A stretch of 56,573 nt of DNA from an uncultured Acidobacteriota bacterium (GTDB lineage: Bacteria; Acidobacteriota; UBA6911): NCBI GenBank assembly GCA_963827655.1, contig CAWHCF010000018.1:1-56573 (forward strand), given 5' to 3'. Below are positions 1 to 56,573 of the stretch, one piece after another. Position 1 is the first letter of the stretch. Each line of letters starts with the position of its first letter. The notes below the pieces were generated by a model, which was given only the letters and a program-made list of their open reading frames with translations, ran no database searches and was not told the origin of the DNA. The translations under genes were made by a program, and so were the position numbers.

Positions 1-150
1 CCGCTCTCTTCGGAGATGCACGGCGGACACGCGAGCCCTTAGTGTTCTGATTGCCGCCGCCCCGGCTCTTCCTTCAGCTTGCCTGACGGGGCGCTCGAGA
101 CGTTCGGTTGAAATCATGTTGACCAACTCGGAGAATACTTTGTTGCGCAT
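1..150 (-). CDS. possible 5' part of a hypothetical protein running off the window edge (MRNKVFSELVNMISTERL...)
   Basis: ATG at 150 preceded by GAGGTG; frame open to position 1; no recognisable motif. Confidence 0.25.
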   Translation of the reverse strand, partial: MRNKVFSELVNMISTERLERPVRQAEGRAGAAAIRTLRARVSAVHLRRER

Positions 151-237
151 CACCTCTGTTTCGGTCAGGAAAAGAGCATTGCCTTTCTCTCCGCGACGGC
201 CGCGCCGCTAAAAACTAACCACCGGAGGTCTCCCCCA

Positions 238-585
238 ATGAACACTGTGAGGGTGTTATTAAAAAATGGGAAGCAACTCTCGTTTCCCAGAGCCATTACC
301 CAGGAAAAGGTTTGGAACAGACTGATAATCGTTGATGAGTTCTACAGAATTCTTGCCGACCTTCGCAACAAAGAGATCGCCAGGGTGGAATACGAGGAAG
401 TGGCAGAGGGAAAGTGGCCGGCTAACCGAAGAATTCAGAGCGTCCGCAAGGATTCCATTGTCTTTCGATCATCGCGCTGCTCCACTAACGCGGTCTTCAG
501 TTCAGGCATTGCTTCTCCGCAGGTAGTCATCGCCTGTTCTGGATCATTGTGGCAAAGGAACGCTTCGTTCGGATTGCTCCATTGA
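238..585 (+). CDS. small hypothetical protein
   Basis: GGAGG RBS ~10 nt before ATG; first ~60 aa look protein-like; 3' extent uncertain. Confidence 0.4.
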   Translation: MNTVRVLLKNGKQLSFPRAITQEKVWNRLIIVDEFYRILADLRNKEIARVEYEEVAEGKWPANRRIQSVRKDSIVFRSSRCSTNAVFSSGIASPQVVIACSGSLWQRNASFGLLH

Positions 586-1019
586 GAGATGATTTCCCGA
601 TGGCAGCAAAATGGGTGCGTTTTTTCGGGCACGATTTCACATCGCCATCTTTGTGAACGATCAAGCCTGCGCCAACGCAAACGAACGTGCCAAGTTCGGC
701 CCACCCTCTGACGCAACACCTAAAGGTCGAGGTCCCAGCGTGGCCACGTTCCCTCAGGACAAGAGCACGCCAAGTCATTCCTAGAACTGCCAGACCGACC
801 TAAGGCTGGCCGCTTTATTTCTGAGGCCATCGCCCTACCTCCTGTTTCGCTGAAGCTGGCCTTGTCCGCCCAGAAAGAGAAACGTTGCGGTGGGAAGGCT
901 CAATCAAAGAGTATGGGCGATCCCAAAACCTGTGATACGGGACGAGTTTGGGCTGAAGCTGTTGGTGAAAGACAAACGGCGCTGATCGCGTTTCCGGAAG
1001 ACGCTATAGCCATTCGCCG

Positions 1020-3149
1020 TCACTGATTCAGAGGCATTGAGTAGATCTGGCTGCGGTTGTAGATCGCGTTATAGACCAGCCGTTCGCCAACGAGATCATA
1101 GTCGACCACAGCTTTCCAACTGCGAACTCTGACCGCTGTGTTCCGCCGCACATCCAAGCGCCAAAGTCCGGCGTGATCAGCCATTGTGGGAAACCGGGAA
1201 TACCATACGCTCGCGCCATCCGCACTCCAGACCGGCCCATAACCGTCTTTGACGAGTTGGCGCGGTTTTCCCCGTCCTGGTTCGACCACCCAGACTCCAT
1301 TGCTCGCCGCGTCGGCTGAGACTATGGGGCCGCTCCACGAAAGGGCCGAGCCGCCGGGCACCCAGCGCAGCCCGGCATACTCCGCGCCTTCTGCCAGTAT
1401 CACGTCGGCGTTCTTCTCCACGTCTCGCATCACCACTTGCGGTCGCCTTTCCGGCGATGTTCGCACGACGGCGAGCCTTGGCTTGTAGGGATCAACGGCC
1501 AGCCAGTTGGCTTTGCCTGCAAACCGCGTCCAGGCGGAATCCACGCCGGTGGTCAAATTCAAGATCCGCACTTCAGTGTCTTTCGGGTCGGCCGCCGAGG
1601 GTGAAAGGTAAGCCAGCCGATCTTCATCCAGCCAGCAGGGATGACGCGCAGGCCGGTTGCTCAGCGGAGCGCTCTTCCTGGTCTTGAGATCGGTGACGTA
1701 AAGGTGGTCGCTGAAATCGGGTCGTCGCGCCACGCTGGCTACGCGCGTTCCCGAAGGAGAGAGTCTGGGCCAGTGATGATACTCGGCTTCAGTGAGGTTC
1801 TCCGCTTTGGGGTTTTCCACGCCCGCAGCCGTGACCAGATTTATCGCCTGATTGCCGTGGATGAAAATCAGCGTCTTTCCGTCCCGCGAGACGGAAGGCG
1901 TCATATAGTCTCCCACACCGCTGGTCAGTAGCTTGACTGGACCGCCAGCCAGCGACGCTTGATGGAGATGAAAAACCCCGTCGCGCCGCGCGCCGAAGAT
2001 GAGCGACCGGCTGTCGGCAGTCCAGGTCAGGCCGTAGATTGGCTGTCGCTCTGTCGTCAATTGTTTGCCTTCCGAGAACGAAGCCGGCACCACCCGGAGG
2101 TCTCCATCACTGCCTTGCAGGTCGCTGGTGGTATAGGCGATCCACTTTCCGTCCGGCGACCAGCGCGGCGTAAAGCCCATCTTGCTCACCTCACGGTGCT
2201 CGTCCAAACGTTCCATTGGGCTGATCCAGAGCGCCTTTCGGCCAGGCAGGTGCTTGGTGTAGGCCACCCATTTCCCATCCGGCGAGAAGCCCGCGCCGCT
2301 CGCTTCCGTGATGAAACGTCTGGGGAGGCCGCCCAGAATGGGAACGTTCCAGAGGTCGGGCAGACGGCTGCCATCTTCCCCGCCCCGGTAGCGCGAGAAG
2401 ACCACCTGGCTGCTGTCCGCCGTGAAAGCCGGCAGGTCTCCACTGGCGCCGAACCGGTCGGTAATCGGCATGGCATTGCCCCCGGCGGCAGGCATCAGAA
2501 AGACATCGAGCATTCCTGGCGCTCCGCCCTGGTAAGCGACGAAGAGCAGAAATTTTCCGTCGGGAGAAAACGCCGATTTGACTGCGCTGACTACGCCTGA
2601 AGAGAGTTGTCTCATCTGTCGCGGCGGCGGGGCAGCCTGAGCGAGCTGCGATTCGCGCCCCTGCCGGACGAACCAGATCAGGCTTGCGGTTAAACTCACC
2701 GCCAGGACGATCAAGCCTGCAATGAGCCAGACCGAGGGCAGCCCAATTCGTTTCGGTGCGGCAACCTGCAAGTGGGAAGCGGTCGTGGCTTTCATCTCCG
2801 CGAAGGGCAAATCCGCCGAGACCGCACCGACAAAACGATAGCCCTCGCGCGGGACCGTCTGGATAAAGCGGGGATTATCTTTGTCATCTTTCAGGACGCG
2901 GCGAATCTCGCGCACCGCATGCACCAGCGTGTCTTCAGTGACGGCAACATCTTTCCACACCGCGTCCAGCAGCGATTGTTTCTCGACTGTGCGTCCGCGA
3001 TGCTCGACCAGATGGATCAAGGTCTCAAGCGGTTTGGAAGTCAGGTGGATTCGCTCCTCGCCGCGAAACAAGGCGTGCAGATCGAGGTCCAGGGTGAACC
3101 CATCGAAGTGATACCGGCGCGGGTTTTCTTTCATTTCAGCAGGACGCAT
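1020..3149 (-). CDS. CadC/ToxR-like winged-helix DNA-binding protein with one TM helix and a TolB-like PD40 beta-propeller
   Basis: N-terminal Trans_reg_C motifs (VWKDVAVTEDTL, FIQTVPREGYRF), hydrophobic WLIAGLIVLAVSLTASLIWF, repeated FSPDGK/WSPDGK motifs. Confidence 0.9.
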   Translation of the reverse strand: MRPAEMKENPRRYHFDGFTLDLDLHALFRGEERIHLTSKPLETLIHLVEHRGRTVEKQSLLDAVWKDVAVTEDTLVHAVREIRRVLKDDKDNPRFIQTVPREGYRFVGAVSADLPFAEMKATTASHLQVAAPKRIGLPSVWLIAGLIVLAVSLTASLIWFVRQGRESQLAQAAPPPRQMRQLSSGVVSAVKSAFSPDGKFLLFVAYQGGAPGMLDVFLMPAAGGNAMPITDRFGASGDLPAFTADSSQVVFSRYRGGEDGSRLPDLWNVPILGGLPRRFITEASGAGFSPDGKWVAYTKHLPGRKALWISPMERLDEHREVSKMGFTPRWSPDGKWIAYTTSDLQGSDGDLRVVPASFSEGKQLTTERQPIYGLTWTADSRSLIFGARRDGVFHLHQASLAGGPVKLLTSGVGDYMTPSVSRDGKTLIFIHGNQAINLVTAAGVENPKAENLTEAEYHHWPRLSPSGTRVASVARRPDFSDHLYVTDLKTRKSAPLSNRPARHPCWLDEDRLAYLSPSAADPKDTEVRILNLTTGVDSAWTRFAGKANWLAVDPYKPRLAVVRTSPERRPQVVMRDVEKNADVILAEGAEYAGLRWVPGGSALSWSGPIVSADAASNGVWVVEPGRGKPRQLVKDGYGPVWSADGASVWYSRFPTMADHAGLWRLDVRRNTAVRVRSWKAVVDYDLVGERLVYNAIYNRSQIYSMPLNQ

Positions 3150-3373
3150 CTCGACTCCCGGCGTTTTTCGGCGACGCTTCGGAGTTTTTCACCAGCTTTT
3201 TCAGGACATTTCACCGATTGAACTCGTAAAGTCTGCGCGTGTTTTGACGGAATCTGCGAGGCAATCGTGCGGCGGCGATTATACGCCTTGCCGTCCCCTT
3301 AATGAAGCTGAACCGGACTGCCTTCAACGTTTGTGGCTGAACGGCTTAACTACCGGAAAGAAAGGTCAAAGTC

Positions 3374-4550
3374 ATGAACCACCTGAAAACCTCAAACGAA
3401 CAACCGTCATTCTTTCTGACGTTGCTCATTGCAGGATTGATAGTTGGCCTGATCACGATCAGAGGCTCCAGGTCTAGCCCGGCACAGGGCAACAGTGTTG
3501 GCAACCGGAAGGATGGCAAGCACCTGTTCGAGCGGGAGACATTCGGAGGCAATGGGCGCACCTGCCTGACCTGCCACAGCCGCACCACAGGAACAGTGTC
3601 TCCGCTGGACGCCCGGATGCGACACGCGGCGAATCCGAGGGATCCGCTTTTCGTACATGATGGTAGCGATGACGGGCTTGGCCACGGCGTCACGCGGATG
3701 CTCTCGGATGCAACCATCCTTATGGAAATACCTCTGCCTCCGAACGTGAGCCTGGCCGATGACCCTCGCGCCCGGTCGGTGGTCCTGAGGCGGGGTATTC
3801 CGACCACGCTCAACACGCCCGCGCTTGACCCGGTACTAATGTACGACGGGCGTGAGCGCAACCTCCAGACCCAGGCCCTGGGCGCCATTCGCGCCCACAC
3901 TCAGCATACCGAGGAACCGAGCGAAAGCGACCTCCGGCGGATCGCGCAGTTTCAGCTGACGGACGCATTCTTCACCTCGAGCGAGCTGATGCGATTCGCC
4001 CGTGGAGGTCCTGCTCCAGGGTTGCCGCAGGGCGCGACGGACTCCGAAAGGCGAGGCCGGCTCTTCTTTGAGGATGTCGGGGGCTCTGGTAGCTCGAAGC
4101 CCGGGATCTGTGCCACGTGCCACAGCGGCCCGATGCTGAACCAAACCAACCAGTTTTTCCCCCTTCCGCTGCCGCCCGGCTCGCGTTTTCAGGACGTGCT
4201 CGTGTCCGCACTGAACGCCGCCGAGAAACCCGGTGAGGGATTTTCTTTTCAGAAACCCGGACGGAACCACGACGGTCGTGAGAAGCCCCGACCCCGGGCG
4301 GGCGCTCATCACCGGGGATTCGCGTATCTTCCCCTTCGATAACGTGGACGCCTTCAAGATCCCTTCGCTCCGAGGAGTCCGCCTGACCGCGCCATACTTT
4401 CACGACAATTCCGCGAAGACGCTCGAGGACGTCGCGGCGCACTACGCAATTTTCTTTGCGATTGTCACCGACCCTTCGGTCGATGGCGACCCGGCGGTGA
4501 TCCTGACGGCGCAGGACCAGGCCGACATGGTGGCCTTCATGAGGTCCTGA
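3374..4550 (+). CDS. di-heme cytochrome c peroxidase/MauG-like protein (frameshift ~4226-4232)
   Basis: N-terminal hydrophobic segment; CLTCH and CATCH heme motifs; FKIPSLRGVRLTAPYFHDNSAKTLED tail continues in ORF 4233..4550. Confidence 0.8.
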
Positions 4551-4694
4551 GGCGCGAGCTTGAGACGTCACGTCGTCAGGGAAAGACAGAAATTTCGATC
4601 ACGATTCGCGGGCAATCGAAAATTCCGAGATGAGCCGTGATTGCCCTCGATATCTCGAGAGCGCCGAGAAAGAGGGGTGTTTGGAGGATCGAGA

Positions 4695-6283
4695 TTGCGA
4701 TGGGCAAAGACAGCCAGCAATGAATCTCGGAAACACTGGATCCTGGTGACAGCATTGGCCCTGGCATCATGGTCGGGTCTTGCGGCTCAAGAGGCTCCTT
4801 GGGAAAAAGCCACCAAAGCTGGTGATCAACTGAGCCAGCAGGGGCGCTACCCGGAAGCTGAAAAGAGCTACCTCGAGGCCTTAGCCGAGGCCGAAAAGTC
4901 AGGAGCTCAAGATCCTCGCCTGGCTAATAGTCTGAGCAATCTTGCCGCCCTGTACAGAAATCAGGGGAAATACACCGAGGCCCTGAGGCTTCTTCAGAGG
5001 GCATTGGCTATTTGGGACACGATTCCGGAAACGAATCATACCGACCTGGCCACGGTTCTAGATAACCTGGCATTCGTTTGTCTGAATCAGCGTTTGTACG
5101 ATCAGGCCGAGGCTTACTACCGCCGATCCCTGGGCATCCGTGAGAAGGCACTGGGTCCGGAACATACGGATGTGGCGATGACTCTGAGTAGTTTAGCCGC
5201 CGTGTACTCTGCCCAGGCCCGTTATAAAGAAGTGGAACCGCTCTACAAACGAGCGCTGGCCATTAATGAGAAAACCTTGGGATCGGAACATCACGAGGTT
5301 GCCAGCAGGCTCAATAACCTGGCGGTCCTCTACCACAATCAGGGTCGGTATGAAGAAGCCGAGCAAGTCTTCCTTCGGGCTCTTGCGGTGCAAGAAAAGA
5401 CTTTGGGCCTGCAGCACCCCGATTTGGCGACGACTCTCACCAACCTGGCAACACTCTACGGTGTTCGCGGAAAATACGCGTTGTCCGAACCCCTTTTCCG
5501 GCGGGCCCTGGCTATAATCGAGAAGACCCACGGGCCGCATCATCCCGAAGTCGCCATCGCTCTAAACAACCTGGCGGCGCTCTATCACGAACAGAGAAGG
5601 TATGTCGAGGCAGAGCCGCTCTTTTTGCGCGCCGCCGAGATTCGAGAAAAGGCACTGGGGGGGACAGTGTCGAGCTGGCAACAAGTCTCAGCAACCTGGC
5701 AACACTCTATGGCATTCAAGGCCGCTATGTCGACGCTGAACGGCTCTCGCGGCGATCCCTGGCCATTTACGAAAAAATTCTAGGATCAGACCACCCCGAA
5801 GTGGCCAGTATTTTGACCAATCTGGCGAACTTGTTGCAGGCGCGAAGGCAGCCCGTCAACTCTGAACTTCTCTACCGGCGCGCACTGGCCATCCGAGAAA
5901 AAGCTCTTGGTCCGAACCATCCCGACTTGACCCACAGCCTGGAGAGTCTCGCGCTGCTTCAAGAGAATCAAGGCCGGCACACGCAGGCTGAGCTGCTTCT
6001 CCGCCGATCGCTGGCTATCCGGGAAAAAGCCTTGGGCGTTGAACATCCGTGGGTAGCTCGTACTTTGTTGAAGCTGGCGGCAAGCTGCTACGCGCAGAAT
6101 CGTCACTCTGAAGCTGAATCGCTATACCGAAGGGCACTGGCCATCCTGGAAAAAACCCTTGGACCTGAGAATCCGGAATTAGCTGACTCTCTGCAGAAAC
6201 TCGCTCTCGTTCTTCGCAAAATGAAGCGAAACAAGGAAGCGATGGACGTGGAATCACATGCCCGGACGCTTCTTCAGAAGTAA
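4695..6283 (+). CDS. secreted tetratricopeptide-repeat (TPR_12-like) protein (frameshift in G7 run 5657-5663)
   Basis: GGAGG before in-frame TTG at 4695; signal-like ILVTALALASWSGLAAQE; many 42-aa RALAIREKALGPxHP repeats; reading across the G-run restores DSVELATSLSNLA and joins ORF 5801..6283. Confidence 0.85.
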
Positions 6284-6297
6284 GGCCGCTTGTCCCT

Positions 6298-6334
6298 CTT
6301 AGTGTTTCTTCGAGTCTTCGCGTCTTCGTGGTTA
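6298..6334 (-). repeat. REP-like 9-bp-periodic element (reverse orientation)
   Basis: gtgtttcttcgagtcttcgcgtcttcgtggtta is the reverse complement of the family consensus. Confidence 0.85.
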
Positions 6335-6350
6335 GAACTACTATTACCGC

Positions 6351-7682
6351 ATGCCGGTGCGGCCCATCTACAAAAGCTATCCTATCTACGCGCCCGGCAG
6401 AGAGCCGCCAGGCTATCTCGATTGGCTCAAGCAGCAGGAGCCGGAGATTGTTCCGGAGACCGTCTTTGATCCGGCTTGGCTCAAGACGGAAGCTGACTGG
6501 ATTAAGGCCGGCGAACTCGTCTTCGATGCCCTGACCACTTATGAGGGTGAGCAGGGGGGATTTGTGGCGGTGGCTGACGTGAGAAATCCGGCGTGGTACG
6601 AGCAGACGGGCACGCCCATCGCTAAAGATGGCACGATGCCTTTCGCGCGCTACGTGATCAGAAAAAAGGGAGAAGTGGTAGTAGGCAACCAATCCTGCGC
6701 GATGTGCCATATACGTGTGATGGCCGACGGGACAATCATCAAAGGGGCGCAGGGTAATTTCCCCGTTGACCGCGTGATCGTCGCCGACACGCGGGCACGC
6801 GTCTCGCTGGAACGCGCGCGCGCGGCGGCCCGGCGCCTGTTCGCCGTGCCCTGGCTACGGCCCGACTCGCAGGCGCGGATCGAGCAGATGTCCCTTGAGG
6901 AACTCGCTGCGACGCGTCGGGCGATCCCGCCCGGCGTGATGGCCCGCCACGGCACGAGTCTCTTCTCCCCCGTGCAAATACCCGACCTGATCGGCGTCAA
7001 GGAGCGCCGTTACCTGGATCGCACCGGCCTGGTACGCCATCGCGACATCGGCGATCTGATGCGTTACGCGGCGCTCAATCAGGACGCCGACGTGCTCACG
7101 CGCTATGGTGAATTCAGACCCATTGAGGTGGTCTTCGGCAGACTGCCCGAGCCGGACCGGCTCGGGCGCTACAGCGATGAGCAGCTCTACGCGTTGACGC
7201 TCTACATCTACTCGCTCAAGCCACCGCCGAATCCCAACAAGCGGACGGCGCTTGCGGTGCAAGGCGAAAAGGTGTTTCAGCGCGAGGGCTGCGCGGCGTG
7301 TCACACGCCCCCGCTCTACACCAGCAACAAACTGACTCCGGTGGAGGGATTCAAAGTGCCTGGCGATCATCGCACGCGCTTCGACATCCTGCCACTCTCG
7401 GTAGGCACTGATCCGACTCTGGCTCTAACCACCCGTCGTGGGACGGGCTACTACAAAGTTCCTTCTCTGAAAGGCGTCTGGTATCGCGGCCCGTTCGAGC
7501 ACAACGGCTCGGTAGCGACGCTTGAAGACTGGTTCGATCCGAAGCGGTTGCGCGACGACTACGTGCCGACGGGCTGGAAAGGCTATGGCGTGACAACGCG
7601 GGCGGTGAAAGGGCACGAGTTCGGGTTGAAGCTTTCGGCGGAAGACAAGCGGGCGCTGATCGCGTTTCTGAAGACGGTGTAG
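6351..7682 (+). CDS. di-heme c-type cytochrome of unknown function, probably 5'-truncated
   Basis: CAMCH and CAACH motifs; YKVPSLKGVWYRGPFEHNGSVATLEDW and GHEFG...LIAFLKT tail; no signal peptide or RBS. Confidence 0.8.
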   Translation: MPVRPIYKSYPIYAPGREPPGYLDWLKQQEPEIVPETVFDPAWLKTEADWIKAGELVFDALTTYEGEQGGFVAVADVRNPAWYEQTGTPIAKDGTMPFARYVIRKKGEVVVGNQSCAMCHIRVMADGTIIKGAQGNFPVDRVIVADTRARVSLERARAAARRLFAVPWLRPDSQARIEQMSLEELAATRRAIPPGVMARHGTSLFSPVQIPDLIGVKERRYLDRTGLVRHRDIGDLMRYAALNQDADVLTRYGEFRPIEVVFGRLPEPDRLGRYSDEQLYALTLYIYSLKPPPNPNKRTALAVQGEKVFQREGCAACHTPPLYTSNKLTPVEGFKVPGDHRTRFDILPLSVGTDPTLALTTRRGTGYYKVPSLKGVWYRGPFEHNGSVATLEDWFDPKRLRDDYVPTGWKGYGVTTRAVKGHEFGLKLSAEDKRALIAFLKTV

Positions 7683-7885
7683 AGCTCAGACCAGTATCCC
7701 GGCCGTCAGGAGGGGTGCTTCCGCAATCTACTGTTGCTGGCTCGGTCCCATCTAATTGTGTCTAAGATACTTATGTCCGATTTAGCTCAGATTAGAACTG
7801 CTGAAGTCAAATTCGTCTGTAATATCCTGCCTCATAAAGTTTTAAGTCCATCCCAGCAACACTTGATGACGGAAGCACCGCGCGA

Positions 7886-7912
7886 GCCCTAAGACACGAA
7901 GACTCGAAGAAA
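7886..7912 (+). repeat. REP-like element (forward)
   Basis: ctaagacacgaagactcgaagaaa. Confidence 0.75.
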
Positions 7913-8219
7913 AGCAAAGGACCTGGTCGTATACGCTTTGAAAGTCGCTCCCGCAAGTTGACAGTACCCCTCCGGTGAAGCCGAAGTTTGATGGCCCGGC
8001 GAGCGGATGCGCGTTTCGCGGGCTTGCTGCGAAGCCTTTCGCGTCGTAGCGCTCGCCTTGCTTTGGCGCGCTGACCCAAAGACACTATCGCGACAGAATC
8101 CTTGTCTCCAACTGCGACATTTATTAGCATAAAGACCCCCTTCGCAAACGCCTGGTGAACAGTGCGTGCGAGGCATTGCACGCCCGGACTTGGTATCCTG
8201 AGGCTCGTTCCCGCAAACC

Positions 8220-10457
8220 ATGGGACAGAAAGCTGCAGTTCCTTCATCGTTAGACATCCGCCTGCTCGGCCCATTTCAGATCGCTGTGGACGGCACGACG
8301 CTCGAAGATCGCCGATGGCCACGCCGGAAGCCGAAGATGCTGGTGAAACTTCTGGCGTTGCAGTCCCAGCATCAACTTCACCGGGAGCAGATGATGGAAC
8401 TTCTCTGGCCCGAAATCGACCCGGAATCCGCCAGCAACAACTTGCATAAGATCATTTATATGGCGAGACGGGCCCTGGAGCCCGGCCTGAAATCCGGCGC
8501 CCATTCCCGCTTCATCATCACACAGGAACAGCTGATCCTGCTGCGCGCTCCGAGTAGCCTGTGGATTGACGTGGAAGCGTTTGAACAAGGGGCGGCCGAA
8601 GCCATCCGGTGCGGGGAACCCGGAGCCTACGAGGAGGCGCTGGCCTTGTACCGGGGCGACCTGCTGACCGAGGATCTCTACGAAGAATGGTCCGCCTTCC
8701 GGCGTGGTCAACTGCGATCCTTGCGTCAAGATCTTTTGACCAAACTGGCACAACTCTATGAAAGAGACGGCCAGTACTTGCAGAGCACGAACTGTCTGAA
8801 AGAAATTCTGGCTTCGGAGCCGTCCAATGAAGACGTGCACCGTCAGTTGATGCAGCTATATGCGCGCACAGGCAACCGCCATCAGGCGTTGCGCCAGTTC
8901 CAACAGTGCTGCGAGGCAGTGCGGAAAGAACTCGATGCCGAGCCTGAGGAAACCACCCGTCAGCTCTACGACCGGATTGTCTCCGGGCAGGTCGAACCCT
9001 TAGCGCGGAGCGCGACGGAATCCGCCGGGGAACGCGGCGATTCCATCCATTCGCTCGCGGTCCTGCCTTTCGCCAACACCGGTGCCGATCCCAACCTGGA
9101 GTACCTCTGTGAAGGCATCACCGAGAGCATCATCACGAGTCTCTCGCAACTGCCCAAGCTGCGTGTAATGGCGCGAGCCTCCGTCTTCCGCTACAAGGTC
9201 CGGGAAGCAGATCCTCAAGTCGTGGGCCGGGAGCTGGCGGTGCGAGCCGTGCTCCTGGGAAGAGTCGCTCAGCTAAAGGACACTTTGAGCATCTGGACGG
9301 AGCTGGTGGACGCCCGGGATGGATCGCACTTGTGGGGCGAGCAATACCACCGCAAATTGGCCGACATCTTCGCCATCCAGGAAGGGATTTCCCAGGAGAT
9401 ATCGGAAAACCTCCGGTTGCGCTTGACCGGGGAAGAAAAGAAGCGAATGACCAAGCGCTATACAGAGAGTGCCGAAGCCTATCAGCTTTATCTGAAGGGG
9501 CGCTACCACTGGAACAAGAGGACCGGTGAAGGCCTGAAAAAAGGCATCCAGTACTTTCAGCAGGCAATCGAGAAAGACCCTGGCTACGCCCTGGCCTATA
9601 CCGGGTTAGCCGACTGCTACAACTTGCTGAGCCTTTACAGCGCGCTTCCTCCAAGGGAGGCGATGCCCAAGGCCAAAGCGGCGGCGCTGCAGGCGCTGGA
9701 GATAGACGACTCGCTGGCTGAAGCTCACAACTCACTGGCCTATGCCAAGCTGTACTACGACTGGGACTGGAACGGCGCCGAAGGGGAATTCCGGCGAGCC
9801 CTGGCGCTGAACCCGAACTACGCCATTGCTCATCATTGGTATCACGAGTATCTGGCGGCCATGGGGCGGTTCGAGGAGAGCCAGGCTCAGATCCTGCGCG
9901 CCCAGGAACTGGACCCGCTTTCCCTCATGATCAGCGCGGATGTTGGATGGGGACTCTACTTCGCACGGCGCTACGACGAGGCCCTCGAACAGCTGCGCAA
10001 GACTCTGGAGTTGGAACCTAACTTCGCCATGGCGCACTTCATCCTGGGCCTGACCTATCTGCAAAAAGGCCAGTTCCAACAGTCCGCGGCGGAACTTCAA
10101 AAGGCGATTGCCCTTTCCGGAGACAGCCCATTGACCCTGGCTCTGGGAGTGCTCGGCCACGTTTCGGCGGCATCGGGCAGGAAACACGAGGCGCACAGGA
10201 TGCTGGAGAGGCTATCGGCCCTATCCCGGCAACGTTATGTATCCTCCTATAGCCTGGCCATAATCTACACCGGACTGGGCGAGAAAGATGCGGTGTTTGC
10301 GTCGTTGCGGAAAGCGTGTGAGGAGCGCCATGACCGCCTGATTTACCTCAACGTCGAACCTATCTTCGACGGCATTCGCTCAGACCCAAGATTCCGCGAT
10401 CTGCTCCGGCCCATCGGGCTGGAGCGCAAGTCTTCGAAAGCGGCCGGAAAGTATTGA
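8220..10457 (+). CDS. SARP/BTAD-family transcriptional regulator with TolB_N-like and TPR domains
   Basis: IRLLGPFQI, ALALYRGDLL, HRQLMQLYA (BTAD); SLAVLPFAN...EGITESII (TolB_N-like); C-terminal TPRs ending DPRFRDLLR. Confidence 0.9.
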   Translation: MGQKAAVPSSLDIRLLGPFQIAVDGTTLEDRRWPRRKPKMLVKLLALQSQHQLHREQMMELLWPEIDPESASNNLHKIIYMARRALEPGLKSGAHSRFIITQEQLILLRAPSSLWIDVEAFEQGAAEAIRCGEPGAYEEALALYRGDLLTEDLYEEWSAFRRGQLRSLRQDLLTKLAQLYERDGQYLQSTNCLKEILASEPSNEDVHRQLMQLYARTGNRHQALRQFQQCCEAVRKELDAEPEETTRQLYDRIVSGQVEPLARSATESAGERGDSIHSLAVLPFANTGADPNLEYLCEGITESIITSLSQLPKLRVMARASVFRYKVREADPQVVGRELAVRAVLLGRVAQLKDTLSIWTELVDARDGSHLWGEQYHRKLADIFAIQEGISQEISENLRLRLTGEEKKRMTKRYTESAEAYQLYLKGRYHWNKRTGEGLKKGIQYFQQAIEKDPGYALAYTGLADCYNLLSLYSALPPREAMPKAKAAALQALEIDDSLAEAHNSLAYAKLYYDWDWNGAEGEFRRALALNPNYAIAHHWYHEYLAAMGRFEESQAQILRAQELDPLSLMISADVGWGLYFARRYDEALEQLRKTLELEPNFAMAHFILGLTYLQKGQFQQSAAELQKAIALSGDSPLTLALGVLGHVSAASGRKHEAHRMLERLSALSRQRYVSSYSLAIIYTGLGEKDAVFASLRKACEERHDRLIYLNVEPIFDGIRSDPRFRDLLRPIGLERKSSKAAGKY

Positions 10458-10640
10458 ATCCTTGAATCAAACAGGACCGACAGCGTTGTTTTACGCCTCG
10501 GTGTTAGAAGAGCCCGCCGGCAAGCGAGCGGGAAGATTTTGGGAAGTTGCGGCGAGGACAATGCCTGATGATCCTGATCGACTCGGAGTCGGACAGGAGC
10601 TGTGCGGCCCCCAGGATGACAACGGTTCGAGGAGTTCAAG

Positions 10641-11246
10641 ATGGCATTGTCCCAGCGATCGACTCAGCTTGGTCCTCTCGAGGCCCGCTGGATGGCTCTC
10701 ATCCAGCGGATTGCGCAGGGAGACCAGCAGGCCTTGGCGCCGCTCTACGATGAAACCAGCCGCTTCGTATATGCCCTGGCGCTGCGTATTCTGCAGGACT
10801 TCGGCCTGGCCGAGGAAGCAACCATGGACGTCTATCTTCAGATCTGGCGTCAGGCCCATTCCTATGCGCCGGCCCGCGGAAACCCTTCCGCCTGGCTGTT
10901 GAACATGGCCCGAAGCCGTGCTATCGACCTTCTGCGCCGCAAAGCCAGGAAGAAGCGGTTGGAGGAGTCGCTCGAGGCGGCTGGCTCGATGGTGGCCAGC
11001 ACCCATGACCCGGAACAGGCCAGCCTCCTGGGTGAAGAGCAGAGGCGCGCTCGGGAAGCCCTGGCTCAACTTAATCCGGAACAACGAGAGGTGATTGAGA
11101 TTGCCTACTACGCTGGTCTGAGCCATAGCGAGATTGCCGAATTGCTGGGGCTCCCGCTCGGGACGATCAAGACTCGGATTCGGTCCGGAATGATGAAGCT
11201 GCGGGAATCCTTGGTGTCGCTCGAGGAATGGGACCTCGCCAGTTGA
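10641..11246 (+). CDS. ECF sigma-70 factor (SigK-like)
   Basis: GAGGAG RBS; [12 protein letters not shown] region 2 and [23 protein letters not shown] region 4. Confidence 0.9.
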
Positions 11247-11355
11247 CGAGGTAACCGCGAAGGCCCACTTTTCCCTCAGCACTTTTAACTTTTTACTTTC
11301 CCTTCAGCCCTTTTTACCTTTTACTGAAGGATGTGCCAGCGATTCAGAGTTAAGC

Positions 11356-12285
11356 ATGAGCCGTCGTGACCTCCTCTCGACGATGGGAGCCGCCATCGTA
11401 GCCGGCCTGCCGCGAACCGGGGCCGACGGGCGGCTCCAGGTATGCATTTTCTCCAAGCACCTGCAGTGGCTCGATTGGAACGAGATGGCGGGCACAGCCG
11501 CGGAGCTTGGTTTTGACGGCATCGACCTGACGCTGCGAAAGGGCGGACATGTCGAGCCCGAGCGCGCCGAACAGGACCTCCCCAGGGTGGCCGAGATCAT
11601 TCGAAAGGCAGGCCTCGCGTTGCCGATGGTCACTGCGGGGATTGTGGACGACCGCACCCCCCACGCCGAAACCATGCTCCGGGCCATCCACTCCGTTGGG
11701 GTGCGTCGCTACCGTTGGGGAGGTTTTCGCTATATCGAGGGCAAGCCAATCCCGGAACGTCTGGCCGAGCTTCGGCAAGACGCGGCCAGGCTGGGCGAGC
11801 TCAACCGCAAGTACGATGTTTGCGCCATGTATCACACCCACTCGGGCCTGGAGGTCGGCGCCCCGATCTGGGACCTCTGGGTCATCCTGAAGGACCTGGA
11901 TCCGGGGGTCCTGGGCGTCAACTTCGACGTCGCGCACGCAACGATCGAAGGAGGCCTTGGAGGCTGGATCGCGTCCCTGGGGCTGGTCGGACCGTGGATC
12001 CGCGGCGTGGCCATCAAGGACTTCCGGTGGGAGCGGAATGAGCGTGGAGAGTGGCGGCCGGCCTGGTGCCCTCTTGGCCAAGGAATGGTTAACTTCGGGC
12101 GTTTCTTTGCCAAGCTGAAGGAATCGAACTTCTCAGGCCCGGTGCAGCTGCATTTCGAGTATCCGCTCGGAGGAGCCGACACCGGCGCTCGTAAGCTCAC
12201 GATCGATCGCTCCCAGGTTCTCGCGCCCATGAGGCGCGACCTCGAGATGGTGCGCCGCTGGCTCCGGGAGGCCGGACTCGCCTGA
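11356..12285 (+). CDS. Tat-exported sugar phosphate isomerase/epimerase (xylose-isomerase-like TIM barrel)
   Basis: SRRDLL Tat motif; GFDGIDL, YHTHSG, NFDVAH, IKDF, LHFEY metal-binding motifs. Confidence 0.85.
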
Positions 12286-12292
12286 CAGGGAA

Positions 12293-12402
12293 CCTACCGC
12301 CAAGACACAGCGACTGACACACTGCAAAGTGTTCCTGGTGTTTCTTTGTGTCTTCGTGTCTTCGTGGTTAGCTCAATACATCTAAAACGCGAAGAAACAC
12401 CG
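12293..12402. repeat. cluster of REP-like elements (degenerate forward 12293-12320, reverse 12335-12370, partial forward 12385-12402)
   Basis: accgccaagacac...; ctggtgtttctttgtgtcttcgtgtcttcgtggtta; acgcgaagaaacacc. Confidence 0.8.
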
Positions 12403-12423
12403 AATCTCAAGGGAGGTGCCGCG

Positions 12424-15400
12424 ATGCCCGCAACCCGGGGTCAACCGAAATCGATCGAGACGCGGCTCGGACTGGTAATGTACGGCGGCGTGGCGCTCGC
12501 GATCTACATCAACGGCGTCGCGCGCGAGTTCTTCGGGCCGTACGCGGTAACGGCGTCTACAAATGGCTCAAGGCGCTGACCGACTCCGACATCGTGGTGG
12601 ATATCATCAGCGGCACTTCGGCGGGCGGCATTAACGGGATCATGCTCGCCTATGCGCTGGCGAACGAAAAAGAGTTTGGCGACGCGGCCAGCTTGTGGCG
12701 GCGAGACGGCGATATCCGCAGCCTTCTGCGCTCGCCGGGCGGCGGCGGCGACGGAGCGCCTTCTTTGCTGGACAGCGAAGGCTTCTATCAGCCCCGGTTG
12801 GAAGAGGCTTTCCGTCTGATGACCGCCTATCAGCCGCGCGACATGCATGAACTGGAGTTCAATTCTCCGGTGAAGGAACTCGACTTGTTCGTGACCGGGA
12901 CGGACGTGGACGGACGCATCGCCACGCTTTTTGACGATGCCGGACACCCGATTGACGTCAAGGATCATCGCTCGGTCTTCCTGCTCAAGCATCGCGCCGA
13001 CCGCAAAGAGCCGTTCAAGCCGGAGTCGGTAACTTACCAGGCGCTCGCCAAGCTGGCGCGCATCACCTCCTGCTTTCCTGCCGCTTTCTCGCCCGTCGGC
13101 GTGACCTGCCCGTCGACCGATGAGGAAAAACAGAAAGAGCCGGTGGACACGCGCCTGCAGGAATGGGGTCGCCTTGGCAAAGATGCAACTTTCCTTGACG
13201 GCGGCGTGATTGATAACAAGCCCTTCACCTACACGCTGCAAGAGATCTTCGGACGCATGGCCATTTGCAAAGTCGAGCGCAAGCTGTTTTACATCGAACC
13301 TGACCCCGAGAGCTTCCGGCGACCGGAGCGTGCCAGCCAGCCGAATGTGCTGCAAGCGGTTCTGGCGGCGCTGATCGGCATCCCGGGGTACGAGAGCATC
13401 TCGGAGGATCTCAAGCTGCTGGCGAAACACAATCGCAAGCTCAGCCGCTACAACCGTCTGCTCCAGGCGGCAAAGCAGCGCGACATAGGCCAGACGCATA
13501 TCGCCGCGTCTCCCCGGGAGCTGAATGAGGTCTATCAGCGCAGCCGCTTGATCTCGATCAGCGACCGCGTCGTCCAGGGCCTTTTGCGCGAACAATTCCG
13601 CGACATGCATCTGGCTGACCTGAGCAGCGCCGCATCGGTTCGGCGCTTTTCGCCGAGTTCGACAGATTCCAGAGCACGAGCCGGGACGCGGGCAGGATAA
13701 GCGAGGTCGAAATCATCCTCAGGGACTTCGACGTCTATTATCGCTTGCGGAGGCTCTATAGCATGGTCTACCTGCTCTACGATCTACTGTACGGCAAGGA
13801 GGCGCCCCCTTCGACCGAGGCCGAAAGACTGGAGCTGGTGAATCTGTGGCAAGCGATCAACCGCCAGATTGAACTGCTTGAGATCGTCCGCGCGCGCCTG
13901 GAGCGACTGGTGGACGAAATCGACGTCAAATGGGAAGAGCGATTCAGGAGGTGCGAGGTACGCTGGAAAGAGGGACAGCTCGCCAGCCGGGACGAGGCCG
14001 ATGCGGAAGCCGCGCGCGAAATCTGGGGGATCGTCGGCGCGGCGATGCATCATCTGCTGGATGCCGACGGCAAGGCCGGCCAGAAGGTGAAGGAAAGCTA
14101 CGTCACAGGGCCCGATGGAAGGTCACGAGTTGAAGAGCGAGCACCTGAGCGAGATCAACCAGACACTCAAGAGTTTGGCCGGTGAGGCGCGGCAAAAAGT
14201 CGACGCTGGAGAATTCGATGATTTCTCTCCGCTGGTCAAATCTCTCTTCACCCTGACCGATGACTATGAACGCCGGCTGCTCGACCGGCTCCTGCGCGGC
14301 CCGGGCTCCTGCTCAATCCCAGTCGACCGCATCCGATGCGCCACGTCCTCTGGGCGAAATCGTTCGCGAAGCCTATGACGACTTTGAGGCGCTCGACGAA
14401 GTGATGTTGCCCATAGAGTTGATAGGTGATCTGTACGAGAAAGATCCGATCGAGACCATCCGGATCAGCCCCGCCGATGCTAACAAGGGGTTCAGCGATA
14501 AGGGTCTGTCGGACAAAGTGGCGGGCGACGCGCTCTATCATTTCGCCAGCTTCTTCAAGCGCTCCTGGCGCTCGAATGACATTCTCTGGGGCCGGCTCGA
14601 CGGACTGTGCCAGATCGTCGAAACCCTGCTCACTCCGGACAAACTGCGCGAGATAGCCGGCAATCCAGGCGGGCGCAAGAGGCTGCGCGCGTTTTTCTTC
14701 GACCCAGCCGGGGAGTGGATTCCCGAAATGAGATCGTCCTGGCTCTTCCCCAACGCCGGGAAGAAGACTCAGGACGAACTGGAGCGCTGGATCAAGGACC
14801 TGCTGTGGGACGATGAAGACGAGGGGAAGCGCCGGGCGGCTCTGGCCGATGAGGCGTTCGGCGAACAGGTCAAACTCCTGATCGAAGCGGCCCAATTGGA
14901 GATTCTGCACAATGATGTGCCCAGCGTCATCAGCGACGCGCTCGAAGAACAGACGATCTGGAATCAATTCCGCATTTCGCCGGTCAAGTCGGCTCAGACA
15001 TACCGGCCGCGCGAAAATGGAGCCGGTGAGGGCAAGGATGATTTGTTTTCGTTCCAGCCAGGCGGTGGCCCGATTGATCACTTCGTCGGAGCTGTGGCAG
15101 CCGCCGCACAGTCGTTCACCAGGGCCGAGCAGCTCAAGGACGACGATAGCGCGCCCCGCCCCAGGGAGACCAAGCTCGGCAAGCTTTTCCGCCACCAGTA
15201 CAGGGTCGGGACCGAGGCATTGCTCCGCGATCTGCCGGCTCTAGTGCTGCTGGAAATTCTAGCTGTGGCGCTGCTCGTGCTGCGCGACTGTATCCTGTCG
15301 GTGTTCGGCCCAAACGCCCCGAAGATCAAGAAGAACACGCTTTACTTCCTGGGCATAGATCTGCCACTGCGGACCTTCTATGGGGCAGTGCTGTTGCTGC

Positions 15401-16404
15401 GACGCGCGCCACAATCCTGGGTGGCTTTGCAGATTGGCCTCTTTGTGCTGGCCTTGCTGGCTCTCCTGGTCGGCATTAACTGGCGCAATGAAATCTTGTA
15501 CACTCCGACCACCTTCGGTCCACAGCTGCAACTAAAATGGTTCGTGGTCTTCATCGCTCTGCCGCTTATGGTGCTTGCGGGCCAGGGAGTTTTCATCTGG
15601 AGAGGACGGATCGGCAAATGGCGTTGGGCGCGAGTGCTGCGCGACGCCCTGGTGGCTGCGCTGCTGGTCGCGCCCCTGCTTGTGTTGATCCTGACCTTTC
15701 AGACCCTCTCCCAAGTCGTCCTCCGGAATGCCACTGCACTCTATGAAATTGCGTATCACGCCGTCACCGTGCGCCTGTTCGCGCCGGGCTGGGTGGCTCA
15801 CATCATCACCGGACTGGCTATCGCGGGCTCTCTCCTTGGCATCGTGCTCGGTCTCTGGTGGCTCAACCGCATGGGTCGCAGCCAGCCGCTCAGCGAGCAG
15901 GAACTGCGCTTCGCGCTGGAGAACTACTTTTCGCTCGAAAAACTGACACTGGTGGGTCGGCGGGTCTTTGACCTGGACAAGGCTCAGTTCGAAGAATGGG
16001 TCAGGCCGGCCAAGATGATGACGTGGAAGAAGCTGAAGCATGAACTGGACAAGACCCTGACGCACGATAAGGTCAGGATCGTCGGCGACAAGCTCCATGC
16101 CGCGCCCAGTGAGTCCGTTTCCTGGGAGGAAGTGCGCAAGGCGCTCAAAGAGTCGGCCGAGTTGGACGAAGTAGATCTGGATGCGCTCGCTAACCAGATC
16201 GGCATTACCAGGCTGGTGGCATCGCACCTGGTGGCACAGGTCAAACAGCAGCCCACGCGGGTCAAGCGCGGGAGAAAGCTGCTCGATAAACTTGTGATCG
16301 CGAAGCAGGCAGCCCGTGAACTGCTGGCACAAGCCAGACAGCGAGACAGGTTCGCCCGGCTGGAGCAGGAGATCCGCGCCATCAACCCCGAAGTATTGCG
16401 CTAG
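12424..16404 (+). CDS. large patatin-like protein (DUF3376-type) with C-terminal TM helices and a soluble tail; frameshifts ~12535, ~13640, ~14125, ~14310
   Basis: GGAGG RBS; YGGVALAIY glycine loop, GTSAG nucleophile elbow, DGG, HFASFFKRSWRSNDILWGRLDG (DUF3376-like); several hydrophobic helices; collinear ORF pieces. Confidence 0.8.
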
Positions 16405-16410
16405 GGGGCT

Positions 16411-16447
16411 AACAAATACCACCAGGACACGAAGAAACGAAACCAGG
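16411..16447 (+). repeat. REP-like element (forward)
   Basis: aacaaataccaccaggacacgaaga is identical over 25 nt to 49779-49803. Confidence 0.8.
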
Positions 16448-16602
16448 GGGACTACATTTGCTGCGGAAACGGTGGTATACTCGCCCGATCCTTCCCGAAA
16501 CCGCCATGACCTGCTCGGGTAAAAAATATAAACCCTTAGCGTCCCGGTGTCGGCGTGTGAGTCCGTGACGCGTCGACCTCAGGGATCACAAGGAGTAATC
16601 GA

Positions 16603-17598
16603 ATGAACAGATTAACCGTCGTTGCTGCCGTAGGTTTGATGGCCGTCGCTCTCGGCTACGCGGAGCAGGGGTGGTATCCCCATGAGGGGGGACTGCTCAA
16701 GTACCGGGTCAACATTCGCTTTGGCGAAGAGCCCGCCGACACCATGCCGGAGGGGTGGAAGTTCGGCCGCGTCTCAGCCGTCGCAACCGACAGTGAGGGG
16801 CAGGTCTACGTCTTTCATCGCGGTAAGAAGGCCGATCCTATTGTTGTGTTCGACTCCAAAGGAACCTATCTCCGCTCCTGGGGGAAAGGAATGTTCGGGA
16901 ACCCGCACGGTCTTCGAGTAGACAAAGATAACAATGTCTGGATCACCGACAACGGGGATCACCAGGTTATGAAGTTCACCAAAGATGGAAAGCTGCTTCT
17001 CACCCTGGGGATCAAAGCGAAAGCCGCGACCGATGAGAAGACGTTCAATCGGCCCACCGACATTGCTTTTGCTCCTTCAGGCGAGTTTTACGTCTCAGAC
17101 GGTTACGGCAACTCGCGCGTGGTGAAATTCTCCAAGGATGGAAAGTACCTCATGGCCTGGGGCAAAAAAGGGAGCGGGCCGGGCGAGTTCGACACGCCTC
17201 ATTCGATCGCCGTGGACTCGAAGGGCACCGTCTATGTCAGTGACCGCGAGAACAATCGGATCCAGATCTTCGATGCGGATGGAAAGTTCCTGCGCCAGTT
17301 TACTAATCTGGGGGCGACCCAGAACGTCTTCATCACGCCCAAGGATGAGATGTGGATCATCACGCACCGCAACAACATCGAGAATATCACTTACGACACA
17401 CTGGCTGGACGAATCATGCGCATCGACACCGCGACCGGCCGCATTCTGGGATCGATGGAGAGTCCCGGGCACTGGTTGAACGTCAGCGCCAAAGGAGAGA
17501 TTTTCATCGGCAGCCTGACCGGTAATGTCTTTCGCTGGTACCCCGCATGGCTGGACCGGGGTCTCGGTTCCGAAGAAGGTCTTCGGCCGCCGAACTAA
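16603..17598 (+). CDS. secreted NHL-repeat protein (peptidyl-alpha-hydroxyglycine alpha-amidating lyase family)
   Basis: AAGGAG RBS; signal peptide; PHGLRVD, FNRPTDIA, SDGYGNSRV, GEFDTPHSIAVD, DRENNRIQ motifs. Confidence 0.88.
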   Translation: MNRLTVVAAVGLMAVALGYAEQGWYPHEGGLLKYRVNIRFGEEPADTMPEGWKFGRVSAVATDSEGQVYVFHRGKKADPIVVFDSKGTYLRSWGKGMFGNPHGLRVDKDNNVWITDNGDHQVMKFTKDGKLLLTLGIKAKAATDEKTFNRPTDIAFAPSGEFYVSDGYGNSRVVKFSKDGKYLMAWGKKGSGPGEFDTPHSIAVDSKGTVYVSDRENNRIQIFDADGKFLRQFTNLGATQNVFITPKDEMWIITHRNNIENITYDTLAGRIMRIDTATGRILGSMESPGHWLNVSAKGEIFIGSLTGNVFRWYPAWLDRGLGSEEGLRPPN

Positions 17599-17619
17599 TC
17601 TTAATACACGATTGATCGT

Positions 17620-17702
17620 CGCGTTTCTTCGTGTCTTCGAGTCTTTGTGGTTAATACGGCTAAACAAACCCCACGCCCAAGATACGAAGACTCGAAGAAG
17701 AA
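17620..17702. repeat. REP-like doublet (reverse 17620-17653, forward 17672-17702)
   Basis: gcgtttcttcgtgtcttcgagtctttgtggtta ... cccaagatacgaagactcgaagaa. Confidence 0.85.
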
Positions 17703-17718
17703 CTGAACAGGAGGTGGT

Positions 17719-20700
17719 ATGTATTCACGTCTCAGGTCCGTTAGCTTCGCGTTATTCGCTTTACTTTATCTGGCGGCTCCGGTTGACCTGCACGCGCAGG
17801 TAACGACCGCCGATCTCGTTGGAACCGTGAAGGACGGCTCGGGAGCGGTCGTGGCCGGAGCGCAAGTGACCGCAACCAATGAGGCCACCGGCGTCAGCCG
17901 CGCCGTTCACACGGATACTGCGGGGAATTATCTGATCACTCAGTTGCACCCCGGCCGCTACATCCTCACGGCTGAAATCCCCGGGTTTCGCAAGCTGGTC
18001 CAGAAAGGAATCGAGCTTCAGGTAAACCAGCGCGCCCAGATCGATCTCGTGCTCCAGATCGGAGAGGTCAGCGAAATCGTGTCGGTAGAGGGGACGGCGC
18101 CGCTGCTGGAAAGCCAATCCTCGGTCCTGGGGAGTGTGATTTCGGAAACCCAGGTTCAGGATCTGCCGCTGAACGGGCGCAACTTTGTTCAACTCGCCAT
18201 CCTGACTCCGGGGGTTTCGGGCACAGGGTATGGCGCGCGCGGGACGATCATGAGCGGCACGCGTCCCGACGATCAGCGCCCCGGGAGCGAGCTCTTTGTC
18301 AATGGCAACCGCGAGAACGCCAACAACTACCTGTACGACGGCATCGACAACAACGATCGGCTGACGCTGGCCCTGGTCATCCGGCCTGCGATCGAGGCCA
18401 TCAAGGAATTCAAGATCCAGACCAACCTGTACTCCGCCGAGCAAGGCCGCAACCCAGGGGGTCAGATCGATGTGGTGACCAAGTCAGGCACCAATGAAAT
18501 TCACGGCGCGGCCTACGAGTTCCTGCGCAATTCAGCCCTGGACGCGAAGAATTTCTTCGACCGACCCACGGATAAAATTCCCCCTTTCAAGCAAAACCAG
18601 TTCGGTTTCGCGATCGGCGGGCCGATCCGGAAGAACCGGACCTTCTTCTTCGGCGATATTGACTTCTTCCGCCAGCGCCGGTCGCTGACTTTCGTCAATA
18701 CTGTCCCCACCGCCAGGATGCGCTCCGGGGACTTCGGCGAGGTTCCCGGGATCATTTACGATCCGCTGACCACCCGGACCGATCCTAATAATCCCAGCGG
18801 ATTCATTCGCGATCCCTTCCCCGGCAACATAATCGCGTCCAACCGCTTTGACCCGGTTACGGCAAAGCTGATGAATGCCTACCCGCTTCCGACCACTTCG
18901 GCGCTGGCCAACAACCTGGTGACTAATCCCACCAGGAAGCAGGACTGGAACCAGTTTGATGTCCGGGTCGACCACCTGATCAACGATTCGAACAGTTTCT
19001 TTACCCGTTACTCCTATTCGAAAACCGACACGGTTTCTCCTCTGACGTTCCCCCCGGTCCAGATTCCCGGCGTTCCGCAAGCGATCGGAGTCGGAAACGA
19101 AGACACCTTTGCCGGAACCGCTGCATTGACGGCCCAGCACGTGGTCTTGAACCTGGTTCATACCTTCTCACCTCGCGTCATCGCGGATGTGCGGGTGGGA
19201 TTCAATCGATTCAACCTGGACTATACCCAGGAGGGATCCGAGTTCGGCGAGCCGCTGGGCAATTTGCTGGGAGTCCCCAACGCCAACCAGCACGAGACGG
19301 CCCTGGCCTTCCCCATCTTCAGCCCGGGTGGATATACCGGCGTGGGGCATAGCCGGTCGCTCCCGATCTTTCGCAGAGAAAATACTTTCCAGTATGTGGG
19401 CAACGTCACGATAAGCCAGGGCGCTCACACGCTCAAAACCGGCCTTGACATCCGGCGGCGCCAGCTGACGGAATTCCAGACCAATCGCGGCAACGGGCGC
19501 TTCAATTTCAGTCCCAGTATTACGAACAATCCCCAGAACAATAGCGGTGGACATAGCATGGCCAGCTTCCTCCTGGGGGCTCCGAGCCTGATCGAGCAGG
19601 ACTATCTCCTGGCCTGGGTGGGAATTCGCGGCACCGAATACAGCGCCTATATTGCGGATGACTGGAGGGCTAGTTCCAGACTGACGTTCAATCTGGGGCT
19701 GCGCTACGAGCTGGACACCCCGTATAACGAGGTCGCAAATCGCTGGGCCAACTTCGATCCCGTGACCGCCACGGTGTTGATTGCAGGCCGTAACGGCGTA
19801 GGCAAGAGCGCCGGCGTGGAAACCTGGAAGCGCGGTTTCGCTCCGCGCTTTGGTTTCGCTTATTCTTTATCCAGCCGAACCGTGATTCGCGGCGGCTACG
19901 GCATCTTCTACAATACCGCCGGGCATGGCGGCAACATTCTGCGGCTTCAACGGCACGTCCCATTTGGACCGATCTACAGCTTTAATCCCGGGAACTTCTT
20001 CGTCTCCCGCCGAGTCAACGATGGATTTCCCGATATTCCGGCTCTCAACCTGGCCTTTGCCGACAATCCGAGCGGGGGCGTGATCGGCGTCATCCCGACT
20101 TACAAGCCAGGGTATGCCCAGCAGTTCAACCTGATCCTGGAACATGAAATCGCCCCCTGGAGTCTGCTGTTCAAGGGCGGTTATGTGGGAAACCTCGGCC
20201 GGCGCGTGGACAGCACGATCGATCTCAACCAGCCTCTTCCGGGGCCGGGAGCCGTCAACAATCGGAGGCCATTCTTCGGTGTCCGTCCCGACCTCGCAGG
20301 TATCACGTATGCACTTGCCGACGGGTTGAGTTCCTATCACGCCCTCCAGTTCAGCGCCGAGAAGCGATTCACCGCCGGCTTGAGCTTTCTCGGCTCATAT
20401 ACGTGGGGACACTCCATCGATAACGTGCCCACTGCCTTTGGCGGCGGCGCCGACGGACCCGTCCCGCAGGACAATCGCAACCGAAGGGCCGATCGAGGGA
20501 ATTCTCCATTTAATCTCGACCAGCGCTTCACCTTCAGCTGGAATTATCAGATTCCTTTCGGCAAGAGCGGGAGCTCGCTGAAAGACAAGGGCATTACCCG
20601 CGCGATCCTGGGCGGATGGCAGATGAATGGAATCGCCACCGCGCAGACCGGTCTCCCCTTCACGCCGACGCTCGCCAGCGCAACCGTGAATACAGGAGGC

Positions 20701-21045
20701 GGGAGCCGTCCGGATCGCGTCGCCGACGGCAAGCTGGACGACGCAGATCCAACTCGCTGGTTTGACCCGGCTGCGTTCACGTCTCCGGCTCAATTCACCT
20801 ACGGTAATGCCGGACGAAATATTCTGGATGGGCCGGGACGGGTGAACTTCGATTTTTCCCTCTTCAAAGATTTTCCCATCACGGAGGGATCGAAGATCCA
20901 GTTTCGAACCGAATTCTTCAACCTCTTTAACACGCCGCAGTTCGATCTGCCCAATGCGGCGATCGGAGTGGGCAATGCGGGGACCATTACGGGTATCGTC
21001 GGCATTCCCCGCCAGATTCAGTTCGGTTTGAAGTTCGTGTTCTAG
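17719..21045 (+). CDS. Oar-type TonB-dependent receptor with carboxypeptidase-regulatory-like N-domain
   Basis: GGAGG RBS; signal peptide; LPLNGRNF, TKSGTNEIHG, QNQFGFAIGGPI, C-terminal RQIQFGLKFVF. Confidence 0.93.
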   Translation: MYSRLRSVSFALFALLYLAAPVDLHAQVTTADLVGTVKDGSGAVVAGAQVTATNEATGVSRAVHTDTAGNYLITQLHPGRYILTAEIPGFRKLVQKGIELQVNQRAQIDLVLQIGEVSEIVSVEGTAPLLESQSSVLGSVISETQVQDLPLNGRNFVQLAILTPGVSGTGYGARGTIMSGTRPDDQRPGSELFVNGNRENANNYLYDGIDNNDRLTLALVIRPAIEAIKEFKIQTNLYSAEQGRNPGGQIDVVTKSGTNEIHGAAYEFLRNSALDAKNFFDRPTDKIPPFKQNQFGFAIGGPIRKNRTFFFGDIDFFRQRRSLTFVNTVPTARMRSGDFGEVPGIIYDPLTTRTDPNNPSGFIRDPFPGNIIASNRFDPVTAKLMNAYPLPTTSALANNLVTNPTRKQDWNQFDVRVDHLINDSNSFFTRYSYSKTDTVSPLTFPPVQIPGVPQAIGVGNEDTFAGTAALTAQHVVLNLVHTFSPRVIADVRVGFNRFNLDYTQEGSEFGEPLGNLLGVPNANQHETALAFPIFSPGGYTGVGHSRSLPIFRRENTFQYVGNVTISQGAHTLKTGLDIRRRQLTEFQTNRGNGRFNFSPSITNNPQNNSGGHSMASFLLGAPSLIEQDYLLAWVGIRGTEYSAYIADDWRASSRLTFNLGLRYELDTPYNEVANRWANFDPVTATVLIAGRNGVGKSAGVETWKRGFAPRFGFAYSLSSRTVIRGGYGIFYNTAGHGGNILRLQRHVPFGPIYSFNPGNFFVSRRVNDGFPDIPALNLAFADNPSGGVIGVIPTYKPGYAQQFNLILEHEIAPWSLLFKGGYVGNLGRRVDSTIDLNQPLPGPGAVNNRRPFFGVRPDLAGITYALADGLSSYHALQFSAEKRFTAGLSFLGSYTWGHSIDNVPTAFGGGADGPVPQDNRNRRADRGNSPFNLDQRFTFSWNYQIPFGKSGSSLKDKGITRAILGGWQMNGIATAQTGLPFTPTLASATVNTGGGSRPDRVADGKLDDADPTRWFDPAAFTSPAQFTYGNAGRNILDGPGRVNFDFSLFKDFPITEGSKIQFRTEFFNLFNTPQFDLPNAAIGVGNAGTITGIVGIPRQIQFGLKFVF

Positions 21046-22487
21046 TTTCGCGTCTTTGCGTCTTGGCGGTTGGTTGGCTGCGAACCGATGCCGAAAGTGC
21101 GGGCGGCGTAGCCGGAGGAGACGGGCTTGACCTTCCTCAGGGTCTCTGCCCAGCTCTTGTGACCGTACTTCTTCTCGAACTCGGAAACGGCCGCCTGGTA
21201 TTCTTCGAGCAGCCGCCGCTTGACCGCCGGCTCGGCAAAGGAATAGGTGAGGCTGTTCCGGCCCAACTCCACAATCTCGTCCCAGGTCAGGTTGAAGTGA
21301 GTGACCGCCGTGTAGTATTCGTCAGTCATATTTGAATCCCACACACCCGGGTCGTCGGTGTTCAGACAGACAGGGATTCCGAATCGCAGGAATTCAGGGA
21401 AGGGGTGTTTCGACAAGTCGGGCACGTATTCGAGCAGGCGGTTGCTGATAAGGTTGATTTCAACCAGATACCTGTTGTTGCGCATCAAGAGCATCGTGTC
21501 GGGATCGGTAATCAGATTCAGACCATGACCGATCCGCGTGGCGCCCAGCAATAGCGTGTCGCGAACGTTGGGGCCCGGGGAGTCGACCTCACCACCGTGG
21601 ATGGACAGTCCGATGCCGCTGTAAGTTCGACGCATCTTGCGGAAAGTATCCAGAAACCGGAGCGCGAATCCTTTGTCATTGTCCTCGCGCCCGCCATGTT
21701 GATGCCTACCCATAGATCTCGATTCCGGTCGACAAACTTGTAGTTGTTTTCCAGGGTCTGTTCGGCCTGGGGACTGAAGCGAAGCATGTTGCTTTGAAAT
21801 CGCACCGTGACACCGGTAGCCTTGGCTTCGGGCCGGCTGAGCGCCTCCCGCCAGATCTGCGCGGCTTTCTCGGCATCGATAGCATTCCCTTCCTGGTCGC
21901 GAAAGTTGATGGTGACCTGGGGTTCCAGGTAGCGCAGGCCTTCTGCGCCAAACCGTTTCATATTCTGGATCAAGAGCTCGGTCGCGATATTGGGATCCCG
22001 GGCGAGTTCGTTCAGCCGCCCGACAATCACTTCGAAGAATTCATGGCGCCCCTCGCCTTCGGCATCGAGCTTCATGGCGGACAGCCACTGCTGCTTGAGC
22101 GCCGGAGTCAACTTTGCCAGCGGTTGGTATTCTGATTTGCCGCAATTGCTGAGCTGGTTGTAGGTAGTTCGCTGGATGGTCCGGAAGAGCAGGAGCGGAT
22201 CGGTGGTCTCCGGACAATTAGCGATCTTTGTGCGAGTGTAGTATTCGTTGCCCGCGCGTTACCTTCGGACTGGTTGCGGCTTCGTACCACATCTCCGGCA
22301 GGTAGGATAACCCGAGATGATTGTGCAGGTCCCCGCCTTTGGGAAGATCGTACAGAAACGCATAGAGCTGCTCTTTATTCGCGGTCTTCTTGATCTCTTC
22401 GAATGTTTGGAAAAACCCCTGGGGGAAGGCTGAACCGCATAACCACGAAGACACGAAGACACCAAGAAACACCAAGCATCTAGTCAC
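21042..22487 (-). CDS. secreted adenosine deaminase, ADA2/ADGF-like (frameshifts ~22255 and ~21690)
   Basis: GGAG plus GTG start at 22487; LPKGGDLHNH, SIHGGE, RIGHG, NTDDPG amidohydrolase motifs spread over three collinear ORFs. Confidence 0.82.
21045..21072 (-). repeat. REP-like element (reverse), inside the 3' end of the deaminase gene
   Basis: gtttcgcgtctttgcgtcttggcggttg. Confidence 0.75.
22440..22476 (+). repeat. REP-like element (forward), inside the 5' end of the deaminase gene
   Basis: taaccacgaagacacgaagacaccaagaaacaccaag. Confidence 0.88.
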
Positions 22488-22489
22488 GA

Positions 22490-23543
22490 CTACTCTCCAG
22501 GAATGATCGTTTCCCATTTCGACCAGTTTTCCAGGAGCTTGTGTAGGACGGTCCTTCCCACGAGATGCGCGGATTCGAGGCTGGGCAGGCCGCCGGCATA
22601 TTCTGCAAACACGCTTTCCTCGGCGCTCTGACCTGGCGCCTGCATGCTGTAGTTACTCGCCGTCCTCAACACAAGGACTCGCCGGAAGTCGACCTTGTGA
22701 ATCTTCGCAAGACGAGCCAGAGCGGTGACGGTGCCATTATCCTCCATATTGGTCATGACGTAGTTGCCCTGCCCGCCGGTCCAGAGTTTGACCCAGTCGT
22801 TGGCCCACTGATTCATGATCTTGCCGTGCCAGTACGTGCTGGACCCGAGGCTGTCGCCCTTGAGAACGAAGGGCGGGACCACGGCCTTCGGAAATCCCTT
22901 GTATCTGGCCCTGTAGGCGGCCATCTCGGGCGTGTCGATCAGCTTCAAGTCCTTTGTGATCGAGTAAGCCCAATCCACCAGCTTCGAATTCAACTGGAAC
23001 ATCACCGTGTCCGCGAAGGGTCGCTTGGGCATCTCGTTAGGCTTTCGGGAACCGAGAGCGAGCCGTCCGTAGGGCCACTGGGCCGGCGCCTCACGAGAGT
23101 CGAGTTCTCTCACAAGATCGCCGTCGAGCACGTAGTTAGCCCAGGCGGCGCTCCCGAGGGAAGCATCCTCCGGATCGACTCCCGCGATCCCTGCAATGAG
23201 CCAGTAAGATTTGGACAGATCAAAACGAGGATCCATTCCCAGCGCCATAATGGTTGCGCAAGCATTCGTCACACCGGCGCCGGTCAAGACTCCGAGCACG
23301 CCTTGCCGGGCGTTGATGCGTAAATCCCGATAGCCCGCCGGAAACGGCAGGACCTGATCGAGTTTCTCTCTCGACCCAAAACTGAAATTCGCCAGGGCGG
23401 TCGCCGGTGTCGTTGCCGCTCTCGAACATAGCCACGATTACCGCCCGGATCTTGATCGGCTTTTCCTGGGGCGGAGGCTGGAGCGCGATTCCCGATAATG
23501 CGGCAAAACCCAGGACCCGTTTTGTGAACCGAAAAGAGAACAT
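22490..23543 (-). CDS. purine nucleoside permease (NUP) family protein, secreted-type (frameshift ~23365)
   Basis: VAMFESGNDTGDRPGEFQFWVER, DPRFDLSKSYWLIAGIAGVDP, NMEDNGT, LRTASNY motifs; N-terminal signal-like segment. Confidence 0.82.
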
Positions 23544-23641
23544 CGGACTGTTAATCACCTTTCGACAATGTTTCGACTACAGAGAGTCGCGGGTAGCGGC
23601 ATGGTAACTCATACTTGTCGGCACTCTCCACTGCTTTGTAA

Positions 23642-23717
23642 TTCTTCGTGTCTCTGTATCCTGACGTATTTGTTGCGCAGCGCTAACCACAAAGACACGA
23701 AGACGCTAGTGAAACGC
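23642..23717. repeat. REP-like doublet (degenerate reverse 23642-23670, forward 23684-23717)
   Basis: ttcttcgtgtctctgtatcctg ... taaccacaaagacacgaagacgc. Confidence 0.8.
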
Positions 23718-23781
23718 AATGGTCGTTAGACTTCACGAATGACCGGTTTGCGTGCATACTGTCCTCAAAAGGAGCTCAGTA

Positions 23782-24006
23782 ATGCAGCTTGAACTCACCG
23801 CAGTTTTCAAGAAGGTTCCGGAAGGTTATATCGGCTTCGTCGAAGAACTGCCAGGAGCCAATACTCAAGGTTCCACCTTGGACGAAGCGCGTGCCAATCT
23901 CAAGGAGGCTGCCTTGATGGTACTGGAAGCCAATCGCACGCTGGCAGAAGAGGAGCTTCGCGGGGCGGAGGTCATACGGGAGCCACTCCGGATCTCCGCT
24001 GCTTGA
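23782..24006 (+). CDS. hicB: HicB-family antitoxin (short form)
   Basis: AAAGGAG RBS before ATG 23782; GYIGFVEELPGANTQGSTLDEARANLKEA. Confidence 0.88.
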   Translation: MQLELTAVFKKVPEGYIGFVEELPGANTQGSTLDEARANLKEAALMVLEANRTLAEEELRGAEVIREPLRISAA

Positions 24007-24188
24007 AGCGCATCGATCTCATCCGGCATCTAGAGCGATATGGCTGTGAGGTGTTGCGTGAAGGTGGCAATCACACCATCTACGTCAATCGACTAGCAAG
24101 AAAGACATCGTCGGTACCACGACATCGCGAGATCAACGACTACCTGGCAAAGAAGATCTGCCGTGACTTGGAAGTGTGCGAGCCGTGA
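24003..24188 (+). CDS. hicA: HicA-family toxin (mRNA interferase)
   Basis: TTGA overlap with hicB; REGGNHTIY and VPRHREI motifs, 61 aa. Confidence 0.88.
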   Translation: MKRIDLIRHLERYGCEVLREGGNHTIYVNRLARKTSSVPRHREINDYLAKKICRDLEVCEP

Positions 24189-24291
24189 AGTCTACCCTCG
24201 CGCGCTGAGCCGTCAGCCTGAAGACCTGGGTGGGCTTGCCTAGTTTTTGGGTAAGCTCATCGTGCGCATCGGCTGCGGCCCAGCGCCATGG

Positions 24292-25995
24292 TTAGACAGG
24301 GCGTCTTGGCTTAACTCCGCTCTTGTACCACTCGGGCATGCCCGCCGGGGCTCTGAATTGGAAGGGGCTGTTCAGGCTCTTCAAGATCTGACCATCCCGC
24401 CCATAGATGTCCTTGCGGAAGCGCACGGTGCCGTCCTGAAGCTCCTCCGCGGTCCAGTAAAGCAACAGGACGGCTACCGGCTTGGACAAGGAAACGGTTT
24501 GCGTTTCTCCAGATTCAATCACGCGCTCGATCGCCTCCCGGCTCCACTGCTGCGCGTCAGCGAGGAGAAGCTCCGCCAGCTTCAAGGGATCGTCGATTCG
24601 GATGCATCCCGAACTGAAGGCGCGTTCGGATCGATCAAAGAGCTCCGTGCTCGGCGTATCGTGCAAATAGACCGAGTACGAATTCGGGAACATGAACTTC
24701 ACTCGCCCAAGCGAGTTGTCGGGGCCGGGACCCTGCCGAAGCGTGTAAGGAAAGCGCCGGGAGGAGTAAGTGGACCAATCAATACTTCCCGGATCGATGG
24801 CATTGCCGTTTCCATCGAGGACCTGAAGGTTCTTTTCTGCCAGATAGCCGGGATTCTTGGCCACTTTCGGCAGAATGTCTTGGGCAAGAATCGTGGGCGG
24901 GACGGTCCAGGTAGGGTTGAATACCAGATACTTCATTTGCGCCTTGAAGACCGGCGTCTTGCGGTAAGGCCGGCCCACTTGAGCGCGCGAATCCCAGATG
25001 AGCCGGTTGGACTTGTAGTAGTAGGTCCGGAACGCGGCGATGTCCGCAATGATTAAATCATCCTGGGCACGAATGTCGCTGAAAAACCAGCGGGATCGTT
25101 CCAGATTGACTCTCATCTGATCGATCCGGGCGGCCACGGGGACGTTGAGCTCCTCCAGTGTCCCGCTGCCGGCCGCGCCGTCGGCGGCCAGGCCGTGGCG
25201 GGTCTGGAAGCGCTTGAGCCCCTCCTCCAGGTTGTGGTCAAAGAGCTCGGAGTCCTGAGCCGAGCCCTGTGGCAAGTCTCCGCTGATCTGGAGACGGGTT
25301 CGCAGTGCTGACACACGTTTCCCGCGGGCGCCGGGTTTGAGCGCTTCTCCAGGGGGCACGACCGGCCACCCTCCGCTGGCCGCGATCTGGCGGTATCGAG
25401 CCAGAGCCGATTTCAGACGCCCGTAAAACTCCAATTGAGGACTAGAGTCTTCGATGAACCGGGTCAGGGACGCGGATTTGATGGCGCTTTCAAGAGTCTC
25501 CGCCGGGTCTTTGCCCGCAAGATCCCTGGTGAAGTTCCAGTTGGGGTACAGCTCATCCGGATCCACCTTTCCGAACCTCAGGTGATATCCCAGACGAATC
25601 AGACTCTCGGTCAGCAGGATGTCCAGGTCCCCCCGAAGGGTGGAATTTGCTTCGGCCCGTTCAGCCCGGGCTCGAAGGCGACCGATGGCTTGGGCATGGT
25701 AGTCCTCTGGGTTCAACCCTTCTGCGTCCATTCGGGAAATAAGCTGCAGCAGTTCGTCCACGGCGCGCGGCTGAGTCCAGGCACGCTGAAACCCGCGGCG
25801 TTCATAGAACTCTGGTATCAGCTTCGTGGCAGCGATGACAGCTCCTTCGATCGTGAGACCTTTGCCGTCGCGGAATTGCTCGATGCGGGAGCGCAGGTGT
25901 TCGTCAGCCTCGAACGGGCGACCCATAGACCGCCGAGACGGCGGCAACAGCAGAAGAACGAGAGCGACAAGGAACCAGAGGGTTCGGAAACGCAT
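24292..25995 (-). CDS. ldtD: L,D-transpeptidase, YcbB/LdtD-like (scaffold + PG-binding + YkuD)
   Basis: signal from ATG 25995 (MRFRTLWFLV); FQTRHGLAADG PG-binding; FNPTWTVP, GPDNSLGRVKF, YLHDTP...SSGCIR catalytic motif. Confidence 0.9.
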   Translation of the reverse strand: MRFRTLWFLVALVLLLLPPSRRSMGRPFEADEHLRSRIEQFRDGKGLTIEGAVIAATKLIPEFYERRGFQRAWTQPRAVDELLQLISRMDAEGLNPEDYHAQAIGRLRARAERAEANSTLRGDLDILLTESLIRLGYHLRFGKVDPDELYPNWNFTRDLAGKDPAETLESAIKSASLTRFIEDSSPQLEFYGRLKSALARYRQIAASGGWPVVPPGEALKPGARGKRVSALRTRLQISGDLPQGSAQDSELFDHNLEEGLKRFQTRHGLAADGAAGSGTLEELNVPVAARIDQMRVNLERSRWFFSDIRAQDDLIIADIAAFRTYYYKSNRLIWDSRAQVGRPYRKTPVFKAQMKYLVFNPTWTVPPTILAQDILPKVAKNPGYLAEKNLQVLDGNGNAIDPGSIDWSTYSSRRFPYTLRQGPGPDNSLGRVKFMFPNSYSVYLHDTPSTELFDRSERAFSSGCIRIDDPLKLAELLLADAQQWSREAIERVIESGETQTVSLSKPVAVLLLYWTAEELQDGTVRFRKDIYGRDGQILKSLNSPFQFRAPAGMPEWYKSGVKPRRPV

Positions 25996-26210
25996 TGAAT
26001 CCTGGGTGGGGGAGTGTTTTGGAGTGCGGTGCGGCTTTGTCGAGGACCTTGTCTGGGGGAGAGAAAGGATATCAGCCGGTGATGAAATCACCGGACCGGA
26101 CAAACAATCGTCCGGCGCCCGGGCAAGGACGCCCGATGAAACCTTGGGAAAAGCATGCCAGTGACACATTTCAAGCTACCTCCTGTACTGCGCCCCGCAA
26201 GGGCGCATTG

Positions 26211-26406
26211 AATGAAAAAATGACCAATGACTAATGAGAGGAAAAGCTTTCATTGGTCATTTCTCATTTCTCATCTGTCATTTGTCATTAGTTGGTGCTG
26301 CGGGCCCGGGTTGCGCTCGCAGACTATGCGGGGCCTTGCCACACTCATGAAATGAAAAATGACCAATGACCAATGACTGATGACAGGGGAGTGCTTTCAT
26401 TTGGCA
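26211..26406. repeat. two heptamer-repeat palindromic modules, (AATGAC/A-N)n ... (TCATTN)n
   Basis: aatgaaaaaatgaccaatgactaatga ... tcattggtcatttctcatttctcatctgtcatttgtcatt (26211-26292); aatgaaaaatgaccaatgaccaatgactgatgac ... tcatttg (26347-26406). Confidence 0.8.
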
Positions 26407-26579
26407 AGCTTCCCAACCAGCGGACTCAGGTTCCCCGGATGCACCAGAATGGAATCGCGCTTCCGGTCGCTCCGCTTCGGTAGCCGTGCCACAACCTCTT
26501 GCCGGAGTTTGTGGTATAGTATTGGACTCGAACCGCTGGATTGCCAGAGGGCTTCGAGAATTAATTCAGGAGACTCTGG

Positions 26580-27149
26580 TTGGTTCAGCAAGACGCGAAA
26601 GACCCCCAGGTTTCAGCCAGTCGCCGCGCGCTTCTTCGCCGGCTCATCCTGGGAATCCCCGCAACGGCCTGTCTTTCATTTCTCCCCAGGACGGCCAAGG
26701 CCCGTGAAGAGCGCTCCCTGTCACTCTATCACACTCACACCGGCGAACGTTTATCGGTTGTTTATTATGCCGATGGCCGGTACCTGTCCGATTCTCTGCG
26801 CCAGCTTAACTTCCTGCTTCGCGATTTCCGCAATGACGAGATTCGAGAAATCGACCTGAACCTGCTCGACCTGCTGCATGAGGTGTCACGACGGGTCGGC
26901 GGATCCAGAACCGTGGAGATCATCTCTGCCTACCGGTCTGCTGAAACCAATGCCATGCTCCGCCGGCGGAGCAACGGGGTAGCCCGCAACAGCCTGCATA
27001 TGCAAGGTAAGGCCATGGACGTGCGGTTCCGCGGCGTCGACCTGGCCCAGCTTCAGAAGGCTGCCATGGTTCTGGGACGGGGTGGAGTGGGTTACTACTC
27101 GAGGTCGAATTTCATTCACCTCGACACCGGCCGCACCAGACGCTGGTGA
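26580..27149 (+). CDS. mepK: YcbK/MepK (DUF882, M15 family) peptidoglycan endopeptidase with Tat signal
   Basis: SRRALL; HTHTGE, LRDFR, ISAYRS.ETN, SLHMQGKAMD, GGVGYY...FIHLDTG. Confidence 0.9.
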   Translation: MVQQDAKDPQVSASRRALLRRLILGIPATACLSFLPRTAKAREERSLSLYHTHTGERLSVVYYADGRYLSDSLRQLNFLLRDFRNDEIREIDLNLLDLLHEVSRRVGGSRTVEIISAYRSAETNAMLRRRSNGVARNSLHMQGKAMDVRFRGVDLAQLQKAAMVLGRGGVGYYSRSNFIHLDTGRTRRW

Positions 27150-27265
27150 TGGGTTCTGTTTTTCCTCGCGTTTTCCTGATTAATGCTGACCCTCACGAAA
27201 TCTTGCAAGAAAAAGATTGAAGCCGCCGTTCGAAAAGTCGTAATCTCCGCGGCATCCGGAATTGT

Positions 27266-27292
27266 ATTCTCCGCGTTGCGCCTTCGTGGTTG
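27266..27292 (-). repeat. degenerate REP-like element (reverse)
   Basis: ttctccgcgttgcgccttcgtggttg. Confidence 0.5.
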
Positions 27293-27323
27293 ATTCTGTT
27301 CTATCATTCACCGGAGGGATTTC

Positions 27324-30300
27324 ATGGAGTGCCAGGAACGGTTCCGCAGTTGGATTTTGGCCGTCTTGCTTTGCCTCGCAGCATTTTTGCCGAACGCGCG
27401 CGGGCAAGGGCAGGCCGCGAATGGGATCATCGAAGGAGCTGTTGCTGATTCCTCGGGCGCGATTCTTCGAGGCGTCAATATCGAGGTGAAGAACAAGGAC
27501 ACCGGCTTCACGCGGGCGGTGGTCACAAATGAAGCCGGCCGCTACACGGCGCCCCTCCTTCCGCTCGGAACTTATGACATCACGGCGGAGCTTGCCGGAT
27601 TCGCCACGGTGAGAGTCGGTGACGTCCTGGTGCAGGTGGGACAGGTCAGGGTCGTGGATATAATGATGAAGGTTTCAACCATCAAAGAGACCGTGGTGGT
27701 AAGCGGCGGAGACGTGCCCCTGATCGAAACCTCACGCGCGCACACCAGCGCGATCATCAACGATCGTGCCGTGCACGAGCTTCCCATTCTGGCGCGCAAC
27801 TTCAACACGTTCGCGCTGCTGACGCCCGGAACGCTGGTTACCGCTCAAACCGGGTTGATCGAGACCGGTTTCTCGATCGGCGGCCAGAAAGGAACCAACT
27901 CCAGCTATGCCGTCGATGGCGCGGACTACACCAGCTCTTTTTACGCAGGCCAGACCGGCGGCGACCGGCCGCCTTTTACCCTCAGTCTCGAGGCGGTCAA
28001 AGAGTTCGTCGTGATGGCCAACGGAATCAACGCCGAGTTCGGGCGTTCCGGCGGCGGGCTGATGAACGTCGTCACTAAATCGGGCACCAACGATTTTCAC
28101 GGGAGCGGCTTCTGGTTTTTCCAGGATAAGAATTTTGTTCACAGCGATGCCTTCGGATTCCCGCCGCTGGGCCGCAGACAGCAGTTCGGCGCGACCATCG
28201 GCGGACCGATTGTAAAGGACAGGCTTTTCTTTTTTGCCGCCTCCGATAACCAGAAGCGAAGCTCGCCGATCAACCTGGTTTTCGACGGTCAGTCGATCCT
28301 GCAGGCGGCGGCAAACAGTGGCAATCCAAACCAGCGTGCCGCGGCTCAGGCCCTTCTGGGTAAACAGGGTCAAATATCGGCAGGCGACGACGTCTGGTCG
28401 CTGTTGGGCAAGGTTGATTGGATGATTAATCCGAACAACAATCTTTCGACGCGTTACAACCTGGCGCGCAACAGTCAGGAGAATGGAAGTTTTGGGGTGA
28501 TACGCCAGCGTGCCGCGGCGCCTGAGGCTTTCGGCCTGGAGGAAGACACGGTTGACGCCTTCAATCTCCAGCTGGCAACCATCGCCTCGCCAAAGCTGAT
28601 CAACGAATTCCGCTTCCATGTTACGCGCGAAGATCGGCCCCGCATCGAGAATGGGATCCCCGGAACGGTCCCGATGAATGACATTGAAAACGGCGCCTCG
28701 GTGGTCATCTTCGGCATCACTGCCTTTACCGGTTTGGGCGCGCCTTTCTTTCTGCCTATCGGCTCGGTGGAAGAACGCTATCAGTTCACCGATAATGTTT
28801 CCTACAGCTTTGGCAAGCATGACCTGAAATTCGGGACCGACCTCAACTTCATCGAATTTGATAACCTCTTCCGGGGCTTTGGCCGCGGCGTTTACACTTT
28901 CTTCAACTTTGACGCTTTCGCCGCCAGACAACCGAATCAGTTTCAACAGTTCTTCGGTTCCGGACAGGCGGTAACGCATCCCAAGTATACGGCTCTGTTT
29001 GCTCAGGACTCCTGGAAGGCCCGGCCGGGCCTGACCATCAGTTACGGTTTGCGCTGGGAGACCCAGCTCAATCCGACCGGAGACCTGCCGAATGCTGACT
29101 TTCTTGAAGGCACCGAAAAGATTCCCAACGACGTGCATCAGTGGTCTCCCCGGCTCGGCATTGCCTGGGATCCTGCGAACGATGGCCTGAATTTATTCCG
29201 AGCCTACGCGGCCTATCTCTTCGCTCCTACCCCGACTCTGCTGTGGGCCAATGTGCTGCGCCAGAACGGCGACGTGACCAACGGGGTAACGTTCCTCACG
29301 GGTAACCCGGCCGAGATCCCCCCTTTCCCTTTCCCGTACGAAGGCCCGTATCAAACGCCATTCGACCAATACCCGGGCACCATAACCACGACCAGCGGTA
29401 CCGTGCCTGGCGGCACGGTGAACATGGTAGATCCGAGCTTTCATAACCCGCGCATCTTCCGAACCAATGTGTCGTACGAGCGGGAGATCGTCAGGGATCT
29501 GACCGCAACCGTCACCTACGATTTCGCGTCAACTACCGGCAATCAGCGATTCCACGACCTGAACCTCTTTCCGGGGACTCCCCACCCCGTCACCGGGCGC
29601 ATCATTTATGATCGCAGCCAGCGTCCTTTTCCCTTCGCGGGGCAGGTCATCTCGCGCGAAAGCGGCGCGAGCGCGCGCTACAACGCGTTGATCCTGGCCG
29701 CCAACAAGCGGTTCAGCAGCCAGTTCCAGATGCAGGCTTTCTATACTTACGGCCGCAACTATGCCGACGACGAAAACGAGCGCCTGGCGACTACGATCGT
29801 GGGCTACGACCAATACAACTTCGGGTTGGACTGGGGGCGGTCGGTTCTGGACGTGCGCCACAATTTCGTCTTTAGTGGAGTGTTTGACGTTCCCTTCGGC
29901 TTCCAGCTGAGTCCGATAGTCCGGGCGCAATCCGGACGGCCGTTTAATGCCGTGACGGGAACCGACAGCCCGACAGCCTTCACGTTTTCCGCGGAAGCGC
30001 TCGATAACTTCCGCCGTTACATCGGTGATACTGACGCGACGGTGTTCGGTGGCGGCAACGGCGACCTCAACCAGTCACCCGCAGGTACTTTTGCAACCGG
30101 GGATCGTCCCATCGTTAACGGTACGTTGATTCCCCGTAATGCCTTCGACCAGCCCGCCTTCTTCCTGACCGACTTGCGGCTGGCAAAGAACTTTCGGTTT
30201 ACCGAGGCCCAGGAACTGCAGCTAATAGTCGATTTCTTTAATCTGTTTGACAACGCAAACAAATTCACCACCAACTGGGCGGTTTCATCTCCGTCTTTCG

Positions 30301-30362
30301 GCGCGTTGAATAACGCCGGCAGCCCCTTCGCGATTCAGCTAGCGCTGAGATATCGGTGGTGA
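27324..30362 (+). CDS. Oar-type TonB-dependent receptor
   Basis: GGAGG RBS; signal peptide; LPILARNF, TKSGTNDFHGS, QQFGATIGGPIVKDRLFFF; aromatic C-terminus LRYRW. Confidence 0.92.
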   Translation: MECQERFRSWILAVLLCLAAFLPNARGQGQAANGIIEGAVADSSGAILRGVNIEVKNKDTGFTRAVVTNEAGRYTAPLLPLGTYDITAELAGFATVRVGDVLVQVGQVRVVDIMMKVSTIKETVVVSGGDVPLIETSRAHTSAIINDRAVHELPILARNFNTFALLTPGTLVTAQTGLIETGFSIGGQKGTNSSYAVDGADYTSSFYAGQTGGDRPPFTLSLEAVKEFVVMANGINAEFGRSGGGLMNVVTKSGTNDFHGSGFWFFQDKNFVHSDAFGFPPLGRRQQFGATIGGPIVKDRLFFFAASDNQKRSSPINLVFDGQSILQAAANSGNPNQRAAAQALLGKQGQISAGDDVWSLLGKVDWMINPNNNLSTRYNLARNSQENGSFGVIRQRAAAPEAFGLEEDTVDAFNLQLATIASPKLINEFRFHVTREDRPRIENGIPGTVPMNDIENGASVVIFGITAFTGLGAPFFLPIGSVEERYQFTDNVSYSFGKHDLKFGTDLNFIEFDNLFRGFGRGVYTFFNFDAFAARQPNQFQQFFGSGQAVTHPKYTALFAQDSWKARPGLTISYGLRWETQLNPTGDLPNADFLEGTEKIPNDVHQWSPRLGIAWDPANDGLNLFRAYAAYLFAPTPTLLWANVLRQNGDVTNGVTFLTGNPAEIPPFPFPYEGPYQTPFDQYPGTITTTSGTVPGGTVNMVDPSFHNPRIFRTNVSYEREIVRDLTATVTYDFASTTGNQRFHDLNLFPGTPHPVTGRIIYDRSQRPFPFAGQVISRESGASARYNALILAANKRFSSQFQMQAFYTYGRNYADDENERLATTIVGYDQYNFGLDWGRSVLDVRHNFVFSGVFDVPFGFQLSPIVRAQSGRPFNAVTGTDSPTAFTFSAEALDNFRRYIGDTDATVFGGGNGDLNQSPAGTFATGDRPIVNGTLIPRNAFDQPAFFLTDLRLAKNFRFTEAQELQLIVDFFNLFDNANKFTTNWAVSSPSFGALNNAGSPFAIQLALRYRW

Positions 30363-30406
30363 CCCCGCGCAATGCCGGCGGTAAACAAAAAAGGTGTTGA
30401 AGAGCC

Positions 30407-31399
30407 GTGATGACGAATTCCAAACCGCTCGTAGTTCTCTGCGGACCGATCCATCCCGATGCCGTCGATCTTCTTGAGGGTGAGACCCGGGTCGTAATAA
30501 CCGAAGAAGTATCTGTGGAAGGTGTGATCGGCGCGGCATCGGAGGCCGAGGCGATTCTGTTCCGGATCGACCCTCCCTGCACGGAACGCCTCCTGGCTTC
30601 CTGTCCCAAGCTGAAGGTGGTGGGACGCCATGGTGTGGGACTCGATACCGTCGATCTTCCAGCCGCAACGGGCCTGGGAATCGCGGTCGTTCATGCGCCC
30701 GGTGTGAATTCGAATGCGGTCGCCGAGCACGCGATCATGCTGATGCTCTGCGTTGTCAAGAAGCTGGTGCCGGTCGACCGGGTGACGCGCCAGGGGGAGT
30801 GGCGCGGGCCGACCTCCCGGGGGATCGGGGAACTCAAGGGTCTGACGCTCGGGATCATCGGCGTGGGAAATATCGGCCGGCGCGTGGCTGAACTCGCCCA
30901 TGCCTTTGGAATGCGGACCCTCGGCTACGATCCTTATCTGCCAGCCGACGAAGTCCGGCGAAGGGGAACGGAGCCGGTCGCTGAACTGGCCTCACTGCTG
31001 CGGCAATCCGATATCGTCAGCTGCCACACTCCCTACACCAAGGAAAACCAGCGCATGTTCAACGAAGGAGCGATCGCTCAGATGAAGCAGGGTGCGATCT
31101 TCATCAACACGTCGCGGGGCAACGTGCAGGACGACCGGGCCCTCTATGACGCGCTGGCGAGCGGAAAACTCAAGGGGGCGGGGCTCGATGTATTCGAAGA
31201 AGAGCCCGTGCCGCTCGACAACCCGCTGCTCAAGCTCGACAATGTGGTATGCACGTCACATATTGCAGGGGTTAGCGAGCAGGCGTACCGATCTATCGGC
31301 CTGCAGGTAGCGGAGGAGATCCTGCGCGTGCTCCGCGGCGAAAGACCCATGGTCCTCGGTAATCCCGAACTCTGGCCTCGTCTCTCTCACCTTCGTTGA
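30407..31399 (+). CDS. D-isomer-specific 2-hydroxyacid dehydrogenase (SerA-like)
   Basis: RHGVGLD, AVAEH, GVGNIG, INTSRG, LDVFEEEP, SHIAG motifs. Confidence 0.9.
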   Translation: MMTNSKPLVVLCGPIHPDAVDLLEGETRVVITEEVSVEGVIGAASEAEAILFRIDPPCTERLLASCPKLKVVGRHGVGLDTVDLPAATGLGIAVVHAPGVNSNAVAEHAIMLMLCVVKKLVPVDRVTRQGEWRGPTSRGIGELKGLTLGIIGVGNIGRRVAELAHAFGMRTLGYDPYLPADEVRRRGTEPVAELASLLRQSDIVSCHTPYTKENQRMFNEGAIAQMKQGAIFINTSRGNVQDDRALYDALASGKLKGAGLDVFEEEPVPLDNPLLKLDNVVCTSHIAGVSEQAYRSIGLQVAEEILRVLRGERPMVLGNPELWPRLSHLR

Positions 31400-31417
31400 C
31401 GGGATCAACAAAAGCCG

Positions 31418-31450
31418 ACCTCCAAGACACGAAGACACGAAGAAACGCCA
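31418..31450 (+). repeat. REP-like element (forward)
   Basis: acctccaagacacgaagacacgaagaaacgcca. Confidence 0.85.
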
Positions 31451-31476
31451 CACGAAAACGACAGGAAGACGGTCAC

Positions 31477-31947
31477 ATGCCGGAAAGTGAAGCCAGGCCG
31501 GACTGGAAATCCCACGGCGTTCGGATCGTCCACGCTGGAGAGCTGGATACCAATACCCCTCAGACGCCGGGCATGACCCGCGCCGCTGCCATCAACCATG
31601 CGCGCGCCGGGGCCACGAAGCTCTGGGCGGGGACGGTCACGATCAATCCCAACGCCAAGACCGGGGCGCACCATCACGGCGAGCTCGAGAGCGTGATCTA
31701 TGTAAATAAGGGCCGGGCCCGGATGCGCTGGGGAGAACGCCTGGAGTTCACCGCGGAGGCTGGACCGGGTGATTTCATCTACGTTCCGCCCTTCGTTCCG
31801 CACCAGGAAATCAATGCCAGCACGGACCAGCCGCTCGAATGCGTTCTCGTGCGCAGCGGCCAGGAACCGATCGTCGTGAACCTGGACATTCCCACGATCG
31901 AGCCTCCGGAGGAAGTTCGCTGGATTGATCCCGCCCACCCGCGCTGA
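31477..31947 (+). CDS. cupin-domain protein
   Basis: TGAHHHGELESVIY and GDFIYVPPFVPHQEIN cupin motifs; ATG 31477 preferred because the upstream extension is repeat-derived. Confidence 0.88.
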   Translation: MPESEARPDWKSHGVRIVHAGELDTNTPQTPGMTRAAAINHARAGATKLWAGTVTINPNAKTGAHHHGELESVIYVNKGRARMRWGERLEFTAEAGPGDFIYVPPFVPHQEINASTDQPLECVLVRSGQEPIVVNLDIPTIEPPEEVRWIDPAHPR

Positions 31948-31952
31948 AAGTC

Positions 31953-31988
31953 CTTGGCGTTTCTTCGAGACTTGCTTCCTAGTGGTTG
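31953..31988 (-). repeat. REP-like element (reverse)
   Basis: tggcgtttcttcg is the exact reverse complement of cgaagaaacgcca at 31438-31450; ends gtggttg. Confidence 0.75.
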
Positions 31989-32071
31989 ACTCTGTTCAGC
32001 AGCGGGGTCCCTCACTGAGTCGATTTCCCATTCGCCTGCAGTACCCACATGCTGCGGATCGGGCCGGCGGC

Positions 32072-35000
32072 TCAGCGCATGTTCTGCTGGGAGTGCGGAA
32101 TAAACAGGTTGCCGGTGCCCAGGCCGCGCCAGAGGATGAGCTGATCGCCGGGACCATAGTGGTCCTGGTGGAAGCCGTCGCGATAGACCACCTTGCGGTC
32201 GAGGCTGATGACTTCGGCGGCGGGATCGCTGTCGAACTGGCCGACGAGCAGTTCTTTCAAGGGCGGGTATGCGGTGGAAGACAGGCCGAGGATGCCCTCG
32301 CCGTCGCGCAACCACGCAAGCGGGTAGCGGCCGTCGGGGCTGTAGCGCCAGTCCTGGCCGTCGCTGAAGGCGATGTCGCTGATGCCGTTGCCGTTGAAGT
32401 CGGCCACCACGGCATCGGCGAACGAGCCCACGAGCTTGTCGTTGAGCCTGTCCGGGGCCGCGGTGCCGCCACTCAAATATGACCAGACGCCGTTGGCCAC
32501 GAGGACGATGTCCGTCCCACGCACGTCGTCGAACTCGCCGAAGAGCAGCTCGGAAATAGGCGCCGTCGAGACGACGCGTGAGGTCCAGGCGCGTGTGAGG
32601 CCGTTCCAGAAATTCCAGCGGCCGTTGAGCGTGTAGAAGAGATCCGTCCGGTCGTCGCCGTCGAAGTCGACGAAGCGGAGGTCCTTCATGGGTACTGATA
32701 CCGTGGTGACACTTACCGGAGCGCCTGTGCCGCTCTTCCAGTAGTACATCATGCCGTCAGGGTTCCGGCCGAGGACGTCGGTGCCGCCGTCGTTGTCGAT
32801 GTCGGCGAAGCCCAGCTCGCGGGTGCGGAAGGCCGACACCTGGAGGAATTCCCAGGGCCGGATGCCTCCCCGTGAGAAGAACCAGGCGGTGCCCGTGGCG
32901 ACGAAGACGTCGGTGCGATCGTCGCCGTCGAAGTCGCCGGTGGCGAGTTCGACGTGTAGTCGGCATCGAAGGCGTTGCCGAGTGGCATGGAAGTTGAACT
33001 TGTCGTGAGGTCTCGCTCCAGCCGGTGTCGCCTTTGTTCCATTTCAGGCCGACGGCCGCGTCGAGGTTGTCGTGGACCGCGACGTTGCGGTCGAAGTAGA
33101 GCCCCGATCGTTGGCTTGCCGCGCAGCAGGAACGCGGGCCGGGTCTTGAAGCCGGCGTAGTAGGTCTGTTCGCCGCGGATCGTGTTGAAGGCGATCTCGA
33201 AGTACTCGCCCGCCGCGCCCCCGTAGCCGTCGCTGTCACCATCACCGTTGGTGTCGTTGGTGCCGTGCACATCGAAGTGCTGGTTCCAGAACGAGTCCTG
33301 CATGAAGCCGCCTTGCAGTATGTAGTTGAAGCGGGCGATATAGCCGCTGCAAGCGAAGCCGCTCGCCGCCACGGCGTGGCGGTTGAAGTCGAACACGTTC
33401 CCCTCGATGGTGACGTAAGCCCCGCCTCCCACGACCACACCGTAGCCGCCGCCCTCCCGCGCATTGTGGTGGAAGTAGTTGCGCTCGACGCGCACGAGAC
33501 CCGCGTCCTCGCGCTGGATACGCGGCCAACCGGGACTATACTCCTCGGGCAGCCGCACGTTGTTGCGGCCGTACACGTTCACGCCGCTACCGGGCCACCA
33601 GTTGAACTCGTTGTCAGAAATGACTACACGGCGGCCGCGCCCCAGCCCCGGGTCCTCGACCATGGAGATAGCATGGACGTAGGGCTGGCTGTTGCTGCGG
33701 TTCTGAAGAGGGTCGGCCGGCCCCCGAAAATGCATGCCCTCGACGCGCACGTCGTTGCCTGTGAGCTCGAAGAGCCCGTATCCCCGGGCGGACTCGCTGT
33801 TGCCGACGATCAGGTATAGCGGGTATCCCGAAACCCTGTCAAAGCCCTTGGTGGTCGTGTAGAGGAGCGGCCGGCTGCCCAACGCACCGCGCTCACCGAT
33901 GAGATGGACTCCCGACCGCAGGGGGATTGCCTCGTGGCCGTCCAGTCTCCACGCCACGTCGCGCGGGATGATCAGCGCGGCCGGTGAAGTGCGACCACAA
34001 GACGTCCACGAGATCCTGCGCTGAGGCGACACGGCGCTCATCGACTCGCTCCCCGACGAGGCGGTTGTTGAAGGACAGGAGGCCATCACTGGCCCCTGCG
34101 GTGAACCGGCGGCCACGAGCACGTCGTCGTCGTCCTGCCAGTCGTTCAGGGCCGTCGCGCCGCCCCACGCCTCCAGGTAGCGCACTATCGCCGGCTTGCC
34201 GGCGCCGAAGTCGGCGACCAGCACGCGGCCCTCGGAGCCGCTGCGGTTCATGAACAGCACCTGATCCCGGCCCAGGCCCGTGAAGTCCCCCGCGAACGCC
34301 CGATCGTTCCGGTCGTGCCAGCCGTCCAGGAGCGGCGACTCCGCCGTGATCTCCTCGTAGCGGGTCACGGGTGCCCACTTCCGACGACGCGAAAGTCATC
34401 GATGCGCACGCGGCCGTCGCCACGCTGCATGTTGAGGAACAACACCTGATCGTAGCCCAGTCCCATGAAGTCCCCGACATAGCGTCGATCTGCCTGGTCT
34501 TTCCAGGTATCGAAATAGGACCGCACATAAAGGAGCGTTTGACTGCCCGGGCTGAAGTCGAGGATCCAGATCCCACCCTGGCCTGGGCTGCCCTCGTTGA
34601 TGAGCATGAGCTGGTCGTGGCCCAGGCCACGGAAGTCGCCCGCGAGGGCGACATCGCCGTTTTCCAGAGGCGCGTTGGTGGCGATATAGTTCCACGACCC
34701 CGTCTCCCGATAACGCACCACCGGCGTGGAGCCATGGTAATCGACGATCATGACATCGCTCACGCTGGGGTTGGCTGTACCCTTGGGCACCTCACGATTG
34801 ATCAGCAGGACCTGGTCGTAGCCCAGGTTCATGAAGTCCCAGCAAGGGCAAAATCGTCGGCGTCGTCCCAGCCGTTGAGAAACGAGTACACCCCAAAGTT
34901 TTCCTCGTAGCGGAGTACGGGCACCTGGGCGCTGAGCGGGCCCCCGGTGGGGGGCGTGGTGGCTCGGGCTGGCCCGGGAACCGGCCGCTGGGGGAGAAAT

Positions 35001-35325
35001 CGCCGATGACGGTCCGGCGCGAGCCGCCCCAGTAGTTCATGAACAGCACCTGGTCGTGGCCGAGGTCACGGAAATCGCCGACAAGTTGCTTGTCGTTGGG
35101 ACCGGTTAGCTCGGCCAGCGCAGCCGGTCCGTGGTTGAGCCAGAAGCGGATCTGGGGGATGGTGCCGCCGTTAGGGAAGCCGAAGATGGCGGCCCGGCCC
35201 GGGTACTGAATGGCGCCCGGGATAGTAGGGTTCTGCGCGTGGACCGGGGTTGGGCCACCCGCGGCCAGCAGTTCGAATACGGCAAACGCCGCCAGGGCGC
35301 CGGAAGTTGCTCTCATCGCGTGCAT
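32072..35325 (-). CDS. large secreted protein with FG-GAP/VCBS-like repeats and a right-handed beta-helix (multiple frameshifts)
   Basis: signal peptide ...PVHAQ; repeated GDFxxLGxDQVLFxN; VERNYFHHN, IEGNVFDFNRHA beta-helix; C-terminal DFDGDDRTD/DFNGNGISD; collinear ORF fragments. Confidence 0.72.
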
Positions 35326-35377
35326 GGTTACCTCTCTCCTCTCGCCGACTGGCGGCAGACCTTTGATGGGTTGTGCG

Positions 35378-35466
35378 GTCTAACGCCGAAACCGAGTGGC
35401 GGGCTGACACTCGGACGGAGAAAAAAGCCTGTCATGTGGCCTGGCAGCTCCAGTGCAGTGTTATTG
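35378..35466 (-). mobile_element. integron attC-like recombination site
   Basis: minus strand CAATAAC-ACTGC-ACT[G]GAG[C]TG...CACTCGGT-TTCGGC-GTTAGAC: R' is a perfect GTTRRRY, R'' contains the ORF stop TAA, L boxes pair with extrahelical bases, 89 bp. Confidence 0.65.
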
Positions 35467-35775
35467 GCGATCCACAATCAGCACTACATCTACGAAACCC
35501 TCGTACGGGTCGTTGAAAACCCCGGACTTATCACGAAGCGCGAAATTGACCCTTACGCTAACCCCCAGGCCGTTGGATGTTAACGTTGCAGAAGCATCGA
35601 CTTCTTCTCGAAACAGATTATGGTCAGCACTAGTGAATCCAATCCTGAAACCATTTATCGCGGCAGCTGCACTCCGAACGACTGTAGGGAAACCGACAGT
35701 TTGTACCTGGCTTTGGGGGCCGCCGCTCTGCGAAGGGAACATAAATCGTGGAAGACTTCGTAACTCGATAGCCAT
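35461..35775 (-). CDS. small beta-rich hypothetical protein, tandem copy 1
   Basis: AAGGAG RBS; 104 aa; paralog immediately upstream. Confidence 0.8.
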   Translation of the reverse strand: MAIELRSLPRFMFPSQSGGPQSQVQTVGFPTVVRSAAAAINGFRIGFTSADHNLFREEVDASATLTSNGLGVSVRVNFALRDKSGVFNDPYEGFVDVVLIVDRQ

Positions 35776-35837
35776 TTTGCTCTCCTTTAGATAGTTGGGA
35801 TAGATACTGAGTTGCCCTTTCGTGCTTCGTCAGATCA

Positions 35838-36159
35838 CTAATCGCGATCCACAATCAGCACTACATCTAGGAAACACTCGTACGGGTCGTCGAAAACCCC
35901 GGACTTATCACGAAGCGCGAAATTGACCCGTACCGATAACCTCGGGGCCCTGCTCGCCGCTGGTTGGCAGCGCAGAAGCATCGACTTCTTTTTGAAACAA
36001 TTCATGGTCACTGCTAGTGAATCCAATCCTGAAACCGTTTATCGCGGCCACTGCACTCCGAACGGCTGTAGGGAATCCCACAGTTAGTGCTCGGCTTTGG
36101 GGGCCGCCGCTGTGCGAAGGAAACGTAAATCGTGGAAGACTTCGTAACTCGATAGCCAT
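35838..36159 (-). CDS. small beta-rich hypothetical protein, tandem copy 2 (+1 frameshift ~35938)
   Basis: GAGGAG RBS; MAIELRSLPRF start and NFALRDKSGVF.DPYE.F.DVVLIVDR end match copy 1. Confidence 0.78.
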
Positions 36160-36180
36160 TTTGCTCTCCTCATTTTCTTG

Positions 36181-36312
36181 CCCATGATCTCTTTCCTGTC
36201 TTTCTAAGCTGCTATCCTTCTACCATTCACTAATGCGGCAACGGCGCGTGAGAGCTGTCATGAAAGAGTGTGACTGCTGGTGGGAGAGGGTGTTTTTGTG
36301 CGTTTCTTCCAA
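36181..36312 (-). promoter_or_regulatory. upstream segment duplicated at 40021-40150; contains a putative ECF-type promoter TGACAG-N17-CGCATT
   Basis: alignable ~130-bp direct repeat; related TGACAGCTCT...CGCTTA on + strand at ~40220-40250. Confidence 0.5.
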
Positions 36313-36501
36313 CTTCGATAGAAACAATCCAAGTGCCGCCCGTCAGGACAGAGTCAAACTTCGCCTCTTATCTTGTCCAGTCTCGCGCCGATGTACCCGG
36401 ATGAGATTCGCAAGGGCGGAGAAATCACCCGTGCGGGCGGTGAAGATAAATGCGCAAGAGTCTTTCGGAAAACAATCCGCGTCCTGCCGCCTGCTTGAAC
36501 A

Positions 36502-36608
36502 ACCTAACCTACAAATACTCTGGAAAGGGAAACCGCCCGTGTTCGCCCACACCCTCCTGTCAGGTGCCGATTGGTGCGCACCTTCAGAGATGATTTCCCT
36601 GGTTTGGC
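36502..36608 (-). mobile_element. second attC-like site
   Basis: minus strand GCCAAAC...AAT[C]A[T]CTCTG...CAGAGTATT-TGTAG-GTTAGGT (perfect GTTRRRY; stem with two unpaired bases), 107 bp. Confidence 0.45.
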
Positions 36609-36822
36609 GCGCTGTCAGCTTGTGACAGAATTTCCACTGCCGGAGCGCTTGGTCAGCTCCGCTTTGCGGACAACAAGCGGGTGGCATCTCGCGGCAGCGT
36701 CCGCCGGTCACGGAGAGGTTAGTCTCGAAGGTGAACATGATACGGTTGCTGACTATTTCCGCGCGCCAGGCTTCGTTCTTTTTGTATTTTCTCCCGACAG
36801 TGCCCCATACGGGGTGCCTGAC

Positions 36823-39800
36823 TCAGAACATAATGCCAAGGGCAAAGCGGAATGAGCGCGGACCTTGGAAACTCGAGGCCCTGTTATAGCGCGGGTCGGT
36901 CACTAATCTCTGGCTGATGACGCTGTTTCCAGTCTCCGTCGAGCCGAGAAGGTCGCCCAGGTCTTGATAGCGAACCGCCTGCCCCGCCGCCAGATAGTTA
37001 GGAAATATATTCGCTACATTGGCCTCATCGAACAGGTTGAATGCATTGACCGTGAATCGCAATCTCACACGTTCGTTGATATTGAAGTAGTGATTGATGA
37101 TCAGATCGGTGTTGGTGAAAACCGGGGTGCCACCGAGATTACTCGCCCTTCAGAGTAGATGGAAGCGCTGCCCAGCGCGGTATTCTCGGCGAGCACGGTC
37201 GAGATCGGGATACCCTGGAAAAGAGTCTGCGCTGCTCCGAATTGAGTTTCCATATTCTTTCCAAACACGTTGTACTTGAAGCTGTAGCCGCCGAAAACCC
37301 TGAATGTATTGGGTTGATCGGTAGGCAGACGGCTAGGATTGCTGTTATATGCATCATAGACGAGTTCGGTAGGTTGAAATACTGGTTGCTGTTCGGGCTG
37401 GTGCGATATCTTCGTTGAGCTGGCTAGATCGGAATAGTTGCTGAAAAGTTTGCTGAGGACATACGAGACATTACTGTACTAGTTCCGGGAGAAGCGTTTG
37501 TCAGGCGCAGTTCAGATCTGTGTATTCGCGCACGGCTCTCGGTGTCGACGGGTTAAAGAACTCCACTGAAGCGCGCTCGAACTCGGGTTGCTGATGGTGT
37601 AGATTTCGTTTCTCTTCTTATCTAGATTTTCGATGTTTTCTATGGTGCGGTAATCTGCTTGCGGGTGAACTGGGCACTAGGGATTAGATTGTTATCGAAT
37701 GCATACTCCGCTGCGGGATTGTATACTTCCGCATCTTGAATGGTTTTAGTTCGGATCGATAAGGGACGCGCGTTGGGCAGGGCTATGTTAGACGGGAATC
37801 GGATAGTGTTAATGGGGCTGCGAATGATGTTCTCTACACACCGGTTGGTTCGTAAGCGAAATGCTCGGAAATCTGGTTGTTCGAGTTTGCGGTACGTTAC
37901 AAGGTTTATCTCACCTCCAAACAATACCAGGGCAGCTCGTATTTCATCGTGTTGTAAAAGATACTGAAGCTGCTGGACAACATCAGCTTCCATTGCTGAT
38001 ACGTTCAGGCGACTCTGAGGCGTGGAGCGATCTTATCACTCCATCAGAAGTTAATGGGTTTGGCTAGTATCGTTGCGCTGCAGGGATATCTGGGTGGCTT
38101 TGGGCATTGACTGGAAAAGATGGCAAGAACTCTTTTTCGAAACGAAGACTAAATTGAGCGTTAACTGCTGGCGAATCTGCTAGGCATCTGAAAATAGAAG
38201 CTCTGATTGCTGCTGCTGACATCGCTGGATCGGTAAAATTCAGTTACGATGTAAGAGCTGTAGCTGCTGCGCTCATCAAAGAATGCGCGGTAAAGAAGAA
38301 GCTGAACTGGCTGCTGGAATTACTGGAAAGGACTCGGTTACTAATAAGATTGCTTTGATACTCGCTTTGAAGATATGTCGCTCAACGAATTCGGCGTTAA
38401 AGCTCACGTCGAAGTTCAGATTCGTGCGTTGTGTAATATCGTATTGGGTTAGGAAATTGGTTCGGATCGTTGGGAGTTCGTGGTGGTGGTCAGCTCACAG
38501 CTGAACTTATTCGCAGGGCAGGGGGCGCTTATGCTCACGAGCGGAGTATCAACTGGGATGTTGTAAGAGCTTTTGTTATTGAGATAAGTATGACCGCTTC
38601 GAAAGCTGAGAATGATATTCGATCGTGCGTAAAAAGTCGCTCCGAGTGCTGTTTGCACGCTGGTGTGTAGCTTTTTGAAACGGATAACGATCATAATAAA
38701 AAGCATCGGTGCTTGACGTTTGGAAGCTCAGCGTGGCACTAGACGTTCTGACTGGGCTGGATATGAAGGTCGTAAACGGATAACTTGCTGTTCGGAGCGA
38801 AGTTCAGTCGCTCGATGTGGTAACTGGCTCTTGTTTGGATGTCAAAGAACGCGAGTGGACTACTAGGGCTTGATCTCGGTTAATGGTTTTGATTAAGTTC
38901 GTTGTACTGGTGAACTGGCTGTATTGAGGGGCAGTACTGGCAAAGAGCTAAAGGCGTTTCTTAATGATCGGGTTGCTGAAGGAAAACACAGGATTAAAGA
39001 AGGTTCGTGTCGGATTTGCTTCTTGGGTTTCTGAAATACTCGATCGTTTGCTGGGTGGGATCAACGGGTTGAGACGCAGGATCGGACGATCTTTGCTGCG
39101 GAAAGTATCTGAGGTGTATTCAAGCTGTGCTTCGCTATGAAAATCATTTGCTCCGCTTTTGGTACGACATTCACGACCCTCAGTAGAACTGCATATTCCG
39201 CTTCATAGCTGGCGCTTTTCACTGAACTCTCTGTGACAAGGGAATATTCATCGTAGATCTGAGAGTGCTATTCACGATTCGGGTGACTTCGACGCTGTTG
39301 ACTATGAAAGAGTTTTCGAGCTGGTGACCATCGATCTGGAAGCACGGCTTTAGATTCTCCGCGGGTTCGGAGCGAGTCTGAGAACGCTCGAAAAATTCGA
39401 TGTTTTGGGCTGAACTCGATTCTTTCTGCGTGATGTTGGTTGCTGTTTGGACGAGGTGCTGTCGACGATCGGTCTTTGCGGTTGTAATAGTGACGGTTGG
39501 ATAGGTCTTAGTTCAAGAGTAGGTTCACTGGAGAACCGAGAGTTCGACGTGACGCTCTCGATTTCGGCTTCTTTGAACCGCGGCAGTTGCAGCATCTTGT
39601 AAAGCGCTGGCTGAGGTTGGCGAACTGTACGTACTGTGTTGTCGTGATTACATATGACGCGCTGCTTGCTGGTGCGGTTACGTTGCCTGGGAATGACTCC
39701 GCGCTCTGATCTCTGACACCCTTGAATCTCGCAGTGACTCTGCGCAATAAGGTCGATCTGAAATGAGCAAAGGCTCAGGTGAAAAGGAACTTTCACTATA
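36823..39800 (-). pseudogene. heavily degraded Oar-type TonB-dependent receptor (G>A and G-deletion errors on the coding strand)
   Basis: GAAAGGAG RBS near 39815; remnants TKSGANDFH, FSF(GG)PIIKKRL(W>*)LF, A(W>*)QIRQQLTLNL, and C-terminus NAFNLFDE...QGPRSFRFALGIMF. Confidence 0.8.
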
Positions 39801-40131
39801 TGGAAACCCGTACTCCTTTCAAAAGATCGCTTCGAATAACAGTTGCTATTCTGTACTCATCCGGAGCTGAACGAGTCAGGACGCTAGAACTGGCGGGTAC
39901 TGCTGGAGGTGAAAAGCGTTGATCTTCGGCTCGTCGGTTCTCGCGGCTTCTTGCGCGTTCTGATCTACTCTGTTGTTATGCTGGTGAAGGAACTGCTGCG
40001 ATTTCCCACGTTATACTCTGCTTATGATCTCTTTTCTGTTTTTCTAGCTGATATTCTACTGTTATTCACTAGTGCGGCAACGGCACGTGAGAGCTGTATG
40101 GAAAGTGTAACTGGCGGGTGGGAGAAGCTTT

Positions 40132-40214
40132 CTTTGCGTTTCTTCAGTTTTTAAGTTTTTGTGGTGAATTAAGATTCGCTTTATTCACCACAAAGACGCG
40201 AAGAAACACCAAAG
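40132..40214. repeat. REP-like doublet (C>T-eroded reverse arm 40132-40168, intact forward arm 40184-40214)
   Basis: tttgtggtgaat...attcaccacaaa inverted pair followed by gacgcgaagaaacaccaaag. Confidence 0.8.
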
Positions 40215-40322
40215 TAATGTGACAGCTCTTGCCGTGTTGATGACGCTTACTTTATGACGCTTACCTTAAATATAGATGCGTGCGCTAAAGGGGCGCTGTT
40301 GGCATATAATGAGGCCCAAAAC

Positions 40323-41070
40323 ATGACACCTGAAAGGTGGAGACGAGTAGAGAAGCTCTACACGCTGCGCTGGAACTTCAGCGGAGGCAAGGGCGAATTT
40401 CCTCTCCGCGCTGCGCGGGACACGGCGTTGAGAGAGGAACTGGAATCGCTACTGGTGTTCAATGACAGAAGCGGACGTTCATCGAGTCGCTGCGGTGGAG
40501 GTGCGGCGCAGTTGCTGTCGGGAGCGAGAAGGACTTAGCTGCTGCCCTTCGGCCATACGCTCGTACAGTTCCTCGGCGGCGGGATGGGTGAAGTCTACTC
40601 GCGCGCGACGAGCACTGGACCGCGACGTCGCGCTCAAGCTGCTCCCTTTCCACGTTAACGTTTTGCTGGACAATTGATCCGGTTCAAGAAGGAGGCGCGC
40701 GCGGCTCGGCCTCAACACCGAACATTGTCACGATCTACGAGATTGGCGAGTTCGAGGGGGAACACTTCATAGCGGCGGAGTTCGTCGACGGCTTCACGCT
40801 CCGCAGCGGCTAGCGGAAGGGGCATGGGACTTCTGGAGGCGGTTGGGGCGCTGTTCAGATTTCGAGCGCTCTTGGGGCGGCGCTCAGGCGGGAATCGTTC
40901 ACCGCGACATCAAACCCGAGAACATCATGCTGCGGCGGGACGGCTACGTCAAAGTGCTCGATTTCGGGCTCGCAAGCTCGCAATCACGGCTCCGGCGCTT
41001 CGGCGATCAGACTCAAGCACCGCTACATGCGGGCATGGTCGTGGGGACGGTTCGGTCATCGTGCCGGAGC
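40323..41070 (+). pseudogene. Hanks-type Ser/Thr protein kinase, fragmented, C-lobe missing
   Basis: [57 protein letters not shown] in shifting frames. Confidence 0.75.
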
Positions 41071-42009
41071 GCGCCAGGACAGCATCGTGCTCGTCAAAGG
41101 CGCGCGGCAGATGGGCAAGACTTCGCTGCTGGCGCGCGGACTTCAACAGGCCCGGCAAGCGGGACGCGCGGGTGGTTCTCACCGACCTCCAGAAACTCGG
41201 CCGCCGACTCACTGGAATCGGCTGAGAGCGTTTTTCCGCGCGCTGGCCGGGATCCTCGCGGAGCAGCTGGATCTCGACGTGTGTCCGGACGAGGTGTGGG
41301 ATGAACGTCGCGAGTCCGACCATCAACTTCGAGCGCTTCCTGCGCCGCGAGGTGCTGGCCGAGATCGCCATCGGCCGTTTGTCTGGGGCCTCGACGAAGT
41401 GGACCGGCTCTTCACCTGCACTTCGGCAGCGAGGTCTTCGGCCTGTTCCGCTCCTGGCACAACGAGCGCGCGCTCGACCCGGCTGGCCCCTGGTAGCGCC
41501 TGACCCTGGCCATCGCCTACGCCACCGAGGCGCACCTCTTCATCACCGACCTGAACCAGTCCCCGTTCAACGTCGGCACGCGGCTCACCCTGGAGGATTT
41601 CACCTTCGAGCAGGTCGCGGACCTGAACCGCCGCTACGGCTCGCCGCTCCGCAGACGCGGCGGAGTCGCAGCGCTTTCTACCGGCTGGTCGGCGGCCACC
41701 CTACCTGGTGCGACCGCGGCCTGCACGAGATGGTTGCGCGCGGGCTCGATCTCGACGCGCTGGAGGCCCGCGCCGACCGGGACGAGGGATCTTCGGCGAT
41801 CCACCTGCGGCGCATGCTCGTGCTTGCTGGCGAAGGATCACGGCGATGCGCGAAGCGGTGCGCGGCGTCCTGGAGGGCCGGCCGCTGCCCCAACGCCGGA
41901 GTCGTTCTACCGCCTGCGCAGCGCGGGCGTATGGCAGGCGACCGACCCCTGAAGGCCCGGCCCCGCTGCGGGATCTACGCCTCTTATCTCAAGCGCCATC
42001 TTGCTATGA
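41070..42009 (+). CDS. AAA_35-like (STAND-type) P-loop NTPase domain, fragmented
   Basis: [19 protein letters not shown] Walker [11 protein letters not shown] Walker [18 protein letters not shown] motifs. Confidence 0.72.
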
Positions 42010-45000
42010 AAGCACTGAGCCGGCAGCCGGCTTTTACATCACCGGCGGCACGCTGCGCTCACGACGCGCCGTCCTATGTCGAGCGCAGAGCCGACCACGA
42101 CCTCTCGACGGTTTGCGTCAAGGGCAATTCTGCTACGTGCTGACGTCCCGCCAGATGGGCAAGTCGTCGCTGATGGTGCGGACGGCTGCGACTTCGCGAG
42201 GAGGGCGTCGTGATCGCGGTCTCGACCTGACCGCCGTCGGCCAGAACCTGACAGCCGATCAATGGTACTGACGGACTGCTCGTGCCAGATGGGCCGGCAG
42301 ATCGGGCTGGAAGAGGAACTGGAGCGAATTCTGGCGGGCGCAACGCGCGGCTCGGACCGCTCCCAGCGTTTCTTTGCAGGCCCTGCGGGACGTGGTTCTG
42401 CCGCGCTATCCGGGCAGCGTGGTCATCTTCGTGGACGAAATCGACGCCGTCCGCAGCCTGCAGTTTTCCACCGATGAGTTCTTTGCCGCCATCCGCGAGT
42501 GCTACAACCGGCGCGCCGAGGATCCGGAGTTCGACCGGCTCGGCCTTCTGTCTGCTCGGCGTGGCCACACCGTCGGACCTGATTCGCGACACGCGGACCA
42601 CGCCATTCAACATCGGGCGCCGCATCGAACTGCATGATTTCACGAGGGCGGAAGCGACGCCAGCTGGCGCAAGGCTTGAGGCGGAGCGAGTGCCTCGGCG
42701 AGGCGCTGCTGGACCGGCTCGTATAGTGGACCGTGCGGGCATCCCTACCTGACCCAGAGACTCTGCCAGGCTATTGCGGAAGCCAAGAGCGTCGCGACCG
42801 GACGGAGTAGACCGCACAACGCGACGCGTTTTTCTTCTCGAGCCGCGCCCGCGAGCGCGATGACAACCTGCTGTTCGTCCGGGAACGGATGCTCCGGAGC
42901 GAAGTAGATCTCGCGGGCCTGCTGACGCTCTACTCGCAGGTCCTGCGTGGAAAGACCGTGGTCGACGACGAGACCAACCCGCTCGTCGGTGTGCTGCGCC
43001 TGTCGGGGATAGCGCGGTCGGAAGACGGCAGGCTCCGGGTACGGAACCGGATCTATGCGCATGCGTTCGACGCCGGGTGGGTCGCGGCTGCCATGCCCGA
43101 CGCCGAGTGCGGCGCCAGCGGGTTGCCTACCGGCGTGGGTTGCTGCGGGCAGCGGTCCGTCGCCGCTATCGTCATTGCGGCAATTGCCAGTCTCACGTTG
43201 ATCGCCGTGCGACAGCGTAACCTTGCCAGGGCGGAGGCGGAGCGCGCGGACCGCAACCTGCAGCAGGCCAACGTGAGCGCACAGCGGGCTCAGGAGGCGC
43301 TGGTAGATGCGGAGAGACACCGGCGCAGAGCGGAGGGCAGCAATCGGAAGCGGAGATGCACGGCAGAGGCGCTCGACCAGAAGGCGATCACCGAGGAGCA
43401 GCGCAATCGGGCGGAGCACCAGGAGAGGGTCAATCGCGGTCAACTGTATGCCGCGCACATGAATCTTGCGATGCAGGCCTACGAGAACTCCGATATCGAT
43501 CGGCTGCAGGAACTGCTGGAAGCGCATCGCCCGCGGCCGGCGTAGACCCGCGTGCCACCATGAGGATGGGTCTTCCTTGAGGGGCGACCTTTTCGATGCG
43601 GGACGAGAAGACCTGCGCGGTTTCGAGTGGTACTTCCTGTGGCGACAGGGTCACCGCGACCTGCGGACGCTGCATCATCGGAGCATGGTCGGTCCGTCGC
43701 GTTCCTTCCTGACGGCAAGAGGCTTGCCGTCGGAGAACAAACGCGCATAAGGTTCTGGGATACGGCTACGGGCCGTGAGCTGGATCTTCTCGAGGGAGGC
43801 ACGGGTTTCGGTTGGCTGATGAGCCTTTCCCCCGACCGGAGAAAGCTGGTTACGGCGGGGGAGGAAGCCGGCACCCTCGACTTGCACACTGGGTATGAGA
43901 ACCTTGGTCACACTGCGATGTTATGGGACCTCGACACCGGGCGGCAATTTGTAACCTTAAAAGGGCACACTGGCTCGGTTAACTGTGCGGAGTTTTCTCC
44001 CGATGGGAGGGTTCTCGCGACAGGAAGTGTCGATAAGACGATCAAGCTTTGGGATGTCGCCACAGGTCGCGAGTTATTCACCCTCCAGGGCCACACGGAC
44101 AGAGTCAGTTCTCTCTCGTTTTCACCAGACGGCAAGAGCCTGGCTACTGGAGGTGCTGACGGGACTGCAAAGCTCTGGGAGGTAACCGCAGGACAGGAGC
44201 CGCGTCTGCTCAGGTCGCACGTCGTCCGAGAAGGGCGCGGGGCCCAGACCTGGGCAGTAGCATTCTCACCGGACAGTAAACGTCTGCTTGCGACGGGAAC
44301 CTTTACCTTCGTCAGAGTCTGGGATGCGGTGACAGGCCAAGAGCTCGATCCGTTGAGGGGGCACCGGGCTGGTATCACGAGCTTGGTCTTTTCTCCGGAT
44401 GGCAGGATTATGGCCAGCGGAAGTGATGACCGTACTGTCATGCTGTGGTCCGTCGAAAAGGGGCAAGTGCTGGGGACGATCAGGGGCCATGGGGGCCAGG
44501 TCGCTGGGGTAGCTTTTTCACCGGACGGTAAGACCTTGGCCACCGCCAGTATCGATAAGACCGTGAAGCTTTGGGATGTCGCGAGCAGCCTGGAAGTGCC
44601 GACTCTGAGAGTCGACGGGATGGCTAACACTCTGGCGTTTTCGCCCGACGGCGAAAAATTAGCTGTGGCGCCGATGGAGAAAACGGCGACCATCTGGCAT
44701 GTCGCGACGAGACAAAAGTTGATCACCCTTGCGGGCCACCAAGAAGCGGTCATTGCGGCGGCCTTTTCGCCAGACGGAAGGAAGGTGGCGACAGCTAGTA
44801 ATGATAGGAGCGCCAGGGTCTGGGACGTGACCACGGGGCGGGAGTTGCTCGCGCTCAGGGGACACACGGGCACGCTCAGGTCCATCGCGTTTTCGCCCGA
44901 TGGGAAGAGACTGGCGACCGCGAGCACCGACCATACCGCCAAGTTGTGGAATGCATTGACGGGACAGGAACTGCTCACTCTCAAGGGCCATACTGCCGAG

Positions 45001-45496
45001 ACCTGGTCCCTGGCATTCTCGCCCGACGGCAGCACGGCTGGCTACGGGCAGCGAGGACAAAACCGTCAGGCTGTGGGATGCGGCCACGGGCCGAGAGCTG
45101 CTTGTCTTCGAGGGATACAAGGCCCGCTCGCTGGCGTTCTCACCCGACGGCAAGATCGTGGCGATCCCGAGCTACGACACCAACATCATCAAGCTGTGGA
45201 ACGTCACGACCGGGCGGGAGCAGGGGACTCTCAAGGGACACGCCAGCAGAGTTTATGCCGCTGCGTTCTCGCCCGACGGAAAAAGGCTAGCCACGGCGAG
45301 CAATGACTCCACAGTCCGGGTGTGGGATCTGGCGACCGGGCAGGAGCTGGTTGCTCTGAAAGGACACTTTACCGTGGTCAGTTCCGTGGCGTTCTCCCCC
45401 GACGGCAAGACACTGGCTTCGGGGAGCGGTGATCTGACGGTAAGACTCTGGCGCGCCGCTACGGAGCAGGAAGTGTTGGCGCGAGGCAAGGAATGA
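42006..45496 (+). CDS. AAA_35-like NTPase fused to a hydrophobic/coiled-coil linker and WD40 beta-propellers (multiple frameshifts)
   Basis: [48 protein letters not shown]; LYAAHMNLA...[11 protein letters not shown]; more than 12 GH...FSPDG...WD repeats. Confidence 0.8.
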
Positions 45497-45559
45497 GCTG
45501 CCGCGAGAGGTGCTATTCCCTGGTCTTCTGCTCGAGTGTCGAGCCAGTGGGAGGACGCG

Positions 45560-46147
45560 ATGACAGCCCCCTCGGGAGGTGAGATCAGTCAGCTCCTCCA
45601 GGCCTGGAGCGACGGCGACGAGGCGGCGCTCGAGCAGCTGGCGCCGCTCGTGTACGCGGAGCTACACCGCCTGGCCCGGCATTACCTCGGTCGAGAGGGC
45701 CGGCGGCAGTCGATCCAGGCCACGGAGCTGGTCAACGAGGCCTACCTGCGCCTCGTCGACTGCAAGGACGTCCGCTGGCACAACCGCGCCCACTTCTTCG
45801 CGCTGTCGGCCCGGATGATGCGGCGCATCCTGGTCGACTTCGCGCGCACGCGGGGAAGGCCCAAGCGTTGGGGCGACCTGGAGCGGGTCTCGCTCGACGA
45901 GGCGGCCGGGCTTACCCTGGAGCCGCCCGCCGACCTCGTCGCGCTGGACGAGGCGCTGGACCGGCTGGCCGCGCTCGATCCAAGGAAAGCGCAGGTGGTC
46001 GAGCTGCGATTTTTTGGCGGGCTCACCGTCGACGAGACGGCGGAGGCGTTGAGGGTTTCCGCGGAAACGGTGATGCGCGAGTGGAGCCTGGCGCGCGCCT
46101 GGCTGCTGCGCGCCCTGAGCCTGGATAAAACGCACGAAAGCGACTGA
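45560..46147 (+). CDS. ECF sigma factor of the kinase-associated type (TIGR02999-like)
   Basis: GGAGG RBS; ISQLLQAWSDGD, LVYAELHRLA, IQATELVNEAYLRL, HFFALSARMMRRILVD, VELRFFGGLT, REWSLARAWL. Confidence 0.9.
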   Translation: MTAPSGGEISQLLQAWSDGDEAALEQLAPLVYAELHRLARHYLGREGRRQSIQATELVNEAYLRLVDCKDVRWHNRAHFFALSARMMRRILVDFARTRGRPKRWGDLERVSLDEAAGLTLEPPADLVALDEALDRLAALDPRKAQVVELRFFGGLTVDETAEALRVSAETVMREWSLARAWLLRALSLDKTHESD

Positions 46148-46262
46148 CGAGTTTGGGCGTAGCTCCTCGGCCCTCGTTCGAGTGCAACAGCTGACGATAT
46201 CAGGTGCCTCAACGAATTCACGCAGGCTTGTCGGAAGCCCAATGTTATTTCTGCGCGAATCC

Positions 46263-47132
46263 TTAATACAGCGGGCGCGTCTTGGGATCGAAGCCGGCCT
46301 TCCCCAGAGACTTCAATAGCGGAGCGGCTCCCGCAGCCATCATCCCGAGCTCGCTGCTGGCCTGGAAGAAGAGAAATCCTTCCTTCATGAATTGCTCGAC
46401 CTGCTCCGCGCTTCCTGCCGGTCGTCCCAGCGGTATGTTGTGTTTCTTCCCGGCTGCCACTACCTTCTTGATTGCTTCCTGAAGTTTCGGGTCGCCTTGC
46501 TGTCCCCCGACGCCGAGCGAGAACGAGAGGTCGTTGGTCCCGATGAACATCACATCGATGCCCGGGATTGAGGCGATCTCTTCAATCTGATCCACGGCCT
46601 TCGCCTGCTCGATGATGATGATGACCGTGACGTTCCGGTTAGCAAACTTGTAGTAGCCTTCCGGCGCCGGCCAGCGAAAGCTGGCCAGACCCGGTCCGGC
46701 GCCGCGAAGTCCTTCGGGAGGGTATTTGCAAGCGGCAACGGCCTGGCGCGCCAGTTCGGGAGTAGACGTGAAAGGAAAGATCACCCCCATGCTTCCTGCA
46801 TCCAGGGCGCGCTTGGCCGTCCAGAGCTCGTTGACAGGAACTCGAATAAAGGGCATTGCCTTCAGCCCACGGGTGGCCAGGATCATGTTGCGCGCGGTTT
46901 CCAGAGTAATCGGACTGTGCTCCATCTCGATCCACAGGAAATCGAAGCCCATGTTGGCCGCCTGGGCCGCCACCTCAGGACTGGGCACGGTAATGGTGGC
47001 CCCCACGACGGGCTTTCCCTCGCGCAGGAGCTTCTTCACGGGATTCTCCCAGGCGGCCTGATCCTGCCCGAGTAACCCCCCCAAAAACAAAACAGGTGCC
47101 AACAGCATGGTGACGATCTTTACGCACCGCAT
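46263..47132 (-). CDS. HpcH/HpaI-family aldolase with predicted signal peptide
   Basis: GFDFLWIEMEH, KRALDAG, CKYPPEGLRG, FIGTNDLS; N-terminal hydrophobic segment. Confidence 0.88.
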   Translation of the reverse strand: MRCVKIVTMLLAPVLFLGGLLGQDQAAWENPVKKLLREGKPVVGATITVPSPEVAAQAANMGFDFLWIEMEHSPITLETARNMILATRGLKAMPFIRVPVNELWTAKRALDAGSMGVIFPFTSTPELARQAVAACKYPPEGLRGAGPGLASFRWPAPEGYYKFANRNVTVIIIIEQAKAVDQIEEIASIPGIDVMFIGTNDLSFSLGVGGQQGDPKLQEAIKKVVAAGKKHNIPLGRPAGSAEQVEQFMKEGFLFFQASSELGMMAAGAAPLLKSLGKAGFDPKTRPLY

Positions 47133-47439
47133 AATCCCCCCTTAGCAATTGGTGAAAAGTAGCCCCCTCCTTCGAGTGACAGGCTTGCCTTGTTTCTGCT
47201 CGACAAGGACATTCGCGCCGCCGTCCGGCTCGCTGAAAAAGTTCAGGCTGGGAAAACGGGCTAGCCGTCCGCACATGAACCGGCAGTTCAACTGTCCTCA
47301 ATGACCCGCGCCCAAAAGCCAAAGGGCTACCGGTCAATCGAGAGCCGTCGCTGAATTAATTCACAGCTTCTCCGAGGCACTCTTCGGCCCATCGGGTCCT
47401 CGCGCCGCCGCGGACTGCGGAAAAGGGAAAGGGAGTCTG

Positions 47440-48129
47440 TCACCGAATTTCGAATAGCGCCAGGATCAAGACGCCGCTCATCATCAGTGCAATCACCCAG
47501 AGCAAATCGAGATTGAACCAGGCGCGGCCGAGTAGCGCGAGTCCGAGCTTTTCATATACCAGGAGAGCGATGAGCGCAGCCACCGAAAGATGTCCGGCGC
47601 TGTGCACCCCGACAGCCGCCAGCCACTGCAGTTGGCCGGCAAAGGCAGCCGTAAGCGGCAGCGGAGAGTGCCCCGCCTGTCTAATAGCTGACATGTGCTC
47701 GGAATGCATGACGTCGTGGTTTCCTTGGGGCCAGCCTAGAATGACGGGCACCAGCATCAATCCGGCGCCATGAGCCGAGGCCATCATGAAGGACCACAGC
47801 GTCAGATCGCGGAAACCGACGCGCATTCCCACCCAGGTTGGGTGCCGGGAACGAATAAACCGGTAGGCGCCGAAGCCGAACAACGTCAGCGCGGCGCCAA
47901 ATCGCAAAGCCTTCCCAGGCAAGCTGGCCTGGGCCAGCCACAGTATACCGACGACCAGGCCGATCGAAAGCGCGTGCCCCAATGCGATCGGCGGCAGCGC
48001 CGCCAGCACCGCGCGCCGGCTTCTCTCCTGCAAGCCGAGAGCCACGGCAAAGAGCCACCCCATTCCGGGATTGATCCCGTGAAAAGCTCCCAGACCAAAT
48101 AGTGTCAGCCAGGACCCGAGATCACTCAT
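47440..48129 (-). CDS. integral membrane protein coupled to SBP56 (His-containing, possible metal transporter)
   Basis: ATGA overlap at 48126-48129; LGAFHGINPGMGW, AHGAG, His-rich loop; about 6 TM helices. Confidence 0.8.
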   Translation of the reverse strand: MSDLGSWLTLFGLGAFHGINPGMGWLFAVALGLQERSRRAVLAALPPIALGHALSIGLVVGILWLAQASLPGKALRFGAALTLFGFGAYRFIRSRHPTWVGMRVGFRDLTLWSFMMASAHGAGLMLVPVILGWPQGNHDVMHSEHMSAIRQAGHSPLPLTAAFAGQLQWLAAVGVHSAGHLSVAALIALLVYEKLGLALLGRAWFNLDLLWVIALMMSGVLILALFEIR

Positions 48130-49520
48130 GGATAACAGTAGGAGTCTGATGAACAATCTCCGCCGTCCAAACGGATCTGGTGCGCGCGGTAGCCGTCGAA
48201 TTCCACAAAGAAGTTAGAATCGAAGTTGATCCCCCCGCCCGGATCGGCGTTCAATTTGACCATCCAGCTGCGCACGCCATCCGGGTAAAACTGTTCGTCC
48301 CAGGCGTGGTACAGGGAGTTGGTGAAATAGACGCGGCGTCCGTCGCGGCTTACTTCGACCATCTGAGGCGCGCCGTTCAGCGCCTCGCCCGGTTTTTTGG
48401 GATGCGGCGTCCGGCGGACGATTCCGCCGATGTGCACCGAGCCGGTAAGCTTGGGGTTGAACGGATCGGAAACGTCGTACTGCTGGAACTCGCCGGTACC
48501 CCAGCACGAGACATAGAGGAAGCGGTCATCGAGCGAGAGGTTGATGTCGGTGACGAGCGGCGGCACTGCCTTGAAGCCTTGCAGCAGCGGCGGCAGCTGC
48601 TCAGGCGCTGCCGGCTCGGCCGGAATCGTGATGACCTTGCGGATATCCCAACCGCCGTTCTTGCGGTGCCAGAGCCAGATCGAGCTGGATAAGTCTTTGA
48701 GTGAAACCACGGAGTTTACGAAGCCGTATGCCTTGGTGGGATCGTGCGCCGCGCGCAGTTCCAGCGCTATCTGATGTTCGGCGCCGAGATCAAGCGTCTG
48801 CTGATGCCGCCGCCGGCGCAGATCCCAGATATGCAGGCGATGGCCGTATTTGCCATTGAGCAGAAGATCCGGGACAACACCGTTCTCTATCATGTTCGGC
48901 GTGCCCCACTCGCTCGTGACCATCGTGTCGTAGCCGAGGTGCCACCAGAAATCGTAGGCCAGGTATTGCGGCCCGCGCTCGACCTCCCACTGGCCAAGCA
49001 CGTCGAAGGAGAAATGGTCGAGCAGGAAGATGCCCCCCGGTCCTTCGCCATCGGGTGAGCCTAACGCGCTGATGTAGATCCCCTCCGGGCCGCAATGGAT
49101 GGTATGGAAGCGCGAGTAGCGGGCGCGTGTGAAAACGTCTTCAGGCTCGATGACCTTCACGATTTGGGGCTGGCGAGGGTCGGGTTTCGTGTCAAGAATG
49201 TGAATGCGCGACGAGCGCAGGCCTGGCGTTATCAGGTAACGTCGCTCCACGTGCGGATGCGGCGCATAGGGGCAGAGCGCTGAACTGCATGCGTTCCAGC
49301 CGAAATGATGAAGCTCATCGCCCGCTTGCGGCATTTCCACGCGGCCGACAATCTGCCCGGAGGATTGCGAATCAGGAGCCACGTCGACTACGGTCATCAA
49401 ATCGGTGCGTCCATCTTTATTCGGATTGAAGGCAACGACGTACGCCAGCTTCTCCGGCGGTCCCTGCATTGCTAATCGCGGCGATGGATAGAAAGTTGGA
49501 TCCGGCTTCCATAGTGTCAT
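48126..49520 (-). CDS. selenium-binding protein SBP56 / methanethiol oxidase family protein (no signal peptide)
   Basis: AAGGAG RBS; FYPSPRLAM, DELHHFGWNACSS, YDFWW, LSLDDRFLYVSCW, GAPQMVEVSRDGRR, GGDCSSD. Confidence 0.9.
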   Translation of the reverse strand: MTLWKPDPTFYPSPRLAMQGPPEKLAYVVAFNPNKDGRTDLMTVVDVAPDSQSSGQIVGRVEMPQAGDELHHFGWNACSSALCPYAPHPHVERRYLITPGLRSSRIHILDTKPDPRQPQIVKVIEPEDVFTRARYSRFHTIHCGPEGIYISALGSPDGEGPGGIFLLDHFSFDVLGQWEVERGPQYLAYDFWWHLGYDTMVTSEWGTPNMIENGVVPDLLLNGKYGHRLHIWDLRRRRHQQTLDLGAEHQIALELRAAHDPTKAYGFVNSVVSLKDLSSSIWLWHRKNGGWDIRKVITIPAEPAAPEQLPPLLQGFKAVPPLVTDINLSLDDRFLYVSCWGTGEFQQYDVSDPFNPKLTGSVHIGGIVRRTPHPKKPGEALNGAPQMVEVSRDGRRVYFTNSLYHAWDEQFYPDGVRSWMVKLNADPGGGINFDSNFFVEFDGYRAHQIRLDGGDCSSDSYCYP

Positions 49521-49778
49521 CTTTGATCTCCTTGTCGGCAGGGTTAGGATTTGGAACAGTCACCAATCAGCAGTTACGCTCCAGCCTGAGGCGGAGCCAG
49601 CCGCGCCTGATTCCCACACGATTTCACATCGGCCTGCAGTCTAGCCCACAACTTCCGACTTGCTTTTGCGCGCTCTGCATAGATGCTGCGCTCGTCAATC
49701 GGGCATCGCCTCCTTGATGATGAATCGGCCGCCCACCATTACGCCCTCAACGGCTGCTGAATGCAAGCCAAACGAACG

Positions 49779-49818
49779 AACAAATACCACCAGGACACGA
49801 AGACTCGAAGAAACGCCA
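49779..49818 (+). repeat. REP-like element (forward)
   Basis: aacaaataccaccaggacacgaagactcgaagaaacgccag. Confidence 0.85.
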
Positions 49819-49827
49819 GAATCCGCT

Positions 49828-50871
49828 TCATTCTATGATTTCCCATCTCCCCTGGTACTTATCCAGCTGTTTCCGGGTGTATTCATCCACGGGATGTTCC
49901 CGCTCCGGGGACTCGACATGTTTCGGCGCCCCGCATAGCTCGGTCGAGAAATACCGCTGTCCCGAGTCGCAGATCATGGTCACGAGTCGCCGCAGTTTGG
50001 GATGGCGGCCGGCTACCTTCAGAGCCGCGACAACATTGGCGCCCGACGAGATGCCGCAAAAGATCCCCTCGTCTCTCGCGAGCCGCCGCGCCATTGCAAT
50101 CGCTTCCTCCGATCCTACGGTAACGATGCCGTCGAGCAGACTCAGATCGAGGTCGCGCGGCACGAACCCGTCGCCGATCCCCTCGATCTGATGAACTCCC
50201 CATTCACGACGCGAGAGCAAAGGGCACTCGGCGGGTTCGGCGGCGTACAGTTTCACCTGCGGTTTCATCTTGCGCAGGTATCTGCCAATGCCCGTGATCT
50301 GCCCTCCCGTCCCTTGCGTTGCTACGTAAGCATCGATCCGACCCGAGGTCTGTTCCCAGAGCTCAGGGCCCGTGGTCTTGTAGTGCGCTTCTATGTTGTC
50401 CGGATTGTCGAACTGAGAGGGTACCCAGTACTTCTTCGGATCCTTGCGGCGGATCTCTTCAAGCTTTTCGAGCGCGAGGTCCACATCTGATTCACCGCCG
50501 GGGGTGTAGACCATTTGAGCGCCATAGGCCACGTCGGTTTTCTTCCGCTCTTCGCTCATTCCTTCGGGCATGACAATGATGCACGGGTATCCTTTAACGG
50601 CGGCGATGAAAGAACAAGCGATGCCGGCGTTACCCGTCGAGCATTCCAGAATCGTCATTCCTTTCTTCAACGCGCCCCGCCGCTCGGCCTTCTCGATCAT
50701 GTTGAGATAAATGCGGTCTTTCAATGAACCGGATGGACTGAAGTACTCCAGTTTGACCAGGATTTCGGGCTTGATTCCGCCGGTGACGCGATTGAGCCGT
50801 ACCAGAGGGGTGGAGCCGATGGTATTCAGAATTGATTTCGTGTATTTGCGATTCAAATCCCATTTGGGCAT
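49828..50871 (-). CDS. PLP-dependent cysteine synthase family protein (CysK/CysM-like)
   Basis: IGSTPLVRL, SPSGSLKDR (PLP Lys), STGNAG, QFDNPDN, GTGG, HQIEGIG, GISSGA. Confidence 0.9.
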   Translation of the reverse strand: MPKWDLNRKYTKSILNTIGSTPLVRLNRVTGGIKPEILVKLEYFSPSGSLKDRIYLNMIEKAERRGALKKGMTILECSTGNAGIACSFIAAVKGYPCIIVMPEGMSEERKKTDVAYGAQMVYTPGGESDVDLALEKLEEIRRKDPKKYWVPSQFDNPDNIEAHYKTTGPELWEQTSGRIDAYVATQGTGGQITGIGRYLRKMKPQVKLYAAEPAECPLLSRREWGVHQIEGIGDGFVPRDLDLSLLDGIVTVGSEEAIAMARRLARDEGIFCGISSGANVVAALKVAGRHPKLRRLVTMICDSGQRYFSTELCGAPKHVESPEREHPVDEYTRKQLDKYQGRWEIIE

Positions 50872-50893
50872 ACGGACACTCCACCACGAACGT

Positions 50894-50920
50894 CAACCAC
50901 CAAGACTCAAAGACGCAGAG
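50894..50920 (+). repeat. REP-like element (forward)
   Basis: caaccaccaagactcaaagacgcagag. Confidence 0.7.
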
Positions 50921-51108
50921 GGTATTAGATATGCCAATCGCTGGAACGATGCAAGGCGATCGTCTTGCCGGCGCGAACCCGAACGGGAAGTTTTGGGAAG
51001 TTACTGGAAGTAGGATTCCCGTTTCATTCTCCGATCAGGAAGCGACTGTGTGTATGAGATGCAGGCGGAAAATGATTCTCATCAAGCTGAGAGTTCCTGG
51101 GCCGACAA

Positions 51109-51756
51109 TCAGACGTCGGCGTCCCAAAGGCGTTTGCGGAAGTATTCTTTCCAGGCGTCCGGAAGAGCAGGTAGTTCGGTGGCACGCCGCAAAAATTCCT
51201 GGTTCTCGGAATCCACCGTGTAGAGATTCACTATATCAGTAATGGTCAACCCGCTCTCTTGTCGATCAGTGAACTCGATCGAATCACCGGCCGCGACTTC
51301 TCCCTCGTGAATTACCGCAAGATAGAAGCCGGTGCGTTTGCTGTGAAGAAAGCGCTTCACCATGTCAGGGCGATCAAAGCGAATCCCGAGCTTGAAGCAT
51401 GGCATTCGCGGCTGCGTCACGATAAATTCGGCCGAGCCGGCGCGCAGACGATCTCCGATATGCACCTGATCTTCAAGGAGTCCCTCGGTGGTGAAGTTCT
51501 CGCCGAAGGCGCCCCAGGCAAGATCCGGGTCAGGAAGCTGGCTGCGCCAGAATGAGTAATGTTCGTACGGGTAGGCGTAGATGGCCTTGTCGACTCCGCC
51601 GTGCACCGAAAGGTCGGACTGTTGATCGCCGTCCAGGTTGAGTTTTGAAAGACGAACCCTGCCTTCGACAGGGCTCTTCCAGATGGACGTTCGCACGGTC
51701 TTGCCGTGCCAGGTGACGTCTCGAGGAAGTCCTACGTTGATGGAGATCAGCTTCAT
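51109..51756 (-). CDS. yiiM: MOSC-domain protein, YiiM-like (with 3-alpha domain)
   Basis: GDQQSDLSVHGGVDKA, GAFGENFT, QPRMPCFKL, TGFYLAVIHEG. Confidence 0.88.
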   Translation of the reverse strand: MKLISINVGLPRDVTWHGKTVRTSIWKSPVEGRVRLSKLNLDGDQQSDLSVHGGVDKAIYAYPYEHYSFWRSQLPDPDLAWGAFGENFTTEGLLEDQVHIGDRLRAGSAEFIVTQPRMPCFKLGIRFDRPDMVKRFLHSKRTGFYLAVIHEGEVAAGDSIEFTDRQESGLTITDIVNLYTVDSENQEFLRRATELPALPDAWKEYFRKRLWDADV

Positions 51757-51801
51757 GATGAAAGATCCTTGTTCGCTGGCGGCTTGAAGAATCGGCTGAG
51801 T

Positions 51802-52053
51802 TCACTCGGATTCGGTATCCTCTGGCTGGGTCGCCTCGCCCCTCGAAAGGATCTCCTCCACAATTGCCGTAGCCTGCGCCTCATGTGCGTCTTCAACGAT
51901 CCAGACCTCCAGCCAGGATTCCGTCCACCCAACCGCCCAAGTCAATCCCGAGCGGTCGCCGCCGAGAATCTCACATGAAATTCCCGCTTCCTCCAAAGAG
52001 GTCTTCACAAGTCCCGTCACTAGAGGGTCTGGCGAGGAGTAGACTCGCTTCAT
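51802..52053 (-). CDS. DUF2007-like small protein
   Basis: MKRVYS...LVKTSLEEAGISC...EVWI...AQATAIVEE pattern. Confidence 0.7.
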   Translation of the reverse strand: MKRVYSSPDPLVTGLVKTSLEEAGISCEILGGDRSGLTWAVGWTESWLEVWIVEDAHEAQATAIVEEILSRGEATQPEDTESE

Positions 52054-52234
52054 CCCGTTTGCTCCGGCGCGGCCTTAAGAAAAGTGCTTCCTGAAATCAT
52101 AGGACATTGATGGACATTATACTCCGTAAGTCGGTGCTCGGTCGCATCTAACCTCCCGCCATGGACCACTGAGGCGTGGGCGACCGGGGAAAACGCAGCG
52201 ATAGGCGCATCCAAATAAAAAAAGTTTCGAAGTT

Positions 52235-52432
52235 TTCGATTTCTCGATTTTCAAGGAATTTCAGGTTCGAGAAGGATCGCGGCTTCAGTTCCGGGCTGAG
52301 TTCTTCAACTCCACCAACACACCCAACTTCGTCGCGCCCAATACACAGGTTGACACAGCCGCGGCTGGGAGAGTCACCGCCACCGCCAATAGTCCGAGGC
52401 AGATCCAGTTCGCTCTCAAGTACAGCTTCTAG
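52235..52432 (+). pseudogene. C-terminal remnant of a TonB-dependent receptor (not in the ORF track)
   Basis: translates FDFSIFKEFQVREGSRLQFRAEFFNSTNTPNF...SPRQIQFALKYSF*, paralleling the end of 17719..21045. Confidence 0.85.
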
Positions 52433-52434
52433 GA

Positions 52435-52525
52435 ATTAACAACCAGGACTCAAATAGGCCTTGGAGTCTTCGTGTCCTGGCGGTTAATGCGCATAAACAA
52501 AGCCACCACTAAGATACGAAGACGC
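52435..52525. repeat. REP-like cluster (hairpin 52435-52488, forward arm 52505-52525)
   Basis: attaacaaccaggac...gtcttcgtgtcctggcggttaat; caccactaagatacgaagacgc. Confidence 0.8.
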
Positions 52526-52560
52526 TGTTGTAGCTCTTCTTCAGCGCCGATCCAAGACCT

Positions 52561-55500
52561 CTATGGTACGGCGCGAGTGGTGGGAGCGCGAACCGTCACA
52601 GTAAAGGAGCAGGTAGACCTGTTCCCTGCTTCATCCGTCGCGGTGACATCGATGGTGCTGATTCCGATGGGAAACACCGTTCCGGACACTTTCGAATAGC
52701 CGACGTTCGGCGGAGAAACAGTGTCGGAAGCGTTCGCCGGAGGATAGTTTACCGTTGCGCCGGCGCTCCCGGAGGCCTCGACGGCAATGCTCTGAGGACA
52801 AGCGAGCGTCGGCGGAGCTTTGTCGATCTTGATGACCAGGGTGTGGGTGGACTCGACGTTACCTCCGAGGTCGACGGCATAGTACTTCAATGTCGTGGTC
52901 CCCTCAGCGCCGAGCACGAGCGGAAGCGATGCAGCATCAACGGTCCCGCCGCCAATGCTGGCGCCGGTTAGCGAGTACTTGATGCTCTGCACTCCGGCTC
53001 CCCCCGCGTGGTCCGCCGCATTCAGCGTCACGTGCACATCGGAAGTGTACCAGCCGTTCGCATTCTGATTCTCCGCGATCGTGGCCGTCGTCAGAGGCGG
53101 CCTCACATCGAGCGTGAAATAGGCAACCGGCATGTCGTGATCGGAGACGCGCTCCGGCCGGCTTGGATCGCTGCGCAGAGATTCGGGAAAGTCGGCGTCA
53201 CTGCGCGCGTAATAGATGCCCCGAACCGAAGACAACATAGCGTCGTTGACCAGGATGTGATCGAGGACCTGCGCATTGCCGTCGAACGAGTAGGAGTATC
53301 TTTCGGCGGCGGGGACCGCATCGACAAGATTGGTGAGAACCGGATTCACGAGGGGGGAGCTGGCGAGTACGACCTGGCCGGCCGGCGCTGGCGTTCCCTT
53401 GATTGTTCCGATCGTATCGACATAGCCGTCGTTGAACTGGAAGGCGTTGAAGTCGCCCACCAGTACGATCCGCTCGCCGGGATTCAGAAGCTGCCGCGCC
53501 TGCACGAGGTTGGCAAGGAATTCCGCCTGCGCGCGGCGCTTGGCCCGGACTCGCGCGCCGTCTGCCGCGTCATCGATGCCGGAGAGCGAGCGGAGGTGGT
53601 TTACGATCACCGTAAGCTCAAAGTGCGGATCCATGACACCTGGTATCGCGGCGCGCAGAATCAGCGGAGGGCGGTCGTTCAGAAGCTCCGGTTGCCCGTT
53701 GTTCGGATTGACATAGGTTGCGTCCTTTCCTTCCTGTATCACATCCATAACGATCACGCGAGACGACTTTACGAGCAGGCCGGCGTCAATTCCTCCGATA
53801 TCGTTTCCCTCGACCAGAGCGGCGACGTATAGAGGGTTCGACATTCCAGCAGCGACCGCGTCGTTATTGATCTTGGTTGCCAGGGCCTGCAAGGTCGCCA
53901 GGTTCTCGACTTCCTCCACTCCTATGATATCCGGCGACTTCATGACGTTGCGTATGGCGAGCGACGCCTTGTTGAGGCGATTGTTGAAAGCCGTCGGATT
54001 CAGCGCCACGTCATCGATCCCGGGGTCATTCACGGTATCGAAGAACCTTTGCATATTGAAAGAGGCGACGGTGAACTGGTCCCGCTCAGGGTTGGGAACA
54101 GGCTGAGCGCTGAGATTGCCCGTGACCGTGGCGACAGGAGCCGGGTCGGTCAGGATCGAGTAGGTCCGGAAGGAGAAATCGAGGACACCGGTCACGTTCG
54201 TGATCGAGGCGCTGGAGGTGACCTCCAGCTTCGTCGAGCCGGTCTGGGCCCCGCTGTCGATACGCAATCGTTCGGGGTTTGCATCGAAGCGAGGAACACC
54301 GGCAGGGCTTCCCGGCGGCAAGGGATCGGGAACCTGGATTCCAGGTTCACGAAACGGGCGCGCCACGCCGGTGATCACCGCATAGAAGATTCCGTTGGAC
54401 GTCGAGGTAGCGTTGGCTTCGCTGACACTTCCCTGCGTGGGGGCGATCGCAGTGAGCGAATCCACATGTACGCGCATCCCTTCGAATCGCTCCAGTTGTT
54501 CGACCGTGCCCGTTGGACTCGTAGTCGCCGAGGTGAGCGTGACCGGAAGTGGCAATGGATTTCCGGTCGATATGAGCGCCACCGTCGGCGCGCCTGAGAT
54601 CTCGGTTAGCGGCGGACTGGCAGGATCCGCCGAGGGAATAAACTCCGCTACCCTGCCGGTAACCGCGACTGCGTTCCCCACCGCGGCGGCAGCGGGCGGG
54701 GTCGAGCCGGTGAAAACAAAGATTCCCTCGGACGTATTCGCATCGGAGTCCACGTCCGTGTCGGGCGTCTGGATGAAGAACCCGTTGCTCTTTACCGCCG
54801 TTACGATGGCGACCGTTGTCTGGACGGTGGCACCGACGTGAGGCGAAGTCAGACCGCTTCCCTGGATGTCGTGTATCGTCAACGTGGGTACCGGAGGCAA
54901 AATACAGCTATTGAATGGGGTGCCCGAGTTTCTGGGGTTCGGCGTGCCGGTAAGAAAATCGGCCGAGTTGTTGTCAGTGTCGATGCAGCCGCTGTTTCTG
55001 CGCATAGCGGCCGTTGTATTGCCGGGAGCCGGAGTCGGTCCGGCTCCTTCAAAACAGTCCGCGTTCGAACCATACCCGGCGAAATCGATGACGGACGAAC
55101 CTGTGGGACAACCTGCGGAGAGAGGGATGGTAGTCGATACGAGCGCCACCTTTCCGGCGCCCGCAGCCATCGAAATGGACCCGACCACATCGGGCGTGAG
55201 GTTGACGGTGCCTCCTGTGCCACTCGCCTCCTGGATGAGCAAGTATCGACCCGGGGGGATCGTCCCGCTCAAATCGGTCTTTTGCCACGAGGTGCCGGTG
55301 GCCGATGCATACTGGACGGACCAGCCCGATACATTGACCGCGGCCGAGCTTCGGTTGAAGATCTCGATGAAGTCATTCTTGAAGACGGCTCCAGAGTTGC
55401 CGCCGCCGCCGTAGATCTGACTGATGACCACCGCTCCGGGAGCGATCGAATCAGATTGGATCGTCAGAGAAATGCCGGTCGATCCCGTGCGAGCCTGAGC

Positions 55501-56526
55501 GTCGGTGATCGCCGCCGGTATCGTTTTGGCCCCCGGCGTCGTACCCATCCTTACCGTGGCTTGAAACGAAAAGACCCGGTCGGCCGCAGTCACATCGCCG
55601 TTGCTCCCGTCGTCGAACAATGGTTGATTCGCGAGGCCGCCGATCGACGAGAGGTCTGCCCCGACGGCGATCCCACTGCTCGTGGGGTTCTGTCCCGGCG
55701 TCACCTGGACCGTCAGTAGCGTGGTTCCACCGGCTGCGACGGTGGAAGGGTTCGCCGAGCCCGAGCCGGTGGGGTTTGTCGGCGAGCCCGAGGGAGCCGA
55801 GCTTGTGTTTTGCGGGTCGCTGGGTGCGATCAGTTGAAAATCGGCCGAGTTGTTATCCGAATCCTGTCCGCTTCCAGCGGCGCCTCCCGGCTTTCTTTCG
55901 TAGCTGCGATCAAGATTGGAGGTTCCGAGGCTGGCGAGCGGGGTCCCTTCCTTGTACGCGGAGCCCGAGCTCAGGCCCGCCTGGTCGACGATCGTGTCGT
56001 CCGGGAGCGTAATGGCAATACCGCCGTCGTCCGTGATTCCGGTGGCGTACGTCTCGTCACCGGGCACCGAACCGCTATAGGGTCCGCCCGCCGTGCTGCT
56101 GTTCGTGAATAGATAGTGGCCGTGCGCGGGAATGATCTTTCCTGACGGCACCGTGGCACGCACACTCACGGTTCCGGCGTTGTTTGATCCTTTCAGTTTC
56201 CAGCCCGAGATATCGACCGGGCTCGAAGCCAGGTTGTAGAGCTCCACGAATTCGTCGCTGCCGCCGTTCGGGCCGCGAACTCGAAACTCGCTGATCACGA
56301 CCGTCGTGGAAACGGCGCGCAGGCTCTGAGGCGCCGCAAACCACAACAGGGAAAGGACCAGTATCGAAGCGTACTGAACGGACAGGCGCAAACGACGGTT
56401 GGCCGCGAGCCGGCCGAGACAGTCGCTGGAGGCAGGCGAACCCATAAGCGGCAATCTCCCCGAATCCTGGGTTTGAAAACGCGCGACGAGATGCGTAGAA
56501 GGGCAGCTTATGCCTTTGCAGAGCAA
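52561..56526 (-). CDS. secreted nuclease: two lamin-tail domains, OB-fold, EEP (ExeM/NucH-like) domain and HYR-like tail; true start probably downstream of 56526
   Basis: VVISEFRVRG and VVISQIYGGGGN (LTD); TIHDIQG, SEGIFVF, LERFEGMRV; FNMQRFF, EEVEN, VGDFNA, LDHILV, SDHD; FPIGISTIDVTATDEAGN. Confidence 0.88.
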   Translation of the reverse strand: MLCKGISCPSTHLVARFQTQDSGRLPLMGSPASSDCLGRLAANRRLRLSVQYASILVLSLLWFAAPQSLRAVSTTVVISEFRVRGPNGGSDEFVELYNLASSPVDISGWKLKGSNNAGTVSVRATVPSGKIIPAHGHYLFTNSSTAGGPYSGSVPGDETYATGITDDGGIAITLPDDTIVDQAGLSSGSAYKEGTPLASLGTSNLDRSYERKPGGAAGSGQDSDNNSADFQLIAPSDPQNTSSAPSGSPTNPTGSGSANPSTVAAGGTTLLTVQVTPGQNPTSSGIAVGADLSSIGGLANQPLFDDGSNGDVTAADRVFSFQATVRMGTTPGAKTIPAAITDAQARTGSTGISLTIQSDSIAPGAVVISQIYGGGGNSGAVFKNDFIEIFNRSSAAVNVSGWSVQYASATGTSWQKTDLSGTIPPGRYLLIQEASGTGGTVNLTPDVVGSISMAAGAGKVALVSTTIPLSAGCPTGSSVIDFAGYGSNADCFEGAGPTPAPGNTTAAMRRNSGCIDTDNNSADFLTGTPNPRNSGTPFNSCILPPVPTLTIHDIQGSGLTSPHVGATVQTTVAIVTAVKSNGFFIQTPDTDVDSDANTSEGIFVFTGSTPPAAAAVGNAVAVTGRVAEFIPSADPASPPLTEISGAPTVALISTGNPLPLPVTLTSATTSPTGTVEQLERFEGMRVHVDSLTAIAPTQGSVSEANATSTSNGIFYAVITGVARPFREPGIQVPDPLPPGSPAGVPRFDANPERLRIDSGAQTGSTKLEVTSSASITNVTGVLDFSFRTYSILTDPAPVATVTGNLSAQPVPNPERDQFTVASFNMQRFFDTVNDPGIDDVALNPTAFNNRLNKASLAIRNVMKSPDIIGVEEVENLATLQALATKINNDAVAAGMSNPLYVAALVEGNDIGGIDAGLLVKSSRVIVMDVIQEGKDATYVNPNNGQPELLNDRPPLILRAAIPGVMDPHFELTVIVNHLRSLSGIDDAADGARVRAKRRAQAEFLANLVQARQLLNPGERIVLVGDFNAFQFNDGYVDTIGTIKGTPAPAGQVVLASSPLVNPVLTNLVDAVPAAERYSYSFDGNAQVLDHILVNDAMLSSVRGIYYARSDADFPESLRSDPSRPERVSDHDMPVAYFTLDVRPPLTTATIAENQNANGWYTSDVHVTLNAADHAGGAGVQSIKYSLTGASIGGGTVDAASLPLVLGAEGTTTLKYYAVDLGGNVESTHTLVIKIDKAPPTLACPQSIAVEASGSAGATVNYPPANASDTVSPPNVGYSKVSGTVFPIGISTIDVTATDEAGNRSTCSFTVTVRAPTTRAVP

Positions 56527-56573
56527 GGCGCCATGAATTTTTGATAAAGTTTTCGAGCGCTGCGCACCAAATA

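Follow-up and report, generated by a model that had tools for sequence, protein, structure and literature searches.

Dispersed arrays of short tandem repeats (STRR and similar) have been used in strain typing for decades, and their origin is unexplained. Bertels and Rainey are said to have described, in 2011, REP and REPIN elements together with RAYT transposases. The intervening sequences of 23S rRNA are excised by RNase III, and the GxxExxY (PDDEXK_3) proteins constitute a large family present in many phyla. The function of this family is listed as unknown in PMC3424549. Regarding the tandem arrays, the STRR of heterocystous cyanobacteria and the GGGAATC arrays of Xanthomonas have 7-9-nt units, are ~90% intergenic, lie much nearer the end of the preceding ORF than the following one, use both strands equally and frequently form convergent inverted pairs capable of hairpin formation; their function is listed as unexplained (Rehm et al. 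2015, PMC4692102; PMC2670836). REP/REPIN/BIME elements, according to Di Nocera 2013 (PMC3733652), occur as hundreds of extragenic copies in the form of singlets, fixed-spacing inverted doublets and mosaic composites, are mostly located downstream of genes, are patchily distributed among relatives and serve as targets of IS110-family elements, and the REPtron has a repeat-small nuclease-type gene-repeat architecture. The repeat family described here shares the features listed for the tandem arrays and for the REP/REPIN/BIME elements, and the arrangement of its arms around a small nuclease-type gene resembles a REPtron.

The family was noticed in a window, i.e., the whole stretch of DNA that was analysed, of 56,573 nt (contig CAWHCF010000018.1), which belongs to the 8.18-Mb genome of an uncultured Acidobacteriota (UBA6911) soil bacterium (GCA_963827655.1; assembly 90% complete) and carries copies within positions 6,298 to 52,525. 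These copies are probably gene-less arms derived from a selfish minigene cassette. The repeat unit is 8 bp long; a 9-bp period had been stated in the first-pass annotation, which Tandem Repeats Finder corrects to 8, at nine window sites. An arm consists of a head (…TAACCAC or …AACAAATACCAC), mostly two or three CACGAAGA-like units and a tail, with two units in 474 and three units in 602 of 1129 arms as counted by a crude regular expression. The arms are A/C/G-rich (T accounts for 4.8% in forward arms) and non-coding, and are placed between genes throughout the source genome, where about 20 longer copies are mosaic composites. They can be grouped with the dispersed 7-9-nt arrays on the basis of a period of 8, many intergenic sites, proximity to stop codons, strand neutrality and inverted pairs, whereas they differ from the STRR and Xanthomonas arrays in that the 8-nt unit is not G-rich or quadruplex-prone and in the possession of a defined head and tail. 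CRISPR features are absent, as had been noted: copies are scattered at kilobase distances on either strand, alone or as pairs, and regularly spaced identical repeats with unique spacers were not found among the copies of this genome. For annotation, the arms should not be taken for coding sequences, CRISPR or terminators.

In the window, the core pattern with up to three mismatches gave eight matches, as against none in 100 shuffles, and a genome-built profile (nhmmer) found 14 arms at E ≤ 1, a number that rises to 16 when E ≤ 10 is allowed. The first-pass annotation had listed about 20 copies; 17 of its 22 start positions coincide with a profile match at E ≤ 10 (tolerance -25/+5 nt, one match covering two of the starts), and the other five (12293, 12385, 23642, 27266 and 40132) are weaker, partial copies recognized by eye only. 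All window copies are intergenic or adjoin gene ends, in agreement with the placement claimed earlier. Among the single arms, that at 6297-6332 (reverse; head CTAACCAC, three 8-nt units, E 9.9e-09, no fold with z +0.28) occupies a 67-nt gap between the stop of a TPR gene (6283) and the ATG of a cytochrome-c gene (6351). The forward single arms are located at 7888-7912 (without the usual head; E 8.5e-4), 16417-16441 (head AACAAATACCAC, 13 nt past the stop at 16404; E 0.58), 22442-22476 (head TAACCAC, three units, unstructured; E 4.5e-06), 31418-31450 (the exact core consensus with 0 mismatches; E 1.9e-06), 49785-49818 (head AACAAATACCAC; E 2.4e-07) and 50896-50916 (short; E 0.42). Reverse single arms start 2 nt past the stop of a receptor gene (21047-21070; E 0.37) and directly past the stop of a cupin gene (31953-31973; E 0.53), and a weak partial reverse arm seen by eye only (27267-27293) lies 30 nt 5' of the ATG at 27324. 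Direct reading of the sequence confirmed both the 25-nt identity reported between the copies listed at 16411 and 49779 (the arms at 16417 and 49785) and the 13-mer common to both ends of the cupin gene.

The reverse-forward doublets reported earlier are present at 17620/17676, 23642/23686, 40129/40189 and 52460/52505. The first consists of a reverse arm at 17620-17651 (E 2.3e-06), between an NHL gene and a TonB-dependent-receptor-like gene, and a forward arm at 17676-17699 (E 0.091) ending ~20 nt 5' of the ATG at 17719, and folds with -29.3 kcal/mol (z -2.3). The second pairs a degenerate reverse arm recognized by eye (23642-23674; head AACAAATAC) with a forward arm at 23686-23706 (head GCTAACCAC; E 1.5, or E 0.03 with the first-pass profile), the segment 23635-23720 folding with -23.1 kcal/mol (z -2.3). 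In the third, an AT-rich degenerate reverse arm, likewise recognized by eye (40129-40168), accompanies a forward arm at 40189-40211 (E 0.076) in a fold of -33.6 kcal/mol (z -6.7). The fourth belongs to a three-arm cluster at 52436-52525 (E 0.16 and 6.6; fold -30.8 kcal/mol, z -2.2) past the stop of a receptor-gene remnant, made up of a weak forward arm (52436-52458), a reverse arm (52460-52484) and a forward arm (52505-52525). A further group comprises a weak partial forward arm seen by eye (12296-12314; no profile match at E ≤ 10), a reverse arm at 12334-12368 (head GCTAACCAC, three units; E 2.9e-06) and a forward tail-only fragment at 12387-12401, also recognized by eye, which pairs with the tail of the preceding arm (fold of 12325-12410, -23.0 kcal/mol, z -3.1).

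A profile scan of the source genome detected 1129 arms (E ≤ 1) at 936 loci, which include 745 single arms and 175 head-to-head doublets, and 1000 of the arms are intergenic, though ~80% of the genome is coding according to a crude in-house gene caller. The doublets are strongly oriented (175 reverse-forward vs 12 forward-reverse), the most frequent spacer length being 17 nt, and their head types are mixed in 75 cases vs 2+1 same-type cases, a further 97 having at least one unclassified or ambiguous head. The non-random orientation proposed earlier holds inside doublets, and does not extend to orientation relative to genes or between neighbouring loci. Doublets, and forward…insert…reverse pairs, resemble the terminal inverted repeats of MITEs around a short non-coding core, and the arms are likewise numerous and non-autonomous; unlike MITEs, they have no fixed length and no parent element of more than 500 bp bounded by arms. 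The earlier description as a dispersed, non-autonomous, REP-like element is supported.

The source of the arms is suggested by their association with GxxExxY genes. The first-pass annotation had suggested that similar repeats flank GxxExxY PD-(D/E)xK nuclease genes, and this was borne out in a Rhodospirillaceae MAG, in the relative G007, around a frameshifted copy of the gene elsewhere in the source genome and across phyla. In the Rhodospirillaceae MAG (L107), a TIGR04256 gene (E 3.6e-42) lies in an arm-ATG…stop-arm arrangement. GxxExxY genes occur in four of 117 arm-bearing loci and every one adjoins an arm, the gene of L141 being bracketed by arms of the type of the source genome and those of L059 and L100 being flanked on one side only. 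In G007, an intact gene on contig C689 carries CGCGAAGA arms. The only resident copy of the source genome, on its contig C19 outside the window, is a decayed, frameshifted gene flanked by arms of the resident type, and an intact gene is absent from this assembly (90% complete). Cassette arms were accordingly found at L107, C689, L141 and, around the broken gene, at C19, and no GxxExxY gene was found in the window, as noted before. In three gene sets, bracketing was seen for 17/29 genes (a result exceeding the 95th percentile obtained with cross-pair controls), 7/8 and 9/10; when 41 of these 47 genes were re-scored jointly, 31 stood between inverted tandem arrays of 8-10-nt units, across phyla, and 10 had no clear bracket. 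AAC-type heads point outward in most cassettes read and inward in L213, and 25 nuclease sequences all retain the D…ExK residues of the catalytic site. Such a gene distinguishes the arms from REP elements, as the linked enzyme is a PD-(D/E)xK nuclease and not a Y1/HUH transposase. The available parts of the STRR and Xanthomonas descriptions (PMC4692102; PMC2670836) draw no link to a nuclease gene, unlike the arm type here. The literature searched states no link between such repeats and the GxxExxY nuclease, and curated family descriptions and supplements, which lay outside the search, may mention one.

The full cassette, as represented in other genomes, consists of a ~125-codon gene for a predicted minimal PD-(D/E)xK nuclease (GxxExxY, TIGR04256/PDDEXK_3) placed between inverted short-unit arrays. 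The CACGAAGA arm family has probably multiplied in the source genome without the gene, to about 940 intergenic loci that mostly lie directly past stop codons, as single arms or head-to-head hairpin doublets, and gene-less arms would exceed the nuclease gene in number much as the copies of a REP/REPIN or MITE family exceed the master element. Arm similarity tracks nuclease identity with a Spearman coefficient of 0.47 in a set that includes related cassettes, a value reached in 0 of 2000 permutations; arm similarity is 0.49 where nucleases from two different genomes share 60% protein identity or more, and 0.26 in same-genome pairs. This correlation shows inheritance as a unit, not recognition. 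It may tentatively be proposed that the nuclease acts in trans, recognizing its own arms as a hairpin or cruciform and starting recombination or homing that would place further copies of the arms, either alone or together with the gene, elsewhere. Mobilisation of the arms in trans is plausible, and we infer that the resident copies are by now relics for the most part, whose influence on adjacent transcripts, if any, is secondary. Among the points against the cassette reading, the commonest paired form in the source genome has heads facing each other, and the gene-bracketing form mostly has heads outward; in other phyla, the unique segments enclosed by gene-less forward…reverse pairs contain no nuclease remnant.

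Amplification among relatives is patchy and family-specific. The pattern CGAAGACNCGAAGA occurs 392 times in the source genome, 453 times in G007 and 48 times in G033, the remaining 38 relatives having 0-10 occurrences each, while a second arm family, CACGGATT(N), is present in 161 copies in G008, 72 in G020 and 49 in G021. At least 117 contigs, distributed over many phyla, contain an exact 21-mer of the arm, and one Methylobacter locus has ~20 tandem units. Gene number and arm number are uncorrelated; G025, for example, has 19 gene-family matches and one pattern match. G008 contains only GxxExxY gene fragments and G020 contains no GxxExxY gene; therefore, present amplification needs no resident intact gene. 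It is conceivable, with much the same reserve as for the proposed role of the nuclease, that GxxExxY nucleases and inverted arrays form a cross-phylum class of selfish elements new to print, REPtron-like with a different enzyme, in which each nuclease lineage would recognize its own 8-10-nt unit and seed hundreds of gene-less arrays, with different families in each genome; such a class would also explain the STRR-type repeats of cyanobacteria, xanthomonads and others. The link to the GxxExxY family, based on the array-bracketed gene, the arm sequence following the nuclease and family-specific bursts in single genomes, would provide a candidate enzyme-substrate pair and a model for repeat spread, and cultured carriers exist, e.g., the Methylobacter psychrophilus and Kouleothrix aurantiaca records.

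Among the alternatives, it is unlikely that the arrays are independent, whether of host or selfish nature, and that GxxExxY genes, four-helix-bundle genes and IS110 elements are guests homing into them as landing pads. Guests of this kind do occur. An IS110-family element (DEDD/Transposase_20) sits inside an arm, at one sequence, in all four copies with flanks read (five copies in total), and thus uses the arms as an insertion target, of which the arms mark the hot spots; this fits a REP-like behaviour of the arms. None of the multi-copy elements of more than 500 bp in the source genome is bounded by arms, the IS110 copies lying inside arms and not between them. Insertion at one sequence inside a repeat is likewise a feature of the REP-targeting IS110/IS1111 elements such as IS621 and ISPpu10 (PMC11208160; 10.64898/2026.03.19.712850), a comparison that concerns the guest of the repeat and not the repeat itself. 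Resident PF05635 four-helix-bundle genes also lie between inverted arrays of tandem units, which are of other kinds and 6-7 nt long, and 5/11 of these genes score above the cross-pair control; they are reminiscent of the small PF05635 ORF enclosed by complementary arms in 23S rRNA intervening sequences (PMC10053308), from which the present elements differ in lying outside rRNA and in carrying a predicted nuclease. The arm-rich G020 and G008, which have no intact gene, and the far greater number of gene-less than gene-bearing arrays also suit independent arrays. However, arm sequence follows the nuclease and not the host genome, a pattern more readily accounted for by joint transfer of gene and arms, and the arms abut the gene start and stop with similar geometry in distant phyla.

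Against the origin from a selfish cassette, it may also be argued, rather improbably, that the copies are under selection as 3'-end elements (mRNA stabilisers, RNase III sites, insulators or protein-binding arrays) and that mobility is secondary. A 3'-end role has been proposed for REP and cyanobacterial STRR, and PMC2670836 treats STRR heptamer arrays as possible transcript stabilisers. In co-directional intergenic regions, the median distance is 20 nt from the upstream stop codon and 71 nt to the downstream start (310 loci closer to the stop, 154 closer to the start), which also fits a selected 3'-end function, and Xanthomonas heptamer arrays have the same placement (PMC4692102). Convergent regions are enriched in occupancy (184/805), and the doublets in the window fold to hairpins of -23 to -34 kcal/mol. 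On the other hand, single arms make up 745 of the 936 loci, and all three of those subjected to folding were unstructured (0 to -8.5 kcal/mol, z > 0); divergent regions (156/925) are occupied as often as tandem ones (443/2822), orientation relative to transcription is random (183 vs 185), and most relatives have no copies. None of the nine terminator-like sites in 6000-24000 coincides with an arm, and with single arms lacking a fold the arms do not have the character of intrinsic terminators. Copies also vary and turn over. In a 6.5-kb internal duplicate of 96% identity, the only two gaps of at least 5 nt are 8-nt unit changes inside arms, i.e., copies vary through 8-bp slippage. Across 112 syntenic gene pairs between the source genome and an 853-kb sample of G007, the element is present in the source genome only at eight, in G007 only at five, in both at two and in neither at 97, so that 13 of the 15 occupied syntenic sites are filled in one genus only. 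The gap is longer in the element-holding genome at 12 of the 13 one-sided sites; on the basis of gap lengths and stop-to-stop ORFs, the presence or absence of copies turns over between the two genera. In Xanthomonas, by contrast, 90% of arrays lie between the same ORFs in two species, according to PMC4692102.

That the arms constitute a classical REP/REPIN family moved by a Y1/HUH transposase (RAYT) is highly improbable, even though hundreds of extragenic copies, fixed-spacing inverted doublets and target use by IS110 are all typical of REP elements (PMC11208160). A single arm is not a palindrome, unlike the REP unit (an imperfect palindrome of 20-40 bp), and only doublets fold; the number of tandem units varies from arm to arm. 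The GTAG/CGTC tag is absent from the consensus sequences built on 412, 391 and 234 anchored copies and from the profile consensus, as had been pointed out for the window copies. The sole Y1_Tnp gene of the source genome has a perfect 25-nt inverted repeat of its own at either end, a sequence found at those two places only, and the nearest arm is 2.1 kb away. Among 20 Y1 loci from five relatives, there were two weak arm matches (E 0.049 and 0.68), neither flanking the gene, and one Y1 gene of G033 is flanked by an unrelated GC-rich palindrome. No RAYT gene is therefore linked to the arms in the source genome or at these 20 loci, and copy number and fixed-spacing doublets are among the features that the family has in common with REP elements.

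Repeat-delimited modules, with ordinary genes enclosed by inverted pairs that would cause their shuffling or truncation, can hardly be maintained: the four forward…gene…reverse brackets reported in the window (NHL, receptor, NUP and cupin) are real, but genome-wide the forward-reverse arrangement shows no excess, being found for 22 of the 69 genes with an arm at both ends (reverse-reverse 23, reverse-forward 12, forward-forward 12) and for 10 of 46 when only single arms are considered (reverse-forward 11, reverse-reverse 16, forward-forward 9). The surplus among all loci arises because head-to-head doublets alone produce such an excess, and orientation combinations of neighbouring single loci are random (88/83/82/80); the gene-module proposal of the first-pass annotation is therefore unsupported. 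The truncation point of the sole truncated neighbour in the window, the TBDR remnant at 52257-52430, does not coincide with an arm, contrary to the suggested gene truncation at repeats. The occurrence of such repeats around a small nuclease gene in bacteria of many phyla suggests a selfish DNA element of a little-known kind and not a system that shuffles genes.

The repeat of the window is carried by a draft genome of 8.18 Mb (59% GC, 53 contigs; G000 hereafter), of which the window is the entire contig C18. The gene content of the window is of acidobacterial type, including CarboxypepD_reg and OMP_b-brl_4 receptor genes, ECF sigma factors, and NHL, NUP and cupin genes, and DNA near-identical to it is contained in soil and rhizosphere sequencing runs. 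The core of the consensus proposed in the first-pass annotation has 8 matches in the window at ≤3 mismatches versus 0 in 100 shuffles, which confirms a dispersed repeat, with corrections. Its period, first read as 9 bp, is 8 according to Tandem Repeats Finder, with AAGACACG as the unit. A profile iterated on the genome places 14 arms (single copies of this non-coding repeat, each with a head, tandem units and a tail) in the window at E ≤ 1 and 16 at E ≤ 10; 17 of the 22 starts listed originally lie at a profile match, and the remaining five, visible by eye, are weak and incomplete copies. The 25-nt identity between the copies at 16411 and 49779 and the 13-mer common to both ends of the cupin gene are present in the sequence as described. 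The head is of two types, …CTCTAACCAC or …AACAAATACCAC, the body consists mostly of 2-3 units of the NAAGACNC type, and the tail is GAAGAAACACCAAGA; the T content of forward arms is just 4.8%. A scan of the window at Rfam gathering thresholds returned 0 matches.

Genome-wide, G000 contains 1129 arms at E ≤ 1 (736 at E ≤ 0.01), which form 936 loci and cover 38 kb. According to a crude gene caller made for this analysis, by which ~80% of the genome is coding, 1000 of these arms are intergenic, 123 are genic and 6 lie at contig ends. Most loci are single arms (745), followed by reverse-forward doublets with facing heads and a modal spacer of 17 nt (175), forward-reverse doublets (12) and other forms (4). 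Doublets combine the two head types in 75 cases, against 2 and 1 in which both heads are alike; a further 97 include a head that is ambiguous or could not be classified. They fold into long imperfect hairpins (-23 to -34 kcal/mol, z -2.2 to -6.7), and no stable fold was obtained for single arms. Approximately 20 longer copies are mosaics with two extra conserved blocks, in which they resemble BIMEs.

At least 117 contigs in a collection of species-representative genomes contain an exact 21-mer of the arm; they come from taxa including Acidobacteriota, Chloroflexota, Planctomycetota, Verrucomicrobiota, Proteobacteria, Cyanobacteria and Armatimonadota, with Methylobacter psychrophilus and Kouleothrix aurantiaca as cultured carriers. 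The M. psychrophilus record (L130) holds at 2408-2570 an unbroken array of ~20 CACGAAGA/CACGAAGGA units, so arrays can outgrow the 2-3 units usual in G000. The usual form in the 117 contigs is a forward…reverse pair with heads outward and 7-240 nt of unique sequence between the arms. Such a pair in a Rhodospirillaceae MAG (L107) encloses a 124-codon gene, with one arm adjoining the ATG and the other following the stop; the gene is a TIGR04256 'GxxExxY protein' (E 3.6e-42), a minimal PD-(D/E)xK nuclease, and all four GxxExxY genes among the 117 loci adjoin an arm. G007, a relative of the same family but another genus, carries an intact GxxExxY gene between CGCGAAGA arms, and the sole copy of G000, on contig C19, is frameshifted and accompanied by arms of the CGCGAAGA type. 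The flanking of GxxExxY PD-(D/E)xK genes by such repeats, which had been put forward in the first-pass annotation, is thereby borne out and extended across phyla.

GxxExxY genes are enclosed by inverted tandem arrays 370-560 nt apart, an arrangement referred to here as a cassette. Brackets scoring above the 95th percentile of cross-pair controls were found for 17 of 29 GxxExxY genes in relatives, and further brackets surround 7 of 8 in G007, G033 (another family) and G009 and 9 of 10 in Methylobacter, Nostocales, Kouleothrix, Verrucomicrobiales and Burkholderiales genomes; joint re-scoring of 41 of the 47 genes gave 31 bracketed. The units vary by cassette (CACAGAGA, CGCAAAGA, GCGCGGAGG, CCACGGATT, CGCCAAGAA and others) on a common plan, in which C-R-C-purine-rich units of 8-10 nt follow an AAC-type head. 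Arm similarity tracks nuclease identity (Spearman rho 0.47 over 465 pairs, reached by 0 of 2000 permutations), with a mean of 0.49 for different-genome pairs sharing at least 60% protein identity and 0.26 for same-genome pairs. As related cassettes contribute to this correlation, what it shows is joint movement of gene and arms and not recognition of the arms by the protein. Both the D…ExK catalytic residues and the GxxExxY motif show conservation across 25 sequences. Neither the nuclease nor its profile has a sequence match among solved structures, the nuclease has no match in PHROGs, PADLOC gave only faint matches to Cas4 and PD-(D/E)xK cores, and a protein atlas search returned the nuclease's own family alone. 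PDDEXK_3, to which the nuclease belongs, has been listed as a family of unknown function with multiple transfers (PMC3424549).

The window repeats are best read as gene-less descendants of cassette arms, constituting a REP/STRR-like dispersed element with slippage-prone arrays, which is probably selfish and now orphaned in G000. The nuclease may itself mobilize the arms, a tentative proposal that we consider somewhat short of probable: it would, for example, cut hairpins extruded from the arms, and this cutting would trigger copying between arrays. Several observations weigh against the overall reading. No intact GxxExxY gene resides in G000, and G008 and G020, two relatives with an amplified arm family of their own, likewise lack one; the doublet topology of G000 is unlike the gene-bearing form; neither a nucleotide-level empty site nor a target-site duplication was defined; the gene-less inserts of forward…reverse pairs hold no nuclease remnants; and 10 of the 41 re-scored GxxExxY genes have no clear bracket. 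A serious rival reading is that the arrays came first and that GxxExxY genes, PF05635 genes and an IS110 element are guests homing into them. PF05635 (23S_rRNA_IVP, Avd-like) four-helix-bundle genes are also bracketed, at 11 G000 loci outside the window (for example C51:53465-53773, C25:45220-45531 and C26:290717-291013), by inverted arrays of 6-7-nt units that differ by locus, with bracket scores above the cross-pair control at 5 of the 11. The IS110/IS1111-type element (1.74 kb, encoding a 385-aa protein with Transposase_20 and DEDD_Tnp_IS110 domains) has five copies in G000, at C10:24128-25893, C10:27318-29110, C37:40553-42318, C44:199326-201070 and C20:14318-15817, and all four copies whose flanks were read are inserted within an octamer arm at one and the same short sequence. 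In targeting one sequence inside a repeat, it resembles IS621, which with its relatives is described as inserting likewise in REPs (PMC11208160). No parent IS bounded by arms was found among self-similar segments >500 bp of G000.

Regarding change over time, the slippage included in the reading as cassette-derived arms is seen in a 6.5-kb internal duplicate (96% identical), whose sole two gaps of at least 5 nt are 8-nt unit changes within arms, so that unit number drifts by slippage. A search of internal duplicates (81-99% identical) for empty sites found the same arms in both copies, the exceptions being two arms of one 96%-identical pair, where the copies are one 8-nt unit apart, and two poorly aligning weak matches. 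A census of 41 genomes, namely G000 and 40 relatives, revealed a patchy distribution of the core pattern, with 392 matches in G000, 453 in G007, 48 in G033 and 0-10 in each of the other 38 (0-2 for the reversed control). Other relatives show amplification of a second arm family, CACGGATT(N), which has a period of 9 (161 matches in G008, 72 in G020, 49 in G021 and 35 in the unpublished genome G034; controls 0), so family-specific bursts are common. In G008, G020 and G021, its arms often stand in forward…reverse pairs ~130-160 nt apart. Comparison of G000 with an 853-kb sample of G007, enlarged from one with 26 syntenic pairs, yielded 112 gene pairs adjacent in both, of which 97 have no element, 8 have it in G000 only, 5 in G007 only and 2 in both. 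The intergenic gap is longer in the element-bearing genome in 12 of the 13 one-sided cases (139 vs 41 nt, 259 vs -19 and 165 vs -7, for example), as gap lengths with G007 ORFs delimited stop-to-stop. The relatives are too diverged for orthologues of the window region to be compared at DNA level, the NHL-gene neighbours there are not syntenic, and contigs from the soil and rhizosphere runs pile up on arms, with joints from other loci and none bridging an empty site; the single metatranscriptome yielded no usable ends.

Arm placement, a further point against the cassette reading, would also suit a 3'-end function. In co-directional intergenic regions, the median distance is 20 nt past the upstream stop and 71 nt ahead of the next start, the stop being nearer for 310 loci and the start for 154; arms occupy 22.9% of convergent, 15.7% of tandem and 16.9% of divergent regions. 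None of the terminator-like sites in window 6000-24000 coincides with an arm. The first-pass annotation had taken inverted pairs around ordinary genes, with orientation that looked non-random, as a possible repeat-delimited gene-module system, an interpretation rejected on genome-wide counts. Orientation relative to flanking genes is random (183 vs 185 for single arms, 21 vs 20 for head-typed doublets), as is that of neighbouring single loci (rf 88, fr 83, rr 82, ff 80; f and r denoting forward and reverse), and the fr excess among all neighbouring loci is produced by head-to-head doublets alone. The 69 genes with an arm ≤80 nt from both ends comprise 22 fr, 23 rr, 12 rf and 12 ff cases, and those bracketed by single arms only 10 fr, 11 rf, 16 rr and 9 ff; the four brackets in the window therefore do not reflect a rule. 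A RAYT (REP/REPIN) system is rejected as well, since the only Y1_Tnp gene of G000 (C35:41647-42862, 223 aa) has its own perfect 25-nt inverted repeats, unique in the genome, with no arm within 2 kb, and the 20 Y1 loci fetched from five relatives show only two weak arm matches, neither flanking the gene. The arrangement of the G000 gene is of the TIRYT/TIRtron type, described for Acidobacteria in PMC3733652. In G033, a classical REPtron lies on contig C122 (locus L004) at 1300-2030, its Y1 transposase gene standing between two unrelated GC-rich palindromes in inverted orientation, and ~650 nt downstream of that gene a tail-to-tail octamer-arm hairpin directly follows a UPF0102-like gene. A KOPS-like replication-polar motif is ruled out, as neighbouring single arms show no same-orientation runs.

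Among published repeats, the dispersed heptamer arrays found in Xanthomonas and Nostoc come closest in kind; 89-93% of them are intergenic, their average distance from the upstream ORF is 28 nt, and they are strand-neutral with 70-75 inverted pairs (PMC4692102). The closest analogues in logic are REP, REPIN and REPtron elements (PMC3733652), and STRR repeats are characterized as hairpin-forming with unknown function (PMC2670836). No paper was found for an arm 14-mer in the searchable literature, nor any tying GxxExxY, PDDEXK_3, PF13366 or TIGR04256 to repeats, although curated family descriptions or supplements may say more. The class behind the window repeats is possibly a new, testable type of selfish element, and the link of the nuclease to such repeats is verified and generalized across genomes.

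The window contains other repeats and gene remnants. Two short tandem repeats lie at 11270-11325 (period 28 nt) and 40240-40268 (period 14 nt), and the interval between the YkuD and M15 peptidase genes (26210-26395) holds gene-less hairpins whose two sides are built of the 7-nt units AATGACC and TCATTTC, a unit type that also brackets a PF05635 four-helix-bundle gene at G000:C26:213018-213317. The stretch 36000-40000 has few ORFs, none of those scanned with a Pfam match, a GC content of 0.48-0.52 (vs ~0.59) and a GC skew up to +0.20, and just upstream of it is a 384-bp tandem repeat of 1.8 copies (35467-36170). Overlapping ORFs at 40824-43545, with mere fragments of protein-kinase and AAA (STAND-type) domains, look like a frameshifted large signalling gene, and a WD40 gene follows downstream (43627-45306). 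An isolated, stop-terminated C-terminal remnant of an outer-membrane receptor gene of the CarboxypepD_reg type lies at 52257-52430, with three arms directly after it, as seen by eye.
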